Source: Candidatus Woesearchaeota archaeon | GTDB lineage: Archaea; Nanobdellota; Nanobdellia; Pacearchaeales; GW2011-AR1 | Direction: 5' to 3' | Assembly (NCBI GenBank): GCA_964372205.1 | Contig: CAYJQB010000001.1 | Coordinates: 551,699 to 615,698, forward strand | DNA length: 64,000 nucleotides | In this document: piece after piece, positions 1 to 64,000 of the stretch | Numbering within the stretch: the first letter of the stretch is position 1 | Layout: each line of letters opens with the position of its first letter | Position numbers and translations under genes: made by a program | The notes under the pieces: generated by a model | The model's input: only the letters and a program-made list of their open reading frames with translations | What the model was told of the DNA's origin: nothing | Database searches by the model: none

Positions 1-2
1 AT

Positions 3-167
3 TTCATAATAATTCTAGAAAAAGTCAAAAGAGACTACAAGATAATTGACCCTGATGATGGAATGACTAGATTAGTAAACTCGAAAGTAATCTCAAAAGC
101 AATAAAAGAATTAAAAACAAGACTCTGGTTAAGTCCTATGTTAATCAATCTCCAACAACCCTGTTAA
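3..167 (+). CDS. partial CDS, 3' end of an unknown protein (IIDPDDG segment weakly recalls the C-terminus of C39-like peptidases)
   Basis: Open frame from the window edge (FIIILEKVKRDYKIIDPDDGMTRLV...) to TAA at 165-167; not in the ORF track. Confidence 0.35.
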   Translation, partial: FIIILEKVKRDYKIIDPDDGMTRLVNSKVISKAIKELKTRLWLSPMLINLQQPC

Positions 168-1617
168 TTATCTCCATTGCCTTCTTAGCATCTAATTTCC
201 CTTTAAACTTAGCCATGACTAATCCCATATACGCATTAGGTCTCAATCCAGGTTTCTCTTTCACTATCGTTCTTATCTCTGATTCAATATCATCATCGCT
301 AACCTTCTCAATCTTAACAGCATCCTCAAATTTCTTTCCGCTCAAAATCGCAAACATAATCTCCTTAACATCTCCCTCTCTAATTTCTTTCTTCTTCACT
401 TTATCAAGAATCTTTTCAAGAACCCTTTCATTCAAAGTCTCTTTTATTTCATCAACGCCCTTCTTCATCTTTGTAGCAAACTCATTCCTCCATAAAGAAA
501 CCATCTTCCCAACAAGATTTGCATCTTTGCCATAAACTTTAATCAACATCAAAAATTCATCCAAATCTCCAGCATTATCCAATACAAGATTAATCAACTC
601 GTCATTCAATCCTTTCTTCTTCAGCTCTGCTTTAATCTCAGTCTTCAGTTTAGGAAGGTTCTTCTTTAATCCGTCAAGTCTCTCTCTTCCAATCTTCAAT
701 AATGGAATGTCTGTTTCAGGATACATTCTATCTTTCCCAGGAAGGGGTCTTAAAAATTCGCTTTCTCCAGAAGGCAATGCATTCCTAACGTCTCCTTCAG
801 TCTTCTTCTGTCTTGTCTCTTCGAGCTGTCTATCAATCTCTACATCGATAGTTTTTACAAACATCTTAGGATCCTGAAATCCTTTTATCTCAACTCTGTC
901 ATGCCCTTTCACAGAAATATTGACATCCTGTCTTATAGTCCCAATTCCCCTTTTAACTCTGCAAGCCCTCAACACCTCTCCAATCTTCAAAGCACACTCT
1001 TTAACTTGTTCCGGGTTTTTCATTTCAGGAGCAGTTGCTATTTCAACAAGAGGAATTCCCAATCTATCTAACCTATAAACAACTTTGTTCTTATCTCTCT
1101 TGATTGTCCTAGCAGAATCTTCCTCTAAAATAACAGTTTCAACGTTTACCTTCCCGAAAGAAGTTTCAACAAATCCGTCATGTCCAATAAGAACAGTCCT
1201 CTGAAAACCTGAAGTATTGCTTCCATCAATAACTGTTTTTCTCATTACCTGCGAAACAGGATAAATTTCACAATTCAAAAGTAAAGCAATCTGCAAAGCA
1301 ACATTTAAGGCATCTTCATTAACACTATGAGGAGGCTCTTCATCCAATTCAACTAAACTAACAACATCTTTATGCACTTCATAATAAAACTCTTTGTCGA
1401 GCGCAGCTTCATGCGCAACAGCAACATCAACCTCTCCGCTCTCTCCAGCAACAGCATGAAGTTTCCTTTTTATAACGTAATCTGGCTCATCGCTTTTCAA
1501 ATAGCTCGGTGCTCCAGAAAACAGCTTAGGAGTATCTAACTGCTGGTGTATCTCTAATCCTGCTTTGAATCCTAGTTTAGCATAATCCTTACTTTTTTCT
1601 ATTCTACTATCATTCAT
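145..1617 (-). CDS. gatE: Glu-tRNA(Gln) amidotransferase subunit E, short form
   Basis: GFKAGLEIHQQL, RKTVIDGSNTSGFQRT, LDRLGIPLVEIAT, GIGTIRQDVNISV and RPLPGKDRMYPETD motifs. Confidence 0.95.
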   Translation of the reverse strand: MNDSRIEKSKDYAKLGFKAGLEIHQQLDTPKLFSGAPSYLKSDEPDYVIKRKLHAVAGESGEVDVAVAHEAALDKEFYYEVHKDVVSLVELDEEPPHSVNEDALNVALQIALLLNCEIYPVSQVMRKTVIDGSNTSGFQRTVLIGHDGFVETSFGKVNVETVILEEDSARTIKRDKNKVVYRLDRLGIPLVEIATAPEMKNPEQVKECALKIGEVLRACRVKRGIGTIRQDVNISVKGHDRVEIKGFQDPKMFVKTIDVEIDRQLEETRQKKTEGDVRNALPSGESEFLRPLPGKDRMYPETDIPLLKIGRERLDGLKKNLPKLKTEIKAELKKKGLNDELINLVLDNAGDLDEFLMLIKVYGKDANLVGKMVSLWRNEFATKMKKGVDEIKETLNERVLEKILDKVKKKEIREGDVKEIMFAILSGKKFEDAVKIEKVSDDDIESEIRTIVKEKPGLRPNAYMGLVMAKFKGKLDAKKAMEIINRVVGD

Positions 1618-1656
1618 GCAAAAAAGATAAGAACAGAGTTTAATAAATTTAGCTAA

Positions 1657-2649
1657 TCAATCATGCCTGCAAGACCTATTAACAATTTTATATTTTAAGT
1701 GGACTCTCTTAGCGCAGACTGAAAGAGCCTCACCTAGTTCTCTTTCTCCTATATCTCCAATAACTTCAAGTTTCTCCCCCTTCTTACCGTGGTTATTCTT
1801 TTCTACCTTAACTCTTATTCCATCTCTGTTCCCTCTTCTCCCTATATTCCTAAGAGCTTTAGCAGTAGAATAAACTGCCCCAGGTTGATCAACATCCGTA
1901 AGAAATACATCGTAAGCTCTGTTCTTAGCTAGTTCAGTCTCTAATCTTTCAGCGGAAGCCAGAACTCTAGAACCTATGTACTCTGTAAACAACCTCTCCG
2001 ACTCAGAAGGTTGAAATGCTGTACTCTTAGAAGCATATCTATCGGACAATGCTCCTCTAAGAAGATTAAAATACAATTCGCTATCTGTAAGAGGAATTAT
2101 AGCTGGAGGGTGTCCCGTCCTAGCTAAACAAAAGTTTTGCAACAATTGGGCAGCCCTTTTATTTCCGTCAGTATATGGATGAATTCTGACTAAATCAAGA
2201 TGTGCCGCAGAGGCTCTCAAAACAGAATGTATATCTGGAACATTCAAAAAACCAACAAGATTATCAATTCCCTGATAGACCTCAGATGGCCCGGGCGGAG
2301 CGAATCCAAAAACTTGAACTTCTCGAGTCCTAAACCCTCCATGATTTTTCTCTGGCAACAATATCTCACCAAGTTTAGAAAGAGAATAAATGTCTATTCC
2401 ATTTCTAGCCAAAATATCCCAGGCGTTGCTTAATCTTGACCTAATCTGAGGCTCGCTTAACTCAAAAATTTCCTTATCTTCTTTTGGAATGCCTCTAGGA
2501 TCCATAACTCTCGTGAACTCAAGAAAATAAGATTCTCTGCCTGCCTCTTCCCTTAAAGCTCTAGTAAATTCTTTATAAACACATTTAGAATACTCCGGAT
2601 GAGTGTTTATTCTTCCAACTACTTGGTCTATTCTCCTTAATATGTCCAT
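1657..2649 (-). CDS. Fic/Doc family protein
   Basis: Fic-like motif HPYTDGNKRAAQ, preceded by GGFRTREV. Confidence 0.85.
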   Translation of the reverse strand: MDILRRIDQVVGRINTHPEYSKCVYKEFTRALREEAGRESYFLEFTRVMDPRGIPKEDKEIFELSEPQIRSRLSNAWDILARNGIDIYSLSKLGEILLPEKNHGGFRTREVQVFGFAPPGPSEVYQGIDNLVGFLNVPDIHSVLRASAAHLDLVRIHPYTDGNKRAAQLLQNFCLARTGHPPAIIPLTDSELYFNLLRGALSDRYASKSTAFQPSESERLFTEYIGSRVLASAERLETELAKNRAYDVFLTDVDQPGAVYSTAKALRNIGRRGNRDGIRVKVEKNNHGKKGEKLEVIGDIGERELGEALSVCAKRVHLKYKIVNRSCRHD

Positions 2650-2723
2650 AAAAATTCCACTCAGAAACTGTATTTAAACCTTTCTTTTTTGTAACTCCCA
2701 TTAAGTTACTACATTAAACAAGT

Positions 2724-3089
2724 TTATCTTGCTTGCTTTGCAAAAGGAAAATAAGTGTTAAACTCTGAAGTTCCTCTATGAAAATAATCAATTTGAGCTC
2801 TGCTTCCCGAATCCCTTCCATTTGGACTTATAGTTAAGTCATCAACCGGAGCCTCTACCTTGCAGATCTTATGATTTCCATCCATGCCTATCATAACAAC
2901 TCTTCCGCCTCCAATATGTGAAATATATGCATTTCCTGAGAATCTACTGCCTGATGTAGAGCTTGCCGATACTGCATAGACTTCTCCAACTCGCACTGGT
3001 GGACTTCCAACCCCTTCACGAACTTGAGCTGCAGTAGCCATTGGCGTAGGTCTTGAATTCTTATGAGGATTAAATTTTTGTTTGCCCAT
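2724..3089 (-). CDS. hypothetical protein
   Basis: ORF; start moved to MGKQK at 3089; no recognisable motif. Confidence 0.5.
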   Translation of the reverse strand: MGKQKFNPHKNSRPTPMATAAQVREGVGSPPVRVGEVYAVSASSTSGSRFSGNAYISHIGGGRVVMIGMDGNHKICKVEAPVDDLTISPNGRDSGSRAQIDYFHRGTSEFNTYFPFAKQAR

Positions 3090-3168
3090 TTTACCAGTTC
3101 TTTCAATTTTTTTGTGTTTAAAAATATTATTGCAAAACATTTAAATCTCCATTTGAGTAAAAAATCTT

Positions 3169-3558
3169 ATGGTGAGAAAAGAAGGTGGTCATCCAGTACT
3201 ATCTAACAAAAGATCTTTTGGACAAAGAGCAGCAGATAATCTTACAAACTGGGCAGGTTCATGGGCATTCATAATAATTTTTTTATTGATAATAGCGTCC
3301 TGGATAATTATTAATGGATATTACCTTGTCAAATCGTCTGGTGCAAATCCATTAGACCCTTATCCGTTTATTTTGTTAAATCTTGCACTCTCTCTAGTTG
3401 CAGCAATACAAGCTCCTATAATTTTAATGTCTCAAAATAGAGAGGCTCAAAAAGATAGGCTTAGAGCTCAATACGATTATGCAGTTAACAGAAAAGCTGA
3501 AAGAGAAATCCAGGAAATAAGGCAACAACTTAGCAGAATAGAAAGAAAAATAAGATAA
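3169..3558 (+). CDS. DUF1003 family membrane protein
   Basis: GSWAFII, DPYPFILLNL and QAPIILMSQNR motifs. Confidence 0.85.
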   Translation: MVRKEGGHPVLSNKRSFGQRAADNLTNWAGSWAFIIIFLLIIASWIIINGYYLVKSSGANPLDPYPFILLNLALSLVAAIQAPIILMSQNREAQKDRLRAQYDYAVNRKAEREIQEIRQQLSRIERKIR

Positions 3559-4830
3559 TCACTCTTTCAATAGCTCGTTGAATTCTCTAGAAATGTTCTC
3601 AAGCATCTTTTCCTTCTCTTTTCCTTTCCAAGTTCTATGCCCTAACACCCAGCCTAATTTCACTAAAGCCGTCTCTGCCAACATGTCTTCCAGAAAAATA
3701 ACTCCCGTTTCTTCAAGCTCTCTCCCAAAAGAGTAAACTTTTGGATTTAATCTGCCATATATCGTTTGTGCTGCGGCACAGACTATAACGCCTTCTTTGA
3801 TTAATTTCTTAATCTTGCCAAGCCAATTATGTTTAGATTCGGAAGACGCAACATGTCCTAATCCAGTGGCTTCAATTACAATGCCTTTGTATCCGTTATT
3901 CTTGTAATAATCCAAAACGTCAGGGTCCTGCCCCGGATAGAACTTAACAAGAGCGATTTTATCACTGAAGCTATCATCTAACTCAACTTTTTCATCATTT
4001 CTAGGTCTTCTCTCCTCCAAAAATTCAATCTTATCCTTCCAGACTTTTGCAAGAGGTCCTATATTAACAGGTTTGAACGCATCTCTTCTTGAAGTATGCA
4101 TTTTCTTTGCTTTTGTTCCAATTAGAGCATGACAGTAATCATCGTCCATTGACGCATGCCCAACTAGAACAACTTCTGCACAATCGCTCAAAGCCATTTC
4201 AACAGCACATTCTAAATTCAGTTCTGCATCACTGCTTGCTCTATCAATACTCCTCTGACTATATGTAAGAACGACTGGTTTGTTTAAATTCTTCAAAAAG
4301 AAAGATAGTGCTGCTGAAGTGTAATGTATAGTATCTGTCCCATGAGTTACAATTACTCCCTGAATTTCTTTATCATTAAGCATCTTCTCCGCAGTTTCTG
4401 CAATCTTTATCCATTCATTATAGAACATGTTTTCAGAAGCCATCATAAATGGAACCTCAATTCTTTTCACATCGACCTTGTCAAATAATTTTGGATAAAA
4501 CCTTGCAAATTCCGATACGTCAGTAAGCCAATGAACTCCTCCGGTTTTGCTATCCAGTTTTGCAGCTATTGTGCCTCCAGTAATTATTATCCCAATCTTC
4601 GGTTTTCCTTTTCCAGAATGTAATTTATACTCTTTTTTTTCATTCTTGAACTTTCTCAAAACCTTACTTCCAAGAATGTTCTCTTTTGGAATTCCAATAT
4701 TATATCCACTCCTGAGTTTGAGAAGAACAATACTTTTGTCATAGCTCTCAAGTGCGGTTCCCTCAATTTCTCTAAATTGAGCAAGTTTTAATTGTATATA
4801 GTCTCCAGGATTAAATTTCAACTCCGCCAT
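3559..4830 (-). CDS. gatD: Glu-tRNA(Gln) amidotransferase subunit D
   Basis: Asparaginase-fold motifs TGGTIAA, THGTDT and SQRSIDR; N-terminal GYNIGI domain; ATG at 4830 lies just after the proS stop. Confidence 0.95.
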   Translation of the reverse strand: MAELKFNPGDYIQLKLAQFREIEGTALESYDKSIVLLKLRSGYNIGIPKENILGSKVLRKFKNEKKEYKLHSGKGKPKIGIIITGGTIAAKLDSKTGGVHWLTDVSEFARFYPKLFDKVDVKRIEVPFMMASENMFYNEWIKIAETAEKMLNDKEIQGVIVTHGTDTIHYTSAALSFFLKNLNKPVVLTYSQRSIDRASSDAELNLECAVEMALSDCAEVVLVGHASMDDDYCHALIGTKAKKMHTSRRDAFKPVNIGPLAKVWKDKIEFLEERRPRNDEKVELDDSFSDKIALVKFYPGQDPDVLDYYKNNGYKGIVIEATGLGHVASSESKHNWLGKIKKLIKEGVIVCAAAQTIYGRLNPKVYSFGRELEETGVIFLEDMLAETALVKLGWVLGHRTWKGKEKEKMLENISREFNELLKE

Positions 4831-4831
4831 T

Positions 4832-6280
4832 TTAGTAACTCTTTCCAATGTAAGCCAAATGCTCTGCATTTTCAGAGCAGATCACACAATTGCTCTTGCT
4901 CTTAGGCTGATTATATGGTATGTTTAAAACTTTAGCGGAAGTTTTCTCTTTCAATTTGTCCTCGCACTCGATACTCTTACACATAGGAGCAAAAGCAATC
5001 TTCTTTCCCTTAATAGCTTTCTCTAATTCAGAAAAACTCTTACATTCGACGATATTATCGTACAAAAGCTTCTTTGCTTTATCAAACATTTTCACCTGTA
5101 TATCCTCAAGTACTCTCCCAACATATTTTTCAACATCCTTCACTTTCACACTTTCCTTCTTACCATTATCTCTTCTAGAAACTACAACTTCTTTCTTCTC
5201 AACATCTCTAGGCCCAATTTCGATTTTCAAAGGCACTCCCTTCATCTCCCACTCATGGAACTTAAATCCTGGCTTATACTCTTCCCTATCATCAAGAATT
5301 GCTCCAAACTTCTTCAACTTACTTTCTAATTCTTTAGCAACCTTCAATACCTTATCTTTGGAATCTTCAAACAATATTGGAACTATCACAATTTTATTAA
5401 TAGCGATGTTAGGAGGTAATATCAACCCTTTAGAATCTGAATGGACTGCAAACATCACTCCCAACATTCTTGTAGAAATGGCATAGGTGTTTTGCCACAC
5501 ATATTCTTTTTTCCCATCCTTATTCAAAAATTGTATATCATAAGCTTTTGCAAAATGTTGCCCGTCGAAATGAAAATCAGGTCCTTGAATTGCCTTTCCA
5601 TTAGGCATATAATATTCCATACTAACAGAATATTCAGCTCCTGCAAATTTCTCTTTCTCGCTCTTCCTTCCAATCAAAGCAGGCAATGCAAGGTATTTCT
5701 CGCACACTTCCTTGTAGATTCCAATTATTTTATTCTCCTCAGCTTCAGCCTCTTTCTTTGAAGCATATGCACTATGTCCTTCATTCCACAAAAACTCTCT
5801 CCCCCGTAAAAACGGAACAGGATGTTTGAATTCCCATCTAACAACATTATTCCACTGATTCAGTTTCAAAGGCAAATCTCTCCAGCTCCTAATCCACTTT
5901 GAATAAGATTCATACATAATCGTCTCACTTGTCGGACGAACAGCAAGCCTCTCACTTAATTTAGTATCTCCAGCATGAGTCACCCAAGCAACTTCCGGCT
6001 TAAATCCTTCAGTATGTTCTGCAAGTTTAGAAAAATTCTTCTCAGGAATAAAAAGAGGGAAGTAACAATTTCTAACTCCAATTTTCTTGAATCTTTTATC
6101 AACTTCATAAACAATTTTTTCCCAAATCTCATAAGCTCCCGGCTTATACACTATCATCCCAGAAACAGAACTGTAATCAGCTAAATCAGCCTTCAACATA
6201 ATCTGCGTGAACCACTCAGAAAAATCGTCTTTCTCCGCACTAACGCCCTTATGTCCTTTTTCCATAGAACCCTTCTTCAT
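4832..6280 (-). CDS. proS: prolyl-tRNA synthetase, archaeal/eukaryal type
   Basis: DFSEWF, AVRPTSET, QWNNVVRWE, FLRGREFLWNEGH and C-terminal Zn-binding cysteines; start could be 6265 or 6280. Confidence 0.97.
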   Translation of the reverse strand: MKKGSMEKGHKGVSAEKDDFSEWFTQIMLKADLADYSSVSGMIVYKPGAYEIWEKIVYEVDKRFKKIGVRNCYFPLFIPEKNFSKLAEHTEGFKPEVAWVTHAGDTKLSERLAVRPTSETIMYESYSKWIRSWRDLPLKLNQWNNVVRWEFKHPVPFLRGREFLWNEGHSAYASKKEAEAEENKIIGIYKEVCEKYLALPALIGRKSEKEKFAGAEYSVSMEYYMPNGKAIQGPDFHFDGQHFAKAYDIQFLNKDGKKEYVWQNTYAISTRMLGVMFAVHSDSKGLILPPNIAINKIVIVPILFEDSKDKVLKVAKELESKLKKFGAILDDREEYKPGFKFHEWEMKGVPLKIEIGPRDVEKKEVVVSRRDNGKKESVKVKDVEKYVGRVLEDIQVKMFDKAKKLLYDNIVECKSFSELEKAIKGKKIAFAPMCKSIECEDKLKEKTSAKVLNIPYNQPKSKSNCVICSENAEHLAYIGKSY

Positions 6281-6325
6281 GATATAGGTTAACAATTAAG
6301 ATTAAAAAACCTATCCCTGAGAATC

Positions 6326-6694
6326 TCACTTCTTACTTTTCTTCCACAAGGCATATGAAATAAACATCACAGCCAAAAATATCAATGGACCCAAAACATC
6401 CCCAAAACTATTCCCATTTAATGCAAACGAAGCAGAAGCTCCAACAAAATCAATAGCAAATCCTGCGTAAGCCCACTCTTTCAAAACATTAAAATTGGGA
6501 TAAACTAAAACAAGAGCTCCAAGAATTTTAGCAACACCGATTATAATGTTCAGATATAACGGATACCCCAAACTTATAAATAATTCGTTTCCTGCCTCAC
6601 TTCCAATTAATCCCATCACTCCAGAAAAAATCATAAATGCTGCAAAGAGCCCTGTGATAATCCAGTACCAAATCCTAGTAGTTTTCTTTTTCAT
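6326..6694 (-). CDS. DoxX-like membrane protein
   Basis: LGYPLY, GVAKILG and KEWAYAGF motifs; four hydrophobic segments. Confidence 0.8.
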   Translation of the reverse strand: MKKKTTRIWYWIITGLFAAFMIFSGVMGLIGSEAGNELFISLGYPLYLNIIIGVAKILGALVLVYPNFNVLKEWAYAGFAIDFVGASASFALNGNSFGDVLGPLIFLAVMFISYALWKKSKK

Positions 6695-6783
6695 CTTACC
6701 GAATTAAAGTTCAATATTTATATAATCTCCTATTAAATCTTTCAGATAGATAGATATTTAAAGTTTAAAGCGAACTTCAATAT

Positions 6784-7662
6784 ATGAGAAAAATGCCTAG
6801 ATTTGCAAAAGGACTTGCAGTTGGACTTGCCACAGGAGCAGGATTTGGATACGCATTTATTAGTCCAAGTTCTCCAATTTCGTTATTCAATAACCCAACT
6901 ACAGAAGAACAGTTTCGAGATATAAAAGCACTGATTTATGATATTCGAGATATAAAAGCACGGATTCAACAACATAATTTAGAAACTTTAGCTAATACTT
7001 CCGGAGAGAATCGACCAGAGGTTATTCCTTCTCTTGATAATATAGAATTACAAACTAAAACAATAAGCATTCTTGACTTAATAGCTGAAGAAAGAGTTCC
7101 AATAGCTGTATTTTCAGGCATAGATTATAATCAAGATGGAAAGTGGGATGCTTTCGGAATTTTTAGCACGATATCCAGACCAGACTATTTCCCAGATATG
7201 GACACAATAAAGGATAAAATAATATTAGATAATTACCCAAGAGAAACAATTGTTCACCTAACTAAAAATATTCCTTATGATATCTTGCTAAACGAAACAC
7301 AAAGAGAAGATATTAGAGTAGAAGCAAACAAAGAATACTACTCCCAAATAACCTCTCCATTCATAGAAGGAAGAGAAGGAGTTGATTTTTATATTAGAAG
7401 AGAATTCAAAGACACATATGACAGTTCTGAAGAGATTAGAAAATCAATGGAAGAAGCTGGTTTGAAAGGACCATTTAGAACTATGACTGAAGCTGAAGCT
7501 GAAGCGTTAGACACACAAGGAAAAAAATATCTTCTGCCTGCAGAACATTTCATTGCAGCCGTAGAATCTGGAAGAGCCGGAATCGTCCTAGACGCAATTA
7601 GCACTAATTATCCAAACTGGAATAATTATAAAGAAGAAAAAGTTAAAGAAATTCAAAAGTAA
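6784..7662 (+). CDS. hypothetical protein with N-terminal membrane anchor
   Basis: 292-aa ORF with hydrophobic N-terminus and an AT-rich promoter-like region upstream. Confidence 0.7.
   Translation: MRKMPRFAKGLAVGLATGAGFGYAFISPSSPISLFNNPTTEEQFRDIKALIYDIRDIKARIQQHNLETLANTSGENRPEVIPSLDNIELQTKTISILDLIAEERVPIAVFSGIDYNQDGKWDAFGIFSTISRPDYFPDMDTIKDKIILDNYPRETIVHLTKNIPYDILLNETQREDIRVEANKEYYSQITSPFIEGREGVDFYIRREFKDTYDSSEEIRKSMEEAGLKGPFRTMTEAEAEALDTQGKKYLLPAEHFIAAVESGRAGIVLDAISTNYPNWNNYKEEKVKEIQK
6914..6961 (+). repeat. 18-bp direct repeat, period 30, in-frame within a CDS
   Basis: ttcgagatataaaagcac at 6914-6931 and 6944-6961 (RDIKA twice). Confidence 0.85.
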
Positions 7663-7684
7663 AAAATAAAAAACTAAAGAGTTC

Positions 7685-8011
7685 TTAAGGCCCTAAAGGT
7701 CTGAAACACAAACCTGTAGTATCTTGACATCCATCTGCGCACTTAACGCAAGTCCATGCGCCTCCTGCACACCCACAAGAACATTCTCCTCCTCCTGCAG
7801 TATTAGTACATTCATTCGTTCCAGCGTTTCCAGCACCACATGCAGTAGTTGGTTGTTCACAAGGCAATGTCAACTCATTTCCAACATCAACTGAACCAAG
7901 TCCTTGACCCATAGCCCTATCGCCAGGAGAAGCCTGAACAACTGCAAAGCTAAACATTCCGACTAAAAGCAACGCAAGAACAGCAGTAGAAACAAACCAT
8001 TTGTTTATCAT
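7685..8011 (-). CDS. small secreted cysteine-rich protein
   Basis: Signal-peptide-like N-terminus; 10 Cys in the C-terminal half. Confidence 0.7.
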   Translation of the reverse strand: MINKWFVSTAVLALLLVGMFSFAVVQASPGDRAMGQGLGSVDVGNELTLPCEQPTTACGAGNAGTNECTNTAGGGECSCGCAGGAWTCVKCADGCQDTTGLCFRPLGP

Positions 8012-8108
8012 AATATCTAATTAAACAAACCTCCTTTCAGTTTTGTCTGAAGGTTTAAAAAAACCATACAATCTCTTGTTATACGAACTTTAAATATCTT
8101 ATTGTTAA

Positions 8109-9605
8109 CTAAAAACCATAAATCTTGCTATACTTCTCGTTCAAATATTTCACATATACTACAGGATTCAACCCTTCTCCGCAAACTTTCTTTATTATCT
8201 CGTCAGCAAGATAATGACTTCCGTGTTTGTGCACTTTATCCCTTAGCCATTCTCTAATCTTTCCAAACTCTCCTTTTTCAATCTGCTTTTCAATCCCTGG
8301 ATGTTCTTTCTTTAGCTGCTCATACAATTGTGCAGAATAAATAGTGCCTATAGCATAAGTAGGAAAATAACCAAAGTTGCCCATGCTCCAGTGCACATCC
8401 TGAAGACATCCTTCAACATCATTTTTTATATCAACATTGAATAGCTCTTTCATCTTCACATTCCACACTTTTGGTAAATCTCTCACCTTGATACTTCCTT
8501 CAATCAGTCCAAGTTCTATCTCAAATCTCAAAATAACATGCAAACAATAATGTACTTCATCGGCTTCAACTCTTATCTTATCAGGAGATACAAAATTTAC
8601 TTCTTTGTACCATTCATCAATTCCTCCAGTTAATTTGAAATCCTTCTTGAATCTTGGAAAATAATACTTCCAAAACGGTTTTCCTCTTGCAATCATATTT
8701 TCCCAAAAACGAGACTGACTTTCGTGAATTCCTAAACTTGGAGCATCTCCTAAAACATTGTAAACCTCTTTTTCAGGAAGACCTAACTCATAAAGAGCAT
8801 GTCCTGCTTCATGAACAGTCGAAAGAAATGCAAACATCGGACTCTCTCTATAATTTGTTGTGACTCTCACATCTCCTATCCCAATTCTTGTAGTAAACGG
8901 ATGCTCTGTCAAGTCTATTCTTGAAGATTCTTTTTTTAACCCCATTCTTTGAGAAACATCATAAACAAGTTTTTCAAGAATTTTCCTATCAAACTCTTTT
9001 TTCATCAGAACAAGTTTTTGCTTTCTGTAGACTTCAGAAGATTCAATTTTTCGCAACAATTCAACAAGCTCTTTCTTCAATTCAGAAAAAATAGGTTTTA
9101 TTTTTTCTACAGTCATGCCCTCTTCATAATCATCTAAAAGAGTGTTATATGGATGCCCTGGAAGTCTATTGAACTCAATTCCTTTCTTAGAAAGTTGTAC
9201 AATCTTTTCCAGATACGGAGCAAATATAGAGAAATCTTTCTTCTTACGAGATTCCCTCCATTTAGGCCCTGCAAGAGCAACAGCCTTAGAAAATTCTTTT
9301 ACAAATTCCTTAGGAACCTTTCTTGCCTTAACAACATCTTTATACAACTTATAGACGATAAGTTTCTCCTTACCCTTGAGATTAGAATTTTTTAATTTTC
9401 TAAGTGCATTAAAAAGCTCATCAGAAACAACCTTATCGTGAGCTATTCCGCTCAACAAAGAAACTTGTTCAGACCTTGATTCAACCCCTCTTTCAGGCAT
9501 ATAAGTCTCTTCATCCCAACTCAACAATGCGTTTGCCTGCCCAATAAGAGTGATGTCTTTCTGATAATCCTCAATTATTTTCATCTCTTTTTTCATTCTT
9601 CTCAA
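8109..9605 (-). CDS. carboxypeptidase Taq (M32 family)
   Basis: HEAGHALYE (HEXXH), HESQSRFWEN, HPF, GCLQDVHWS and GYFPTY motifs. Confidence 0.95.
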   Translation of the reverse strand: MRRMKKEMKIIEDYQKDITLIGQANALLSWDEETYMPERGVESRSEQVSLLSGIAHDKVVSDELFNALRKLKNSNLKGKEKLIVYKLYKDVVKARKVPKEFVKEFSKAVALAGPKWRESRKKKDFSIFAPYLEKIVQLSKKGIEFNRLPGHPYNTLLDDYEEGMTVEKIKPIFSELKKELVELLRKIESSEVYRKQKLVLMKKEFDRKILEKLVYDVSQRMGLKKESSRIDLTEHPFTTRIGIGDVRVTTNYRESPMFAFLSTVHEAGHALYELGLPEKEVYNVLGDAPSLGIHESQSRFWENMIARGKPFWKYYFPRFKKDFKLTGGIDEWYKEVNFVSPDKIRVEADEVHYCLHVILRFEIELGLIEGSIKVRDLPKVWNVKMKELFNVDIKNDVEGCLQDVHWSMGNFGYFPTYAIGTIYSAQLYEQLKKEHPGIEKQIEKGEFGKIREWLRDKVHKHGSHYLADEIIKKVCGEGLNPVVYVKYLNEKYSKIYGF

Positions 9606-9634
9606 AAAAGGCTAAAAGATATTATAAATCTTTA

Positions 9635-9707
9635 CGGGCCCAGGAGGAATCGAACCCCCATCACAGGATCCGAAGTCCCGTATTCTGATCCATTAAACTA
9701 TGGGCCC
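9635..9707 (-). tRNA. tRNA-Arg(TCG)
   Basis: Cloverleaf: GGGCCCA acceptor stem, anticodon loop CT-TCG-GA, GGTTCGATTCC T-arm; TATA-like box 22 nt upstream. Confidence 0.95.
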
Positions 9708-9775
9708 AAAAATAGCAGTATTTGAGAACTTTTAAACCTTGATAAGTTCTTTAAAATGGCTTTATATATAATATA

Positions 9776-10399
9776 ATGAAAAAAGAAAAAGTAATTGACG
9801 CCATCGGTTGGTTTCTGCTTGGTCTTTGGTTGATTTCCACAATTACACAAATTTATATTAGGGAAGGCACAACAATCTTCTGGTTTTGCAATTTAGCAGT
9901 TTTTGTGCTTGCGATTGCATGTTTCCAGAGGTCATCATTTTTAGTTTATTCCATACTAGCTCCGGCATTAATCTTTCAATTACCTTGGGCATTGGACTGG
10001 TTAGTGTCTACTTTTACAAACATCATTTTCCTTAATTTGAAATCTTTCTATGAAAACACACCATTTTTCGTGATGATACTATTAACATTGAGACACCTAT
10101 CGATAATCCCCTTATCTTTAATCCTTCTACTAATGATGAAGCCTGAAAAACCTTCAAAAAAGAAAGGGTATCTTGCAGTATTGGCCTCGTTATTAATTTT
10201 CTTAATTTCATATTTTATTCTCCCAGAAGCCCACAATGTAAACTGCACCCATAAATCTTGCATCCCTATTCTCGAGATGAACGGAATAGTTTACTTAATT
10301 GCTTGGATAATTTTCTCAATATCAGCCTCATGTTTACTATTACTAGGAGCGTACAAAACCCATAAAATAATTTATAGCAAGATTAATAAACAAAAATAA
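9776..10399 (+). CDS. multi-pass membrane protein, unknown function
   Basis: About six hydrophobic segments; WFCN and RH polar motifs. Confidence 0.7.
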   Translation: MKKEKVIDAIGWFLLGLWLISTITQIYIREGTTIFWFCNLAVFVLAIACFQRSSFLVYSILAPALIFQLPWALDWLVSTFTNIIFLNLKSFYENTPFFVMILLTLRHLSIIPLSLILLLMMKPEKPSKKKGYLAVLASLLIFLISYFILPEAHNVNCTHKSCIPILEMNGIVYLIAWIIFSISASCLLLLGAYKTHKIIYSKINKQK

Positions 10400-10411
10400 C
10401 CTCTCCCCTGA

Positions 10412-11110
10412 ATGGAAAGAGGGATGAGAAAGCAGACTTTGGGAGGCTTAATTCTTTTGATAGCAGTGATATTGTTCATAGTCATCGTTCAAATAACGAA
10501 TCCTACTTATTTTTCACCAGGTATGCAGATAATGCAATTCGACTCTCTACAAGACTACTTTACCAAAGCTCCTTCTTTAACAGAAGATCTCTCAAATCAA
10601 GAAATATTAAATCTTATAAACAACGAGGCTCAAAACCAGAATAACCAGCAGATTAATGATATCCTTAACTCCCTTACAAACGATCAGAAAGTCAATGTTG
10701 CAAGAGGAACTTCTTATGGCCAATCTATAGCTAACACCTGGACAGAAAATCAAAAAACGACAGTACTTGAATTCATAAACTCGTTATTCAATAATCTTCC
10801 TCAAGATTTGCAATTTGCAAGTGCAACTCCTGGAAATTCCAGAACAGATTATTTTGCACAAAGAAGTATAGTGCGTCAACCAATTCCATTAGATGATTCA
10901 TGCAAAGATGCAGGTAATGAATATGGAGATGGAGAAGTAATTTGTACAGAATCTCCAGATGGAAAACCTCAAACACAAACTTGTAAATGTACTAAGCAGA
11001 TAGGCCCTGTAGTATGCAATTGGGTTTTGAAGACTTGCGAATCTGGAGAAATATGCATTCCGACTGACAACGATGATGGAGAAGATCCGGGCTGTAAAAG
11101 ATTAGCGTAA
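10412..11110 (+). CDS. membrane-anchored/secreted protein with Cys-rich C-terminal domain
   Basis: N-terminal TM followed by FSP; Asn/Gln-rich middle; 8 Cys at the C-terminus. Confidence 0.7.
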   Translation: MERGMRKQTLGGLILLIAVILFIVIVQITNPTYFSPGMQIMQFDSLQDYFTKAPSLTEDLSNQEILNLINNEAQNQNNQQINDILNSLTNDQKVNVARGTSYGQSIANTWTENQKTTVLEFINSLFNNLPQDLQFASATPGNSRTDYFAQRSIVRQPIPLDDSCKDAGNEYGDGEVICTESPDGKPQTQTCKCTKQIGPVVCNWVLKTCESGEICIPTDNDDGEDPGCKRLA

Positions 11111-11166
11111 GATATCTTCTAATTGCTTAAGCAAACTTTAAAACTATAACTCCCCTTTGGCTAAAC

Positions 11167-12312
11167 ATGAAACAAAAGTCCCAGCTTATCCCTTCTATTG
11201 CAATATTGATTGAAACCATTGTAGGTGCAGGATTTCTAGGAATACCTTTTGTTGTTGCTAAATCCGGTTTCATAATTGGCGCATTCCATATAGTTATAAT
11301 CGGTCTGATTATGTTGCTCACAAATTTGTATCTTGGAGAAATGTCCCTCAGAACGAAGGGAAATCACCAACTTACAGGATATGCTGAAAAATATCTGGGT
11401 AAAAAAGGTAAACATGCCATGCTCATTGGCCTCCTTCTATTAATACTTCCAGCTCTGCTTGCCTACACAATAGGAGTCTCACAAAGCATAAGCTTTTTGA
11501 TAGATAAAGATTTTTCACTTCAATTGCCCATAGCGATTTTGTTTTTGATTTTTATGACTATAACTCTTTCTTTTGGTATCACCACTTTCAAAAACAGTGA
11601 AGTCATCGGCCTGTTTATAATGGGAGCCCTTCTGATAGGGATAGTAGTAATGTTTGCCCCTCAAATTGAAGTTGAGAATCTATCAAATTTTAATCTTTCC
11701 CATGTCTTTGCCCCTTTTGGAATAGTTTTGTTTGCTTATCTTTCTCTTACAGCCCTTCCAGAGTTAGAAAGAATCCTAGAATACCAAAAGCACAAAATGA
11801 AAAAAGCAATTCTTTTGGGAAGTATAATTCCTATAGTAGGATACCTCCTCTTCGTAATGGTTGTTGTAGGCTTCAAAGGAGCAAACGTTCCTGAAGTTGC
11901 CACACTTTCTATGGGAATAATATTCATTCTCCTAGGCATCATTGCCATGACTACTTCATATATCGCACTTGCATTTGCTATGAAAGCTATGCTACATTAT
12001 GATTACAGATGTTCTCAAAAAGTTTCCTGGTTAATAACTTCACTTTCAGCAATCTTCCTTTACACTATTGCTTACAAAATGCATTTTACATTTACAGGTA
12101 TTCTTGAAATAGCTGGAGTAATAACTGGAAGCATTACAGGAATTCTTACTTTACTGATGATAAGAAAAGCAAAAATTCAAGGCAGTAGAAATCCTGAATA
12201 CTCAATTCCAATAAATAAATGGATATTCCTGTTAATAATTTTGATATTCATAATTGGAGGAGTAATGACTCTTTCAGAATACATCAATTTCGCCGTCGCA
12301 TGGCCTTTCTAA
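11167..12312 (+). CDS. amino acid permease (HAAAP/TyrP-Mtr-like, APC superfamily)
   Basis: TIVGAGFLGIPF TM1 motif, PFGIVLFAY, about 11 TM segments. Confidence 0.85.
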   Translation: MKQKSQLIPSIAILIETIVGAGFLGIPFVVAKSGFIIGAFHIVIIGLIMLLTNLYLGEMSLRTKGNHQLTGYAEKYLGKKGKHAMLIGLLLLILPALLAYTIGVSQSISFLIDKDFSLQLPIAILFLIFMTITLSFGITTFKNSEVIGLFIMGALLIGIVVMFAPQIEVENLSNFNLSHVFAPFGIVLFAYLSLTALPELERILEYQKHKMKKAILLGSIIPIVGYLLFVMVVVGFKGANVPEVATLSMGIIFILLGIIAMTTSYIALAFAMKAMLHYDYRCSQKVSWLITSLSAIFLYTIAYKMHFTFTGILEIAGVITGSITGILTLLMIRKAKIQGSRNPEYSIPINKWIFLLIILIFIIGGVMTLSEYINFAVAWPF

Positions 12313-13432
12313 CTCTCTCCATAGCAATCTCCATTGCGACATCCCTTGGAGAGATTTTTTTCTGAGATGCTTTCTTCAAAACCAAGTCAGTGTTCTTATG
12401 AATTTTTTCCTTAACAAGTTTGTTCATATAGTCAGCCCCCTTCCCCATGTATTCAGCATAGCTCGATATCACTCCTCCGGCATTTGCCACAAAATCAGGA
12501 ACTATCAATACTCTCTTAGAAAGTTTTTTTTCTATTTCGATACTCATAGGGATGTTAGCAGCCTCAACAATTATTCTAGCCTTAACCTTATCCACATTGC
12601 TCTCATTTATCACATCAGGCAGAGCCGCAGGAATTAGAACATCTACATCCAGTTCAAAAATCTTTTTTCCGTCAATTTTCTTACCATTGCCATTTACAAC
12701 ACTCCCAGTCTTTTTCTTCACATCTAAAATTTCTTCGTAATTTATTCCGTCTGGATTATACAAGCACCCCTTACTATCACTCACAGCGATTATTTTAGCT
12801 CCGGCATTCTCAAGATCCTTGAATGTAAAAGTGCCAACATTTCCAAATCCTTCAATAGCTATAGTAGCCTCCTTGACATTTATTTTTTTATATTTTAAAG
12901 CAACCTGAACAGCATAGCTCACTCCAAAACCTGTGCTTCCGAGCTCGTGAGGCAATCCACACGCTTTCTCTCCATGAATTTCTTTACAATAAGATATAGG
13001 CTTTCCAGTTGCTGAATTAAAACTACCATTCTCCTCCACAAAAATTTGCATTTCCTTTTCAGAAGTGTTTACATCAGGAGCAGAAACATATTGACTCGGA
13101 CAAATAGGTTTTATCGCCCTACTAAATGCCCGGATGAATTCTTCTTTTTTATTTTTCTGAATTTTACCATCCCAGATTATCCCGCTTTTCCCTCCTCCAA
13201 ATGGAAGTCCAGCCAAGGCACACTTCCAAGTCATGGTTCTTGCAAGACGAAAAACTTCTTTCACATCTACGTTAGAAGTCATTCTTATACCGCCCTTTGC
13301 AGGTCCTAACGCAGTGTTGTCTATTACAACAAATCCCTTCATTCCAGTATGTGAATCATAAACCTCTAGAATCTTCTCAGGCCCGAATTCATCTGCAAAA
13401 CTTTCTATTTTAATAATATTTTCTCTATCCAT
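12284..13432 (-). CDS. gdhA: Glu/Leu/Phe/Val dehydrogenase
   Basis: GPAKGGIR, GGGKSG, APDV, GFGNVG, EAAN and PDFVANAGGV motifs; substrate not determinable. Confidence 0.9.
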   Translation of the reverse strand: MDRENIIKIESFADEFGPEKILEVYDSHTGMKGFVVIDNTALGPAKGGIRMTSNVDVKEVFRLARTMTWKCALAGLPFGGGKSGIIWDGKIQKNKKEEFIRAFSRAIKPICPSQYVSAPDVNTSEKEMQIFVEENGSFNSATGKPISYCKEIHGEKACGLPHELGSTGFGVSYAVQVALKYKKINVKEATIAIEGFGNVGTFTFKDLENAGAKIIAVSDSKGCLYNPDGINYEEILDVKKKTGSVVNGNGKKIDGKKIFELDVDVLIPAALPDVINESNVDKVKARIIVEAANIPMSIEIEKKLSKRVLIVPDFVANAGGVISSYAEYMGKGADYMNKLVKEKIHKNTDLVLKKASQKKISPRDVAMEIAMERVRKAMRRRN

Positions 13433-14464
13433 TTAAACGCATTTTTGAGGGGGAGATTTCAAAATTCCTCCTAAAACTGTTATTGCCTCTTCTACGTCTG
13501 ATCTGGACGCGACACTCATAGCCGTATGGAGATTTCCGACTGCTACACCTAGAACAGCAGAAGGTATTCCTCCTTTTGCAGCAAAAACAGAAGTTGCGTC
13601 CGTTGTCCCAGACTCGCTAACCTCTAATTGTAATTTAATTTTGTTCTTTTTAGCAATAGACTCCAAAGCTTCAGTAATACATTTATTGCTTATCATTTCG
13701 GCATCTTTTACAGTTAAAACAGGACCATTTCTTAAGGTAATAGCGTCGTTGTAAGTGTTATGAGGAACTACATCAACAGCTATAGCATAATCTGGCTGGA
13801 CATTGAAAACTGAAACTTTTGCCCCATAAAGTCCCACTTCCTCTTGTACAGTAAATACAAAAATTACTTCATACTTCGTCTTCACTTTTCTCATTAGTTC
13901 GAGAAGAATATAACAACCAATTCTGTCATCAAGAGCCTTCCCTCCTATAATATCTCTAGCACCAAGAGTACAATAATTTGAAGCGTCACTAAAAGTAACG
14001 TAATTTCCCACCTGAATTCCAATTCCAGTAAGCTCCTCCTCAGTCAATCCAGTATAAATGTAGAGATCATGCATCTTCAAGTTTTTTGAGACGTCCAATC
14101 CATCCAAAACATCATCCGTTGTGATAACTCCCCCTATTTGATAGCCGTTGTCAGTTTTAACGTGCACTCTCTGACCCACGAGAATAAACGGGTCTATTCC
14201 TCCAATTGGGCTTATATACAGCCTTCCTTTTTTGCCTACAGAACTAATCATCAACCCGATTTCATCCATATGCGCAAGAAGCATCATAGCAGGTTTAGCG
14301 CCTTTTTTTATGGCTATGACATTACCCATCTTATCAACTTTTACATTTTTAACATATTTCTTAGCTTCTTTGATAATGAATCTCCTCACATCCCCTTCAT
14401 CGCTACTTACTCCTTCAATATTTATAAGCTGTTGAAGAAGTTTCAAATCACTCTCTTTCTTCAT
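13433..14464 (-). CDS. M42 family aminopeptidase (TET-like)
   Basis: AHMDEIG, ALDDRIG, QEEVGL and GTTDA metal-binding motifs. Confidence 0.92.
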   Translation of the reverse strand: MKKESDLKLLQQLINIEGVSSDEGDVRRFIIKEAKKYVKNVKVDKMGNVIAIKKGAKPAMMLLAHMDEIGLMISSVGKKGRLYISPIGGIDPFILVGQRVHVKTDNGYQIGGVITTDDVLDGLDVSKNLKMHDLYIYTGLTEEELTGIGIQVGNYVTFSDASNYCTLGARDIIGGKALDDRIGCYILLELMRKVKTKYEVIFVFTVQEEVGLYGAKVSVFNVQPDYAIAVDVVPHNTYNDAITLRNGPVLTVKDAEMISNKCITEALESIAKKNKIKLQLEVSESGTTDATSVFAAKGGIPSAVLGVAVGNLHTAMSVASRSDVEEAITVLGGILKSPPQKCV

Positions 14465-14511
14465 TGCCTAAAAAAACCAATTTTATATTTAAACTTATTG
14501 TGTTGATAATA

Positions 14512-15201
14512 CTAACTCCCAAAATTTCTTTTTCGTTTTGAGAACTCGTTTACAGCTCTTTTCAAATCCTTCGCAGAAAAATCAGGAAATTTTGTTTTAG
14601 TAAAATAAAGTTCAGAATAACTTGATTGAAATGGCATGAATCCACTAGTTCTGCACTCCCCCGAAGTTCTAATTATCATGTCCGGGTCAGGAATATCTGC
14701 AAAATCAAGAAATTCTAAAATCCTCTTTTCGTCTACTTCCTTCAGACCTTTTCTTATTATCCTATTCACAGCCCTAACTATCTCATCTCTACCCCCATAA
14801 TCTAAACAGGCTTGCACATATAACCCATTAAAGTTCCTGGTTTCTTTTTCAGCTTTTTCAAGTTCCATGACAAGATTTTTTGGCAATCTATCTTTCCGAC
14901 CTATGTGCCTAAATCTAACATTATTTTTTTTAGAATAATTTATTATATCTTGAACTCCCTTTTCTAATAGCCTGAAAAGAAAATCAACCTCTTTTTTATC
15001 CCTCTGCCAGTTTTCTGTAGAAAAACCCCAAAGAGTAACATACTTAATTCCAAGCTTTTTCGCCTCGTCTAAAATACTTGTAACATTATCCCGGGACCTT
15101 TGATGGCCTGCAACAGCCTCAAGCTTTTTCTCTTTAGCCCATCTTCTGTTGCCATCAGGTATTATTGCCACATGTAAAGGCAGTTGGTTTTTATGAGCCA
15201 T
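14512..15201 (-). CDS. uppS: cis-prenyltransferase (di-trans,poly-cis-polyprenyl diphosphate synthase)
   Basis: HVAIIPDGNRRWA, FSTENW, YGGRDEI and RTSGECRTSGF motifs. Confidence 0.95.
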   Translation of the reverse strand: MAHKNQLPLHVAIIPDGNRRWAKEKKLEAVAGHQRSRDNVTSILDEAKKLGIKYVTLWGFSTENWQRDKKEVDFLFRLLEKGVQDIINYSKKNNVRFRHIGRKDRLPKNLVMELEKAEKETRNFNGLYVQACLDYGGRDEIVRAVNRIIRKGLKEVDEKRILEFLDFADIPDPDMIIRTSGECRTSGFMPFQSSYSELYFTKTKFPDFSAKDLKRAVNEFSKRKRNFGS

Positions 15202-15202
15202 A

Positions 15203-16267
15203 TTAATCTTTTCTGCTATTTAATCTTGCAAGTTCATTCTCGAATTCGTTCTTAAACCTTTCCAAATCAGCAGTCTGTATTCTTGCACCTACAGCTTCAT
15301 CATGTCCTCCTCCAGTAGAATTCTCAAATTTTTTTAGAATTTTATTTATGATTCTTCTGACTCCCACTCCTCTCAAAGATAGATTACTTGCTGCCCCATT
15401 AGAATATGCTACTATGATATACCTGTTTGGAAATCTATGAGAAAGCTCATTGGAGATGTCAGAGCTTATACTCAAATCTCCTCCATATGAGAAAAAAAGA
15501 AGATTTTTACCGGCTTCCTTAGAAGCTCTTTCTACAAGAGAATCATATTTTTTCTTCAGCTCCTTGTATTTTCTCCCAAACGGGCTGTTTGAATCAATCT
15601 CTTCAAAAATTTCTGAAGGAGATTTTGCAGATATCAAAAATCTTTGCAGATAAAGAACATGCGTAACTGAATCTTTCAATCCGAAGCTAATAGCTCTAGC
15701 ACAAAGACCTATCCCTGTTTCGTAGTAAGCCTCGAAAGGTTTTTTTACCTTTCCCCAATATTCTGGCCACCGCTTAGCAAAAATCTTGTAAAACTCAGGC
15801 ATATAATGATCTGCTATACACCCCATTATAGCGAGCCAAACGTCCTCCTCTCTATTTGAAACTTTATAGCTCCAATAAGTAACAGGTTCTGAACTCTTGC
15901 TCTTCTTATTTCTAGTAGGATTATAAAGAAAAATCTTATCATAATCATAATCTGTAAAATCTACGTCATGATGATCTATCCAGACTATTGGCAAATTTAA
16001 TTTCCTTACTTCCTCCACAAAATTCTGTCCTAGAAATGGCCTGTCCAGAACAAAAATATAATCTGCATTGAGTTCTTGAATTTTCCTTACATATCCTGAG
16101 TCTATATCTGGATGACTCCTAACAGCAACTCCCTTTCCTCTGTCAATAAACCTCCTCAGAAGAACGTAGCTACATAACCCATCTGCATCGTTATCATAGA
16201 AGAAAACAGGATTCTGGGCAGCTTCCAAATGCTCTCTTATTTCGGCAATCTGCTTATCGCTGATCAT
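15203..16267 (-). CDS. DHH family phosphoesterase (RecJ/GAN-like)
   Basis: DNDADG, WIDHHD and C-terminal GGGH (DHHA1) motifs. Confidence 0.85.
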   Translation of the reverse strand: MISDKQIAEIREHLEAAQNPVFFYDNDADGLCSYVLLRRFIDRGKGVAVRSHPDIDSGYVRKIQELNADYIFVLDRPFLGQNFVEEVRKLNLPIVWIDHHDVDFTDYDYDKIFLYNPTRNKKSKSSEPVTYWSYKVSNREEDVWLAIMGCIADHYMPEFYKIFAKRWPEYWGKVKKPFEAYYETGIGLCARAISFGLKDSVTHVLYLQRFLISAKSPSEIFEEIDSNSPFGRKYKELKKKYDSLVERASKEAGKNLLFFSYGGDLSISSDISNELSHRFPNRYIIVAYSNGAASNLSLRGVGVRRIINKILKKFENSTGGGHDEAVGARIQTADLERFKNEFENELARLNSRKD

Positions 16268-16381
16268 TTCTCACATTCGGAGTATTTCTATTTAAATTTG
16301 CCTACTCTCAAATATTTTACTATCTTCAAGGATGACAAATTCCACAAAAATCTTTATAAACCTAAACTTCCAAAATAATAT

Positions 16382-16585
16382 ATGAATAAATGGGCAGAAC
16401 TTTTCATTGGTTTGATACTAGTTATAGCAGCAGTACTTGTCTGGTATTACTCAATTGTCGCCTGGTCTCCATTCTGGGACTTTGGCACAGCAGCATGGAA
16501 TTTCTTTAAAGGCGGACTTGTATGGTTTGTTATAATGATAGGAGTTCTTTTCATCCTCCTAGGCCTCTCAGACCTTAAAGGGTAA
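16382..16585 (+). CDS. small two-TM membrane protein
   Basis: 67 aa, two hydrophobic helices, TATA-like tttataaa upstream. Confidence 0.6.
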   Translation: MNKWAELFIGLILVIAAVLVWYYSIVAWSPFWDFGTAAWNFFKGGLVWFVIMIGVLFILLGLSDLKG

Positions 16586-16650
16586 ACTAGTGTAATTGAT
16601 ACTATCAAGAGTACCATAATCGATAAATAATCCTATTTCTCAATGCGCTC

Positions 16651-17817
16651 ATGTCTAAAATCTGTAAATACTGCGGTGAGCCTGATTGCAATAAACACTC
16701 TTTATTTGTAGGGAAAGCTGTTCCAATAACCGAGTTCTCTGGCTCATCTCCCCCTGAAATATTTGTGGGAAGATGGAACTACCCTAATGTCTACACCGGA
16801 ATTCTTTCCCCTCAAGAGTATGGAAACACACAGATAATGTCCTCTCCAGAACTCTGGCATAAAAATAAGCTTCCGATATCAAATATTATAGACCTACGCC
16901 ATAAGTTAATTTACGGAAGAACAACTTCCAATATTAAAAAGATACCCTCAAATTTCAAATCAGTATTCCATGAGATAGCCATGACTCATAGGTCTGCGGC
17001 AACAGAATTCAAATTAAAGAAACCTGTAAATCCTGAAAAGCATCCAGATAACAGAGTCCCTTTAATATCCAAAGCTGCAACAATTCAATCAGTAAGACTT
17101 GAAGAGAATACAAAAATTGATAAAAAAGTTGATTATCTTGTAAACGACACAGACGTAAAATCAGTGATTTCTATTCAAGAGCTCCATAAATCTAATATCC
17201 CTATCTCAAATATTATTAAGCTTCTTTCAGCAGGTCTTCTAGGACTAAAACAAAACAGAAAACTCGTCCCCACACGATGGGCAATAACTGCAACAGACGA
17301 CACAATATCAAAAACAAAATTAGAAAAAGTAAAAATGTTTCAAGAAGTTCCAGAGTATCAAGTATTTCATGCAGAATACCTAGGAAATCATTATGAGTTT
17401 CTTCTCCTCCCAGAACCTTACTCATTCGAAGTCATAGAAATCTCCCTCAAATTTTACGGAGGCGTCTGGCAAGACTATGAAACATTCTTCCCAAGAAAAA
17501 AATATGCAGATTCTGTCACAGGCGCATATTATGCAAATCGCCTAGCGTTGGTAGAATACCTAGAAAGAATAAAACGTCAAGCTTCATGCCTGATTATAAG
17601 AGAAATCCGTCCAGAATACTACGCTCCTTGTGGAGTAGGTATTCTAAGAGAAACATCTCGTTCTGCATTCTCTCAACAGCCTAAAAGATTCAATACCTTA
17701 AAAGAAGCCCTCACAGATATACAATCACGTCTTAAACAACCAATAGAGAACTACACGAATAAATCTTGGCTCCTTAATCAGCAAAGACAACAAACAAAGC
17801 TTAGTCAATTCTTCTAG
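16651..17817 (+). CDS. nreA: Nre family DNA repair protein
   Basis: N-terminal CxxC, GSSPPEIFVG, RKLVPTRWAITATD; C-terminal canonical PIP box QTKLSQFF. Confidence 0.9.
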   Translation: MSKICKYCGEPDCNKHSLFVGKAVPITEFSGSSPPEIFVGRWNYPNVYTGILSPQEYGNTQIMSSPELWHKNKLPISNIIDLRHKLIYGRTTSNIKKIPSNFKSVFHEIAMTHRSAATEFKLKKPVNPEKHPDNRVPLISKAATIQSVRLEENTKIDKKVDYLVNDTDVKSVISIQELHKSNIPISNIIKLLSAGLLGLKQNRKLVPTRWAITATDDTISKTKLEKVKMFQEVPEYQVFHAEYLGNHYEFLLLPEPYSFEVIEISLKFYGGVWQDYETFFPRKKYADSVTGAYYANRLALVEYLERIKRQASCLIIREIRPEYYAPCGVGILRETSRSAFSQQPKRFNTLKEALTDIQSRLKQPIENYTNKSWLLNQQRQQTKLSQFF

Positions 17818-17819
17818 AA

Positions 17820-18389
17820 TTACCTTTTCTTAGCTTCAATTCTTTTTAGAACTTCTTTAATGTTCTTATTCAACTGCTCCATTGCAGCTTCCAACTCTTG
17901 CTTGCTCTTTGTTCCAGTGCACACAAGCTTCCCATTAGAGAACAGAAGGAAAGTTGTTGTTGGATCATCTAGTTTATAGACAAGTCCTGGAAATTGTTCT
18001 GGTTCATATTCAGTATTCTCAAGTTCAAGAGCTAAAACATTGAGGTTAAGATCTACATTGATATTTCCAGAGGCAACAATGTTCTGCACAGTTATCTTTG
18101 GCTTATCAGTTATCTTAACCCCAATCTTCGCAAGTTGTTTTATGACTTGCTCAATCACCTCTTTCACTTGTGCAACACTTTTTGTTCCAGTGCACACAAG
18201 GTTCCCAGAAGAGAACACCAAGACAGCAGATTTTGGCTGCTTTATACGCAGCACAAGTCCTGGAAATTGTTCTGGATTATATTCTGTGTTATTCTGTGTT
18301 CTAGCAAGTTTTGTCAAAGAAACTGGTTTCCCCAAAGAGCTAGTTGCGACAATATTTTGCACTTTCAAATCAGATTTTTTGTCAGCCAT
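17820..18389 (-). CDS. tbp: TATA-binding protein
   Basis: Two repeats QNIVA...EY(N/E)PEQFPGLV...FS(S/N)G(N/K)LVCTG. Confidence 0.97.
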   Translation of the reverse strand: MADKKSDLKVQNIVATSSLGKPVSLTKLARTQNNTEYNPEQFPGLVLRIKQPKSAVLVFSSGNLVCTGTKSVAQVKEVIEQVIKQLAKIGVKITDKPKITVQNIVASGNINVDLNLNVLALELENTEYEPEQFPGLVYKLDDPTTTFLLFSNGKLVCTGTKSKQELEAAMEQLNKNIKEVLKRIEAKKR

Positions 18390-18454
18390 GTTAATTAGAT
18401 ACGATTTATAAAGAGAACTCCTTTATAAAGCTTCCGTCAATAACTCTAATATAA

Positions 18455-18769
18455 TTAATCATCGTCGTGACAGACTATATTCTCTAGTTCTGCAATAGTA
18501 TTTCTTAAATGTCCTATATCTCCTGAAGGTACTCTTTTCTTAGGAGAAATGTAAAAATGAACAATTTCTCCTTGAGACGGACATTGCATCAAAACATTCA
18601 ATACTGAAGTTGCATCTACAGGCTCATTACCTTCCTTGTGATAATGTATCTTCCCATCAAAACCTGAAGCAACATCTGATATTGCCATAGAAGGCCTTGC
18701 ATGAATTCCTAACCTATTTCCAACAACTAAAGTCAATTTGTATGGATTGTCCTCATCATAAAAGGTCAT
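18455..18769 (-). CDS. ptsH: HPr family phosphocarrier protein
   Basis: GIHARP (His15 motif) and DATSVLNV (Ser46-equivalent motif). Confidence 0.85.
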   Translation of the reverse strand: MTFYDEDNPYKLTLVVGNRLGIHARPSMAISDVASGFDGKIHYHKEGNEPVDATSVLNVLMQCPSQGEIVHFYISPKKRVPSGDIGHLRNTIAELENIVCHDDD

Positions 18770-18816
18770 AAAAAACTGAAAATATGTCTATTTTTATATC
18801 TGTCTAAAGACATTAA

Positions 18817-20535
18817 TCAACCCAATCCGCCTTTCCTTCTCTTCTGCATCCGAGCAAACTCATTCTTTAAATCATCCAAGGTAGCTACATCATGCTTCCC
18901 TCTTTCAGGACGATAATGTGTTATTTTTGGAAACCTTAAAGCATATCCTGAACTATATGTAGGACTTGGCTGAACATTTTGATAGGTAACAGAAACAACA
19001 ACACTAGGTTTTACCTGAACATAACCTTTTTCTTCTTTTATTATGAGTGGCTGAAGAATATCATCTATTTCCTTATAGGTAGTTCCATCACTTCCATCCT
19101 TCTCCTTTAGTCCCGAAGAAACTTTTCCAACTTCAACAAGTTCCCTGCTTCCTGAGTTTTTCCTACAAGCAACTATAAAACTTGTAAGTCCTCCAGCCCT
19201 TTTACCTTTTCCGTACTCTGCTCCAACAATAACCAAGTCCAAATCTTTTGCCTCTGGTTTCATTTTCACCATATACCCTACTCTTCTCCCAGGCCTATAC
19301 GGAGCATCAAGCTTCTTCACCATTATCCCCTCTTCCCCTATTTTCAAAGCTTCTTTGTAAAATTTCTCAACTTCCTTTTTATCATCAGTTACAATCTGAG
19401 TGGATAATCTAATCTTCCAAGGCTCATGTTTTACTATTTTTTCAATAACCTTTCTCCTCTCAGTGAAGGGAATATCTATCTTGCTCTCTCCATTTAGATA
19501 GATAATATCAAAGATATTTATTTCAACAGGTAATTTTTTTATAAGTTTTTCAATCTCATATTTCCTTCTTATCCTCTGACTTATTGCTTCAAAGGGCTTG
19601 TATTTCTTTTTTTCAGGATCATACCCCACAACTTCTGAATCCAATATGAAGTCTTTTCCAACAATTCTGTCTTTCACAACTTTTACAACATCTGGAAATT
19701 GATTAGTAACATTATCAAGTCTCCTAGTAAACAAGCTTACCTTCCCTTCCTTGTCTTTGTTTATCAACACCCTAAATCCATCGTACTTATGTTCAACAGC
19801 TACCTTACTCCCGCAAATTCTAAAAGCTTCATCAATATTAGTAACTTTCACAGGCAACATCACTTTCAAGGGTCTTCCAGGAACGATTTTCACTTTCTCA
19901 AGACCTTTCTTACCTTTAGAAGCCATCTCAAATACTTCTGCAAAATCGTTTACCTTGTCATATGTTTCTTCAACAACATCTTTCATTTCTTTATCTTCCC
20001 CAAAAAAAGAAACTACTATAGCATCTCTTAGAATAGCATCTGCAACCCCTACTCTCAAATCATTAAGAAGAGTCCTTATAATGTATACTGAACCGCTTCC
20101 AGAAGCAGAACTTAGCAATTCGACAACATAACTAAGCTTTCTGTCTACCGCTCCTTTTCCAGTTATGTCCACAATCTTCCTAAGATTATCAAAAACCCTT
20201 GCCACATCAAGCTCTTTGGAGAATAGAGTAGACTGTCTTTTCTTTCCAATCAGCTCTGTAGCCACATCTCCCAAATCTCCAATCTTATGGAACCTTTTTG
20301 TTACTTCCTTCACATCCACCGCAGCAGCCCTCGATATTGCCTTTATAGCCAATTGTGTTGATATCCCAAATTCTCTTTCATCATAATCCGGAAGAACTCT
20401 TCCCCTCAATAAATATATCCATTCACTATGATCTTTCAGCTTCGGTAAAAATCTAGCCAGAATATCAACTTTTTCCAATTTTTTTGTTGTACTTGATAGT
20501 TTTTCATAGATTTCAACAAGCTCTGAATATTTCAT
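18817..20535 (-). CDS. lig: ATP-dependent DNA ligase
   Basis: EHKYDGFR adenylation motif, EGIMVK, DLDLVIVG and ALRFP motifs. Confidence 0.97.
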   Translation of the reverse strand: MKYSELVEIYEKLSSTTKKLEKVDILARFLPKLKDHSEWIYLLRGRVLPDYDEREFGISTQLAIKAISRAAAVDVKEVTKRFHKIGDLGDVATELIGKKRQSTLFSKELDVARVFDNLRKIVDITGKGAVDRKLSYVVELLSSASGSGSVYIIRTLLNDLRVGVADAILRDAIVVSFFGEDKEMKDVVEETYDKVNDFAEVFEMASKGKKGLEKVKIVPGRPLKVMLPVKVTNIDEAFRICGSKVAVEHKYDGFRVLINKDKEGKVSLFTRRLDNVTNQFPDVVKVVKDRIVGKDFILDSEVVGYDPEKKKYKPFEAISQRIRRKYEIEKLIKKLPVEINIFDIIYLNGESKIDIPFTERRKVIEKIVKHEPWKIRLSTQIVTDDKKEVEKFYKEALKIGEEGIMVKKLDAPYRPGRRVGYMVKMKPEAKDLDLVIVGAEYGKGKRAGGLTSFIVACRKNSGSRELVEVGKVSSGLKEKDGSDGTTYKEIDDILQPLIIKEEKGYVQVKPSVVVSVTYQNVQPSPTYSSGYALRFPKITHYRPERGKHDVATLDDLKNEFARMQKRRKGGLG

Positions 20536-20616
20536 CTCAAAATAAAGAACTGATTATTTAAAAACCATCACTTCAGAATATAAAAATTTATAAGAAAATC
20601 TTATAGAGAAGGTTTT

Positions 20617-20865
20617 ATGAGGGAAAGAGAAAAAAGCAAGCTTATCAAAATTATAAAAGCATCTGGATGCACTCTAGCTGCAGTCTCTTCATCATTACTA
20701 TTCCCAACAGGGCTCTACTTAATAGGTCATGGAATAGTAGAAGCAGACGCTCCGGAAATCTGTTATGGGGTGCTTTCTGCTTCAGCAGGAACAGGCATTT
20801 CATTAGGATTTGGCTATGCTGCCTTAAACTATTACAAATCTCTCAGACAAAGAGAAACTAATTAG
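20617..20865 (+). CDS. small membrane protein
   Basis: 82 aa with two hydrophobic segments; tttataa upstream. Confidence 0.5.
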   Translation: MREREKSKLIKIIKASGCTLAAVSSSLLFPTGLYLIGHGIVEADAPEICYGVLSASAGTGISLGFGYAALNYYKSLRQRETN

Positions 20866-20871
20866 AATTGA

Positions 20872-23523
20872 TTAGTCAAATCCATTAGCAAGAACTATCA
20901 CTTCATCCTCAAGCAATGGCCTGTGATACATTCTCACATCATCTATATTTCCCCAGTAATAATCGCTATATCCACTTTCAGAGTTAACATTTGTCTGTGC
21001 CCCAATTATCAAGTTACTCTGAATATCCCCTGGCTTGACATTAACAGCATTCTTAACGCTCTTTCTCTCTCCGTTTATATAAAGTTTCAACTCATTTCCA
21101 TCATAAATAACAGCAACATGATTCCAAGTAGTTGGATTTGCTAGTACAGAAGACACAAGAACCTCTCCGCTTCCATCCGCATTAGGATAAAATACAAAAT
21201 ATAATTTTCCTGCAGAATCTAAAAACATAGCATAACTCTTTTCATCAGGCATATTATTCTTGCTCATAACAACATAATACTCTCCTTGAGCAGGAGTTTG
21301 TTGTAATCTCATCCAAGTTGATATAGAAAAGGCGTTATACAAGTCAAAATCACTCTGCGTATCAACATAATCCTTCTCGCTTCTCTTGAAGAACAAGCTA
21401 TTTCCCACCTTTCCGTTAGCTATTGAAGCCCCGTTTACAAGAGCATCATTTATCTGCACATCGGTCACTTCACTAGTGTATTGCTTTCCACTTTTATTAT
21501 AAACAGAATCAAATGGCCATCTTGCCCACTGTGCGATACCGAATCCAGACCTCAACATTGGATAAGTCTTGCTATTTACAATTATCCAAGTATTCGCAAA
21601 ATCCCAGTATTGATATGTGCTTTGCTGTTTCATTTGAACTGTTGTTTTTCCATAAACTCCTTGGCATTTTCCATCAGGATCATATCCACAAGCCTCTGTC
21701 TGTCCAGAAGCTTGCATATCAAAATAATGGTCATCATCTATATAACCAGATGTTAAACGATCAACTCTTCCTATATATCCTCCTGTCCCGTCTTCCCTTC
21801 CAAAAACTGCTCCAGCAGAATAGGATTTATCAAGAACGGCCTCGAATTCTAGATCACCTACTAGACCTCCTGTATCACGACCATCTACAAGACTATTAGA
21901 TACCTTGGCCAATGAAAATACTTCTCCCACGTATCCTCCCAAAGCATTTCCAACGATTCCCCCAGCAGAATTAAATCCGTAAATTTTGCCAGAGGAATAA
22001 GAGTCTTGAATATTTCCTCCTGTCGACGATGTTCCAGCAAGTCCTCCCAACCAAAGAGAATTTGTTCCATTGAGAACTCCATGGAAATAAGAATCTGATA
22101 TTTCACCTTCATTGTCTCCAACCAACCCTCCACACTCTTCAACGATTTCACAAGTTACAGATCCAATAAATGCAGAGTTTCTAATTATACCTTCAGAAAT
22201 AACTGCAATTCCCCCTACAACTGCTTCGTCCCAATCAGAATTATTCATATTTGCACTCACACTTCCCTGATAAACTGAATTGCTTATTTCCCCATTGTTC
22301 CATATAGAAAACCCTGCAACTCCAAGAACACTATCGATATCAATAGATATCTTACCATGAACCTTACCACTTATTTTTGTATTCTTTATAATCCCATTGT
22401 TTAATAATACAAGACCGCTCTCCAGAAAGATCTGATTTGCTTGTGATGAAAGCTCATTAAAAATATTCACATCTAGATTTATATTTTTTATCTCTCCTGA
22501 AGATACAGCAAATAAAGACACATACTGAATAGTTTCCCCTGACCAAAACTCTTCCTTAATCTGAAGATTATTTACGTTCTTGATATCAAAACCATTACCA
22601 TCATAAACCCCTGTGAATGGATTTTCCAAACCACCTATAGGATCAAAAGCGATACCATCAAGGTTAATATCTGCCATTTGAGTGTAGCATCCTTTCAGAT
22701 CATCTCTCACATTATCAAGATCTTGAACCGTCCAGACCTTATATTTTTTGCATCCTCCAAAGTCAGGCTCAATGAAATTGCTTGAGTTTATCTTAAAAAT
22801 GTCAGACACTTCAAAACAGTATAAATGAGCATTTTCAACATTAGAAAAATAATCACAATCTCCTTCAAAAGAATTTGTCCAATCGCCGGATGTCTCTGAA
22901 AGAATACCTACTCCTGCATAATCTTCTGAAGACTCACTATTCCAATCGCCACAAGTGCTATAACCATTACTCCCCACAATAACACTTCCATCGCTTGCAG
23001 TTCCAGTATAAACATTAGGCACTTGAGCGTCTCCTTCAAGACCTGTTCCATACTCAGTAATTTCTATGGCTGCATCAAGAGTACCGTCTAATAAATCAGA
23101 TTTACTATCTGCAATCTTTACGCCATCAATCCTTACATATTTCCCGTCATTTATTTTACCTTTGGCATCCTTAGAACTAGAAGAAAGCCATGCAACATAT
23201 CTTCCGTCAAGTCCCGCTCTTCCAGCAGCAAGATTACAAACTCCATTTGCACCCACAATTCCTCCAAGATTAGGAGAAAAAGTATCATTTGTTAAAAATA
23301 CCCTCCATTCATTCGGATTGGTAGGTCCTAAATCTCCTCCGACATTTCCTCCAGAGCCTATCCCTCCAAGGTTTCCTGCTCCGTCCCTCTGCACACTCGG
23401 ACTGAATTCCGGAGAATTAATATAACTCATAATTGCTAAAGAAACGATAACAATCCCAACGACACTGGTTATTGCAACTAAGGTATTATTTCTTCTATCA
23501 ACCCTCTTTTCTCGCTTCATCAC
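20872..23523 (-). CDS. surface protein: N-terminal TM, DUF1554-like domain, GLUG-type repeats, LamG/concanavalin-like domain
   Basis: NLGGIVGANGVCN...AWLSS; repeated GGLVG/GGIVG; W-x-HVAVIYDG...LYING...IDDVRMY. Confidence 0.8.
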   Translation of the reverse strand: MMKREKRVDRRNNTLVAITSVVGIVIVSLAIMSYINSPEFSPSVQRDGAGNLGGIGSGGNVGGDLGPTNPNEWRVFLTNDTFSPNLGGIVGANGVCNLAAGRAGLDGRYVAWLSSSSKDAKGKINDGKYVRIDGVKIADSKSDLLDGTLDAAIEITEYGTGLEGDAQVPNVYTGTASDGSVIVGSNGYSTCGDWNSESSEDYAGVGILSETSGDWTNSFEGDCDYFSNVENAHLYCFEVSDIFKINSSNFIEPDFGGCKKYKVWTVQDLDNVRDDLKGCYTQMADINLDGIAFDPIGGLENPFTGVYDGNGFDIKNVNNLQIKEEFWSGETIQYVSLFAVSSGEIKNINLDVNIFNELSSQANQIFLESGLVLLNNGIIKNTKISGKVHGKISIDIDSVLGVAGFSIWNNGEISNSVYQGSVSANMNNSDWDEAVVGGIAVISEGIIRNSAFIGSVTCEIVEECGGLVGDNEGEISDSYFHGVLNGTNSLWLGGLAGTSSTGGNIQDSYSSGKIYGFNSAGGIVGNALGGYVGEVFSLAKVSNSLVDGRDTGGLVGDLEFEAVLDKSYSAGAVFGREDGTGGYIGRVDRLTSGYIDDDHYFDMQASGQTEACGYDPDGKCQGVYGKTTVQMKQQSTYQYWDFANTWIIVNSKTYPMLRSGFGIAQWARWPFDSVYNKSGKQYTSEVTDVQINDALVNGASIANGKVGNSLFFKRSEKDYVDTQSDFDLYNAFSISTWMRLQQTPAQGEYYVVMSKNNMPDEKSYAMFLDSAGKLYFVFYPNADGSGEVLVSSVLANPTTWNHVAVIYDGNELKLYINGERKSVKNAVNVKPGDIQSNLIIGAQTNVNSESGYSDYYWGNIDDVRMYHRPLLEDEVIVLANGFD

Positions 23524-23579
23524 TTTCTCTTAATGTAACATAGATGACTGTAGGTTTAACTTTATAAATATTTAGAGAA

Positions 23580-24380
23580 TCAAATCCAGCCCCTCTTCCT
23601 TATGCCCTGATTATATATCTGGAAAATAAAACTTTTTTCAGCAAGACTTCTATGTTTTCTCAAATAAGCAACCCTTCTTCCTTTATCGTTCTCAATCTCG
23701 ATAAGGCATTTACTCCAATATTTCAATATGTCTCCTCCGACCATTCTTTTTTCATTATCCCAGCTGTAAATTTGATTTGTAACAAGAACAGGAATATTCT
23801 GTTTTCTGGCAATCTCTGCAAGAAGTCTCATCTGCCTAGTAAGTTCAGCATTCACTTTTTGTATATGCTGAATGTCTTTCTCCATTTTTCCATTTTCAAC
23901 ATCTTCAAGTTTCTTTTCCCGAGCATCAGCAAACTCAAGTCTATAAAGCATAGTCATCCCATCTACAATAATCAAGCTTATTTTATTGTTCAAATATTTC
24001 AATAGCTGGTCAAAAGCATCTTTCTGTTCCTTAAAACTTGTAGGTTTCAATAATAATATGTTCTCAAGCACTTTATCCAACTCCCCGTTCTCATTGTCAG
24101 CACCAATCAACTGCTTCACTCTTTCAGAAGAAAAGCCTCCTTCAGTATCTATAAATATCACTTTATTTCCTTTTTTAGCTTGTGAAACCGCTGCGCACAA
24201 ACAAAAGTTTGTTTTCCCACTTCCAGCCCCCCCATAAAAAGTTGTTATTATGTCAGAATCATACCCTCCATGAAGCCATCTGTTCAAGTCATAACTTCCG
24301 GCAGATAGCTTCCTGTTCCCTGGACTCCTAGAACCCGGAGAGGTTGTAGAGTCATAACTTCCGGCAGATAGCTTTACCAT
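23580..24380 (-). CDS. radB: DNA repair and recombination protein RadB, with a 21-aa duplication/insertion at the N-terminus
   Basis: Walker A GGAGSGKT, FIDTEGGFSSER, Walker B IIVDG, GGDILKYWSK and KHR motif; KLSAGSYD occurs twice. Confidence 0.93.
   Translation of the reverse strand: MVKLSAGSYDSTTSPGSRSPGNRKLSAGSYDLNRWLHGGYDSDIITTFYGGAGSGKTNFCLCAAVSQAKKGNKVIFIDTEGGFSSERVKQLIGADNENGELDKVLENILLLKPTSFKEQKDAFDQLLKYLNNKISLIIVDGMTMLYRLEFADAREKKLEDVENGKMEKDIQHIQKVNAELTRQMRLLAEIARKQNIPVLVTNQIYSWDNEKRMVGGDILKYWSKCLIEIENDKGRRVAYLRKHRSLAEKSFIFQIYNQGIRKRGWI
24287..24374 (+). repeat. perfect 25-bp direct repeats flanking a 38-bp insert (period 63, in-frame)
   Basis: agtcataacttccggcagatagctt at 24287-24311 and 24350-24374. 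Confidence 0.97.
24312..24349 (+). mobile_element. putative mini-element, copy C (insert in radB)
   Basis: Core ctggactcctagaacccggagaggttgta (24320-24348) matches 57513-57542 at 26 of 30 aligned positions; mobility is inferred. Confidence 0.6.
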
Positions 24381-24454
24381 GAATATCCGTCAATTATCAG
24401 ATATATAAAAATTAGTATAACGAATAAATATAAAATAAAAAAATAAAATTGTTT

Positions 24455-24640
24455 TTACCTTCTCTTTTTCTTCTTAACAGGCGCAGAGCTTACTGAAGCT
24501 CTTCTATCGCTCTTGGCTGTTTCAAAGACAAGAAGCAAAACAGCAGCAACCAGTATTATCCAGTAAGAAAAATCGGTCTGCCATAAAGAAAACCCTATAA
24601 TTATGGCCAACAGAGCAATTTTCCAATTTTTGCTTATCAT
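24455..24640 (-). CDS. small two-TM protein with basic tail
   Basis: 61 aa; GGAGGTGA Shine-Dalgarno upstream; resembles its neighbour. Confidence 0.75.
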   Translation of the reverse strand: MISKNWKIALLAIIIGFSLWQTDFSYWIILVAAVLLLVFETAKSDRRASVSSAPVKKKKRR

Positions 24641-24643
24641 TTT

Positions 24644-24651
24644 TCACCTCC
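24644..24651 (-). promoter_or_regulatory. Shine-Dalgarno GGAGGTGA
   Basis: tcacctcc on the + strand, 3 nt from the ATG at 24640. Confidence 0.8.
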
Positions 24652-24687
24652 TATAAATCTAAATAAAAATAATTTAAAAATGTAATG

Positions 24688-24903
24688 TTATCTCCTTCTC
24701 TTCTTAGAGCTCTTTTTTGGACTTGCGATTGGCGCAGTAGCTGATCTTTTCACGCTACAGCAGTTTGTGCACATCCAGGCATGTAACAGCAACAAAATCG
24801 CAGCTACCACAATTATCCATTGCGAATAAGTCCATGTCCATAGTGCAAACACTATAATGACAATAGCCAATATAGTTTCGGTCCATTTACAATTGCACTG
24901 CAT
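24688..24903 (-). CDS. small two-TM protein with Cys cluster and basic tail
   Basis: 71 aa; SD upstream; N-terminal CxC and CxxCC after the second TM. Confidence 0.75.
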   Translation of the reverse strand: MQCNCKWTETILAIVIIVFALWTWTYSQWIIVVAAILLLLHAWMCTNCCSVKRSATAPIASPKKSSKKRRR

Positions 24904-24906
24904 TCT

Positions 24907-24914
24907 TCACCTCC
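24907..24914 (-). promoter_or_regulatory. Shine-Dalgarno GGAGGTGA
   Basis: tcacctcc on the + strand, 3 nt from the ATG at 24903. Confidence 0.8.
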
Positions 24915-24953
24915 ATAATAACATTGAAGAAAAATGCATTAATAAACATAACG

Positions 24954-25208
24954 TTATTTCTTACTAATTGATAACTTACTAGAATCTTTCTCTATAGCAG
25001 AGATTGCTTCACCGATAGCTTTTTTTACAGTCTTGCCTGAAGTCTGAACCTTCAAAAGTGCAGGTTTAGAAATGTGCTCTCTTCTCCATGCAACAAAATC
25101 AACTCCCTCAGTCTTGCTCAGATAAACTCTCAACAATTCAGCTATTGTGACATTATCTATCTTGAGTTCAATATCATCCTTTTCAGATTTGATAACTTCG
25201 ATTTCCAT
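24954..25208 (-). CDS. rpoL: DNA-directed RNA polymerase subunit L (Rpo11)
   Basis: TIAELLRVYL...GVDFVAWRREH...KPALLKVQT pattern; 84 aa. Confidence 0.8.
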   Translation of the reverse strand: MEIEVIKSEKDDIELKIDNVTIAELLRVYLSKTEGVDFVAWRREHISKPALLKVQTSGKTVKKAIGEAISAIEKDSSKLSISKK

Positions 25209-25289
25209 AGTAATCATCAAGAAAATTGCTTTTTAAACCTTTCCAACAATCACATAAATATTATTAAGTAATCCCACAAAAAAAAGTCC

Positions 25290-25568
25290 ATGTTACTCCT
25301 AAAAATACTGGGCTTAATAGACCTAATAGCTGCCTCAACATTCCTGATGTTGATATTTGGAATAAACCCTCTTTTGCCCTTAGTCTTGTTCTCAGCAGGT
25401 CTTCTTCTCTTGAAAGGGCTGTTCATCATCACTGGAGACGTACTTAGTCTTATTGATTTAACCGGTTCTGTAGTCCTTTTAATAACTCTTCTGATTACAA
25501 TACCTTCAATAATTTCCTGGGCACTTGCTTTCTTATTGCTAGCAAAAGGAGTAGTAAGCTTTGTTTAA
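25290..25568 (+). CDS. small membrane protein
   Basis: Hydrophobic 92 aa with an internal GxxDL repeat. Confidence 0.65.
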   Translation: MLLLKILGLIDLIAASTFLMLIFGINPLLPLVLFSAGLLLLKGLFIITGDVLSLIDLTGSVVLLITLLITIPSIISWALAFLLLAKGVVSFV

Positions 25569-26131
25569 TCGATTATTTCTATATCTCCGCCAACCCAAGC
25601 ATCGGCGTCTGCTTTCTCAATCTTCTTCTTAGACTCATTTCTTCTCTCTTCCCTAAATTTCTCAGCCTGATTCTCCTCAAGCATCTTCCTGGCAGAGTTA
25701 AAGGCATCTTTATCCTTCCTCAAAGAAATTCCTAAAGCTTCCTCAAGCTTTGTTATAAGAACTATACTATTCGAATCAAGCTCTCCTAATTCTAATCTCT
25801 TTATGTTATCTTCGGAGTCTCCAATTGTCTTAGCAAGTTGCATTCTTGAAATTCCCTTTTCTCTTCTCATCCTAGAAAGCTTCCAGTGAAAGTTATCTTC
25901 CAAAGAGTTAGCAATTCTTTGCCTAAGACTATCTTTTGCAGCCTTGTCCTTTGGAGTTAAATCTAAGGTTAAATGATTCTTCTTCGCAGGCATAGGCACA
26001 TTCGCCTGTGCGTATATCTCCTGTTTAGATGGAGTGTTCAGAATAAAAAGTTCCTCTTCTTCTGCTTGGGATTTCGGAACACGCATAATCTGCCCATCCT
26101 TTATCACCTCTACAACAATTTCATCATACAT
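25565..26131 (-). CDS. XRE/MBF1-like helix-turn-helix protein
   Basis: RMRREKGISRMQLAKTIG...IKRLELG...KLEEALGISL. Confidence 0.75.
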   Translation of the reverse strand: MYDEIVVEVIKDGQIMRVPKSQAEEEELFILNTPSKQEIYAQANVPMPAKKNHLTLDLTPKDKAAKDSLRQRIANSLEDNFHWKLSRMRREKGISRMQLAKTIGDSEDNIKRLELGELDSNSIVLITKLEEALGISLRKDKDAFNSARKMLEENQAEKFREERRNESKKKIEKADADAWVGGDIEIID

Positions 26132-26183
26132 GAAAAATCAAGAAAACTCCTCTTTAAATTGTTTATTGCTCTAAAAAATATAG

Positions 26184-26855
26184 TTAATTTAGGTATTCTT
26201 TAAGGTCTTCCGTACTCCTCAAATTGTAGATAATTACATCTTCATTTATTATTACTGCTGGAAATTCTTCTATTTTATACTCCTGTACTAATACTTCTAG
26301 AGAGACTAGCCCTTGATCGGCTGCTATCGGAATAAGAACAAATCTTGCTCCATCCTCGTCCTTAAGATCCCTTAAAATTCTAGACCAGATTATCTGCTCA
26401 CTTATTTTAGCAACATCTTCAGTTTCATATTCATACAAATATACCACGCTGTTTATATTGCCGCATCTTTTTCTTAGCTCGATTATATTTATCCAATAGA
26501 TTGTCCTAAGCAAGTCATACTTCTTATGTAATATTTTGGATGCGCCAGTTATCTTATTTGAGTTATCATAATTTTCCAAAAGCAACGCTTCCTCGTATAT
26601 TTTATCAGCAAAAGTTATACTCACATCTCGAAGTTCATCACAAGAGATTTCTTCTGAATCAATCAAGCTTGACAAAGCATAACTATCATATAAAGATATC
26701 TCTGAATCATAAAAGTCTATAGCTATAGAATCTGTTCTCATCTGTTCTAAATATACTCCCAAGACAAGGCCTACTGCAAAAACTAAGACTGCTACGAAAA
26801 AAGCCTGCCAAAATGCGTGTTTTTTATTGCTAAACATCTTCTGTATCATCTCCAA
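26184..26855 (-). CDS. membrane-anchored hypothetical protein, possible C-terminal thioredoxin-like fold
   Basis: N-terminal TM; YKIEEFPAVIIN resembles a thioredoxin cis-Pro loop but there is no CxxC. Confidence 0.65.
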   Translation of the reverse strand: MEMIQKMFSNKKHAFWQAFFVAVLVFAVGLVLGVYLEQMRTDSIAIDFYDSEISLYDSYALSSLIDSEEISCDELRDVSITFADKIYEEALLLENYDNSNKITGASKILHKKYDLLRTIYWINIIELRKRCGNINSVVYLYEYETEDVAKISEQIIWSRILRDLKDEDGARFVLIPIAADQGLVSLEVLVQEYKIEEFPAVIINEDVIIYNLRSTEDLKEYLN

Positions 26856-28075
26856 GCATATTTCTTTCTTAAAAGTTTGTATAAAGAAGACATTAAGATT
26901 ATTGGATAGATGGCTGTATATATCAACGAGTAGAAAAGAACCGCGAATAATCCTTCTTTCTGCCCCGTTTCTTTATTCACTATCTTCAGTGCAAAAAATA
27001 AGAAAACAAGCCCTGCCAGAAATAGAACAATTCCAAGGAAATTCAATATAGAGGGATTAAGATTAACATCTTGTAGATATAAAAGAGCAGTATTTGTGTC
27101 TATACTAAAGATAGTTGTTAGGTAATATTTCCATATTCTGAGGAATATCCTCCATCCGAGAAACCCAATCCCGAAAACTCCCAAAAGCAAAGAGATTGCA
27201 AAAAAAGGTAATATGAAGAATCCTAACATCCCTCTTCTAAACCACGCATGCTTGTATTTGAAGATAGTCTGCATACCTCCGATATTCCACCTTACCCTCT
27301 GAACATACCATTTTTTCAAGGTATCTGGTGCAACTGTTGTGACTTTTGAAACAAAAGACATCCTTATTTTATATCTCTCGTAGACAAGATGCCATGTAGC
27401 TTCTATATCTTCTGTCATGTTGTTAGGATCGAAACCGCCGATATGTTCTAGCGCTTTTTTATCATACAGAGCCAAAGGCCCTGGAGTCACATATATAGCA
27501 TCTAAAAAGCCCAAAAGTTTTCTTGTAAATGCAATCACCTTATACTCGACCGCTTGCAATCTCCTTAGAAAATTATCTGCCCCTCGAACTTGAACTCTTG
27601 TGGTTACAGCCCCAACTTTTTTTTCATCAAAAAACCCCACCATGCTTGATAGAGCATGCTTTTCAGGATAAGAATCAGCGTCAACAACTGCTATTAATTC
27701 CCCTTTTGCAATTTTAATTGCTTTGTTAAGAGCATTCGCTTTACCCTGTTTTTCTGCCAGTAGATATTTCACAAGAGGATATCTTCTCTCCAACTCTTTT
27801 GCTATTTCAGGAGTCCTATCTTTGCTGTTATTATCTAAAATTATTATTTCTACGATGTTATCATAGTCTGAAGCAAGCACACTCTCGACAGTTCCTTTAA
27901 TGCTTTTCTCTTCATTATAAGCAGGAATCAAGACAGAAACAGAATAGTGCTTTGTTATCTTTGGCACTGAAAACACTTCTTTTCTGTTTTGGATAAACGT
28001 CAAAACAAAAAGACTGAGAAAATAAATCGAAATGAACATGTATAATAGATACACAAAAGTTACAAATTCAACCAT
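26846..28075 (-). CDS. GT2 family membrane glycosyltransferase
   Basis: IPAYNEE, GKANALN, DAD, TED and QRVRW (QxxRW) motifs of processive GT2 enzymes. Confidence 0.92.
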   Translation of the reverse strand: MVEFVTFVYLLYMFISIYFLSLFVLTFIQNRKEVFSVPKITKHYSVSVLIPAYNEEKSIKGTVESVLASDYDNIVEIIILDNNSKDRTPEIAKELERRYPLVKYLLAEKQGKANALNKAIKIAKGELIAVVDADSYPEKHALSSMVGFFDEKKVGAVTTRVQVRGADNFLRRLQAVEYKVIAFTRKLLGFLDAIYVTPGPLALYDKKALEHIGGFDPNNMTEDIEATWHLVYERYKIRMSFVSKVTTVAPDTLKKWYVQRVRWNIGGMQTIFKYKHAWFRRGMLGFFILPFFAISLLLGVFGIGFLGWRIFLRIWKYYLTTIFSIDTNTALLYLQDVNLNPSILNFLGIVLFLAGLVFLFFALKIVNKETGQKEGLFAVLFYSLIYTAIYPIILMSSLYKLLRKKYAWR

Positions 28076-28624
28076 TTATTCACTTCCCTTCTCCTCTCCA
28101 AAAGATTTGCCATTTTTCTGGACAGAAAAATAGTCATAGAATTCGTCGCTAAGAGTCAATTCATGAGTATGTCCCACTTTCCTTTTATGCACCAACCCCA
28201 TTGAAACAAAATTCTTTATATGGTCATAAGATTTGTTCCCTCTTATTTTCACTAGAACGCTCTGCTTCATGGGTTGTTTGTATGCTATAATTGCTAAGGT
28301 TTCCTGCTCTGCTTTAGTAAATTCGCTAGACCCAGTAGCAAGTTTATTAACCATTCCGAAATAATCTGGAGAAACATCCATCTTCCACAAGTCATCTTTT
28401 CTCACTATCTCTATGGCAGAATCTTTATATCTGTCAGTTAAATCATCTAAGAGTTTTCTAAGCAGAATCGGATTAATATCTGTAAGTCCCACTAACTCCT
28501 TCAGATTCAAAAATTTTCCAGATATGAACAATGCAGCCTCAATCTTTCTAAGATTTTCCCTTTCCCTGGAATCATCAATCTCTTCTATACTCTCACTAGA
28601 AAACTCTCCTTCTTCCATGTTCAA
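28076..28624 (-). CDS. scpB: SMC-Scp complex subunit ScpB
   Basis: IEAALFISG, ETLAIIAYKQP and IRG motifs. Confidence 0.9.
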   Translation of the reverse strand: MNMEEGEFSSESIEEIDDSRERENLRKIEAALFISGKFLNLKELVGLTDINPILLRKLLDDLTDRYKDSAIEIVRKDDLWKMDVSPDYFGMVNKLATGSSEFTKAEQETLAIIAYKQPMKQSVLVKIRGNKSYDHIKNFVSMGLVHKRKVGHTHELTLSDEFYDYFSVQKNGKSFGEEKGSE

Positions 28625-28656
28625 CCCTATGAAATGATATTTTTAAATTATCTGAA

Positions 28657-29229
28657 CTATCCAAAAGCGATTAAAATCCCTTCTATAATTGCAGCTATAA
28701 CTAATAATGGGAGTATTACAGTGACAATCACTTTCAAAGATTTGTCTATTCTTCTAAATAATTCTTTTTTCCTTTTCTTAGAAGGCACAAAAACAAAAGT
28801 CCCAAGTTTTACACCGAGGCCTATTGCAATAAATATTGCCGGAAGCTCAAAAATTCCATGAGGGACAAGGCTGAGAAGGATAGAGAATCCTGCCACTGAA
28901 ACCGCTTTTGCAGAAACATAACCTATAAGTGCTCCATTCATCAAAGCATTAAAGACTGGAAATATTCCTAAAAATACCCCAAAGACTATTGCAAGAAGAG
29001 CGCTCATAAAATTATTCCTAAATATAAATATTATAAGTTGTAATGTATCAAGTCCTTCTGTCTGTTTAAGCACATCCCTTAAAATTGGATCAAAAAAACC
29101 AAAAGAGGGTGCAAAGATATAACCTATGATAGCGCTTGCTACAAAAAGCATTACCGCCAACAGCAAGAAATATTTTGACTCTTTAAGATATTCCCAAGAC
29201 TCTCTCAAAATATTATTCTTTCTTTTCAT
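28657..29229 (-). CDS. stage II sporulation protein M-like membrane protein
   Basis: IFRNN, NGALIG and PHGIFELPA; ATG overlaps the rhomboid TGA (ATGA). Confidence 0.8.
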   Translation of the reverse strand: MKRKNNILRESWEYLKESKYFLLLAVMLFVASAIIGYIFAPSFGFFDPILRDVLKQTEGLDTLQLIIFIFRNNFMSALLAIVFGVFLGIFPVFNALMNGALIGYVSAKAVSVAGFSILLSLVPHGIFELPAIFIAIGLGVKLGTFVFVPSKKRKKELFRRIDKSLKVIVTVILPLLVIAAIIEGILIAFG

Positions 29230-29948
29230 CTGAACATCCTGTTTAACATTTTTACCTTCCTTGCATACTTCTTCCTCAGATAAAACCCATATGCGAGACC
29301 TGCAACAAGCCCCCCGAAGTGAGCCGTATTTCCTACAGGAAGGCCTCCTGCAAAAGAAAATATCCAAAGACCAAACATCAGAACAGCCATTGCAGCCCAC
29401 ATAGGCATTGGGATAACAAAAAAGACCAACACTCTAAGTTTAGGTATCAACACCGCCAACAACCCCCCTAAACCAAACAAAGCCCCAGAAGCTCCTACTG
29501 CAAAAGTATCAATCCCTCCGAAAAGAGCCTCGCCTCTAGGAACATACAATCCAAGATAAGCAAAGCCCACGAAGAACAAACCTGCAAGTATCCCAGAAAT
29601 CATATAAAACCAGAAGAATCTTTTTCTGCCAATCAATTTCTCAACAAAATTTCCTATAAAAAACATGGACACCATGTTGACAAATAAATGAGTAAAGTTT
29701 CCGTGCATAAACATGCTTGTTATGAAAGTCCAAACATAGCCTTCCAATACTAAACTAGGTCTAAGAGCAATAAACTTAATAATTAATTCTGAGCCCTTCA
29801 TCCCGTAAAAGTAAATCGCCAGTCCAGAAATTAATATGAATGCTATGAACACTCCTACATTTATAGCTATAAGCAAGTTTGTCAAGCTCATTCTCTCGAC
29901 GAAATTACGATTCTTTTTACCAGATAATCCTCTCCTTCTTATCGCCAT
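29226..29948 (-). CDS. rhomboid family intramembrane serine protease
   Basis: HGNFTHLFVNM, GASGA (catalytic Ser) and AHFGG (catalytic His). Confidence 0.92.
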   Translation of the reverse strand: MAIRRRGLSGKKNRNFVERMSLTNLLIAINVGVFIAFILISGLAIYFYGMKGSELIIKFIALRPSLVLEGYVWTFITSMFMHGNFTHLFVNMVSMFFIGNFVEKLIGRKRFFWFYMISGILAGLFFVGFAYLGLYVPRGEALFGGIDTFAVGASGALFGLGGLLAVLIPKLRVLVFFVIPMPMWAAMAVLMFGLWIFSFAGGLPVGNTAHFGGLVAGLAYGFYLRKKYARKVKMLNRMFR

Positions 29949-29950
29949 GA

Positions 29951-30736
29951 CTATTTCCTCTTTGCTGTTTTTTTAGAACTCTTCTTGATGTTTGTTTTTT
30001 TGGGAGTTTTTTTAGAAGTCTTTTTAGGAATTTTTTTCTTAGTAATCTTCTTGCTTTTCACTTTTTTCTCAACTTTTTTAGGCTTCTTCTCCTTAGGAGT
30101 TTTGCCTTTCTCCAAATCTCTAATTCTTTTCCTCTCCACTCTTTCCTTAACCTTCTTCTTTTCTTCTGCTTTTACCTTTCTCTTCCTTGCTACATCCCCC
30201 TTCTTCAGAATTGCATCTATTTCCACGCTAACTAGCTCAAGTTTTCCCTTAAAGTCATTTATTCTTTTTACCAAATCGTCAATAATCTCTTTATTCTCTC
30301 TAAGCTGAAGAACCTCTCCACATTCAGGACAAGTGAAGTTATATATCAGAGCATTCTCCTCCGTCATTTCCATCCCACACTCGGGACAGTAATAGAATCT
30401 TTTACTTTGCCTGCTATGCAATTGCTCATCAAAAGACTTTATTTCTTTCTCAATCTGACCTCTCAAAGTCAGTAAAGACTTTTCTATGTCTAGTGTCCAG
30501 AAATAAGTATACCATCCACCATTCTTCTGATCTTTTTTCCTTATAAAACTCACAAGCCCAAATTCAGAAAGTTTATACAAAATATTTCTTGTCTGATTGA
30601 TGTTTAAATCTAACTTTTTGGCAATTAAAAATTCATTGATGTTTTTTTTACCATACAGCAAATCTACAATTTTTTCAGCATTTGGTCCAGCGACAGAAAC
30701 AACAATATCCTTGAGAAGTTTTATTTGCATACACAC
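29951..30736 (-). CDS. tfe: transcription factor E alpha with Lys-rich tail
   Basis: Winged helix INQTRNILYKL, GWYTYFW, zinc ribbon CPEC...CPECG. Confidence 0.9.
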   Translation of the reverse strand: MCMQIKLLKDIVVSVAGPNAEKIVDLLYGKKNINEFLIAKKLDLNINQTRNILYKLSEFGLVSFIRKKDQKNGGWYTYFWTLDIEKSLLTLRGQIEKEIKSFDEQLHSRQSKRFYYCPECGMEMTEENALIYNFTCPECGEVLQLRENKEIIDDLVKRINDFKGKLELVSVEIDAILKKGDVARKRKVKAEEKKKVKERVERKRIRDLEKGKTPKEKKPKKVEKKVKSKKITKKKIPKKTSKKTPKKTNIKKSSKKTAKRK

Positions 30737-30839
30737 TTTTGCAAAAAGGCAAATAAAAACCTTTCGCCGGAAGAAAATCTGGGCAGATGTCTGTTTTTGT
30801 TACCATTATATAATTTATATAAACCTATAAAAATCAATT

Positions 30840-31424
30840 TTGAGAAAGGAGTATATGTTTTTAGATAAAAAAGAAAAAGACTCAGGCTTGCCTGACTTGC
30901 CTGATAGAATATCATTAACTCCTCCTTCCTGGGAAGACTATTCTTCTGGAGAAGAAAAAGCAGAAATTCATGAGCTTCCATCCTTTCCGGACTCTCCTAT
31001 GAAAAAAGGTTTCAGCCAATCCGCAATAAAAGATGCTATAAATACCGAGGATATTCAAGAGGAAGCTCTTAGTGACCTTCCGGAGTTCAACGAAGAGAGT
31101 GTTGAAAAAGAAAATCCAAAATTCAGACTAACAGAAATGGAAGAGTGGAATCCTAAGACTGAAACTGTCGCTTCCATGCGTCCTGCAAAATCAGTTTCAG
31201 GATCCAAACCTGTATTTGTGAGGATAGATAAATTTAGAGAAGCCAGAAATTCGTTAGAAAAGATAAAACAAGGTTTGAATGAGATAGAAGATTTATTGAG
31301 CCAGGTGAGAGAAGTAAAAGCTAAAGAAGATCAAGAGCTTCTATCCTGGGAAAAGGAAATGGAAAATGTCAAAGCGAGAATTAGTAATATCACTACAGAC
31401 ATTTTCGAAAGAGTAGAGATTTAA
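30840..31424 (+). CDS. hypothetical protein: acidic Pro-rich N-terminus plus coiled-coil C-terminus
   Basis: DLPxxP repeats; PVFVRIDKF followed by heptad-like helices. Confidence 0.75.
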   Translation: MRKEYMFLDKKEKDSGLPDLPDRISLTPPSWEDYSSGEEKAEIHELPSFPDSPMKKGFSQSAIKDAINTEDIQEEALSDLPEFNEESVEKENPKFRLTEMEEWNPKTETVASMRPAKSVSGSKPVFVRIDKFREARNSLEKIKQGLNEIEDLLSQVREVKAKEDQELLSWEKEMENVKARISNITTDIFERVEI

Positions 31425-31425
31425 T

Positions 31426-31743
31426 ATGGAATACGTAAAACTCGACCCTTCTGAACAAATCTATGGAAAAAAGCATTTACTCCATTCGCAAATGGAAATC
31501 CTTGATATAATGAAGCGTTACAAAGAGTTTACAAAATTACGAAAGCTCGAACTGAAGCTCAAAACTCTTCTTAAAAAAAAGGTCTCTGAAGTCAAAGAAG
31601 AAACAAAACTGCTCGAGACTATTCTTCCAAAAGTGAAGCATGCAGATTCAGAAGAAAAAACTCTAAGAGACTATCCTAAAAAAAGAAGTGATCTTGAAGA
31701 TGAAATAGATGATATAAGAAGAAAGCTGGCTGAGCTTCAATAA
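31426..31743 (+). CDS. hypothetical coiled-coil protein
   Basis: 105 aa; starts 1 nt after the upstream stop. Confidence 0.7.
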   Translation: MEYVKLDPSEQIYGKKHLLHSQMEILDIMKRYKEFTKLRKLELKLKTLLKKKVSEVKEETKLLETILPKVKHADSEEKTLRDYPKKRSDLEDEIDDIRRKLAELQ

Positions 31744-31780
31744 ACAAATAATTTTTAAAACTCCCTTCTTTCATAATTCT

Positions 31781-33562
31781 ATGATAACCCGCCAACAGTT
31801 AATAAAAAAATATATCAGCTTCTTTAAGAAAAAAGGACATAAAGAAATCCCCTCTTATTCACTAATACCTTCTAATGATCCTACAGTTCTTTTCACAACA
31901 GCAGGTATGCACCCCCTCGTCCCTTATCTTACAGGTCAGCCTCATCCTCTCGGAAAGCGACTTGTGAACGTACAACGTTGTCTAAGAACAGACGATATAG
32001 ACGAAGTTGGAGATACAACACATCACACTTTCTTTGAAATGTTAGGAAACTGGTCCCTAGGAGATTACTGGAAAAAAGAAGCAATAGAATTTTCTTTTGA
32101 ATTTCTAACAAAAGAGCTAAAAATTCCTAAAGAAAAATTAGCAGTCAGCTGTTTTGCAGGAGATAAAGACGCTTCTAAAGATACAGAATCCGAAAAAGTC
32201 TGGCTATCTCTTGGGATTCCAAAAGAACGTATTGCTTTTTTAGGTAAAAAAGAAAATTGGTGGGGTCCTGCTGGAAATACAGGTCCATGTGGCCCTGATA
32301 CAGAAATATTCTATTGGAATCATCCAAATAAAAAAGCTCCCAAAGCATTCAACCCTGAAGATAAGAATTGGGTAGAGATTGGTAATAATGTTCTTATGCA
32401 GTATAATAAAAAATCTGAAAAACTCTATGAGGAATTGAAACAAAAAAATATTGACTTCGGTGGCGGAGTGGAAAGAACAATATCTATCCTAAACAGCCTC
32501 GATGATAACTATCTCTCTCCAGTCTTTCTTCCAATAATAAAAGAGATAGAAAAAATATCAAAAAAGAAATACGATTCAGAGATAAATACAAAATCAATGA
32601 GAATAGTTGCAGATCACATCAAAGCAGCGATCATGGTGCTTGCAGACAGTCATCAAATAAAACCATCTAATGTTCAACAGGGATACATCATAAGAAGATT
32701 GATAAGAAGAGCAATCCGCCATGGATTCATACTTGGAATAAAAGAAAACTTTACAACAAAACTTTTTGATTCAATACATAAAATATATCCAGACTACGAA
32801 GAGCTCAAAAAAAATAAAAACTTCATCCTCACGCAACTAGACGAAGAAGAGAATAAATTCAGAAACACCCTTGAAAAAGGAATTGCAGAATTTGAAAAAC
32901 TTACAAAGAACAAAAAAGAGCTCTCTGGAAAAGAGACATTCTTATTGTTCCAGAGTTATGGTTTTCCAATAGAAATGACAGAAGAACTTTGTGTTGAAAA
33001 AGGAATAAAGATGAAAATATCAGATTTCCAAAAAGAATTTGAAAAACACCAAGAACTCTCAAGAACAGCTTCTGCAGGCATGTTCAAATCAGGACTTGCA
33101 GACAATTCAGAAAAAACAACAAAACTGCACACTGCAACTCACCTTCTTAACGAAGCCCTTCGCCAAGTATTGGGAGAAGAAGTGAAACAGCGAGGTTCGA
33201 ATATTACTCCTGAAAGACTTCGATTCGATTTCAACTTCTCCAGAAAACTCTCTCCAGATGAAATAAAGAAAATAGAAAAACTAGTAAATGAGAAAATTCA
33301 AGCATCCCTCAAAGTTGAAAGAAAAGAAATGCCCTTAAACAAAGCATTAAAAGAGGGTGCTCAGGCAGAATTCGGACATAAATATCCTGAAGTAGTTTCC
33401 ACATACACCATTCTCGACCCTTCAGAAAAACGAGGCTGGTTCTCAAAAGAAATTTGCACAGGCCCCCATGTTTCCAATACAAAAGAACTAGGAAAATTCA
33501 AGATACTAAAAGAAGAATCTTCAGCAGCAGGAATCAGAAGGATAAAGGCAATAGTGGAATGA
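31781..33562 (+). CDS. alaS: alanyl-tRNA synthetase, short form without C-Ala domain
   Basis: LFTTAGMHPL, HHTFFEMLGNWS; editing motifs HTATH and CTGPH; ends at GIRRIKA. Confidence 0.96.
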   Translation: MITRQQLIKKYISFFKKKGHKEIPSYSLIPSNDPTVLFTTAGMHPLVPYLTGQPHPLGKRLVNVQRCLRTDDIDEVGDTTHHTFFEMLGNWSLGDYWKKEAIEFSFEFLTKELKIPKEKLAVSCFAGDKDASKDTESEKVWLSLGIPKERIAFLGKKENWWGPAGNTGPCGPDTEIFYWNHPNKKAPKAFNPEDKNWVEIGNNVLMQYNKKSEKLYEELKQKNIDFGGGVERTISILNSLDDNYLSPVFLPIIKEIEKISKKKYDSEINTKSMRIVADHIKAAIMVLADSHQIKPSNVQQGYIIRRLIRRAIRHGFILGIKENFTTKLFDSIHKIYPDYEELKKNKNFILTQLDEEENKFRNTLEKGIAEFEKLTKNKKELSGKETFLLFQSYGFPIEMTEELCVEKGIKMKISDFQKEFEKHQELSRTASAGMFKSGLADNSEKTTKLHTATHLLNEALRQVLGEEVKQRGSNITPERLRFDFNFSRKLSPDEIKKIEKLVNEKIQASLKVERKEMPLNKALKEGAQAEFGHKYPEVVSTYTILDPSEKRGWFSKEICTGPHVSNTKELGKFKILKEESSAAGIRRIKAIVE

Positions 33563-33656
33563 TTGCTCAACTATAGTTCTTTGAACTCCCAGAAGGTTTC
33601 TTTCTAAGAAAGCTTGTAGTAGCTAATTATAAATACTTGTTAATCGATTATCTACA

Positions 33657-33800
33657 ATGAACGAGATAACTAAAGACAACTGCATTTTCCCTCTATGTCC
33701 CGAATGCAAGGAAGGCTTTCTAGTCCCATTCTCATTTAAAGAAGATGTCTTTGAGAAGTGGAAATGCACTCGCTGTGGTTACACTGTAAGAAAAAATTAA
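33657..33800 (+). CDS. zinc-ribbon micro-protein, 47 aa
   Basis: MNEITKDNCIFPLCPECKEGFLVPFSFKEDVFEKWKCTRCGYTVRKN; CPxC...CxxCG; below the ORF-track cut-off. Confidence 0.75.
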   Translation: MNEITKDNCIFPLCPECKEGFLVPFSFKEDVFEKWKCTRCGYTVRKN

Positions 33801-33846
33801 TTCTGTAGGATAAATAATCTTTTAAACAAGCACACTAAGATTTTTT

Positions 33847-34833
33847 ATGGTTAATCACACTACTGCTAGTTACGGATTTACTTTAGATAGAGATAGACTT
33901 GACGAAGCAATCTTAGCCATATATCGTGCAGCAGAGCAAAGACAGGGAATTTTTGAAAGAGATCTTGGACATTTTCTTCCTCAATGGAACCTTCCTCCTG
34001 AACTCGAACATTCTCCAAAACAACAACAGCCTAGAGATACTTATCAATCATCCCTTTTCCTTTGGACTCGACTATTCTGCGACAGACTTTCCAGATCAAG
34101 ACACTTAATGACTACAACTCTAAAAACCTGGAAAAATCCTGATTCAAAATGGATATTCTTCCCCAAACAGACAATTGAAAGAACTCCTGAAGATATAGAA
34201 AAAGTTCTAAGAGATAATTTAAATTTTGGACTGAGAAATGATGGAAAAGAAAAACCCAATGGAGAACGATATCGTGACAATGCAGAAAGGATACTTTCTA
34301 CATATGATGGAGATCCAAGAAACCTTGTTAAGTATAAAACAGTTGAAGAAGCGAGAGCTCATCTTATGAAATTTGATGGAATAGGAACAGGTCTATCAAA
34401 TCTCTTCATAATGCAAGTCTTAGAAAGAGAGGTTGCACTTCCATTAGATCCTGAAAATGCTCTACTAAAGATAGACCGACACAAAGCTGGAATTCCTATA
34501 TATGTAGGAGCTATCAAACCAACAAATGGAGAAATAGATTCAAATCTTGTTGTTCCAGTTCTAGAAAGCGAATATAGAAGAATCTGCCATCAATACGGAT
34601 TAGATGCAAGACTTCTTGATTCTGCTCTTTGGATAACAGGTTCTGAAGTTTGTGCCGTCAAAGACTACAGATCCTGTCAAGAAAATTGCGTCCTTGCTAG
34701 AAGTTGTATTTCTAAAGTTCCAATATCTGAAGAAACTGGAAGATATCAAGTAACTATAGACGGGAAAAGAGTTGAGACTCGGCGAGAAAGAAACAATCCA
34801 GGATTATTTTTCCTAGCAAATGGTAAGAGTTAA
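33847..34833 (+). CDS. HhH-GPD superfamily protein (Endo III-like) with C-terminal four-Cys cluster
   Basis: HhH LMKFDGIGTGLSN; KIDRH; LDSALW; C-x7-C-x3-C-x5-C. Confidence 0.75.
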   Translation: MVNHTTASYGFTLDRDRLDEAILAIYRAAEQRQGIFERDLGHFLPQWNLPPELEHSPKQQQPRDTYQSSLFLWTRLFCDRLSRSRHLMTTTLKTWKNPDSKWIFFPKQTIERTPEDIEKVLRDNLNFGLRNDGKEKPNGERYRDNAERILSTYDGDPRNLVKYKTVEEARAHLMKFDGIGTGLSNLFIMQVLEREVALPLDPENALLKIDRHKAGIPIYVGAIKPTNGEIDSNLVVPVLESEYRRICHQYGLDARLLDSALWITGSEVCAVKDYRSCQENCVLARSCISKVPISEETGRYQVTIDGKRVETRRERNNPGLFFLANGKS

Positions 34834-35621
34834 GCAGCTTCTTTATGTGCATAAGGCATCATCCATGAGAGAGCATTTCCAAAAAGCTGGGCTTGACCAT
34901 TGCTCCCCCTATTTGCTCCTTTCCACCAAAGAACAGCATCTATCAATGACATATCAACCTCTCCTTCAGATTTTAAGAATCTTTCATCAGAAGAGAATAT
35001 TTCTCTTGCTTCTTCTTCGATCCTCAAATAATCTTTTTCGCTCGGAGTTCTTCTTACTTTTTGCGAACCAGTTTTTCTCCTTATTGGATTATAATATCCC
35101 TTATTCATCTCAACACCCAGTTCATTAAGCCCCCTCATGACGTGCACATCTAAAGCGATAAGATTTTTTCCTCCCAAACATAAATGCCAAAATGAAAATG
35201 TCTTATTACTAACCCATTTAATATCTCTTACATAATTTTCTCTGTCCTTAACACCTGCCTGGAGAACATCATTCCACCATTCTCCGTCCCTATTTGTAAA
35301 ATAATCAATAGCACTGTCAAATCTTCTTGCATATGCAAACCTTAATCCAATTCTTTTTGATACTCCATACACTCTATCTTTATCAAACAAAACCTCTAAA
35401 GACGCAAATTTCATTTTTGCATTTTTATCCTCAGGACGAGATTCATCTCTCAGATTGTAAACAAAATTACTAGCTGGTTCCCACCCAAGCCCCTGGCTTG
35501 CAATACACCACAATAAATTTTCAAGCGCTCCTTCCTTTCCTAAAGGATTTACAACATGATCCTCAAGAACCTGCCTCGCTTCCTCAATCTGAGCATCAGT
35601 AATATCTCTAGTCGTTTTCAT
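34830..35621 (-). CDS. divergent Ogg2-like N-glycosylase/DNA lyase (HhH-GPD)
   Basis: RENYVRDIKWVSNKT, LIALDVHVMR, YLRIEE and IDAVLWW follow the archaeal Ogg pattern. Confidence 0.7.
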   Translation of the reverse strand: MKTTRDITDAQIEEARQVLEDHVVNPLGKEGALENLLWCIASQGLGWEPASNFVYNLRDESRPEDKNAKMKFASLEVLFDKDRVYGVSKRIGLRFAYARRFDSAIDYFTNRDGEWWNDVLQAGVKDRENYVRDIKWVSNKTFSFWHLCLGGKNLIALDVHVMRGLNELGVEMNKGYYNPIRRKTGSQKVRRTPSEKDYLRIEEEAREIFSSDERFLKSEGEVDMSLIDAVLWWKGANRGSNGQAQLFGNALSWMMPYAHKEAA

Positions 35622-35627
35622 AATGAA

Positions 35628-36557
35628 TTAAAATGATGGCAAATCTGAACCTTCATTCGCTTTTCCATTCTTCCCAAGATTTTTAAGTATTTTGTCGGTC
35701 AAGAAAGTCATCTGCCCAGCTTTTTCGGCATAGTCTGTATGCAAAGCATCAACTATTTCATCCTGACTTTCCAAAAATCCAGGAAGCCAATCTCTATAAC
35801 CAGAAACTCTAAACCTCGTCACGGGGAATGGTTGGATGTCATATCCCCAGCATCTTAAGTTGTCAGGAAATTCCTCTCTAGATACCCTAAGCCTGTCCAG
35901 TCCCAAGACGCCCACATCAACATCTATTTCCCTTTCCTTAAGTCTGGCATATAAATCTCTAACAGTTCTATTAGGATTTTCATTAACCTCTGAAAGAAGC
36001 CGTCCAGGAATTCTCCAATAATTTTCTATATCTCTCGGACTTTGAGAGCTAGAATGGTCCATCTGATCAGTCGGAGAGTCCAAAAGCATTGCGCATACCA
36101 AGCTGATAGGAGCAATAATAAGCCTCCTTCCACCTCTAGACATAGCTGACATTAATTCTCTGTTAGAAAGCCCACTTGGTTTTTCATCCCGTGCCCCATA
36201 TTGAAAAAATGCATAATTCACCTCAGGCGATTCTTGTCCCCATTCAAAATGATTATAACTCAAACTTTCTAAATATTTTTCTAATTGAATAACGGAACAC
36301 CTTGGTCTACTATTCCGCGTAGAATTAGACTTAACCTCTGTCTCAACAGTTCCATTTTTAGTCTCTAAAGAAACATCAGGGTGAAAGCTTCCATTGGGCA
36401 GTTGAGTGGGGGTTCCCCCGTATGCGGCTGCATAAACATTTTTCCAAAAAAGACCCACGTTTTTGGCAGCCATAGACCTGTCCTGCCAATCCTCCCCCTG
36501 CTTCCAAAGAGCTGGTTTGACGCGAACGATATCTCCTTTAGCCACCCCTCTAACCAT
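35628..36557 (-). CDS. putative PD-(D/E)xK restriction-endonuclease-like nuclease
   Basis: HPDV-x9-TEVKS plus downstream QLEKY (QxxxY). Confidence 0.65.
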   Translation of the reverse strand: MVRGVAKGDIVRVKPALWKQGEDWQDRSMAAKNVGLFWKNVYAAAYGGTPTQLPNGSFHPDVSLETKNGTVETEVKSNSTRNSRPRCSVIQLEKYLESLSYNHFEWGQESPEVNYAFFQYGARDEKPSGLSNRELMSAMSRGGRRLIIAPISLVCAMLLDSPTDQMDHSSSQSPRDIENYWRIPGRLLSEVNENPNRTVRDLYARLKEREIDVDVGVLGLDRLRVSREEFPDNLRCWGYDIQPFPVTRFRVSGYRDWLPGFLESQDEIVDALHTDYAEKAGQMTFLTDKILKNLGKNGKANEGSDLPSF

Positions 36558-36602
36558 AAGGCTATCTAAAAAATGAAGATTAAAAAGATTGTTGTCCGAG
36601 AA

Positions 36603-37388
36603 CTATAGCAATTCCCAGATTATCAGCCCTGCCGACAACAGCAAACAATAGACTGCAAACCATATGAAATTCTTCCTATTTACAAGGACATATTTGAACA
36701 TCAAATGTATGGTTAAAAGTCCTACTAAAAAGCTTACAAAACTTGCCCATATCATTTCTGGAGGAAGAGCTTGATTCCCTATTGCCACAAGATTAGCTCC
36801 GAAGATTACAGGAATTGACATCAAAAAGCTGAACTTCATAGCAGTTTTTTCGTTCAATCCAGATAGCACTCCTGAAGATAAAGTAGCCCCACTTCTAGAT
36901 ATTCCAGGAACTATAGCGACTGCTTGAGCCACACCTATAATCAAAGCTTTCCGATAACCGAGGTTCTTTACACCCTCCCCAAGTTTTACCCTATAGACTG
37001 CAGCTAGCAATAACACCATCCCAGTTATACTAAACCCAAATGCCACTACAATGAGATTACTCAAAACGCTATCAAAAAAACTTCTCGCGAAAAAGCCCAA
37101 GATAACTACTGGAATGGTTGCCACAATAAGCAATAAACCCATTTTTCCATGTTCACTATGAAATTTGCCTCTTAGAATATCCTGCAATATATCAGTAATT
37201 GTCTTTCCAAAATAAACGAAAACTGCCATAAGAGTTCCGAAATGAAGAGCCACTTCAAAAGGAAGCCCTCCGCTAAATCCTAAAATTTTCTCAAAAATTA
37301 CTAAATGCCCTGAACTTGAAATCGGAAGCCACTCAGTAATCCCTTGTATAACAGCCAAAATAAAAGCCGCCCAAACCTCGCTCACCAT
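36603..37388 (-). CDS. uppP: undecaprenyl-diphosphate phosphatase (BacA family)
   Basis: QGITEWLPISSSGH and PGISRSGAT motifs. Confidence 0.93.
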   Translation of the reverse strand: MVSEVWAAFILAVIQGITEWLPISSSGHLVIFEKILGFSGGLPFEVALHFGTLMAVFVYFGKTITDILQDILRGKFHSEHGKMGLLLIVATIPVVILGFFARSFFDSVLSNLIVVAFGFSITGMVLLLAAVYRVKLGEGVKNLGYRKALIIGVAQAVAIVPGISRSGATLSSGVLSGLNEKTAMKFSFLMSIPVIFGANLVAIGNQALPPEMIWASFVSFLVGLLTIHLMFKYVLVNRKNFIWFAVYCLLLSAGLIIWELL

Positions 37389-37447
37389 CTCCGAGAAAAT
37401 AAATCCTGATTAATAAACTTAACCAAATAAAAAGAATAAGGAAAAAA

Positions 37448-37600
37448 TTAAATAACTGTAGGAGCCGAGAACTTGGTTTTTAAAGTCCTCAAAAGCTCTC
37501 TTTCATCTCTGGTTATCCCGTAAGATGCATAAAGATCGTCTAAATCCTCTCTCGCATCTTTCCGGATTTCCTTGTTCCGAGGAAACTTTTTATGTTTCAT
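37448..37600 (-). CDS. possible 50-aa protein
   Basis: MKHKKFPRNKEIRKDAREDLDDLYASYGITRDERELLRTLKTKFSAPTVI; TATA-like tatataaa about 20 nt upstream. Confidence 0.4.
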   Translation of the reverse strand: MKHKKFPRNKEIRKDAREDLDDLYASYGITRDERELLRTLKTKFSAPTVI

Positions 37601-48004: not shown

Positions 48005-48362
48005 TGTCCACCTCCCAAAATCCCAAAGCTCCCTTGCACTCTTTCATTTCAACTCTCTGAATATTCTTAAGAATAAACCCATAATTCCCATATTCTGAAG
48101 ATGCTAAATGCAATTTTTTATCTTCCTGAAAGTCTTTTTCATTATGGTATTTTTTTACATCAGTAAGTTCTGCTTTTCCAATAATGCTTCCAGAGGGTAG
48201 TTTATCAAACCCAAATCTCTTCATAGCTTCCTTATCCACAGATTTTGATGCATGCACTAGAAACTCTCCTCGAAATTTTGTATTCCAATTCCTTATTTCG
48301 ATAGTCTTTCTTCCAGAAACAACAAGCTCGGCATAAGGCTGTTTTAGAGATAGAGCTTTCAC
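47988..48362 (-). CDS. ASCH domain protein
   Basis: ALSLKQPYA...GRKTIEIR...RG...HAS; KGALGFW. Confidence 0.92.
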   Translation of the reverse strand: MKALSLKQPYAELVVSGRKTIEIRNWNTKFRGEFLVHASKSVDKEAMKRFGFDKLPSGSIIGKAELTDVKKYHNEKDFQEDKKLHLASSEYGNYGFILKNIQRVEMKECKGALGFWEVDNGIYN

Positions 48363-48430
48363 CTAACCACTACAAGAACTGGATATTTAAACATTTAGGC
48401 ACTACTTAAAACGTTCGAATCCTTTATCAA

Positions 48431-48502
48431 AGCGCGGAGAGGGATTCGAACCCCCGCATGGAAGCTCTGCAGGCTTCTGCCTTACCACTTGGCTATCCGC
48501 GC
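48431..48502 (-). tRNA. tRNA-Cys(GCA)
   Basis: Anticodon arm GAAGC-CT GCA GA-GCTTC; U73 discriminator. Confidence 0.95.
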
Positions 48503-48578
48503 TTAAACAATCAAACAAGAAACGACTTATAAATATTTACAAACAAACATTCATAAACTCCAATTCTTACAAATTCCC

Positions 48579-49010
48579 ATGTTGAAGCGAATTGCTTTGA
48601 TTTCTCATTTAACCCTTTTAGTGGGCTGCGCAACCCCTCCAGTCCAAGGAAATAAACTAACAAACTATGAGTTAAGAAAAAGATTAGGAGATGATACCCA
48701 GATAGTTGAAACTCAATCTGTACAAATAGATGATTACCAATATCATGATTATACAACTAGAAAATTTTTCCGAGAGATTATTCATGACCCCTTTTCAACG
48801 CCAAATATGAGTCAGACAATACTCACGACGTTAGATGAAACTTATTTTAAACATCTACAACCTGAAGACTTACTATATAAACCAGTAAAAACGGGTAAAC
48901 AGATTAGTAACAAAATAGAAGAATGGACAAAATTTAAATTTGAAGACTGGATAATAAAATCAGAAATAACTGGAGATTCTATAGGCATTTCTGCTTCAAA
49001 AAAATTTTAA
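48579..49010 (+). CDS. putative lipoprotein
   Basis: Lipobox-like LLVGC after a basic/hydrophobic leader. Confidence 0.65.
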   Translation: MLKRIALISHLTLLVGCATPPVQGNKLTNYELRKRLGDDTQIVETQSVQIDDYQYHDYTTRKFFREIIHDPFSTPNMSQTILTTLDETYFKHLQPEDLLYKPVKTGKQISNKIEEWTKFKFEDWIIKSEITGDSIGISASKKF

Positions 49011-49011
49011 A

Positions 49012-49086
49012 CGGCCCCGACAGGATTTGAACCTGCGACCCTCAGATTAGAAGTCTGATGCTCTATCCAGGCTGAGCTACGGGGCC
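49012..49086 (-). tRNA. tRNA-Arg(TCT)
   Basis: Anticodon arm TCAGA-CT TCT AA-TCTGA; GGCCCCG acceptor stem. Confidence 0.95.
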
Positions 49087-49122
49087 ACCCATTAATCAAA
49101 AAAAATTGTTATTTAAAACTTC

Positions 49123-52100
49123 TTATCTGTCTCTTAAATTAAGTTTTATGAATTTCCTACCCCTATGATGATTTCTTGTTGTTTTCTTATGATGTTTCAT
49201 AACAAATCGTGTTACAAAAATCAAGATGATAATTCCTGCTAAAACTATAGCTGCATAGGTAAGTGTTTTCTGGTTGGCATCAGATATTGCAAGGCCTGTA
49301 AGTCCCGAAGATGGAAGAATTACTGTATTCACACTATTTAGAACATCCAAGTTGGATTCAAGGTCTATAAACAATCTGAATTCTCCAAAAGTGTCTTGAG
49401 GAAGTTCTAAGTCAAACTCATACTCTCCCTTAGAGCTTGCAATCGCAATAATGCTCCTTTCTCCCTCTGTAATTATCTCTCCATCTCGATTCTCAAGCCT
49501 GTACTTCAGAGCAATATTCTGATCAGCCCCACTTAATTCCTCCAAAGAGTATGAAACAAGCAGTTTATTCCCGTCTCTTTCTGTTCCGAGAAAATCAAAA
49601 TCAAAACTGCTAGGAAGCACGGCGACTTGAAGAGGTATGCTTGCACTAGTCTCATCACATACGACATCAGCTCCAATATTGTAAGTTCCCGAATCAAACT
49701 CCAAAGGTATTGCCAACTCAAAGACAAATGTAGCAGACTGCCCAAGAGAAAGATCTTCAACCTGATTACTGCTTATCAAACCTGCAAATGGACCTGTTGG
49801 AACCATCTGGCAGTTATTTAGGAATACTCCTCCGGAATTTCTAACTGTGAAGCTAACGACGGCGCTCCTCCCTTTCTTGATGCTCAGCCCTGGAAGATCT
49901 GCATAGCTAAGCCTAGGTCCAGAGAATCCCCCACCTCCACCGCCTCCTCCTCCTCCACCGCTTCCACCGCTTCCAGAAGAACCAGATGCAACACTAAAGC
50001 TAGTACTGCTATCCCCTTCGTTTGATGCAGCGTCAAAAGCAGAAACATCAAGATCATAGTTCCCATCTCCCTGGACGGTTATTTGAGTGTTTTCACAAGA
50101 AGTAATTATGTTTACCTCCAAATTTTGTCCATTTGCCGAATAGGTAAGATTATATGAACAGGTAGTTACAGGACTAGAGTCATTAACTTCAAAAGTCAAA
50201 GGAACTGTAGTATCTGTATAGGTTCCATTTGGCTCACTAATAGTCACATTTGGAGGAGTATAATCTGTTGTTAGAGACCTATTTCCACTTAATACATAAT
50301 CTCCATCGCTATCCAAACATCCAACTGCCCAAATATATACTCCTTCTGTCAAGTTACCACTCTCAAAAGTATTTTCTTGTCCGGATAAAATTGTCAAATC
50401 TGTCTGGCTAAGCCCATAACTTCCATCAAAATCGTTCCACAATTCACATCTGCTAACTGAGCTATCTGAATAAGGAATATATATCAAAGTCACATTTCCA
50501 GAATTATTATAATGCTCTTGCTCTGGGTAGACTAGATGGACATTGGGTCTTCCGTTTTTAACGAAAAATATCTCGCTATCCGAGTTCTCTAAACCACCAA
50601 AGTATTCCCTGGCAAAAAGAGTTATATTGTACTCTCCATCGCTCGGAACTGAAAAAGTCATATTCTCACATCCCAAGATTGTGTTATTAGCTCCGTTATT
50701 CAGATTGTAGAAGCATTCAACTCCAATATAATAAGATAGAGAAAAGTTTAGTGGAACGGAGCTTAGATTGCCGTATGTAGAAGAATAGCTAGGATAATCT
50801 ATTTCAACAGTTGGGGCCAAACTGCTAGTGTTTACCTCAAAGTAAAATGCGACTTCTGAAGAGTTTTCAAAACCGTCAAAAGCAACAACACTCCAAGAGT
50901 ATTGCCCATCAGAAAGATTGCTCCATGAATAAGCTATATTACTTCCATTTGTTTGTCCTAAATACTCTTGCAGAAGATTTCCATTGCCATACGCCCAAAC
51001 TGTTAAATTCTCTAAGTCTTCATCAAAGACGCTGAAGTTCAAGTCAACATAGTTCAGAGTAACATTAGAACCATTTGAAGGAGAATTGTATACTACTCTT
51101 GGAGCTCTATTTCCTTGAGGAGTCACATTCACAAAATAAGTCTTAGAACTAAAACTATAATTCTCGCTTTCTAAATAAAACAAACTTATATTATATAATC
51201 CTGAAGAACTAAATAAAGTATTGTTGCTTAATTCCGAATATCCTTCATTTATCAAAGATCCGTCCAAATAAAGTTGCATGTTCGAAGATTGATCTCCTGT
51301 AAATATAGTTCCATTCAATAGAACCCAACTTCCCTCAACCACAGAAATATCGTCTTCGGAACCATTGAGAGTCAAATTAATTACACTCTGTCCCTTTTCA
51401 ACAATCAAAGTCTGTTCGTCCAATAGCGCTTGAGAGTAGTTTTGACCAGAACTTACATTCAAAATATAAAGATAATTTCCAGCAGCAAGAATAGCTGTTT
51501 CTCCACTACCAACACTTTCATTGTCTCTAAAAATTTCATATGATATATCGTCATCCCCCATGTTGCTTTCAGTATATCCAATTGTCATTTCCTCTGGATA
51601 AGTGATTACCCAAGCGTCTGAATTTGTAAGGCTTCCAATTGCTGTAGCTTTCACAATTGTATATGTAAAGAGTTCAGAAGAATTATAATTTCCAGAAGAA
51701 TCATTTGCCCACCAATAATAACTATAGTTTCCAGCAGCAATATCATTTAATTCAAAGCTAAACTCCCCGTTAGATTCCGAAACAGAATAATTTACACCTA
51801 AAAATTCAATTCCGACGTCCCCAACTTGAACATTGTCAGTGACAGTCACATTGAACTGATAGTTTGTTCCAAAAGAATAGCTTATCCCATCAGAGGGGCT
51901 CTCAATGAAATTAAAAAATTGGGGAGCGAGGTTATCAGTTGCCAAGCTGAAAAAAATTCTTTCCGTATAGTTATTATTTCCAAACGAATCATTTGCAAAC
52001 ACTAGGAATTCATAACCTCCGTCAATCAAGCTGTTCTCACTATATTCAAAATTTGTTCCATCTGTAGAACTCATGCTTGTATTTGTTATTCCATTGTCTA

Positions 52101-53883
52101 AGCTAAACATCACAGAACCTGTTTCATCCAAGCTCACATTAAACAATATTGGCAAGGAATCATAAGTTATATTCAAAGGAGAATTTATGACAACTCCTGG
52201 AGCAAAACTGTCAACATTGAAAGTTACACTATCTTCTCCCTCATTACCTATATTATCTGAAGCCCAGACAACCAAGAAGTTAGCCCCTTGTGAAGCCGTT
52301 ATACTAGAGTCCGAACATCCAGGAAGAGTAGTATTTGTTATTCCATTGTCTAAGGAATACCAACAGCTGTTCAGGTTGTCTTCTATAACACTAAAATTCA
52401 AATCAAGTGTTGCACTGTTGTAATTTCCTCCACCTTCAGGAAATTCTATAGTCACATTAGGGCTTAAAGAATCGATAAAGAAAGTGACAGAGTCATTGCC
52501 TAAATATCCTAAAGAATCATTTGCCCACACACTCCAGGTATTATCTCCCTGTTCCGAGCCTAGCCCCGTAATGTTTTCGCCACATAAAACAGTAACGTTC
52601 GTAATCCCTTGGTTTAATGAATACCAACATGAGTCAAGATTACCCTCTGCATCGCTAACAATATAATCTATAGCGGACAATTCCAGATTATAACTAATGT
52701 TCTGAGGAGAGGTTATGTTTAGAGATGGAGCCGTATTTTGACTCTCATAATGAATATCAACACTATAAGTTTCAGGACTTATGGAAGAGGTTTCTTTTGT
52801 AAAGTTCACCAAGTACTGAAAATACCTATTGGTTCCGACACTCAAGTTCTGAAAAATACTTTCGGAAACATCTGCGAAATTATCTCCAATACAGCTAGAA
52901 TCATCACAACTTCTTACACTTAAATTAAGATATCCTTTTCCTCTCAAATATCTATGAGAAATTTCATCAGAACTCAAAGATCGGTTATATAATGATACTT
53001 CATCAATTTTTCCATCAAAAAAGAAAGATCTGAAATTTCCATTCCATCCTGCTCCAACAAGAAGATTATTTGTTCCTGAACCTATAAATCCCGTTGCAGT
53101 GGTGCTATTGACAAGATACCCGTCCGAATAAACTTTAAGATTGCTCCCATCGTAAGTGAATGCCACATGATGCCATTCAGATGTTGAAAGAGAAGTCGGG
53201 CTAATAGCATTAAAATGACCTACTGAAGTATCTATATCTGCAACAATATTTCCAAAGACATTAAAATACAATGAATATTGACTGTCATATCTCTTGTCTA
53301 CCACAGAAGGGAAATTGTTTCCACCTGCATTATCATATCTATCTGCATTCACCCATGCTTCTATAGTCAATCCTTCCGTATTTTCAAAATCTGACTTATC
53401 CCCGAAATCTGCTCTATCATTACTTCCATCAAAACCTAAAGAAGTGTTAAACTTTCCATTCGCTCCATAAACAACTCCATTAAAGCTAGCTCCATGATTA
53501 GCTCTTCCAGAGCTGTCAACTAGTGTGCCTGAAGCCTCATTAAAATGAGTAAGAAGCATATTTTCTTCCATACTTATGTTCCCCCGTAAATAACCCAATT
53601 CAGTTCCTCTATTGTCAATAAGCTCGCAATAATAACAAAGACCTGTTCCAAAAGAAATATTACTCCACGTTGTATCAGAAGCACCAGAATCAAAAATTCT
53701 GCTTAAATAACCTCCAGAGTTCTGCGCAGAGTCCAACTGTACAAAATTACCTGTAGAATTATAAAATGTATTTGAATAGTTTCCCTGATCGAAATCTCCT
53801 TGATTATCATCCAAAAAATTTCCAGCCGAAACTAACCCAATAAACAAGATTACTGCAAAAAATAACCAAAATATCTTATTCAC
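49123..53883 (-). CDS. large surface glycoprotein: signal peptide, LamG domain, tandem Ig-like repeats, poly-Gly linker, C-terminal TM
   Basis: WHHVAFTYDG...IDEV LamG motifs; repeated P-x-V-x-I-x-S-P / C-W-Y-S-L modules; many NxS/T sequons. Confidence 0.85.
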   Translation of the reverse strand: MNKIFWLFFAVILFIGLVSAGNFLDDNQGDFDQGNYSNTFYNSTGNFVQLDSAQNSGGYLSRIFDSGASDTTWSNISFGTGLCYYCELIDNRGTELGYLRGNISMEENMLLTHFNEASGTLVDSSGRANHGASFNGVVYGANGKFNTSLGFDGSNDRADFGDKSDFENTEGLTIEAWVNADRYDNAGGNNFPSVVDKRYDSQYSLYFNVFGNIVADIDTSVGHFNAISPTSLSTSEWHHVAFTYDGSNLKVYSDGYLVNSTTATGFIGSGTNNLLVGAGWNGNFRSFFFDGKIDEVSLYNRSLSSDEISHRYLRGKGYLNLSVRSCDDSSCIGDNFADVSESIFQNLSVGTNRYFQYLVNFTKETSSISPETYSVDIHYESQNTAPSLNITSPQNISYNLELSAIDYIVSDAEGNLDSCWYSLNQGITNVTVLCGENITGLGSEQGDNTWSVWANDSLGYLGNDSVTFFIDSLSPNVTIEFPEGGGNYNSATLDLNFSVIEDNLNSCWYSLDNGITNTTLPGCSDSSITASQGANFLVVWASDNIGNEGEDSVTFNVDSFAPGVVINSPLNITYDSLPILFNVSLDETGSVMFSLDNGITNTSMSSTDGTNFEYSENSLIDGGYEFLVFANDSFGNNNYTERIFFSLATDNLAPQFFNFIESPSDGISYSFGTNYQFNVTVTDNVQVGDVGIEFLGVNYSVSESNGEFSFELNDIAAGNYSYYWWANDSSGNYNSSELFTYTIVKATAIGSLTNSDAWVITYPEEMTIGYTESNMGDDDISYEIFRDNESVGSGETAILAAGNYLYILNVSSGQNYSQALLDEQTLIVEKGQSVINLTLNGSEDDISVVEGSWVLLNGTIFTGDQSSNMQLYLDGSLINEGYSELSNNTLFSSSGLYNISLFYLESENYSFSSKTYFVNVTPQGNRAPRVVYNSPSNGSNVTLNYVDLNFSVFDEDLENLTVWAYGNGNLLQEYLGQTNGSNIAYSWSNLSDGQYSWSVVAFDGFENSSEVAFYFEVNTSSLAPTVEIDYPSYSSTYGNLSSVPLNFSLSYYIGVECFYNLNNGANNTILGCENMTFSVPSDGEYNITLFAREYFGGLENSDSEIFFVKNGRPNVHLVYPEQEHYNNSGNVTLIYIPYSDSSVSRCELWNDFDGSYGLSQTDLTILSGQENTFESGNLTEGVYIWAVGCLDSDGDYVLSGNRSLTTDYTPPNVTISEPNGTYTDTTVPLTFEVNDSSPVTTCSYNLTYSANGQNLEVNIITSCENTQITVQGDGNYDLDVSAFDAASNEGDSSTSFSVASGSSGSGGSGGGGGGGGGGGFSGPRLSYADLPGLSIKKGRSAVVSFTVRNSGGVFLNNCQMVPTGPFAGLISSNQVEDLSLGQSATFVFELAIPLEFDSGTYNIGADVVCDETSASIPLQVAVLPSSFDFDFLGTERDGNKLLVSYSLEELSGADQNIALKYRLENRDGEIITEGERSIIAIASSKGEYEFDLELPQDTFGEFRLFIDLESNLDVLNSVNTVILPSSGLTGLAISDANQKTLTYAAIVLAGIIILIFVTRFVMKHHKKTTRNHHRGRKFIKLNLRDR
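52079..52354 (+). repeat. 24-bp identical repeat in adjacent Ig-like modules
   Basis: gtatttgttattccattgtctaag at 52079-52102 and 52331-52354 (LDNGITNT). Confidence 0.85.
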
Positions 53884-54568
53884 TTAAGTTTCCTCCAATA
53901 TTTAGAGAATTAGATTCCGATTCTTTAGAGTCTTCTATATGAAGATTGTCAGATTGCGCCTTCAAGAGTTCATAGTCTAATTGAAAACTTTCCACATAAC
54001 TTCCCTGTCCATTAAAAATAATTTTAAATTGAAAATACCTCCCTTCCATATTAAGGTCCTCCAAATTGGCCTCAACAAACTCCCTGTCACTACAATCTTC
54101 ATAATCACAAACCATTATTTGAAACTCTATATTTCCAGGAGTTTCTTCAACGAGTGCAGATTTTGTCCTCGCGTTGGCAATTTCATCTATTTTCTTAGAA
54201 TCTTTTAATTCCTGCCAGCTAACACCTTCATCATAAGAGATTACAAACTTTCCCGTTTCATCTTTCATATAGAATAACTTTCCAGAGGACTCTCCTTGCC
54301 AATCAAATCTTTTTACAAGTGCTTGATCTCCTAAATCAATTATCCTACTAGTATACTCTCCGCTAGAAACCTCTGAAGATAAGTAAAGTTTCCCATCCGA
54401 AAATTCAATCCCCTGAAAATCTCCTTCTTCAAAATTTATTTCATCTGAATCTAAAACGCTAAGTCCAGTAACTCCTTTAAATCCGAAATAAGATATCTGT
54501 GCTAGAGCCAATAAAACCCCTAATGCCACAAGCGAGACAAATACTGCTACAACCCTCTCTTTACCCAT
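53876..54568 (-). CDS. membrane-anchored extracellular protein with an Asp-box
   Basis: N-terminal TM; SYDEGVSW Asp-box; shares SRI(I/F)D, C-x4-C and RYFQ motifs with the downstream protein. Confidence 0.75.
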   Translation of the reverse strand: MGKERVVAVFVSLVALGVLLALAQISYFGFKGVTGLSVLDSDEINFEEGDFQGIEFSDGKLYLSSEVSSGEYTSRIIDLGDQALVKRFDWQGESSGKLFYMKDETGKFVISYDEGVSWQELKDSKKIDEIANARTKSALVEETPGNIEFQIMVCDYEDCSDREFVEANLEDLNMEGRYFQFKIIFNGQGSYVESFQLDYELLKAQSDNLHIEDSKESESNSLNIGGNLSE

Positions 54569-54642
54569 TGCGTAAAAAGCCGATTGTTTTTTATAAAGAT
54601 TGCTAACAACACTTATTTAAACAATATTTACTGCTTTTTTAA

Positions 54643-55545
54643 GTGACATTGCCAATAGATATAACTATGTTGGGAACTGGAGCCTCAATCCCTACTGTTA
54701 AAAAAAATCACACGGGGATTCTAATAAGTTGTGGCTCTGAAAATGTCTTGATTGACTGTGGAGAAGGAATACAAAGACAGTTCAAGATAGGAAAGCTCAA
54801 CCCTTGTAGAATCACAAAAATCCTTTTAACACACTGGCATGGAGATCATGTTTTAGGTTTAGTTGGACTATTAGAAACTCTCCAGATGTCGGGATATAGC
54901 AAAACCCTTTCTATCTATGGTCCTAGAGGTACAAAAGAGAAAATAACCATTCTAGAAAAAGTGTACGGAAAGTTTCAGATAGACCTGAAAATACAAGAGA
55001 TATCTTCAGGGAAAATATTTGAATCTAAAGATTTTGAATTAGAATGTGCTTCTATGTCTCACAACCAACCTTGTTTAGCATATTCCTTGATAATAAAAGA
55101 CAAACTAAGGCTGAAAAAAGAAAAAATAAAAAAGTTAAAACTACCCAACACCCCTTTGCTTAGCAAATTAAAAGAAGGAAAAAATATAACTCTTAACGGT
55201 AAAAAGATAAATGCTAAAGATGTTACTTACTTGGAAAGTGGGAAAAAAGTTTCTATAGTTCTAGACACCGAAATTAATGCAAATGCACTCAAAATTGCTA
55301 AAAATTCTGACATACTAATATGTGAATCCTCATTTATGGAAGAGGATAAAGATAAAGCGAAAGAAAGAAAACATCTGACATTAAATCAAGCTGTAAGCTT
55401 AGCCAAAAAGTCAAAATCAAAAAAACTTGTCCTCACACATATTTCTGATAGATACGAGAACAAGCTTGATGAGATAAGTATAAAGGCTAAAAAGTTATTC
55501 AAGAATTCCCAAATAGCAAAGGATTTTGATAAATTTTCTATTTAG
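54643..55545 (+). CDS. rnz: ribonuclease Z
   Basis: LGTG, DCGEG, THWHGDH (HxHxDH) and LTHIS motifs; GTG start. Confidence 0.95.
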   Translation: MTLPIDITMLGTGASIPTVKKNHTGILISCGSENVLIDCGEGIQRQFKIGKLNPCRITKILLTHWHGDHVLGLVGLLETLQMSGYSKTLSIYGPRGTKEKITILEKVYGKFQIDLKIQEISSGKIFESKDFELECASMSHNQPCLAYSLIIKDKLRLKKEKIKKLKLPNTPLLSKLKEGKNITLNGKKINAKDVTYLESGKKVSIVLDTEINANALKIAKNSDILICESSFMEEDKDKAKERKHLTLNQAVSLAKKSKSKKLVLTHISDRYENKLDEISIKAKKLFKNSQIAKDFDKFSI

Positions 55546-55557
55546 CTAATCCAGCAA

Positions 55558-55800
55558 TCAAATAGATGTAGAAGATGGAGATATGAAGATTATTGTATCG
55601 CCTCTCAAGAAGGTCAATCCAAGGTTCTTCCTCGCCTCACCGTTGTGCATCTCTTTTGTATTGTCCAAAACCACATTGATATGGATATCAAATGCTTGCA
55701 AAACTCCGACAAATTGCCTATCGTTCTTTAATTGGACGATAACTTCTTTGCCTTTTGATGCATTCAATAAATCAAGAGGTCTTTCAATTCCGTTTGCCAT
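55558..55800 (-). CDS. Sm-like (Lsm) protein
   Basis: RPLDLL...G-x-L-x-AFDIHINVVL...RGD. Confidence 0.93.
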   Translation of the reverse strand: MANGIERPLDLLNASKGKEVIVQLKNDRQFVGVLQAFDIHINVVLDNTKEMHNGEARKNLGLTFLRGDTIIFISPSSTSI

Positions 55801-55916
55801 ACATCGAGATGATTTAATTGAGTTTATAAACATTCCTATAAATTACAATCCAAGTTAACAAAAAAATTCAAACTTTGATTAGCAAACTTTATAAAGCAGA
55901 ATTCTTCCTCATGAAC

Positions 55917-56279
55917 ATGAACAAAGGAAGAAACATTTCCGGAGCAAAATACCACTCAAATAGAAAGAAGAAAAAATTTGAGAAGCAACATGATGAAAGA
56001 AAAGCAGTTCTTGGAGAGAGGAGAACAAAAGTCATCAGAGGAAAAGGTGGACACAAGAAGACAGTTCTACTTAGAGCTAATACTGCAAATCTAATCATGG
56101 GAAAAAAATCAGAAAAAGTTGAGATAACCAATGTTATTGAGACTCCTCAAAATCGTTTCCTAGCTAGACAGAACAGACTAGCAAAAGGTGCTATAATAGA
56201 AACCTCGAAAGGCAAAGCAAGAATCACAAATCGCCCAAGCCAAGAAGGTAATATTAACGCAGTTCTAATCAAGGAATAA
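55917..56279 (+). CDS. rps8e: ribosomal protein eS8
   Basis: RGKGGHKK, RQNRLAKGAIIET and RPSQEG motifs. Confidence 0.93.
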   Translation: MNKGRNISGAKYHSNRKKKKFEKQHDERKAVLGERRTKVIRGKGGHKKTVLLRANTANLIMGKKSEKVEITNVIETPQNRFLARQNRLAKGAIIETSKGKARITNRPSQEGNINAVLIKE

Positions 56280-56352
56280 TTCCCAAGACTTAACCGAAAG
56301 ACTTATATACCCAATTTGTCCTAGTTTGTTTTATAAATCTTTCGGTATACAA

Positions 56353-57291
56353 ATGAGCTATGTAAAAAGATGCCCTGAATGTGACAGCATAAACTTAACA
56401 TATGATGACCAGAAAGGGGAAATCGTCTGTAATGACTGTGGACTTATCATTGAAGAAAAGATGGTTGATGCTGGACAAGAGACCGGCGGACAATTCGATA
56501 AGTCTGAGAAAAAAGGACGAGGGGGAGCACCACTTTCTATTCAAAAATTCGATAAAGGTTTAACAACTAACGTCGGAGAAATCTCAGACATATACAAGCT
56601 AGAATCTGGCCAAACTCGTAAATTCCTCAGACTGAAAAAATGGCAGGAAAGAGTTTCCACTTCTATTGAAAGAAATTTGAGGCTTGCTATGGCGGAATTA
56701 AGAAGAGAAACAAGCTTCCTTAATCTCCCATCAGTTGTAAGAGATGAAGCAGCAAGAGTTTACAATTTTGTCCTTCAAAGAGGTTTAGTCAGAGGAAGAA
56801 GCATGGAATCAGTCATAGCAGCCTGTATTTATGCAGCTTGTCGTTCATATAATATTCCAAGAACTCTAGACGAAATTGCAGCAACTTCTGATGTCCCAAG
56901 AAAAGAGATAGGCAGAACTTATAGATTTATGATAAGAAAGCTTGGCATTAAAGTAAAACCTTCCTCTCCAAAAGACTATATCTCTAGATTTGCTTCAATC
57001 TTACATCTCTCTCCTAAATCTCAAAATGAAGCCCTTAAAATTCTAAAGAAAGCAGATGTTTCAGAACTTACTTCAGGAAGAGGTCCTGCAGGAATAGCTG
57101 CCGCAGCATTGTACGTTGCTGCCCTCATAAACAATGAGAAAAAAACCCAAAGAGAAGTTGCAGACGTAGCAGGTATAACTGAAGTCACAATAAGAAACAG
57201 ATACAAAGAACTCATAGACAAGCTAGGTATAGAAGACAAACTTAAAGAAATAGAAACCAAGAATAAAGCAGAGAAAAAAGTATCTGCATAA
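56353..57291 (+). CDS. tfb: transcription initiation factor IIB
   Basis: CPEC...CNDCG zinc ribbon; two cyclin repeats; TEVTIRNRYKEL. Confidence 0.97.
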   Translation: MSYVKRCPECDSINLTYDDQKGEIVCNDCGLIIEEKMVDAGQETGGQFDKSEKKGRGGAPLSIQKFDKGLTTNVGEISDIYKLESGQTRKFLRLKKWQERVSTSIERNLRLAMAELRRETSFLNLPSVVRDEAARVYNFVLQRGLVRGRSMESVIAACIYAACRSYNIPRTLDEIAATSDVPRKEIGRTYRFMIRKLGIKVKPSSPKDYISRFASILHLSPKSQNEALKILKKADVSELTSGRGPAGIAAAALYVAALINNEKKTQREVADVAGITEVTIRNRYKELIDKLGIEDKLKEIETKNKAEKKVSA

Positions 57292-57313
57292 GAATTCTAC
57301 ATAATTCACAACA

Positions 57314-57320
57314 TTTAAAA
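57314..57320 (+). promoter_or_regulatory. probable TATA box of tRNA-Leu
   Basis: tttaaaa, matching the boxes upstream of the other four tRNAs, but 68 nt from the tRNA instead of 21-24 nt. Confidence 0.6.
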
Positions 57321-57352
57321 CACTTCCAATTTTAGTCTCTTTAACTCTAGAG

Positions 57353-57387
57353 GGTTGCTGAACTCATAGAACTCACTAGAAGTTGTA
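57353..57387 (+). repeat. mini-element, copy A (tRNA-Leu leader)
   Basis: ggttgctgaactcatagaactcactagaagttgta; 30/35 identical to copy B. Confidence 0.85.
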
Positions 57388-57388
57388 A

Positions 57389-57473
57389 GCGGGGATGCCG
57401 GAGTGGTCAAACGGGCTGGATTTAGGCTCCAGTGTGCTTAGTGCCTACCTAGGTTCGAATCCTAGTCCCCGCA
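57389..57473 (+). tRNA. tRNA-Leu(TAG)
   Basis: GCGGGGA acceptor stem, CTGGA-TT TAG GC-TCCAG anticodon arm, long variable arm, A73. Confidence 0.95.
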
Positions 57474-57474
57474 T

Positions 57475-57491
57475 GTGAATCAAAGATTCAC
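57475..57491. other. perfect 7-bp hairpin directly after tRNA-Leu
   Basis: gtgaatc-aaa-gattcac; function unknown. Confidence 0.6.
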
Positions 57492-57507
57492 TATCTGTAG
57501 GACTCGT

Positions 57508-57542
57508 GGTTGCTGGACTCATAGAACCCGCTGGAGGTTGTA
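57508..57542 (+). mobile_element. putative mini-element, copy B
   Basis: ggttgctggactcatagaacccgctggaggttgta, 1 nt before the duplicated tRNA 3' end; mobility is inferred. Confidence 0.6.
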
Positions 57543-57588
57543 TAATCCTAGTCCCCGCATTTCTAATCTAATTCAGAATCTTTTATTA

Positions 57589-60500
57589 CTAGTATATCGA
57601 AATAATACCAGTAGTGCCCTCATCTATAGGAGCAATGTCAACCTTCTTCCCATCTAATTCATCCAAGATTTCTCTATTCTTATCAGAAATTGAATCGAAG
57701 AAGTTTATTTTATTTATAACAAGAGCCGTAGACACACTGCTTGTCCGGGCTACGGGTCCTTTTCTCACTCCACTCTCTCCCACAAAAACAGGGTTCTCAT
57801 TTGTCCCCTCAAGGTTCACCATATAGAAATCAGTAGCTTCATTGTTCCTATATATCACATAAACTTGTCTTCCTGACAGACTAGGATGCTCCTCCAATTT
57901 AAAGTAAAATTCGGGCTCTTGATTTACAACAGTATCATTGATGTCTTCTTCGACAACATTTTCATTTTCATCCCCAACCGTTTCAGGACTAGTTTCAGGA
58001 GGAGTGATTTTTTCAGCAACAGGAAGCTCTCTATAGACAATTATCTCTTTCACCATGGCTTCTATAAGTCTTACATTTGCCTTCTGATAATTAAGGAAGA
58101 ATCCTAAAAAGTTGTTTTCAATATCCTGGACAAGTCTATCAGCTTTAGTTCTATCATAGTTCTTCTCAAGCTCATCTTTCTGTTTCTCAAATTCATCTAT
58201 TTTACTTATAGATTCATCCTTCCCGTATATTTCTCCTCTTTCAATCAGGTAATCCTGTTGTCTTTCTTCTAGTTCACTTAAAGTAGCATTCTTCACAGCA
58301 ATATTGTTTGTAGTGATAGCATTATCTACGCTATTTTTATCAAGCCAGCACCTTGTCTGCTGATTTCCACAATATCCTACATCAACAAATCTGAATGCCT
58401 CTGTTCCAGCTCCAGGATTAGAAGTTGCACATATCCTTACAATACCTCTGTTATAGATTGCAGGATTTAATGCTTCTTCAGCCCCAGCTTGAATATTTGG
58501 ATTAAGCAACGCAGCTGGGTTTGTGCTTCCAGAAATACATTCTTCAGCTGACGTAACTGTTTGCTCTGTAAGACTTCCCTCAACCGCTTTGTCACTCAAA
58601 TAATCCAAGGCAAAGCTACTAGTCACTTGCTTAAATCCACACTCTTCTTTCCCGTTTATCATAACGCAAAGCTGTTGGTATCCCTCTGGAGCTGTGAAGT
58701 CCATACTCTCTGTTTTGAACTCTCCTCTGCCAATGAACCCAGAATCAACCTGTATTCTAGATGGCACAGAATAGAACTCTTCTTGAGGAGGGTCTTTCAA
58801 ATAAACGCTAAATGCCACTCCCTGATTCTCGCCAGCAAATATATGATAGAACACTTTGTACTGAGAAGTTGCTGGAACAGTCACATCCGTGAATGTTGTC
58901 GAACTAAACCAAGCATGGAACTGAGGAGGACTATCCGGAGCAACAAGAGTCTCAAAATCTGTAGGCACGCTTACTGAAACGAAAGCTCTACAGAACTCTG
59001 TTCCAGCTTCTTCGAGAGATCTCGCTTGGAATGCTTCAAATGAATTGACAGCATAAGTCTGTGTAAAGTAGTCTATAGACTCGTCGGTATTATCAAAAGC
59101 TGCTTGAACAGATGAGTACTCTCCTCCTCCTCGTACGCCTCTTCCAAATCCATTATAAGAGCCACTTACAAGTCTTGGCAATACCTCCTTAGCAACAGGA
59201 GTTATCTGTCTCCAGAAAAAGTCACACATGTAAACAGAGCTTATCTGATCGCAGATTCCAATTTGATTTCCAGTCTCCAAACTTTCAATAAGACATTGTT
59301 GATGAGACTCTAATATTGAAACATAGCCATCAATTCCAGATTTAATGCCTGTAAGGCATACGGGAATGATTACTCCTTCTCTGATATTAGGCAAACAAAG
59401 CAATGCACTTCCAACAATTCCTGTCTGTACAACATCTGCAACAGGCCATTCTCCTCCAAGATCACATCTACTTGCAGGACAAATTACAGGATCACAGACA
59501 TTGAATAACACCTGACAATCGCTGACACTCATAAAATCCTGACATTGTGGAGAGTCGTAATGAGAATATGTTGTGCTCTGGTCAAACACATCTCCAAATA
59601 TATTAACCAACTTATTCCCTCTCTGTGAATTTGCTTCTCTCAACGCAGTTCTAGACCTCTCAACCAATTTTTGAGATTGACTTTCCCCTAATCCAAGAAC
59701 TGGAATATTTGCAGCTGTCTGAGAGAATATTATCTGACACTCATCCCCAGTATCTACTCTTCCGTCAGTTCCAACATTGCATATCTGCCAACTGTTTACA
59801 GCTCCTGAACTATCATATGCAGGTATTTCCGTTCCAAGACTTACAACTCTAGCATACCACCCGTTATCTACATCAAAAGGCACAACAGCAGCCATTCCTT
59901 TATCAGGACCAGTGCCAAAATATCTCACAACTCTATCAGCCGGAGCTATCTGATTGCTAAATGAACCAGCTTCCTCTCTAAACCACCCCAATCTATTATC
60001 CTTCAGAAACTGTTCAGCTCCCTGAACTTCAGAATATCCTTCGACTTCTGTAAGTCTTATCTCATTAACAGGATTCCCTATCTCCTCATACTTGTACAAT
60101 GCTGTAGGATTTCTCATCTCCCCTTTGACAACCTCTCCAACAACTAAGAATGAATCAGCTCTTTCAGCAGAGTTCTCCCCCTCCCCCTCTACAACCACTC
60201 CTTCAACATAAACAGCTTTCTGTCCCTCTTGAAGATTTCCACCAGTTACCTTTATTCCGTCAAGATTTCCAGAACTGTACTCTAAGAACTTTCCTGCTTT
60301 TGCAACACCATAATCCCTTGTTGGAGCAACAATCCCATATTTCTTTAATCCGTTTGCATTTTCACTAGCAAGCCTATCATCATAAAACTCTTTATTGACT
60401 TCAATTCTATCTTTTACTCTATTGAGCTCCAAAGAAACATCAGCACCACTATTCTTTTCCAATTCAAGATTGTAAGCCAGCTCTCTCAAATCGTTCTGAG

Positions 60501-62799
60501 AGACATAGTTCTGTGCATTCTCTCCTTGTAAATACGAATTCACTTTTTCAGCACCGTATTTCTCCTTCATCTCAGAGATAAGTGCTTCATTATAATCTTC
60601 ATCATACACAACAACATCAGAATCTCCAGTACCCACATCATCTCCAGCGCTGTCTAAAATTTCTTCTGTGCTCTTCAAAGCATTTGTTCTTGCCTCAACC
60701 TCAGATTCTATCAGACTTCTTTCAGCATTGAAGCATTCCGTAAGAGTAGCATAATTTACATTTTTCTGGCTTCCATCCGGACGCGTAATGACTCCTGAAT
60801 TTATAGCATCTTGACATCTCGCCTTCCATCCTCCAGGTCCGTCCATAGCATCTCTTCTAGCTGTTGCAGTCCCATCAAGTCCTCCTAAGAAGTTTTTAGT
60901 TATCAAAGCTGCAGAGGTAGCTAAACAAGCTGCCTTCATCCCTTTTACAACATTCCCTAAACTATCAGATATTGAGTTCCACTTCTCAATTGACTTGTTC
61001 AAATTCTCTATTTTTTCAGTAGTCTTTTCAGGAGACAATTTTATAGCTCTTTTCTCTATACCTATTCTAAGATGAAGTGTTGTTTCCGTCTGAGTGTTCT
61101 TTGTCTCTGGTACTATCCTTACCACTGCAACAGGTTCAAAACCTTTTACCTCTTCAACAATTAAATTAACCCCTCTACATACTTCTTGCTCAAAATCTTC
61201 TGTCAATATAATATTTTTAGTCTGACTTCTTTTATCATCGTCACTCTTACAGTTTATGCTAACTTCAACTTCTCTCTCACTTATTACTTTTCTAAGATTA
61301 ATAGACTCAATTTCACCATTCTGGAAAGAAGTCTTTGTTCTGTCTTTATCAAGGTCCAAAGAGAATTTTTCTCCTCCATCTTCTCCAGCAATATTGAAAC
61401 TTGCACCAGCAGAGATTTCTGGACCTGCCTCAAAGTCTAATGCGCGTATAGTCCTATATCTATTATCTAAGAGAATAACATCCCCTGCTAGACTACTATC
61501 TACTGAATAAAGTCTTCTTAATTCAGATTGGTACCTTGCTATGTCCTTTGAATCTGGGTATAACTCTACAAATTTATTCAGAAGTCTTGCTTCAGTCTCA
61601 GGTTTCTTAGCCCTTATCCTTTCATCTTGCACTAGAGCAATTGCCTGCTTTAATGCAGTCTCCCCGTATATTTCTGCTCCTTCCTCAGGAGATCTCCTTT
61701 CAGCAGGATAGTCATCAGCAACAAGCTCATAGGATGCAATTGCTTCCTGAAAATCTTCTTCATAATCTCCTAAAGACTCATCCTGTAAAACACTAGTAGA
61801 ATTATCTCTTGCTCTTGACTGCAAAGTTATTGTTTGAGAACCACAACTCAATTCTACTATTCCAGTTCTTCCGTTCTCATCTACCTCTATTTCTCTGACA
61901 GAACATTTATCGTTCAAGAATCTGCTCCCCTCTGTGAGCCACTGAACATCAGAGCCCGTTTCATCACTTATCTCTATTTTTACTTTTTTCTCGTCAGCTT
62001 CAGAACCATCATAATAAACTCTTAATCCATTCTGACAATAACTTCCAGAAACGTAAACTAATTCACTCTCTCCCTTATTTACTGAGATTGTACTCTCTCT
62101 GAAATCTCCCTGATAGATGCTAAGTGCGACTCTTTCAGACTCAACATCTGTAAGTCTTATAGAATACCGCCCATTCCAGAAACTTTGTTTCTCTTTATCA
62201 AGCTCCCATTCTTCATCATTTTGTCTCTTCAGCTTGAAATCATATTTCCCTATCCCGAAAGCATTTCCTGCAACGTAGTCTATTTGAGCACTTAAATTTA
62301 CATCTACAAATTCAGGAAGCGACTCTTCATCCGCATTCTGTTTTAATACTACAACAGCATATCCAAGATTGCTTGCTACTGGATCCCCTAATAGAGTCTC
62401 TCTGCTCTTCAAAGCAGCTTGTGCAGGATGAAATCCAACTCCTGCGACTTCAGGAGGATACTGTCCTGTGAATCTTATATTCCTCAATCCTTTAATGTCT
62501 AACAAAGGATTAACGTTAAGTCCATGAATTTGACAGAACACTGGAACATTCTGTTCCGCAAGAAGGTCACTTCTGACAACAACTGGTTCACATCCCAATG
62601 GAGCTATATTCAATAAAATATCTTGTCTCTCATTACATTCAGAGGGGTTGTCCAATATCGGCCAGTATGTGTTAACATCAGAGCCATATAAAGATTTTAC
62701 ACTCGGATTGCTCTGATATTGGACTATCGTCGCTGTTGCAGCACTTACAGTTCCAATTAGAAGTATCCCTAAAATCAAAAAAATCATAAGTTTTTTCAT
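57589..62799 (-). CDS. giant secreted Cys-rich protein, 1736 aa, unknown function
   Basis: Signal peptide MKKLMIFLILG...VSA; many Cys clusters; internal coiled coil followed by a hydrophobic segment; GGAGGT upstream; ATGA overlap with the upstream gene. Confidence 0.85.
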   Translation of the reverse strand: MKKLMIFLILGILLIGTVSAATATIVQYQSNPSVKSLYGSDVNTYWPILDNPSECNERQDILLNIAPLGCEPVVVRSDLLAEQNVPVFCQIHGLNVNPLLDIKGLRNIRFTGQYPPEVAGVGFHPAQAALKSRETLLGDPVASNLGYAVVVLKQNADEESLPEFVDVNLSAQIDYVAGNAFGIGKYDFKLKRQNDEEWELDKEKQSFWNGRYSIRLTDVESERVALSIYQGDFRESTISVNKGESELVYVSGSYCQNGLRVYYDGSEADEKKVKIEISDETGSDVQWLTEGSRFLNDKCSVREIEVDENGRTGIVELSCGSQTITLQSRARDNSTSVLQDESLGDYEEDFQEAIASYELVADDYPAERRSPEEGAEIYGETALKQAIALVQDERIRAKKPETEARLLNKFVELYPDSKDIARYQSELRRLYSVDSSLAGDVILLDNRYRTIRALDFEAGPEISAGASFNIAGEDGGEKFSLDLDKDRTKTSFQNGEIESINLRKVISEREVEVSINCKSDDDKRSQTKNIILTEDFEQEVCRGVNLIVEEVKGFEPVAVVRIVPETKNTQTETTLHLRIGIEKRAIKLSPEKTTEKIENLNKSIEKWNSISDSLGNVVKGMKAACLATSAALITKNFLGGLDGTATARRDAMDGPGGWKARCQDAINSGVITRPDGSQKNVNYATLTECFNAERSLIESEVEARTNALKSTEEILDSAGDDVGTGDSDVVVYDEDYNEALISEMKEKYGAEKVNSYLQGENAQNYVSQNDLRELAYNLELEKNSGADVSLELNRVKDRIEVNKEFYDDRLASENANGLKKYGIVAPTRDYGVAKAGKFLEYSSGNLDGIKVTGGNLQEGQKAVYVEGVVVEGEGENSAERADSFLVVGEVVKGEMRNPTALYKYEEIGNPVNEIRLTEVEGYSEVQGAEQFLKDNRLGWFREEAGSFSNQIAPADRVVRYFGTGPDKGMAAVVPFDVDNGWYARVVSLGTEIPAYDSSGAVNSWQICNVGTDGRVDTGDECQIIFSQTAANIPVLGLGESQSQKLVERSRTALREANSQRGNKLVNIFGDVFDQSTTYSHYDSPQCQDFMSVSDCQVLFNVCDPVICPASRCDLGGEWPVADVVQTGIVGSALLCLPNIREGVIIPVCLTGIKSGIDGYVSILESHQQCLIESLETGNQIGICDQISSVYMCDFFWRQITPVAKEVLPRLVSGSYNGFGRGVRGGGEYSSVQAAFDNTDESIDYFTQTYAVNSFEAFQARSLEEAGTEFCRAFVSVSVPTDFETLVAPDSPPQFHAWFSSTTFTDVTVPATSQYKVFYHIFAGENQGVAFSVYLKDPPQEEFYSVPSRIQVDSGFIGRGEFKTESMDFTAPEGYQQLCVMINGKEECGFKQVTSSFALDYLSDKAVEGSLTEQTVTSAEECISGSTNPAALLNPNIQAGAEEALNPAIYNRGIVRICATSNPGAGTEAFRFVDVGYCGNQQTRCWLDKNSVDNAITTNNIAVKNATLSELEERQQDYLIERGEIYGKDESISKIDEFEKQKDELEKNYDRTKADRLVQDIENNFLGFFLNYQKANVRLIEAMVKEIIVYRELPVAEKITPPETSPETVGDENENVVEEDINDTVVNQEPEFYFKLEEHPSLSGRQVYVIYRNNEATDFYMVNLEGTNENPVFVGESGVRKGPVARTSSVSTALVINKINFFDSISDKNREILDELDGKKVDIAPIDEGTTGIISIY

Positions 62800-64000
62800 G
62801 TAAACGTTACCTCCAAATTTTCATTTTCAAAGTTGGCATAATTATACTGGAGCTGTTCAAGTGATGAGGGATTTGGAAATTCACTGGTTTCTACTAGAAC
62901 TCCTCCGTTTATCAATTCATCCTCAAAAATGTATATTTCTTGACTTCCCCCGCCTATCAATGCATGATCTAGTTTAGTCTCGGGAATTTCAAAGTCGTAA
63001 CAGACTTCTTCTTTTGCACCAAATAAACCTGAGATTCCACCTTTCAATACCTGTTGACATTGTTCCCGTGTCGATTTAGGTATGACTATATCCGAATTAC
63101 CATAAATGTAAGCCCTCACTATATAGCTCCCCTCTTTCAATTTGACTTTTGTGTCCTCTGGCCATATAGCAGTTTCAGTATTTGCATTCTCATCTTCAAA
63201 GTAAACAATTGCAGTTTCCCCATCCTTCAAAGTTCTGCTTCCAACAAGCAAATCTAGGTTAAGCTCATACTCTCTATCCATGACAACATCAACAACGCTT
63301 TCAGTATTAGAAGAGAATAATTGTCTTTTTTCGGCAAACCCTTCAGCATTCGCAACAATATAACCATTCAAACATGCAGGGGCACCAGACACTAAAGTTG
63401 CAGAGCTTCCACTCAAGATAGTCTTTCCAAGATTACATGAGCTAGTAAGGCATTGATATTCTATTTCTGCCTCAATAGGATTAAGATTCACATCGAAAGT
63501 ATTTACCTCTATTTCTCCAGAAGCAAATTCACAAGCATCGAATTCAACTTCTTCATCTTCTACAATGCTGATGGGACTTGCCTGTTTAGGTTGATTGTTA
63601 TCCAACACGACAACTAAGGGGAACTGGAAAAATTCAGTGCCATCACTCACTTGCACCATCACTGCGTAACTTACATCATAAATAAAATGATAAGGTACAT
63701 AACAAAAGCCCATAACCCCTAACCCTTGCTGATTTCCTATTGGTTCTGCTATCATGAAGGCTTCATTCGCAGGAGTTATCTCGACTTTACTTGGCCAACT
63801 CTTAGAGTAAATCAGCTGTACTGGATCATTCACCTCAACATCGACAACGAAATACTCATCCTCCTTAGAGTCAAGCCTGTAATAGTCTCCTTGGAATTTA
63901 ATCTTGGCTATGTTTGCTTCTAACCCAGTGTGCAACTCCTCAGCTACACTTTGTGTTTCCCAGATTTTAGGGTTGCACTGTATTTCAACGCCATCAACAG
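62796..64000 (-). CDS. partial extracellular-type protein, continues beyond the window
   Basis: Frame stays open from 63935 to the window end (VDGVEIQCNPKIWETQ...); translationally coupled to the 1736-aa gene. Confidence 0.75.
   Translation of the reverse strand, partial: VDGVEIQCNPKIWETQSVAEELHTGLEANIAKIKFQGDYYRLDSKEDEYFVVDVEVNDPVQLIYSKSWPSKVEITPANEAFMIAEPIGNQQGLGVMGFCYVPYHFIYDVSYAVMVQVSDGTEFFQFPLVVVLDNNQPKQASPISIVEDEEVEFDACEFASGEIEVNTFDVNLNPIEAEIEYQCLTSSCNLGKTILSGSSATLVSGAPACLNGYIVANAEGFAEKRQLFSSNTESVVDVVMDREYELNLDLLVGSRTLKDGETAIVYFEDENANTETAIWPEDTKVKLKEGSYIVRAYIYGNSDIVIPKSTREQCQQVLKGGISGLFGAKEEVCYDFEIPETKLDHALIGGGSQEIYIFEDELINGGVLVETSEFPNPSSLEQLQYNYANFENENLEVTFT

Follow-up and report, generated by a model that had tools for sequence, protein, structure and literature searches.

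A putative mobile hairpin mini-element at protein genes, tRNA ends and tRNA introns of Pacearchaeota-like DPANN archaea

Three short repeats (A, B and C) in the window, the 64,000-nucleotide stretch of archaeal DNA analysed here, are copies of a single hairpin element, here named E, that appears to be undescribed. Our preferred explanation, which we hold tentatively and with somewhat less than even confidence, includes the proposal that E is a non-autonomous mobile hairpin mini-element confined to Pacearchaeota-like DPANN archaea; our best guess for its movement is an RNA-linked, one-ended copy-in. An earlier note on this DNA had described a mini-element, dispersed in copies that share their right end but differ in how far they extend to the left and in the length of the flanking duplications; that description is upheld, with duplications now ranging from 11 to at least 30 bp. 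On recheck its coordinates for A, B, C and every flanking duplication were exact, as were its match counts (30/35 for A and B, all five differences being transitions, and 26/30 for B and C) and its account of C as a 38-bp insert in a 25-bp duplication and of B as part of a 69-bp insert in a 17-bp duplication. The features concerned are as follows.

23580..24380, minus strand: radB-like recombinase gene, from the ORF, a Walker A motif (GGAGSGKT) and orthologue comparison
24287..24311, no strand: target duplication copy 1 at radB, 25 bp, AGTCATAACTTCCGGCAGATAGCTT, within the 5' end of the radB-like gene, with an exact repeat at 24350
24312..24349, plus strand: element copy C, a 38-bp insert, with the core GACTCC...GTTGTAG at 24323-24349
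24350..24374, no strand: target duplication copy 2 at radB, 25 bp, running straight into the conserved RadB N-terminus (KLSAGSYDLNRW)
57353..57388, plus strand: element copy A, with the repeat at 57353-57387 and its last base abutting position +1 of tRNA-Leu(TAG)
57389..57473, plus strand: tRNA-Leu(TAG), intact (ARAGORN, Rfam)
57458..57474, no strand: target duplication copy 1 at the tRNA, 17 bp, AATCCTAGTCCCCGCAT, covering tRNA positions ~58-73 plus one flanking base
57475..57543, plus strand: tail insert of 69 bp, comprising a hairpin (GTGAATC-AAA-GATTCAC), a linker and copy B
57508..57543, plus strand: element copy B, GGTTGCTGGACTCATAGAACCCGCTGGAGGTTGTAT, the right part of the 69-bp insert, with the repeat at 57508-57542
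57544..57560, no strand: target duplication copy 2 at the tRNA, 17 bp, followed by the native T-rich trailer

E is 30-40 bases long, with a core of 27-38 nt that follows the pattern GACTC-N-TAGAACY-loop-RGTTGTA-N'; its right end is constant (GTTGTA plus one paired base) and its left extent varies. The earlier note had credited the element with no terminal inverted repeats, but E is built round an 8-bp imperfect inverted repeat, CTAGAACC...GGTTGTAG, which folds into a hairpin; the right arm is terminal, and the left arm is subterminal, with the conserved GACTC and more of the element lying ahead of it. When stem covariation was computed on 113 distinct copies, the outer pair was C-G in 67, A-T in 24, G-C in 4 and T-A in 3, the inner pair was T-A in 54 and C-G in 47, and the central G.G mismatch was present in 110. 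The alignment thus shows co-variation at two pairs of the stem and an almost invariant central G.G. Among L072, L086, L048 and L051 there are nested insertions in the loop and long-loop versions that resemble conserved ends around a variable interior. Copies B and C belong to GC-rich-loop subfamilies, as does copy D, a tRNA-tail copy elsewhere in the same genome. A 17-mer from the core has three exact matches in the window, all remaining matches carrying 3 mismatches, and the full pattern had 10 matches over 61 genomes versus 0 for a reversed control.

The repeat of copy C (24320-24348) lies antisense to radB and in frame, with the translation ..STTSPGSRSPGNR.., and the 25-bp duplication encodes KLSAGSYD two times over. 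Together, insert and duplication form a 63-nt in-frame addition after codon 10, by which RadB probably gains 21 translated residues rich in Ser, Pro and Gly. The site is empty in two relatives, G001 and G008. The sister genome G002 holds a decayed orthologous insert, but the duplication is perfect in the window's own genome, so that a re-insertion or gene conversion is needed, which counts against our preferred explanation. Copy C is also identical across 34 nt to a copy in G002, L013.

At tRNA-Leu(TAG), the first AATCCTAGTCCCCGCAT copy is the 3' end of the tRNA itself and, as at tRNA 3' tails generally, the duplication leaves the upstream tRNA gene whole. Among the sister genomes, G001 has no insert here, and the insert of G002 is an independent one of 68 nt that comes with a 25-nt duplication; both the inserts and the duplication boundaries differ between G002 and the window's own genome (G000). 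Copy A is decayed, with 5 transitions relative to B and a broken closing pair, and is lacking in G001 and G002, while in another genus a copy of E (L108) occupies the same place, 3 nt upstream of tRNA-Leu(TAG). A and B would probably be removed together with the leader and trailer of the tRNA.

Looking further afield for more copies and for empty sites, as the earlier note had suggested, yielded both. The window's own 0.8-Mb genome contains at least four copies beyond A, B and C, all on the same strand, for a total of 7 hairpin modules at 6 loci, every one on the plus strand. The same core occurs in many related genera and in assemblies of Pacearchaeota, Woesearchaeota and Nanoarchaeota; of the first 80 public records matching it, at least 48 are from these groups or related archaeal assemblies, and the copy number in related genomes ranges from none detected to about 12. 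Inserts measure 38-130 bp, and their target duplications (11, 11, 12, 17, 17, 18, 19, 21, 23, 23, 25 and at least 30 bp) fall at unrelated sequences such as radB, gene starts and different tRNAs. In the prolyl-tRNA synthetase gene (ProRS), G002 carries three in-frame units of 39 nt, that is, three 13-residue repeats, at a place that is empty in the window's own genome. Judged from such orthologous comparisons, the empty sites at radB, ProRS and tRNA-Leu show that sister species differ by gains and losses of E. Assembly error as a source of these architectures is excluded, if only indirectly, by their repeated occurrence in assemblies made independently.

The surviving copies sit in harmless places: tRNA introns, leaders and 3' tails, positions just before start codons, and tolerant in-frame protein loops. 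Eighteen tRNA tails carry E, always sense to the tRNA, and the 16 tRNA-intron copies are all antisense to it, at the 5' splice site; four further copies end 0-4 nt upstream of tRNA position +1 and three abut tRNA 3' ends. An ORF starts 0-1 nt downstream of E in 9 of 103 copies (0.4 expected), and in the GC-loop forms a GGAGG lies 6 nt upstream of the following ATG. It is the chromosome strand, not the host gene, that the orientation of E tracks. The sense strand of E is the C-rich strand for 7/7 copies in the window's own genome and for 20/21 copies in nine other genomes, and orientation agrees with the local 8-kb skew in 57 of 75 cases (76%, p = 7e-6). The bias is uneven, which also speaks against our preferred explanation; some genomes show it strongly and others weakly, and matches to the core pattern in G077 are split into 9 forward and 9 reverse. 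Some tRNA tails are conserved across genera, and a second tRNA-end copy co-varies with its tRNA; this suggests that some copies are under selection rather than mere scars, and weighs against our preferred explanation.

The tRNA introns provide a possible origin for the element. The reverse complement of E, C|UACAACY-loop-RGUUCUA|GGAG|UC, reads like half of an archaeal bulge-helix-bulge (BHB) splicing motif, and its successive parts correspond to one base of the first bulge in a BHB splice site, the helix beside it, a 4-nt strand (GGAG) that can pair with pyrimidine-rich anticodon loops, and finally two bases of a bulge. In many tRNA introns, E begins at intron base 1 or 2; across genera these include introns of tRNA Lys, Thr, Ser, Phe, Arg, Glu, Leu, Cys and Gly (by ARAGORN anticodon calls, some of them unreliable), and in tRNA-Lys, tRNA-Thr and tRNA-Ser a canonical BHB has E from intron base 1. 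Taking a BHB intron as one that lies between exons and has two 3-nt bulges with a 4-bp helix between them, we found this structure for the relatives' intron copies L139, L013, L142 and L175 (c/c' 4/4 bp, bulge NN|C) and, by reading of the sequence, for the window genome's own tRNA-Gly(CCC), but not for copies A, B and C. The flanks of dispersed copies complete a BHB in only 1 of 110 cases, and non-intron copies are not predicted to be spliced. The tRNA-Gly(CCC) intron begins with 30 nt whose reverse complement is found, but for a 2-nt (TC) indel, as copy F in the intron of the genome's own tRNA-Leu(TAA); these two may be donor and copy within one genome, which we count in favour of our explanation. 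All intron copies in the sample have AT-rich loops, and the GC-rich-loop subfamilies of B, C and D were not seen inside its tRNA introns, so for those subfamilies an intron donor is not established, which counts against it.

How might such a module move? We suggest that a single-stranded copy of the intron module is copied into one strand of the chromosome during replication, the strand bias pointing to a replication-coupled route. The likeliest source would be the RNA of excised introns, and the fixed end of E would then be dictated by the 5' end of that RNA. A one-ended template switch or priming event could start the process, and strand displacement or fill-in could then generate a duplication of variable length. 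Copying would be done by a host polymerase or by an enzyme supplied in trans, not by a resident reverse transcriptase; as no RVT_1 domain was found in the window's own genome, the copying enzyme is hypothetical. In its fullest form the proposal is that excised BHB tRNA-intron RNA, or its hairpin module, is copied back without a canonical reverse transcriptase in a replication-coupled, strand-specific and target-duplicating process, and that this one process gives rise to tRNA introns, tail modules, 5' leaders and in-frame protein insertions alike; as a complete account we think this unlikely.

Searches for a reverse transcriptase, Cas1 and a Y1 transposase in the window's own genome, which is 95% complete, did not reveal an enzyme that moves E. 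RVT_1, for which positive controls were detected, was likewise not found in 6 of the 8 other E-bearing genomes (G002, G079, G138, G087, G143 and G075). This leaves the SINE-type mechanism proposed in the earlier note, in which reverse transcription of a small RNA that ends in GUUGUA(G)-3' takes place at a nick in the target (classical TPRT), unsupported as stated, and we rate it as distinctly improbable. Its observational basis stands, namely the fixed 3' end, the variable 5' extent and the variable-length duplications, and tRNA 5' leaders that end exactly in E (A, L054 and L204) would be natural RNAs with such a 3' end after RNase P cleavage. A resident reverse transcriptase is not supported, however; neither a poly-A tail nor one shared with a partner element is present, orientation goes with the chromosome strand, and in a far larger class of copies it is the 5' end of the opposite strand that lies at a processing site, namely the 5' end of the intron. 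Should an RNA take part, the 5' end of an excised intron (5'-CUACAAC) may match the fixed end no less well than an RNA whose 3' terminus is GUUGUA-3'. Ectopic integration by Cas1 or a casposase, another suggestion of the earlier note, is not supported either: Cas1 was found in none of the 14 genomes searched, and the duplication lengths vary. E could instead be a MITE-like or REP/PATE-like remnant of a DNA transposon, with a dedicated single-strand-specific transposase, encoded on a virus or plasmid or in a stretch of the genome missing from the assembly, recognising the G.G hairpin and its 5' GACTC tail and inserting into single-stranded DNA at forks. The imperfect hairpin with its invariant mismatch and conserved single-stranded 5' flank, the strand bias, and the nested loop insertions and long-loop versions with conserved ends would all fit, and Y1 transposase genes occur in 5/9 E-bearing versus 0/5 E-free genomes. 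Nevertheless, Y1_Tnp was not found in the window's own genome, G143, G075 or G079, which has about 12 copies of E, and the Y1 genes examined had no E in the few kb around them. Target duplications are not produced by HUH/Y1 systems and are of constant length with DDE transposases, unlike the 11 to at least 30 bp seen here, and just one end of E is fixed. We consider a transposon remnant rather unlikely.

The near-identity of the core across genera raises the question of whether E is mainly a host-selected functional RNA module, not mobile but spread by ordinary duplication and recombination, that serves as a splice-site helix, as a hairpin for processing or stability of tRNA leaders and trailers, or as a portable Shine-Dalgarno leader. 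E does make the helix adjoining the 5' splice bulge, the GC-loop forms supply their GGAGG ahead of the ATG, the long tRNA tails are built alike from several hairpins that show compensatory changes, and the same tRNAs (His, Leu) are tailed in different genera. Such a module would not be expected to appear in frame in radB and ProRS, at sites empty in sister species, inside perfect duplications at unrelated positions, or in either orientation relative to genes and a single orientation relative to the chromosome; its variable copy number and the rarity of flanks that complete a BHB also argue against this idea, which we regard as improbable. For the tRNA-tail copies B and D, the earlier note's recombinase scars would be attL/attR repeats of tRNA 3' ends left around a deleted tyrosine-recombinase integrative element. 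Archaeal integrase sites at tRNA genes consist of a reconstituted tRNA plus its 3' end as a direct repeat (PMC3293823), a pattern that the repeats from T-loop to 3' end fit, and tyrosine recombinases are present. This could account for the tails but not for the copies at radB, ProRS and gene starts, where the same E with the same fixed end lies in unrelated duplications. The inserts are also very short, no recombinase gene adjoins copies A, B or C, a XerA-like gene occurs irrespective of E, and the duplication boundaries of G000 and G002 differ at the same tRNA, making this explanation very improbable.

We return to the mobile mini-element of our preferred explanation. Here one short module forms the first bases of many tRNA introns and turns up again, as fresh insertions, within protein genes and at the ends of tRNAs. 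We know of only one model for the origin and movement of archaeal tRNA introns, intron transposition in Thermoproteales, and of no mechanism for it; with a module that occurs both in introns and as fresh insertions with duplications and empty sites, the question becomes directly testable. It also follows that streamlined symbiont genomes of 0.6-0.9 Mb still host an active selfish repeat that remodels tRNA loci and the essential genes for RadB and ProRS, and whose insertion requires no resident reverse transcriptase and no transposase found in our searches.

Several known systems resemble E in part. Fujishima et al. reportedly described, in 2010, transposed BHB tRNA introns of Thermoproteales, in which related intron sequences occur in different tRNAs, much as E occupies base 1 or 2 of many tRNA introns. 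E differs in that it also occurs in leaders, tails, gene starts and coding sequence, in either gene orientation, with duplications and a strand bias; to our knowledge, non-intron sites, either-orientation copies, target duplications and strand bias have not been reported for transposed introns. Rickettsia palindromic elements are likewise short palindromic selfish repeats of reduced genomes that are tolerated and translated in frame in essential protein genes and also enter RNA genes, and the 21 residues added to RadB in the window's own genome and the three 13-residue units of ProRS in G002 are insertions of just this kind. Those elements, however, are bacterial, 100-150 bp long, unconnected with tRNA introns and lacking long target duplications of variable size, whereas E has 30-40 nt, one fixed end and a strand bias. 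With SINE/LINE TPRT, E shares one fixed and one variable end, variable duplications and a tie to small structured RNAs, but most E hosts lack a detected reverse transcriptase, E has no A-tail and no partner, and for its fixed end an RNA 5' terminus is a better match than a 3' terminus. The REP/RAYT and IS200/IS605-derived palindromes offer a similar 20-40-nt imperfect hairpin that encodes nothing, is flanked by a conserved tetranucleotide (GTAG) and has a strand-specific distribution; they lack target duplications, which E has, and the Y1 evidence above separates them further. MITEs differ from E in that its duplication length is not fixed. Eukaryotic introner elements are also small mobile elements that bear part of a splice signal and are present as introns genome-wide. 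Introners are transposons that make use of their target duplication to generate introns and rely on spliceosomal signals and DNA transposases, whereas the signal in E is that of the archaeal BHB and its non-intron copies are not predicted to be spliced. If copy-back of intron RNA proves true, archaea would have an equivalent of introners and SINEs that depends on host enzymes, and the process would serve as a live model of BHB-intron spread.

Recheck of the window found the three copies of E (the hairpin mini-element) described in the earlier note, both flanking duplications and both insert lengths to be exact. The window comes from C1, a contig of 660 kb in an assembly of 814 kb with 36% G+C, and a profile built from the three copies identified three more E loci in the same genome, each on the + strand.

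Copies of E in this genome and the tRNA gene adjoining two of them; coordinates are those of the window
57353-57387: copy A, ending 1 base short of tRNA-Leu(TAG)
57389-57473: tRNA-Leu(TAG)
57508-57542: copy B, the right portion of a 69-bp insert
Start of a radB-like gene, opposite strand: copy C, within a 38-bp insert with identical 25-bp copies on either side
Outside the window, + strand: copy D, after tRNA-His; a 12-bp repeat of the tRNA 3′ end comes next
Outside the window, + strand: copy F, inside the canonical intron of tRNA-Leu(TAA)
Outside the window, + strand: copies E1 and E2, in the tRNA-Gly(CCC) intron, antisense to this minus-strand tRNA

The insert that carries copy B has the 3′ end of tRNA-Leu(TAG) on its left and a 17-bp repeat of that end on its right. 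A and B differ at five positions, all one-way transitions with A/T in A where B has G/C, as though A had been copied earlier than B and since deaminated. At the radB-like gene, the insert with copy C and its duplication together add 63 bases that keep the frame (MVKLSAGSYD-STTSPGSRSPGNR-KLSAGSYDLNRW). No bulge-helix-bulge (BHB, the archaeal splicing motif) that would remove copy C from the radB mRNA could be drawn, and because only 1 of 110 dispersed copies, read in antisense, has BHB-completing flanks, copy C is probably translated.

Comparison of 113 distinct copies defined the core as GACTC-N-TAGAAC-Y, a loop, and R-GTTGTA-N′, the base after GTTGTA being part of the element. The N/N′ pair is C-G in 67 copies, A-T in 24, G-C in 4 and T-A in 3, and the Y/R pair is T-A in 54 and C-G in 47. 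Because these pairings are kept, together with a G opposite G at the centre in 110 of the 113, E is a hairpin of 8 bp in which the mismatch is obligatory, preceded by a 5′ tail that is unpaired and conserved. The loop is normally 4-17 nt, although some copies contain about 50-60 nt of added hairpins or another E copy (loci L072, L086, L048 and L051 in relatives). Since loop length varies, there is no fixed TATA-to-start distance, and a role as a promoter was rejected. A conserved leader peptide (MVAGLLEPAGGCR) was also rejected, being confined to one subfamily, as was a known RNA family: for the window and seven loci with long tRNA tails, Rfam matched tRNAs only. The loop and left extension distinguish subfamilies.

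Subfamilies of E
GGTTGCTG-...CGCTGGA...: A and B among members
TTCCCTG-...CGGAGA...: C and D among members
TAGTTTCTTT-...: AT-rich self-complementary loop; the form seen in tRNA introns

In the tRNA-Gly(CCC) intron, E starts exactly at the 5′ splice site (a37|CTACAACC). In the relatives’ tRNA-Lys(CUU), tRNA-Thr and tRNA-Ser the exon ends at position 37, the C of CUACAAC opens the intron, the central helix (4 bp) and the two 3-nt bulges are present, and the E hairpin is the helix adjoining the 5′ bulge. The antisense core, C|UACAACY-loop-RGUUCUA|GGAG|UC, comprises in order a bulge base, the helix, a 4-nt strand complementary to CUCU, CUCC or UUCC anticodon loops, and two bulge bases; this arrangement accounts for the conservation of GACTCC. 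In reverse complement, copy F equals nucleotides 1-30 of the tRNA-Gly(CCC) intron, bar a 2-nt (TC) indel, and the two form the sole donor–copy pair seen within this genome; for the subfamilies represented in the window, no donor intron was seen.

The full pattern is present in G002, a sister genome, and elsewhere in the family in other genera; a reversed control had no matches. A looser core search matched 60 of 121 family genomes and is uninformative in itself because this is near the reversed-pattern control level; inspection confirmed genuine copies, those whose right arm is of the GTTGTA type, in about 12 genomes, G079 and G077 having about 12. In a prokaryote-wide scan with one genome per species, the first 80 matching records listed included at least 48 Pacearchaeota, Woesearchaeota, Nanoarchaeota or related archaeal assemblies, the others being scattered bacteria, consistent with chance. 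The named public records that contain E agree with a Pacearchaeota-like (DPANN) placement of our genome. We found no description of E in the literature searched. Every genome compared is a metagenome assembly; in our own, several of the short contigs among C5, C10-C15 and C17-C21 have 44-68% G+C versus 36% for the main contig and are probably contaminants from binning, or else DNA of foreign or mobile origin. C17, one of this high-G+C group, has a tRNA-Thr.

The earlier note’s mobile element would entail further copies, which were found, and empty sites in relatives, which were found at radB, ProRS and tRNA-Leu(TAG). The radB N-terminus is uninterrupted in G001 (same genus) and G008, and in G002 it has a decayed E copy at the same place plus another directly after the ATG; a search for an empty radB allele in metagenome contigs returned 0 matches, which is uninformative either way. 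The ProRS of G002 carries three 39-nt E units in frame in its C-terminal zinc-binding region (IPY-TTSPGSMSPGNRHD...-KEKC), and our ProRS (window 4832-6295, minus strand) reads IPYNQPKSKSNC, an empty site (IPY|NQPKSKSNC, about 4900-4915). The native sequence there, on the element’s strand (GGTTGGTTATATGG), resembles the E right arm GGTTGTAT. At tRNA-Leu(TAG), G001 has neither A nor B, and G002 lacks A and has a separate 68-nt insert with a 25-nt duplication. This independent insert (L242, G002:C20) contains a palindromic T-loop hairpin (ATTCGAAC-GG-GTTCGAAT) and a variant hairpin, TACAACTT-GTAA-AAGTTGGAG; its duplication runs 12 nt past the tRNA end, and insert and tRNA copy join at a shared CCTAG. 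Unrelated sites carry clear duplications of 11, 11, 12, 17, 17, 18, 19, 21, 23, 23, 25 and at least 30 bp, and tandem arrays have units of 39, 39, 49 and 91 nt. Microhomology between the 3′ end of E and the sequence before the duplication gave a suggestive picture at T-loops, radB and ProRS that did not hold consistently at other sites, and was not retained.

Many insertions are associated with tRNA genes. Eighteen classified copies lie downstream of a tRNA in sense orientation, flanked, where examined, by a tRNA copy running from the T-loop (about positions 53-61) to the 3′ end; 16 sit, in antisense, where a canonical tRNA intron has its 5′ splice site (ARAGORN boundaries being approximate), 4 end 0-4 nt upstream of tRNA +1, and 3 adjoin a tRNA 3′ end from the opposite strand. 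Since tRNA ends make up about 0.1% of the genome and hold about 16% of E copies, the preference for them is real, beyond the survival of harmless insertions. Among the 103 remaining copies, 9 are followed within 0-1 nt by an ORF that starts with ATG and spans 60 codons or more, versus 0.4 expected. We rejected the idea that the tails are T-loop introns: two bulges 4 bp apart could not be placed at the junctions by hand, and the upstream tRNA copy is complete. A “guide” within the tail inserts, an inverted copy of the target, was likewise set aside, with modest enrichment (at least 9 bp in 8 of 21 tails versus 12% of mismatched-locus controls).

Our genome has five tail inserts, each 66-75 nt. 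A second family of them, lacking the E core and starting with an inverted T-loop copy (GGATTTGAAC), occurs at C1:247496-247641, 295280-295356 and 505406-505480, after minus-strand tRNA-Lys(CTT), tRNA-Lys(TTT) and tRNA-Ile; the flanks are 17-18-bp tRNA 3′-end copies at the two Lys genes and a diverged one, 9 bp exact, at Ile. By our own reading, the acceptor stem of tRNA-His (C1:452740-452813) has two T.T mismatches (GCGGTTG / CTTCCGC), followed by a T in place of the usual C73; in the G013 orthologue there is a single mismatch.

In relatives, long tails (about 100-130 nt) have one architecture in common, in different genera and at different tRNAs (L055, L057, L098, L118, L123, L132, L155, L165, L169, L177 and L186). 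Directly after the tRNA comes a hairpin, followed by a segment that could pair with the second copy of the tRNA end, by UGUGC-GNRA-GCAAA and by a third hairpin, which shows compensatory changes; CAAUUAUAGUUUCUU, the E hairpin and UUCUGG or UUCGGG then lead to the tRNA-end copy. This arrangement had no Rfam match and could be a structured RNA. Such multi-hairpin tails hint at selection on at least part of the E family, as would be expected if E were a host functional motif; that alternative has also to accommodate an orientation that follows the chromosome, not the host gene.

E is sense on the C-rich strand for 7 of 7 copies in our genome and 20 of 21 in 20-kb stretches of nine other genomes; in public records, a set partly overlapping the latter, 57 of 75 agree with the 8-kb local skew (p = 7e-6). 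This chromosome-tracking orientation points to a DNA-level process tied to replication or strand asymmetry, GC skew being only a proxy for replication direction. On the + strand of the 660-kb contig, 81% of the assembly, the skew is negative in every 20-kb bin with no sign change, implying either strongly asymmetric or unidirectional replication or another strand-specific process. Yet only about 62% of coding (long ORFs) is on its minus strand, with some 60-kb bins near 45-50%.

As for the machinery, the enzyme genes suggested by the earlier note fared unevenly: RVT_1 and Cas1 are absent from our genome, and a XerA-like recombinase is present but nearly universal. Classical target-primed reverse transcription, the SINE-type mechanism first proposed, would fit a fixed end with variable duplications, but RVT_1 is also absent from 6 of 8 other E-bearing genomes tested, and Cas1 from all 14 tested. 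If E copies were integrase scars, a tyrosine recombinase would be the natural mobiliser, but the XerA-like gene shows no correlation with E; recombinase-family matches occur on contigs C8 and C16, both of ordinary G+C (37%). A dedicated single-strand transposase supplied in trans would suit the strand bias, and Y1 transposase is found in 5 of 9 E-bearing and 0 of 5 E-free genomes; it is missing from our genome and G079, and no E lies in the regions surrounding the Y1 genes that were found. On these gene absences and E-free surroundings we rejected RVT_1, Cas1 and Y1 transposase as mobilisers.

We tentatively favor a model in which a single-stranded intermediate is copied in by a one-ended, strand-specific process, while displacement or fill-in creates the target duplication. 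An RNA processing site would define the fixed end; the simplest candidate is the 5′ end of excised introns. Whichever route operates, E is firmly established as a hairpin repeat that is mobile and non-autonomous and has sequence in common with the 5′ module of this clade’s tRNA introns.

What the first reader, a model, noticed from the sequence alone, without database searches (positions are those of the whole stretch)
24287..24374. In-frame insertion with 25-bp target duplication at the start of radB
RadB begins MV-KLSAGSYD-STTSPGSRSPGNR-KLSAGSYD-LNRWLHGG. The 63-bp period preserves the frame. The two 25-bp copies are identical even at synonymous positions, so the event is recent. A foreign insert is tolerated in an essential-type repair gene, recalling Rickettsia palindromic elements that add peptides to proteins.
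Basis: partly seen in the sequence, partly recalled or inferred. Interest (0 to 1): 0.75.

Follow-up and report, generated by a model that had tools for sequence, protein, structure and literature searches.

The report
Hairpin mini-element inserted into radB
A 38-base hairpin element from a previously undescribed, widespread family in tiny DPANN archaea recently inserted just behind the start codon of the DNA-repair gene radB, duplicating 25 bases of it and adding a floppy 21-residue tail; the same family also sits in other essential genes, at gene starts and in tRNA introns, arranged so that its host genes keep working.

Summary
Window 24287-24311 and 24350-24374 are identical 25-mers flanking a unique 38-nt, 58%-GC insert inside radB (23580-24380, minus strand). 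The closest relative has the exact empty site, and two independent assemblies carry the identical insertion. The insert belongs to a ~37-38-nt hairpin-element family: 6-7 copies in this genome, present in 8 of 41 related Pacearchaeota, and 109 metagenome hits. Its stem covaries and has an invariant G.G mismatch. Validated target duplications range from 11 to 25 nt. Four contexts recur:
- Directly before start codons, where the element supplies a stop codon at its 3' edge and a GGAGG ribosome-binding site.
- At the 5' start of canonical tRNA introns.
- 3' of tRNAs, with the tRNA tail duplicated.
- In frame inside essential genes (RadB, ProRS, GatB, topoisomerase I, transketolase).
In radB it lies in reverse orientation in an open frame, so RadB gains a disordered N-terminal tag. 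It is not a bulge-helix-bulge intron and not a CRISPR mis-integration. No transposase, Cas1 or reverse transcriptase was found, so the insertion mechanism is unknown. The Rickettsia-palindromic-element analogy holds in behaviour, not in membership.

The parts
23580..24380 (-). radB ORF (266 aa) including the 63-nt in-frame addition
   Evidence: TIGR02237 and Pfam Rad51. Residue 25 aligns to residue 2 of the solved RadB 2CVF. AlphaFold gives a confident core and pLDDT<50 for residues 1-39.
24350..24374 (-). Target duplication, promoter-proximal copy (codons 3-10, KLSAGSYD); now part of the N-terminal tag
   Evidence: 25/25 identical to 24287-24311. The empty allele L001 has a single copy.
24312..24349 (+). 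The 38-nt element CCTGTTCC-CTGGACTCCTAGAACC-CGGAGA-GGTTGTAG, read on the + strand; it is antisense to radB and translated as (S)TTSPGSRSPGNR
   Evidence: CM R1 47.5 bits, E 2e-7. Identical over 35/35 nt to a copy in the Crystal Geyser genome. Hairpin covariation.
24287..24311 (-). Target duplication, gene-proximal copy: the native codons 3-10 continuing into the RadB core
24401..24409 (-). TATA-like box TTTATATAT at -29..-21 from the radB ATG, implying a leaderless or near-leaderless mRNA, so the insertion lies at about +7..+31 of the transcript
   Evidence: Read directly from the sequence; the TSS position is inferred, not measured.
57351..57388 (+). Family copy A, directly abutting the 5' end of tRNA-Leu(UAG) (57389-57473); absent at this site in same-genus genome G001
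57506..57543 (+). Family copy B, 3' of tRNA-Leu(UAG), followed by a 17-nt duplicate of the tRNA tail (57544-57560 = 57458-57474)
   Evidence: The native trailer follows the second repeat copy, so the intervening DNA is an insertion.

Best explanation
The 63 nt are a recent insertion of a ~38-nt non-autonomous hairpin mini-element, together with a 25-bp target-site duplication, 6 nt behind the radB start codon.

Shown:
- The element belongs to a dispersed family with defined ends: consensus nTGTTCC/GGTTGC-TGGACTCCTAGAAC-(variable stem and loop)-GTTGTAN. Its right end is the last base pair of a conserved, covarying hairpin that carries an invariant G.G mismatch.
- Insertions create target duplications of variable length. 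The validated ones are 11, about 22 and 25 nt; those at tRNA tails are 17-25 nt.
- The family is built so that it does little harm in any context. In forward orientation behind a start codon, two of the three reading frames terminate at the element's 3' edge (a TAG stop that is the end of the element itself, or a TGA overlapping the next ATG) and the third at an internal TAG, and a GGAGG Shine-Dalgarno sits 6-7 nt before the regenerated start codon. In reverse orientation two of three frames are open and encode Ser/Thr/Pro/Gly-rich linker peptide. In tRNA anticodon loops it lies at the start of spliced introns.
- In radB the element is in reverse orientation. Because 38+25=63 and the frame is the open TTSPGSRSPGNR one, RadB is made with a 21-residue longer N-terminus ahead of an intact ATPase core. 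The N-terminal region is predicted disordered.

Inferred:
- Mobilisation is in trans, by an unidentified activity that makes widely and variably staggered cuts.
- That activity prefers the first ~30 nt of transcription units and tRNA genes.
- Purifying selection in a compact genome then keeps only the harmless outcomes.
For: Empty site and recency:
- Precise empty site in the sister genome.
- Both repeat copies share a derived base.
- The repeats are 25/25 identical although the sister genomes differ at 12% of nucleotides.

A real family:
- 6-7 copies in this genome; present in 8 of 41 relatives; 109 metagenome stretches.
- Covariation C:G<->A:T in 7 copies and C:G<->T:A in 9; 98.8% of cells paired against 25-65% when the register is slid.

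Independent filled/empty pairs showing target duplications:
- CG10 L034 (11 nt) and G001 L015 (~22 nt) against this genome.
- tRNA-Leu(UAG) is empty in G001, has a 17-nt duplication here and a 25-nt one in CG10.
- tRNA tails in metagenomes have duplications of 18-23 nt.

Recurrent hits at radB:
- The Crystal Geyser RadB carries a degenerate copy (TTSLNSRSLGQR) at the same site, plus a second copy at its ATG (E 0.0025).
- The window's insert is 35/35 identical to an unrelated CG10 copy.

Context logic:
- 26 of 73 non-redundant metagenome copies are followed at 0-1 nt by an ATG opening an ORF of at least 50 codons.
- In 11 of 14 cases a uORF ends exactly at the element's edge.
- The downstream genes are diverse housekeeping genes.

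In-frame insertions elsewhere: ProRS; GatB, TopA, transketolase and E2.

Protein tolerated: 2CVF alignment and AlphaFold.
Against: - No candidate mobilising enzyme was found. This genome has no Y1 transposase, TnpB, DDE_Tnp_1, Cas1 or reverse transcriptase, only three tyrosine recombinases.
- A variable 9-25-nt target duplication fits no characterised prokaryotic transposase.
- Older start-codon copies show no residual similarity between the presumed duplicate and the gene start. The duplication model for that class therefore rests on one recent case plus the uORF geometry.
- The GC-type hairpin is thermodynamically weak on its own (-2.9 kcal/mol, z 0.2).
- The SD and stop-codon layout could mean that part of the family is a functional leader rather than a selfish insert.
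- No copy in this genome matches the full-length radB insert as well as the CG10 copies do, so the donor is unknown.
- No reads could be examined.
Confidence: 0.75

Rival explanations
1. RNA-mediated origin. The unit is a DNA copy of a small processed RNA: either the 5' part of a tRNA intron released by the splicing endonuclease (which begins CUACAAC...), or a tRNA 5' leader released by RNase P (which ends ...GUUGUAN-3'). It would be inserted by retro-like or RNA-templated break repair, which would naturally give variable target duplications, one precise junction and filler at the other.
For: In canonical introns of at least 8 different tRNAs, the element starts 0-1 nt from the 5' splice site. 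Copy A is the leader of tRNA-Leu and ends at the RNase P site, and RNase P RNA is present. The right junction is always precise, while 12-61 nt of filler separate the left end from the first repeat copy at tRNA tails. Duplication length varies as in target-primed insertion. Tandem 39-nt arrays occur.
Against: There is no reverse transcriptase in this genome or in CG10. Both ends of the unit are well defined in recent insertions, so truncation is not seen. The two RNA versions imply opposite strands. No RNA data are available.
Confidence: 0.15
2. The 63 nt (or some other segment) are an archaeal bulge-helix-bulge intron removed from radB mRNA, so the protein is normal.
For: The family is linked to tRNA introns. 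A BHB-like structure (outer 5, central 4, inner 10 bp) spans the radB 5' end, and its predicted 5' cut falls at the left edge of the duplication.
Against: No BHB, strict or relaxed, excises 63 nt. The strong BHB-like motif would remove 109 or 107 nt (46 or 44 in the empty allele) and break the frame. It is native to the gene, being also present in L001. About 17 comparable motifs exist on the chromosome. The scanner did recover genuine tRNA BHBs.
Confidence: 0.04
3. The element is primarily a functional cis-acting module (a translation-initiation or regulatory leader with a uORF, hairpin and SD), and the radB copy is a domesticated or regulatory feature rather than a neutral selfish insertion.
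For: About half of the GC-type copies sit directly before start codons with GGAGG at -7..-11, and the conserved uORF peptide GCWTPRTRWRL ends at the main ATG. The core sequence is far better conserved than the genomic background: 35/35 identical against 79%.
Against: In radB the element is in the opposite orientation, inside the ORF, where neither the SD nor the stop is used. Presence and absence vary between sister genomes. The downstream genes are unrelated in function. Copies also occur in both orientations in introns and inside ORFs.
Confidence: 0.1
4. Ectopic CRISPR spacer integration: a 25-nt pseudo-repeat duplicated around a 38-nt spacer.
For: The 25+38 geometry falls within the CRISPR range, and a CRISPR-like array exists on contig C9.
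Against: No Cas1 in the assembly. The C9 repeat is ~36 nt, not 25. The 'spacer' is a multicopy conserved element.
Confidence: 0.01

Closest known systems
Rickettsia palindromic elements (RPEs; Ogata et al. 2000; reviewed in PMC10969869)
   Same: Short palindromic, hairpin-forming repeats that are found in frame inside many unrelated essential genes, add peptide segments tolerated by the host protein, have no transposase of their own and occur in reduced genomes.
   Different: RPEs are ~100-150 bp, bacterial, and are not reported with long variable target duplications, a start-codon-abutting class or a tRNA-intron class. This element is 37-38 nt, archaeal (DPANN), and its forward strand carries a stop and an SD. 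Sequence relationship was not tested (I fetched no RPE sequence).
MITEs, REP/BIME elements and IS200/IS605-derived PATEs
   Same: Small non-autonomous repeats with a structured hairpin and conserved flanking bases, presumably mobilised in trans.
   Different: No terminal inverted repeats beyond the single hairpin. The target duplication is long and variable rather than short and fixed (MITEs) or absent (IS200/IS605, REP). No Y1 or DDE transposase in the genome. The element is frequently intragenic.
tRNA intron 'transposition' and intron gain from integrating elements in Archaea (Fujishima et al. 2010, from my own knowledge; Sugahara et al. 2012, PMC3293823)
   Same: Related intron sequences are shared between different tRNA genes, and tRNA 3'-end direct repeats flank inserted DNA.
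   Different: Here the shared module is a defined 37-nt hairpin that also inserts outside tRNA genes, in protein-coding genes and at gene starts, with target duplications. att-based integrase models cannot produce that.
Ty3 integration at Pol III transcription start sites (from my own knowledge)
   Same: The junction of the element lies within 0-1 nt of the first transcribed base of tRNA genes (copy A, L087) and of presumably leaderless mRNAs.
   Different: Ty3 is an autonomous LTR retrotransposon with a fixed 5-bp duplication. No integrase is known here, and the TSS positions are inferred, not mapped.
Integron attC sites (archaeal integrons: Ghaly et al. 2022, from my own knowledge)
   Same: An imperfect hairpin with conserved ...AAC/GTT... 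at the stem base, an unpaired base, a stem-loop of variable length, and a position just upstream of the next gene's start codon.
   Different: No cassette arrays in this genome. Target duplications are not a feature of attC recombination. No IntI was identified, and the three tyrosine recombinases were not examined further.

Membership tests
RadB (host gene) | Match to the RadB equivalog model above its curated cut-off, with an intact Walker A and RecA core | tested here: met
   TIGR02237 199.3 bits against 172.4; GGAGSGKT is present; 2CVF alignment; confident AF2 core.
Rickettsia palindromic elements | A palindromic repeat inserted in frame in multiple unrelated protein genes | tested here: met
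   RadB, ProRS, GatB-like, TopA, transketolase, E2 linker; hairpin covariation.
Rickettsia palindromic elements | Element length ~100-150 bp and membership of one of the RPE sequence families of Rickettsia | tested here: not met
   The unit is 37-38 nt and the organism is a DPANN archaeon. Sequence comparison with RPEs was not done.
MITE | Terminal inverted repeats and a short target duplication of fixed length | tested here: not met
   One internal hairpin and a 16-nt 5' tail, with no TIRs. Duplications of 11, 17, ~22 and 25 nt.
MITE | A related autonomous IS with a transposase in the same genome or lineage | tested here: not met
   No Y1_Tnp, TnpB or DDE_Tnp_1 in this genome. CG10 has one DDE gene of unknown relation. 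Other transposase families were not searched.
Archaeal BHB intron in an mRNA | A bulge-helix-bulge motif at both boundaries whose excision restores the reading frame | tested here: not met
   A scanner calibrated on this genome's tRNA introns finds no BHB for a 63-nt excision. The only strong motif removes 107 or 109 nt.
Archaeal BHB intron in an mRNA | The spliced mRNA is observed | not testable with these tools
Ectopic CRISPR spacer integration | Cas1 present; duplication equal to the system's repeat length; a unique spacer | tested here: not met
   No Cas1; the C9 repeat is ~36 nt; the insert is multicopy.
REP/RAYT or IS200/IS605 PATE | A Y1 (HUH) transposase partner; insertion without target duplication | tested here: not met
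   No PF01797 hit; clear target duplications.
Integron attC | An array of cassettes, each ending in an attC hairpin, next to or apart from an IntI integrase | tested here: inconclusive
   Copies in this genome are dispersed, not arrayed. The AAC...GTT stem base and variable loop resemble attC. IntI-specific features of the three tyrosine recombinases were not examined.

The most novel reading that the evidence does not exclude
This family may be a new kind of prokaryotic mobile element, derived from the 5' module of tRNA introns. It would be inserted by a mechanism not yet described: either variably staggered cleavage or RNA-templated insertion, directed at transcription start regions and tRNA loops. 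Its sequence would have evolved to be neutral in every context: a stop codon plus a ribosome-binding site in the forward orientation, open linker-coding frames in the reverse orientation, and removal by splicing when in tRNA anticodon loops. If so, it would directly link the gain and spread of archaeal tRNA introns to a mobile DNA element. It would also show how a selfish element can persist in 0.8-Mb genomes that have almost no non-coding space.
Probability: 0.25. Interest if true: 0.9.

Novelty: new variant of a known kind. Interest (0 to 1): 0.75.

Why it matters
- It is, as far as I could find, an undescribed archaeal counterpart of the Rickettsia palindromic elements: selfish hairpin DNA living inside essential genes of a highly reduced genome.
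- The same 37-nt module forms the 5' end of canonical introns in many different tRNAs and also inserts elsewhere with target duplications. This gives a concrete, testable handle on a long-standing question: how archaeal tRNA introns are gained and spread.
- The layout of stop codon, Shine-Dalgarno sequence and regenerated start codon is a neat solution for inserting behind the start of leaderless genes without killing them. It also creates short uORFs, which affects gene calling and the annotation of translation starts in DPANN genomes.
- The variable 9-25-nt target duplications, with no known transposase, Cas1 or RT present, point to an insertion activity still to be identified.
- In practice, N-terminal extensions and odd insertions in DPANN proteins (RadB, ProRS, GatB, TopA, transketolase) can be recognised as copies of this element rather than lineage-specific domains.

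Tried and rejected
- **BHB intron.** I wrote and calibrated a BHB scanner. No motif excises 63 nt, and the strong BHB-like hairpin is native and frame-breaking.
- **CRISPR off-target integration.** No Cas1, the wrong repeat length, and a multicopy insert.
- **IS200/IS605, REP, TnpB, DDE and RT partners.** None in this genome.
- **Known RNA family.** No Rfam hit on the element or on the GC-rich stretch that follows it in G020.
- **Viral origin.** No exact-pattern hits in IMG/VR for either subfamily.
- **Residual target duplications in old start-codon copies.** Local and ATG-anchored comparisons show no excess over controls (Wilcoxon p=0.79). Only the recent CG10 copy keeps its 11-nt repeat.
- **Regulon-leader idea.** The downstream genes are functionally diverse.
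- **Promoter idea.** The element has no TATA-like box at the right distance (read from the sequence); the TATA-like boxes lie upstream of the uORF ATG.
- **RNase P absence.** Rejected, because RNase P RNA is present.
- **Thermodynamic support for the GC-type hairpin.** Not significant; the support comes from covariation only.
- **Read-level checks** (empty allele, transcription, splicing).
- **Genome of the empty-site relative (L001).** Not held for whole-genome search.
Full report
**1. The observation**

On the + strand of the window, AGTCATAACTTCCGGCAGATAGCTT occurs at 24287-24311 and again at 24350-24374. The two copies are 25/25 identical with start-to-start spacing 63. The 38 nt between them (24312-24349) occur once in the window, and dinucleotide shuffles expect zero matches for either sequence.

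The region lies at the 5' end of the ORF 23580-24380 (minus strand, 266 aa). This ORF reads MVKLSAGSYD-STTSPGSRSPGNR-KLSAGSYDLNRWLHGG. It is RadB: TIGR02237 scores 199 bits against a cut-off of 172, and Pfam gives Rad51. The insert region is about 53% GC in a genome of 36% GC.

The window is C1:551699-615698 of an 814-kb, 22-contig assembly. The best protein hits carry Pacearchaeota/Nanoarchaeota names, so this is a DPANN archaeon.

**2. It is an insertion, it is recent, and it is not an assembly artefact**

All RadB orthologues examined begin M-x-K-[LIV]-SAG with one copy of the motif.

The closest relative is P0001 in GCA_053534795.1, at 93.5% aa and 87.7% nt identity. It is 245 aa, exactly 266-21. 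Its DNA has a precise empty site: ATGGTA|AAGCTGTCTGCTGGAAGTTATGACT|TGAAT.

At position 12 of the repeat both window copies have C. The sister genome and the outgroup (Crystal Geyser genome CG10, GCA_002763075.1) both have T. The duplication therefore happened after that substitution, that is, after the split from the sister lineage. Perfect identity of the repeats against 12% background divergence points the same way.

The exact 266-aa protein is on five contigs. Two independent ENA assemblies (ERZ13692936, ERZ13693099) are identical to the window over 1,401 nt including the insertion.

**3. The insert is a member of a dispersed family**

A k-mer search, then a pattern search and nhmmer, found six clear copies and one degenerate copy on contig C1:
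- radB.
- 3' of tRNA-His, followed by a duplicate of the tRNA tail (CTCCTTCCGCTTT).
- Directly 5' of tRNA-Leu(UAG), at window 57351-57388. I missed this copy at first; it was flagged by an earlier first-reader note.
- 3' of tRNA-Leu(UAG), at window 57506-57543, followed by a 17-nt duplicate of the tRNA tail.
- Inside the intron of tRNA-Leu(UAA).
- At the 5' start of the intron of tRNA-Gly(CCC), which also holds a second, degenerate copy.

The degenerate intron of tRNA-Lys(CUU) in this genome is also related.

A covariance model finds the family in 8 of 41 related genomes. These include the same-genus CG10 genome, with 8-11 copies, and five other genera. A strict 23-base pattern finds 109 stretches in metagenomes from groundwater, lakes, sediments and ocean. 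It finds none in viral contigs.

**4. Anatomy of the element**

Thirty aligned copies show an invariant ACTC(C/A)TAGAAC and GTTGTA(G/T). The stem is CTAGAAC(C)/(G)GTTGTAG.
- The base before TAGAAC covaries with the last base of the element: C...G in 21 copies and A...T in 7.
- The inner pair switches C-G to T-A in 9 copies.
- A G.G mismatch is invariant.
- The distal stem and loop vary from 6 to about 22 nt while staying complementary.
- 98.8% of cells are paired, against 25-65% when the register is slid. No shuffle reaches the observed covariation score.

The right end of the element is therefore exactly the base of a conserved hairpin. About 16 nt (nTGTTCC- or GGTTGC-TGGACTC) precede it. Recent insertions show that both ends are defined, giving a unit of 37-38 nt.

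Thermodynamically the GC-type hairpin is weak (-2.9 kcal/mol as DNA, z 0.2). The AT-type is stable (-6.4 kcal/mol, z -3.3). The evidence for structure is thus covariation, not energy. Rfam has nothing for the element.

**5. Target duplications are real and variable**

Besides radB (25 nt), filled/empty pairs give the following.
- CG10 locus L034 has an 11-nt duplicate, ATGAAAGATAA, spanning a start codon. The two flanks map to overlapping positions in this genome.
- G001 locus L015 has a duplicate of about 22 nt. Both copies map to the same place in this genome.
- At tRNA-Leu(UAG), G001 is empty on both sides. This genome has copy A, and copy B with a 17-nt duplication. CG10 has a different 68-nt insert, containing a reversed degenerate element, between perfect 25-nt repeats. 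In this genome the native trailer follows the second repeat copy, so the sequence between the repeats is inserted DNA.
- Metagenomic copies 3' of tRNA-Lys, -Arg, -Gln, -Thr and -Leu have duplications of 18-23 nt that begin in the T-loop right after GTTGTAG.

The right junction is always precise. At tRNA tails, 12-61 nt of other sequence separate the first repeat copy from the element's left end. This filler often contains a second small hairpin.

**6. Recurrent hits at radB**

The CG10 RadB (84% aa identity) reads ...TTSLNSRSLGQR-KLSAGSYD.... This is a diverged copy at the same position. A second copy sits at its ATG (cmsearch E 0.0025).

The window's insert is 35/35 identical to an unrelated CG10 copy (L034), while radB itself is only 79% identical between the two genomes. 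Under neutrality that identity has a probability of about 3e-4.

Together with the derived base shared by both repeat copies, this argues for independent insertions at the radB 5' end rather than one ancestral event. It also shows that the element's sequence is either constrained or recently spread. No copy in this genome matches the full-length radB insert as well as the CG10 copies do, so the donor is unknown.

**7. Where the family lives, and why it is tolerated**

*(a) Gene starts.* Of 73 non-redundant metagenomic loci, 26 are followed at 0-1 nt by an ATG that opens an ORF of at least 50 codons. These make up about half of the GC-type copies; chance expectation is about 3%.
- The right arm ...GGAGGTTGTAG places a GGAGG Shine-Dalgarno 6-7 nt before that ATG.
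- In 14 of these loci another ATG lies 10-20 nt upstream of the element.
- In 11 of those 14 it opens a 15-18-codon uORF that runs through the element and stops exactly at its edge. The stop is either the element's own terminal TAG (peptide ...GCWTPRTRWRL*) or a TGA overlapping the main ATG (ATGA). The third frame stops at the internal TAG.
- TATA-like boxes lie about 21-30 nt upstream of several of these upstream ATGs (read).

This fits the upstream ATG being the original start of a leaderless gene, retained as the first copy of a target duplication. It is an inference: only the recent CG10 case still shows the duplicate, and older ones show no excess similarity.

The downstream genes are diverse housekeeping genes: uL11, uS5, uS14, eL40, eL42, PheRS-beta, CDC48 and a GTPase. 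The element is therefore not a regulon leader.

*(b) tRNA genes.* The AT-type is found at the 5' start (0-1 nt from the splice site) of canonical introns of tRNA-Gly(CCC), Gly(GCC), Lys(CUU), Phe, Cys, Ser, Thr, Leu and others, in several genera. It also abuts the +1 of tRNA-Leu (this window) and of tRNA-Glu (L087). RNase P RNA is present, so a leader can be removed.

*(c) Inside ORFs, in frame.*
- ProRS of CG10 carries three tandem 39-nt units (TTSPGSMSPGNRHD x3). The orthologue in this window is empty.
- Others are a GatB-like amidotransferase in two genomes, topoisomerase I (forward frame AGLLEPAGGCR), transketolase (HPVP-TTSPGSRSPG-FSW, the same peptide as in radB) and an E2 lipoyl linker.

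In reverse orientation two of three frames are open, and they encode Ser/Thr/Pro/Gly-rich peptide.

**8. Consequence for RadB**

- Residue 2 of the solved T. kodakarensis RadB (2CVF) aligns to residue 25 of this protein, which is the second KLSAGSYD.
- AlphaFold with 45 orthologues gives a confident core (pLDDT 84-95) and pLDDT below 50 for residues 1-39.
- No in-frame ATG/GTG/TTG follows the first ATG until a TTG after the second repeat, and starting there would remove the conserved KLSAGSYD.

The likeliest product is therefore RadB with a 23-residue disordered tag. A TATA-like box at -29..-21 (window 24401-24409) suggests a leaderless mRNA. The duplicated segment would then be about +7..+31 of the transcript. 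This is inferred, not measured.

**9. Alternatives tested**

*BHB intron.* A scanner that recovers the strict BHBs of this genome's tRNA introns finds none that would excise 63 nt from radB mRNA. A strong BHB-like hairpin (outer 5, central 4, inner 10 bp) is native to the gene, would remove 107 or 109 nt and break the frame, and is one of about 17 such motifs on the chromosome. I treat it as a native hairpin, while noting that the left edge of the duplication coincides with its base.

*CRISPR mis-integration.* There is no Cas1. The array on C9 has ~36-nt repeats. The 'spacer' is multicopy.

*Known transposition systems.* This genome has no Y1 transposase, TnpB, DDE_Tnp_1 or RT. It has three tyrosine recombinases, but site-specific recombination cannot create a 25-bp duplication in radB.

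**10. Mechanism**

Shown:
- The insertion carries a target-derived duplication.
- The unit has defined ends.
- One junction is precise, at the base of the hairpin.
- Duplication length is variable.
- Targets recur: the radB 5' end, tRNA tails, tRNA +1 and start codons.
- The sequence layout neutralises damage.

Inferred: a trans-acting activity makes staggered cuts 9-25 nt apart, preferentially in the first ~30 nt of transcription units and in tRNA genes. Fill-in follows, and selection then filters the outcomes.

An RNA-mediated route remains possible (about 15%). In it, an intron 5' fragment or a tRNA leader would serve as template. That would explain the variable duplications, the polarity and the 39-nt tandem arrays, but no RT is present.

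**11. Comparison with known systems, and novelty**

In behaviour this is the closest archaeal parallel to Rickettsia palindromic elements (PMC10969869). It fails RPE and MITE membership on size, on absence of terminal inverted repeats, on the nature of the duplication and on absence of a partner transposase.

It extends the ideas of tRNA-intron 'transposition' and of intron gain from mobile elements (PMC3293823; Fujishima 2010 from my own knowledge), because the shared intron module also inserts outside tRNA genes. The start-site precision recalls Ty3, and the hairpin recalls integron attC sites. Both are analogies only.

I found no description of this element in the searchable literature. I rate it a new variant of a known kind, namely small non-autonomous palindromic elements that colonise genes. 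There is a real chance (about 25%) that the insertion mechanism is new.

Noticed in passing
genome contig C9:1016-1727 (outside the window): A CRISPR-like array (repeat GTTTCAGTGGTGTATCAATTCCTAAGGCTACTCAAAG, ~36 nt, period 70-72), although no Cas1 is detectable in the assembly.
   Followed up: partly
window 24315-24396 (radB mRNA 5' end, minus strand): A native BHB-like hairpin spans the start codon: AUAUU-CAUG-[GUA]-AAGCUAUCUG ... CAGAUGGCUU-CAUG-[GAG]-GGUAU. It is also present in the empty allele L001. The left edge of the 25-nt duplication coincides with its base. It is one of about 17 comparably strong motifs on the chromosome. Its function, if any (translation control, fragile site), is unknown.
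   Followed up: partly
L035 (CG10 genome, G041:C5 ~3077-3191): Prolyl-tRNA synthetase carries three tandem 39-nt element units in frame, between NIPY and the C-terminal zinc-binding CxxC. Internal units end ...GGTGTCAT instead of ...GGTTGTAG, and the same variant junction recurs in a second array (L038). Head-to-tail arrays with a period equal to the element length also occur in non-coding DNA (L037).
   Followed up: partly
genome C1:247411-247512 and C1:295196-295297 (outside the window): Both tRNA-Lys genes have an 18-nt duplicate of their 3' end 84 nt downstream, enclosing a conserved 66-nt insert of a different sequence family. Earlier agents noted the same. This suggests a general mini-insert phenomenon with 16-25-nt duplications in this lineage.
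   Followed up: no
L090, L121, L126, L131 (metagenome loci); window 57475-57491: In the tRNA-3' class, a second small perfect hairpin (e.g. AAATCC-GTGA-GGATTTG, AAATTC-TGAA-AGAATTTG; here GTGAATC-AAA-GATTCAC) lies between the first repeat copy and the element, often directly abutting its left end. It may be part of a composite unit.
   Followed up: no
genome C1, all family copies: All seven copies in this genome lie in the same orientation on contig C1, on both sides of the presumed terminus. This could be chance (about 1 in 64 for seven copies) or an orientation bias.
   Followed up: no
L013 (G020:C1 ~60379-60440) and L079: The element's right end is followed, after ~20 nt, by a GC-rich stretch (CCGGAGGCGCGAAGCGCCGACCGCGCCCGCC...) that looks like a structured RNA but has no Rfam match.
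   Followed up: partly
protein P0043 (RadB orthologue, another lineage): Its N-terminus, MKSTTSR-VSAG..., might be a trimmed remnant of a further element insertion at the radB start (STTS...R), which would be a fourth hit at this site. The evidence is weak.
   Followed up: no
genome contigs C5, C10-C15, C17, C18, C20, C21: Small contigs have 47-68% GC against 36% for the main chromosome. They are probably binned from another organism or a mobile element. One carries a tRNA-Thr.
   Followed up: no

What the first reader, a model, noticed from the sequence alone, without database searches (positions are those of the whole stretch)
57314..57388. tRNA-Leu has a ~45-nt longer leader that contains the element and ends at the RNase P site
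The other four tRNAs have a TATA-like box 21-24 nt upstream (9730, 43974, 48526, 49111); for tRNA-Leu it is 68 nt away (57314-57320). The extra sequence contains copy A, whose GTTGTA-A end abuts the mature tRNA 5' end. 5' processing would release a small RNA with the same 3' end seen in the inserted copies, making this locus a candidate source. Four of the five A/B differences are A versus G. That fits either A-biased RT errors or, more simply, ordinary transition drift.
Basis: partly seen in the sequence, partly recalled or inferred. Interest (0 to 1): 0.7.

Follow-up and report, generated by a model that had tools for sequence, protein, structure and literature searches.

The report
Decayed mobile hairpin in tRNA-Leu leader
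The unusually long leader of this archaeal tRNA-Leu gene is real, but it is a worn-out inserted copy of a small hairpin repeat found in many archaeal groups, not the source of that repeat.

Summary
In this 0.8-Mb Pacearchaeota-like genome, most tRNA genes have a TTTAAA box ending 21-29 nt before the tRNA. In tRNA-Leu(TAG) the box ends 68 nt before it. The extra 44 nt (57345-57388) carry copy A of a ~36-nt element, and its end lies one base before tRNA +1.

The "source locus" reading does not hold.
- Copy A differs from copy B at five positions, all G:C to A:T. It scores 15 bits on the family model; B scores 50.
- A same-genus genome has the short leader and no element.
- B is 100% identical to a copy in another genus.
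- No reverse transcriptase was detected.

The element ("E") has a 5' box GGTTGCTGGA, a 9-bp covarying stem and a 7-nt loop CGCTGGA that overlaps a GGAGG. Copies occur in several DPANN phyla and in DHVE2 genomes. They sit just before start codons, in tandem arrays, and at tRNA leaders, intron edges and T-loops. Target duplications run from about 8 to 25 nt.

All seven copies in this genome lie on one DNA strand, whatever the host gene's orientation. I read E as a non-autonomous, DNA-level mobile hairpin that survives where RNase P, RNase Z, splicing or its own ribosome-binding site neutralise it. The enzyme that moves it is unknown.

The parts
57314..57320 (+). TATA-like box (TTTAAAA), the presumed promoter of tRNA-Leu(TAG)
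   Evidence: Read directly. The same box type ends 21-29 nt before most tRNAs of this genome. Promoter function is inferred.
57321..57344 (+). Likely ancestral 24-nt spacer between the box and the former start site
   Evidence: Same-genus G001 has exactly 24 nt between the box and tRNA +1. G002's first ~24 nt after its box resemble this stretch. Inference.
57345..57388 (+). The 44 extra leader bases, inserted relative to G001; contains copy A
   Evidence: 68 nt here minus the usual 24 nt. The stretch is absent from G001 and from all 40 relatives searched.
57353..57387 (+). Element copy A, degenerate. Stem 57367-57373 pairs with 57381-57387; loop 57374-57380 reads CACTAGA instead of CGCTGGA
   Evidence: CM score 15.1 bits, E 0.24. 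The closing pair changed from C-G to T-A, which is compensatory.
57389..57473 (+). tRNA-Leu(TAG)
   Evidence: ARAGORN; Rfam RF00005, 58.4 bits.
57458..57474 (+). Direct repeat copy 1: T-loop A58 to the tRNA 3' end plus one base (AATCCTAGTCCCCGCAT)
57475..57543 (+). 69-nt insert behind the tRNA. It holds a left hairpin (GTGAATC-AAA-GATTCAC, 57475-57491), a linker, and canonical copy B (57508-57543; stem 57521-57528 with 57536-57543, loop CGCTGGA 57529-57535)
   Evidence: CM score 50.5 bits, E 1e-10. Absent from G001.
57544..57560 (+). Direct repeat copy 2, the displaced duplicate of the tRNA 3' end
24287..24374 (+). Third window copy, sub-family 2: a 38-nt insert (24312-24349, CCTGTTCCCTGGACTCCTAGAACCCGGAGAGGTTGTAG) between perfect 25-nt direct repeats (24287-24311 and 24350-24374). 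It is antisense to, and in frame with, the 5' end of the radB-like ORF on the minus strand
   Evidence: The copy is 100% identical over 35 nt to a copy in G002.

Best explanation
The extra ~44 nt of the tRNA-Leu(TAG) leader is an old, decaying insertion of a small non-autonomous hairpin element ('E', 36-40 nt). It landed exactly between the promoter-defined start site and tRNA +1.

Transcription from the TTTAAAA box (57314-57320) should now start near 57343-57347 and give a ~43-46-nt leader. RNase P would remove that leader, so the insertion is harmless. These steps are inferred.

E belongs to a family spread over several archaeal phyla. It has:
- a 5' box GGTTGCTGGA;
- a 9-bp stem whose outer five pairs covary;
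- a 7-nt loop CGCTGGA that, with the stem, contains a GGAGG ribosome-binding sequence;
- a precise right end that abuts the target.

E spreads at the DNA level and in a strand-specific way, leaving target duplications of variable length (about 8-25 nt). The host or trans-acting enzyme is not identified.

Copies persist where the cell neutralises them:
- in tRNA leaders (RNase P);
- behind a regenerated tRNA 3' end (RNase Z);
- at the edges of tRNA introns (splicing endonuclease);
- directly in front of start codons of otherwise leaderless genes, where E supplies the ribosome-binding site.

Copy A is one such survivor, not the master copy.
For: Leader anomaly and its rarity.

Empty site in G001, and an independent different insertion at the same +1 junction in G002.

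A is degenerate and B canonical. B is identical to a copy in another genus.

Family-wide hairpin: 53 distinct copies, 91% of cells paired, 87 double-change cells against 27+-6 in shuffles, and 30-54% paired when partners are slid.

Distribution: the exact pattern occurs in more than 119 stretches from genomes labelled Pace-, Woese-, Nano-, Aenigmat-, Iain-, Parv- and Altiarchaeota, DHVE2, Bathy- and Hydrothermarchaeota. Two DHVE2 genomes hold 15-22 copies each on many contigs.

Context:
- 35 of 88 copies have a >=60-aa ORF start 2-16 nt downstream in sense orientation, against 5 of 88 antisense and 9.8% of random positions.
- 32 of 135 lie in or next to ARAGORN-predicted tRNAs.
- In introns, E is flush with the 3' splice site when sense and with the 5' splice site when antisense.

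Clean insertions with duplications of 25 nt (radB), 11 nt (G002) and 16-23 nt (tRNA 3' ends).

Strand evidence: all 7 copies in this genome are on the + strand of a contig with uniform strand asymmetry, whatever the host gene's orientation. In 97 foreign loci, E orientation goes with negative local GC skew 62:35, p = 0.008.

No reverse transcriptase was detected.
Against: No mobilising enzyme was found. The Y1 (IS200/IS605/RAYT) transposase family and Cas1 are absent from this genome and from most E-rich genomes. No E-like ends flank the Y1 genes that do exist.

Duplications of variable length are not what known cut-and-paste transposases give.

The exact abutment to RNA processing sites and start codons could reflect an RNA-level step or a function, rather than selection after random insertion.

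G-T and A-C mismatches in the stem are about equal (14 vs 11). The covariation therefore cannot tell an RNA hairpin from a DNA palindrome.

The family alignment was collected with an exact-pattern search, so the 'invariant' boxes are partly invariant by construction. Variants such as GGTTGCAGGA and GCTGGTGG do exist.

Copy A kept its closing base pair through a double change, which hints at some constraint (chance about 0.14 by my own estimate).

The transcription start and RNase P processing are untested.
Confidence: 0.7

Rival explanations
1. First reader's model. The long leader is the master copy: RNase P releases a small RNA ending in GTTGTA-A, and this RNA is copied back into DNA, with A-biased errors, at new sites.
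For: The right end of every copy is constant and abuts the target. Left ends and duplications vary, and some tandem arrays begin with a 5'-truncated unit. These features resemble retroposition.
Against: No RT domain was detected in the genome. A is the degenerate copy and B matches the consensus of other genera. No relative has the leader copy, and G001 has the empty site. Copies lie antisense to their host genes, and all seven sit on one DNA strand.
Confidence: 0.04
2. E, including copy A, is a functional cis-acting RNA: a leader or 5'-UTR hairpin that binds a conserved factor or the ribosome and controls translation or tRNA processing. Its many copies would reflect function rather than mobility.
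For: There is strong covariation and a highly conserved loop and 5' box across phyla. The GGAGG sits 9-12 nt before start codons, and 40% of copies lie directly in front of ORFs in sense orientation. Copy A's closing pair changed in a compensatory way.
Against: The downstream genes are unrelated (L11-like, recombinase-like, membrane proteins and others, by my reading). Copies also occur antisense in tRNA introns and inside a coding region. Presence or absence differs between congeners. Copy number is low, at 1-22 per genome. Copy A has lost the GGAGG and two loop bases. There is no Rfam match.
Confidence: 0.12
3. E is the conserved arm next to the attachment site of tRNA-targeting integrative elements. 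A tyrosine integrase recombines in the T-loop, and the 60-75-nt inserts are what remains after the cargo was deleted (mini cis-mobilisable elements). Copy A would be a secondary rearrangement.
For: The duplications behind tRNA-Leu, tRNA-His and other tRNAs run from the T-loop to the gene end, as in T-loop-type integration. E contains two direct GCTGGA motifs that could be arm-type sites. Earlier notes on this genome read similar tRNA-Lys and tRNA-Ser scars this way (unverified leads).
Against: Clean insertions occur at non-tRNA sites with unrelated duplicated sequences (radB 25 nt, an ORF start 11 nt). E also occurs at intron edges, before start codons and in spacer-less tandem arrays. No integrase gene is linked to these inserts, and viral contigs gave zero matches.
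Confidence: 0.1
4. RNA-level joining. E RNA is ligated by the tRNA ligase to the ends produced by RNase P or the splicing endonuclease, and the chimeric RNA then templates DNA repair of the highly transcribed gene.
For: E's right end is flush (0-4 nt) with tRNA +1, with splice sites and with start points near start codons.
Against: It needs antisense E RNA for half of the intron cases. No RT was detected. RNase P leaves a 5'-phosphate, which that ligase does not use (textbook knowledge). The duplications include unprocessed trailer bases. The single-strand bias of all copies fits DNA better than RNA.
Confidence: 0.06

Closest known systems
Bacterial REP/BIME elements (REPINs moved by RAYT, a Y1 HUH transposase)
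   Same: Both are 35-40-nt imperfect palindromes with a conserved tag beside the stem. Both are non-coding, lie between genes and form mosaic clusters of variants (DHVE2 arrays). A strand bias suggests a single-strand DNA step.
   Different: The 5' tag is GGTTGCTGGA, not GTAG or CGTC. Copy number is low. E forms direct tandems, not inverted pairs. It leaves target duplications. No Y1 transposase is present in this genome or in most E-rich genomes. E is archaeal and occurs across phyla.
Rickettsia palindromic elements, and Correia-type miniature elements in Neisseria (from my own knowledge)
   Same: These are small hairpin repeats that insert in frame into genes or just upstream of them and alter expression signals. 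The radB insertion here adds 21 codons, and E donates a ribosome-binding site.
   Different: Those elements are 100-150 nt long, have terminal inverted repeats and leave fixed short duplications. E is a single ~38-nt hairpin with duplications of variable length.
Transposed tRNA introns of Thermoproteales (Fujishima et al. 2010, Mol Biol Evol; recalled, not read here)
   Same: Related sequences are found in introns of different tRNAs and at different positions, which implies intron-associated mobility in archaea.
   Different: E is only part of the intron. It occurs in both orientations, always at an intron edge, and also outside tRNAs (5' UTRs, coding sequence, intergenic arrays).
tRNA-gene integration scars and cis-mobilisable elements
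   Same: A duplicate of the tRNA 3' end, from the T-loop to the gene end, brackets the insert (copies B and C).
   Different: The insert is 60-75 nt and carries no integrase. The same element also inserts at non-tRNA sites with unrelated duplications.

Membership tests
REP/REPIN-RAYT | Short extragenic imperfect palindrome repeated in the genome | tested here: met
   9-bp covarying stem with a 7-nt loop; 7 copies in this genome and up to 22 in others.
REP/REPIN-RAYT | Cognate Y1 (RAYT/TnpA) transposase gene in the genome | tested here: not met
   PF01797 is absent from G000 and from the DHVE2 genomes G317 and G324, and from G326, G321, G133 and G144. It is present in only 6 of the 24 genomes tested, one of them scored E-negative.
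REP/REPIN-RAYT | GTAG or CGTC tag at the 5' foot; inverted REP pairs | tested here: not met
   The 5' box is GGTTGCTGGA, and arrays are head-to-tail.
IS200/IS605-derived miniature elements (PATE) | No target duplication; hairpins at both ends; related to the ends of a resident IS | tested here: not met
   Duplications of 11-25 nt; a single hairpin; no E-like sequence next to Y1 genes in L188-L191.
tRNA-targeting integrative element (tyrosine integrase) | Direct repeat equal to the 3' part of the tRNA, flanking the element | tested here: met
   A 17-nt repeat flanks the insert with copy B; 16-20-nt repeats occur at tRNA-His and in other genomes.
tRNA-targeting integrative element (tyrosine integrase) | Integrase gene and cargo between the repeats; targets restricted to the attachment sequence | tested here: not met
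   The insert is 69 nt and non-coding. The same element is inserted in radB and at ORF starts with unrelated duplications.
   PF00078 has no match in the 95%-complete genome; the control genomes gave matches.
   Copies in other genomes match B, not A. A is unique to this genome.
Conserved cis-regulatory RNA motif (riboswitch or leader type) | Covarying structure | tested here: met
Conserved cis-regulatory RNA motif (riboswitch or leader type) | Constant position upstream of a coherent gene set, in one orientation relative to transcripts; a described family | tested here: not met
   The downstream genes are diverse. Antisense copies occur in tRNA introns and in coding sequence. No Rfam hit at E<=10.
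Cas1-type (spacer-like or casposon-like) integration | Cas1 or casposase gene present | tested here: not met
   PF01867 is found in only 1 of 14 genomes tested and not in G000.

The most novel reading that the evidence does not exclude
E is an undescribed mobile hairpin shared by several archaeal phyla and moved by a conserved host activity rather than by its own transposase. It inserts strand-specifically at RNA-boundary sites: tRNA +1, loop or splice positions, and the start sites of leaderless genes. In doing so it lengthens or seeds tRNA introns, creates tRNA leaders, and turns leaderless genes into genes led by a ribosome-binding site. This would make it a general shaper of archaeal RNA-processing signals.
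Probability: 0.3. Interest if true: 0.8.

Novelty: new variant of a known kind. Interest (0 to 1): 0.55.

Why it matters
For the tRNA itself the result is ordinary: a mobile-element remnant in a leader that RNase P can remove.

The element behind it is more interesting.
- A 36-40-nt hairpin with near-identical boxes occurs in several DPANN phyla and in DHVE2 archaea.
- Its edge is flush with tRNA processing sites and start codons.
- It leaves duplications of variable length.
- It shows a single-strand bias.
- No recognisable transposase, reverse transcriptase or Cas1 accompanies it.

If this pattern is confirmed, it offers a testable route to three open questions: how archaeal tRNA introns grow and move, how leaderless genes acquire ribosome-binding leaders, and how tiny symbiont genomes tolerate mobile DNA by relying on RNA processing.

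Tried and rejected
- Rfam scan of 57250-57650 at E<=10 found only the tRNA.
- Viral contig scan for the exact pattern gave 0 matches.
- Literature searches by sequence and by topic found no description of the element.
- Absence of RNase P (a Nanoarchaeum-like situation) is rejected: an RNase P RNA gene is present.
- Single-sequence folds of the leader and the insert are not more stable than shuffles (z -0.3 to -1.5). The structural support comes from covariation only.
- Reverse transcriptase, Y1 transposase and Cas1 as mobilisers are each absent from this genome and poorly correlated with E.
- E as an end of resident IS200/IS605 copies found no support.
- No pairs of inverted E copies flanking a gene were seen in 100 loci. 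One 4.3-kb interval between two copies in a DHVE2 genome holds ordinary-looking ORFs (not run against any protein-family library).
- I considered C/D-box, K-turn, hammerhead, T-box-like, dif/ORB-like and CRISPR-repeat readings of the sequence by eye and dropped them for lack of the defining motifs. None was tested with a tool.
- G-U versus A-C counts could not tell an RNA hairpin from a DNA palindrome.

Full report
**1. The observation**

ARAGORN finds five tRNAs in the window, with tRNA-Leu(TAG) at 57389-57473 (Rfam tRNA 58.4 bits). Directly upstream lies GGTTGCTGAACTCATAGAACTCACTAGAAGTTGTA (copy A, 57353-57387), then one A, then tRNA +1.

A second copy (B, 57508-57542) lies downstream. A and B share 30 of 35 bases. 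The 20-nt core has 2 window matches against 0.02 expected.

The window is G000:C1:551699-615698 of an 814-kb, 95%-complete genome.

Across that genome, at least 27 of about 42 tRNA genes have a TTTAAA-type box ending 21-29 nt (mode 24) before the predicted 5' end. Their leaders must therefore be very short. Only tRNA-Leu(TAG), at 68-69 nt, and tRNA-Gly(GCC), at 53 nt, stand out. An RNase P RNA gene is present (105.9 bits), so a long leader can be processed. The start site and the cleavage are inferred.

**2. Copy A is an insertion, and a decayed one**

Two same-genus genomes keep the same upstream gene and the same tRNA.
- G001 has the box, 24 nt, then the tRNA. It has no element and no downstream insert.
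- G002 has a 57-nt spacing filled by a different hairpin element (…GGGGAAACCTTGGTTTCCATAT). That element again ends exactly at tRNA +1. G002 also has a different insert with a 25-nt duplication behind the tRNA.

None of 40 relatives shows homology to the A leader. The 44 nt at 57345-57388 are therefore a lineage-specific insertion at a junction that was hit twice independently.

A covariance model built from 53 diverse copies scores B at 50.5 bits (E 1e-10) but A at only 15.1 bits (E 0.24). All five A-specific bases are G:C to A:T changes. They hit the 5' box, the loop (two bases) and the closing pair. The closing-pair change (C-G to T-A) is compensatory; I estimate about a 0.14 chance of that happening by accident. 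A has also lost the GGAGG.

B is 100% identical over 36 nt to a copy behind tRNA-His in another genus. The consensus is therefore B-like and A is a worn copy. It cannot be the master.

**3. What the element is**

A BLAST search of 301 genomes of the order found it mainly in the window's own family. It often occurs in tandem arrays with a 47-54-nt period.

An exact-pattern scan (GGTTGCTGGA-N8-13-CCCGCTGGAGGTT) of one genome per species hit more than 119 stretches. By record title these include Pace-, Woese-, Nano-, Aenigmat-, Iain-, Parv- and Altiarchaeota, DHVE2, Bathy- and Hydrothermarchaeota. Mis-binning cannot explain all of this, because two DHVE2 genomes carry 15 and 22 copies on many contigs. 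There, different variants lie back to back in mosaic clusters.

The structure is a 9-bp stem around a 7-nt loop.
- 91% of cells are paired.
- All five variable pairs change on both sides.
- There are 87 double-change cells against 27+-6 in shuffles.
- Only 30-54% are paired when partners are slid.

G-T (14) and A-C (11) mismatches are equally common. The covariation therefore does not say whether an RNA hairpin or a DNA palindrome is selected.

One caveat applies. The boxes are invariant partly by construction of the search, and variants (GGTTGCAGGA, GCTGGTGG) exist.

No Rfam family matches, viral contigs hold no match, and I found no paper describing the element.

**4. Where copies sit**

*Before genes.* Of 88 copies with enough flank, 35 have the start of a >=60-aa ORF 2-16 nt after the element in sense orientation. 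Only 5 do so on the other strand, and 9.8% of random positions do. The GGAGG is then 9-12 nt before the start codon. This lineage otherwise shows boxes about 22-25 nt before start codons, which suggests leaderless genes (my reading).

*At tRNAs.* At least 32 of 135 copies are inside or beside ARAGORN-predicted tRNAs.
- Some lie in 5' leaders (for example a tRNA-His in L091).
- Some lie behind the tRNA, followed by a duplicate running from the T-loop to the gene end.
- Some lie inside the T-loop with a short duplication.
- Some lie in anticodon-loop introns in both orientations.

In introns the right end of E is flush with the 3' splice site when E is sense, and with the 5' splice site when E is antisense. 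By hand, two antisense cases (L097, L177) keep a 4-bp central helix with 3-nt bulges formed by the non-E part of the intron. E therefore looks like an addition to a small pre-existing intron. This is inference.

*In this genome.* Seven copies of three sub-families exist.

| Copy | Position | Note |
|---|---|---|
| A | tRNA-Leu(TAG) leader | degenerate |
| B | behind tRNA-Leu(TAG) | canonical; 17-nt duplication |
| C | behind tRNA-His | about 16-nt duplication |
| radB copy | 5' end of the radB-like ORF | antisense, in frame; 25-nt duplication |
| Leu(TAA) copy | 3' edge of the intron | sense |
| Gly(CCC) copy | 5' edge of the intron | antisense |
| Gly(GCC) copy | the other long leader | likely relic, 3 nt from +1 |

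Clean "target-element-target" events show duplications of 25 nt (radB) and 11 nt (G002, ATGAAAGATAA). The G002 event leaves a short upstream ORF whose stop overlaps the real start codon.

**5. How it spreads**

RNA-based spread is unlikely.
- No RT domain was detected.
- Copies lie antisense to their hosts.
- All seven copies are on the + strand of contig C1, whatever the host gene's orientation (two-sided sign test 0.016).

That contig has a uniformly negative GC skew over 660 kb. After separating out the coding effect, the + strand keeps a skew of about -0.12. It therefore behaves as one replication arm. In 97 foreign loci, E orientation goes with negative local skew 62:35 (p = 0.008). This holds even though E is usually co-oriented with the downstream gene, which should push the skew the other way.

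This points to a strand-specific DNA-level step, as is known for single-strand transposons.

The known enzymes of that kind are missing.
- The Y1 transposase family is absent here and in most E-rich genomes.
- Y1 genes that do exist have no E at their ends.
- Cas1 is absent.

Duplications of 8-25 nt do not fit any standard transposase. The integrase-scar reading explains the tRNA 3' duplications but not the radB, ORF-start, intron-edge and array copies. I therefore commit to this: E is a non-autonomous DNA element, inserted strand-specifically by an unidentified (possibly host) activity, and then filtered by selection to places where RNA processing or its own ribosome-binding site makes it harmless.

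**6. Verdict on the finding**

The long leader is real. It is rare in this genome and it ends at the RNase P site. It is a by-product of an element insertion, not the origin of the element.

In effect the mirror image is met: more than 100 genomes have dispersed copies and lack this leader, and a congener has the empty site.

Earlier notes of this scan on the same genome (the tRNA-Leu duplication, the radB insertion, the dispersed mini-element, tRNA-Lys mini-inserts) agree with the local anatomy. I re-checked the first three myself. Those notes did not include the cross-phylum distribution, the covariation, the intron-edge copies or the strand bias.

Noticed in passing
whole contig G000:C1 (the window is part of it): GC skew is negative in every 10-kb bin over all 660 kb. 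After removing the coding-strand effect the + strand still has a skew of about -0.12, and 62% of long ORF length is on the minus strand. The contig looks like a single replication arm, which is odd for 81% of a genome.
   Followed up: partly
window 9634-9708, 44002-44075, 48430-48503, 49011-49087 and genome-wide: Most tRNA genes have a TTTAAA box ending 21-29 nt before the mature 5' end, so they are nearly leaderless as in Nanoarchaeum. Yet a good RNase P RNA gene is present at C1:146512-146866.
   Followed up: partly
G000:C1:341920-341977 (outside the window): tRNA-Gly(GCC) is the only other tRNA with a long leader (box 53 nt upstream). The leader ends ...CCTTTTCCAAAGGTTGTAGcaa|GCGG, probably a degenerate element copy 3 nt from +1.
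   Followed up: partly
G000:C1:206632-206802 and C1:506412-506581 (outside the window): The 86-nt intron of tRNA-Leu(TAA) ends with, and the 98-nt intron of tRNA-Gly(CCC) begins with (antisense), a third sub-family: TGGAC(T)CCTAGAACCTTTTTCAAAGGTTGTAG. Here the conserved loop is replaced by a longer stem.
   Followed up: partly
window 24287-24374; locus L192 1440-1560: The radB-like gene carries the element antisense and in frame. The G002 orthologue has diverged codons at the same place (TTS-L-N-SRS-L-G-Q-R versus TTS-P-G-SRS-P-G-N-R), plus a second GGTTGTAG right at its start codon. Element-derived sequence seems to have been kept as an N-terminal extension.
   Followed up: partly
G000:C1:295280-295356 (tRNA-Lys) and 505406-505480 (tRNA-Ile); window about 48405-48429, downstream of tRNA-Cys: Several tRNAs are followed within 10 nt by an inverted copy of their own T-loop (GGATT(C/T)GAAC). 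For Lys and Ile this is followed by two hairpins and a 17-nt duplicate of the tRNA end, with no E. The same GATTCG(A/G) motif sits 3-4 nt to the left of E in some 5'-UTR copies of other genomes (L065, L066, L140, L158, L165).
   Followed up: partly
L026 (G002) 400-470; L110, L147, L179: A second hairpin family, (A)AAGGA-N-GTCATA(A/G)G(A/G)(A/G)GAACC-TTGG-TTC..., fills the tRNA-Leu leader of G002 and lies next to E copies in other Pacearchaeota.
   Followed up: no
L194 (G002:C9, about 78254): An element insertion with an 11-nt duplication of the ORF start creates a 17-codon upstream ORF. Its TGA overlaps the real ATG (ATGA), which would couple the two translationally.
   Followed up: no
G317:C160 (DHVE2 genome): A Cas1 gene (2191-3003), possibly a casposase, lies 4 kb from a triple array of E variants (6944-7061). 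This genome has three Cas1 copies.
   Followed up: no
G000:C3:1-280 and C17:1700-1830: Contig C3 starts with a 52-53-nt tandem repeat (…AGGTTGTAATTCC(A)AAAGTCCCNTCAGGGACGATAGTATGGTAGCCCGCGGA). Contig C17 carries a tRNA-Thr with no archaeal box and a CACCGTT repeat upstream. The small contigs may be foreign or mis-binned.
   Followed up: no
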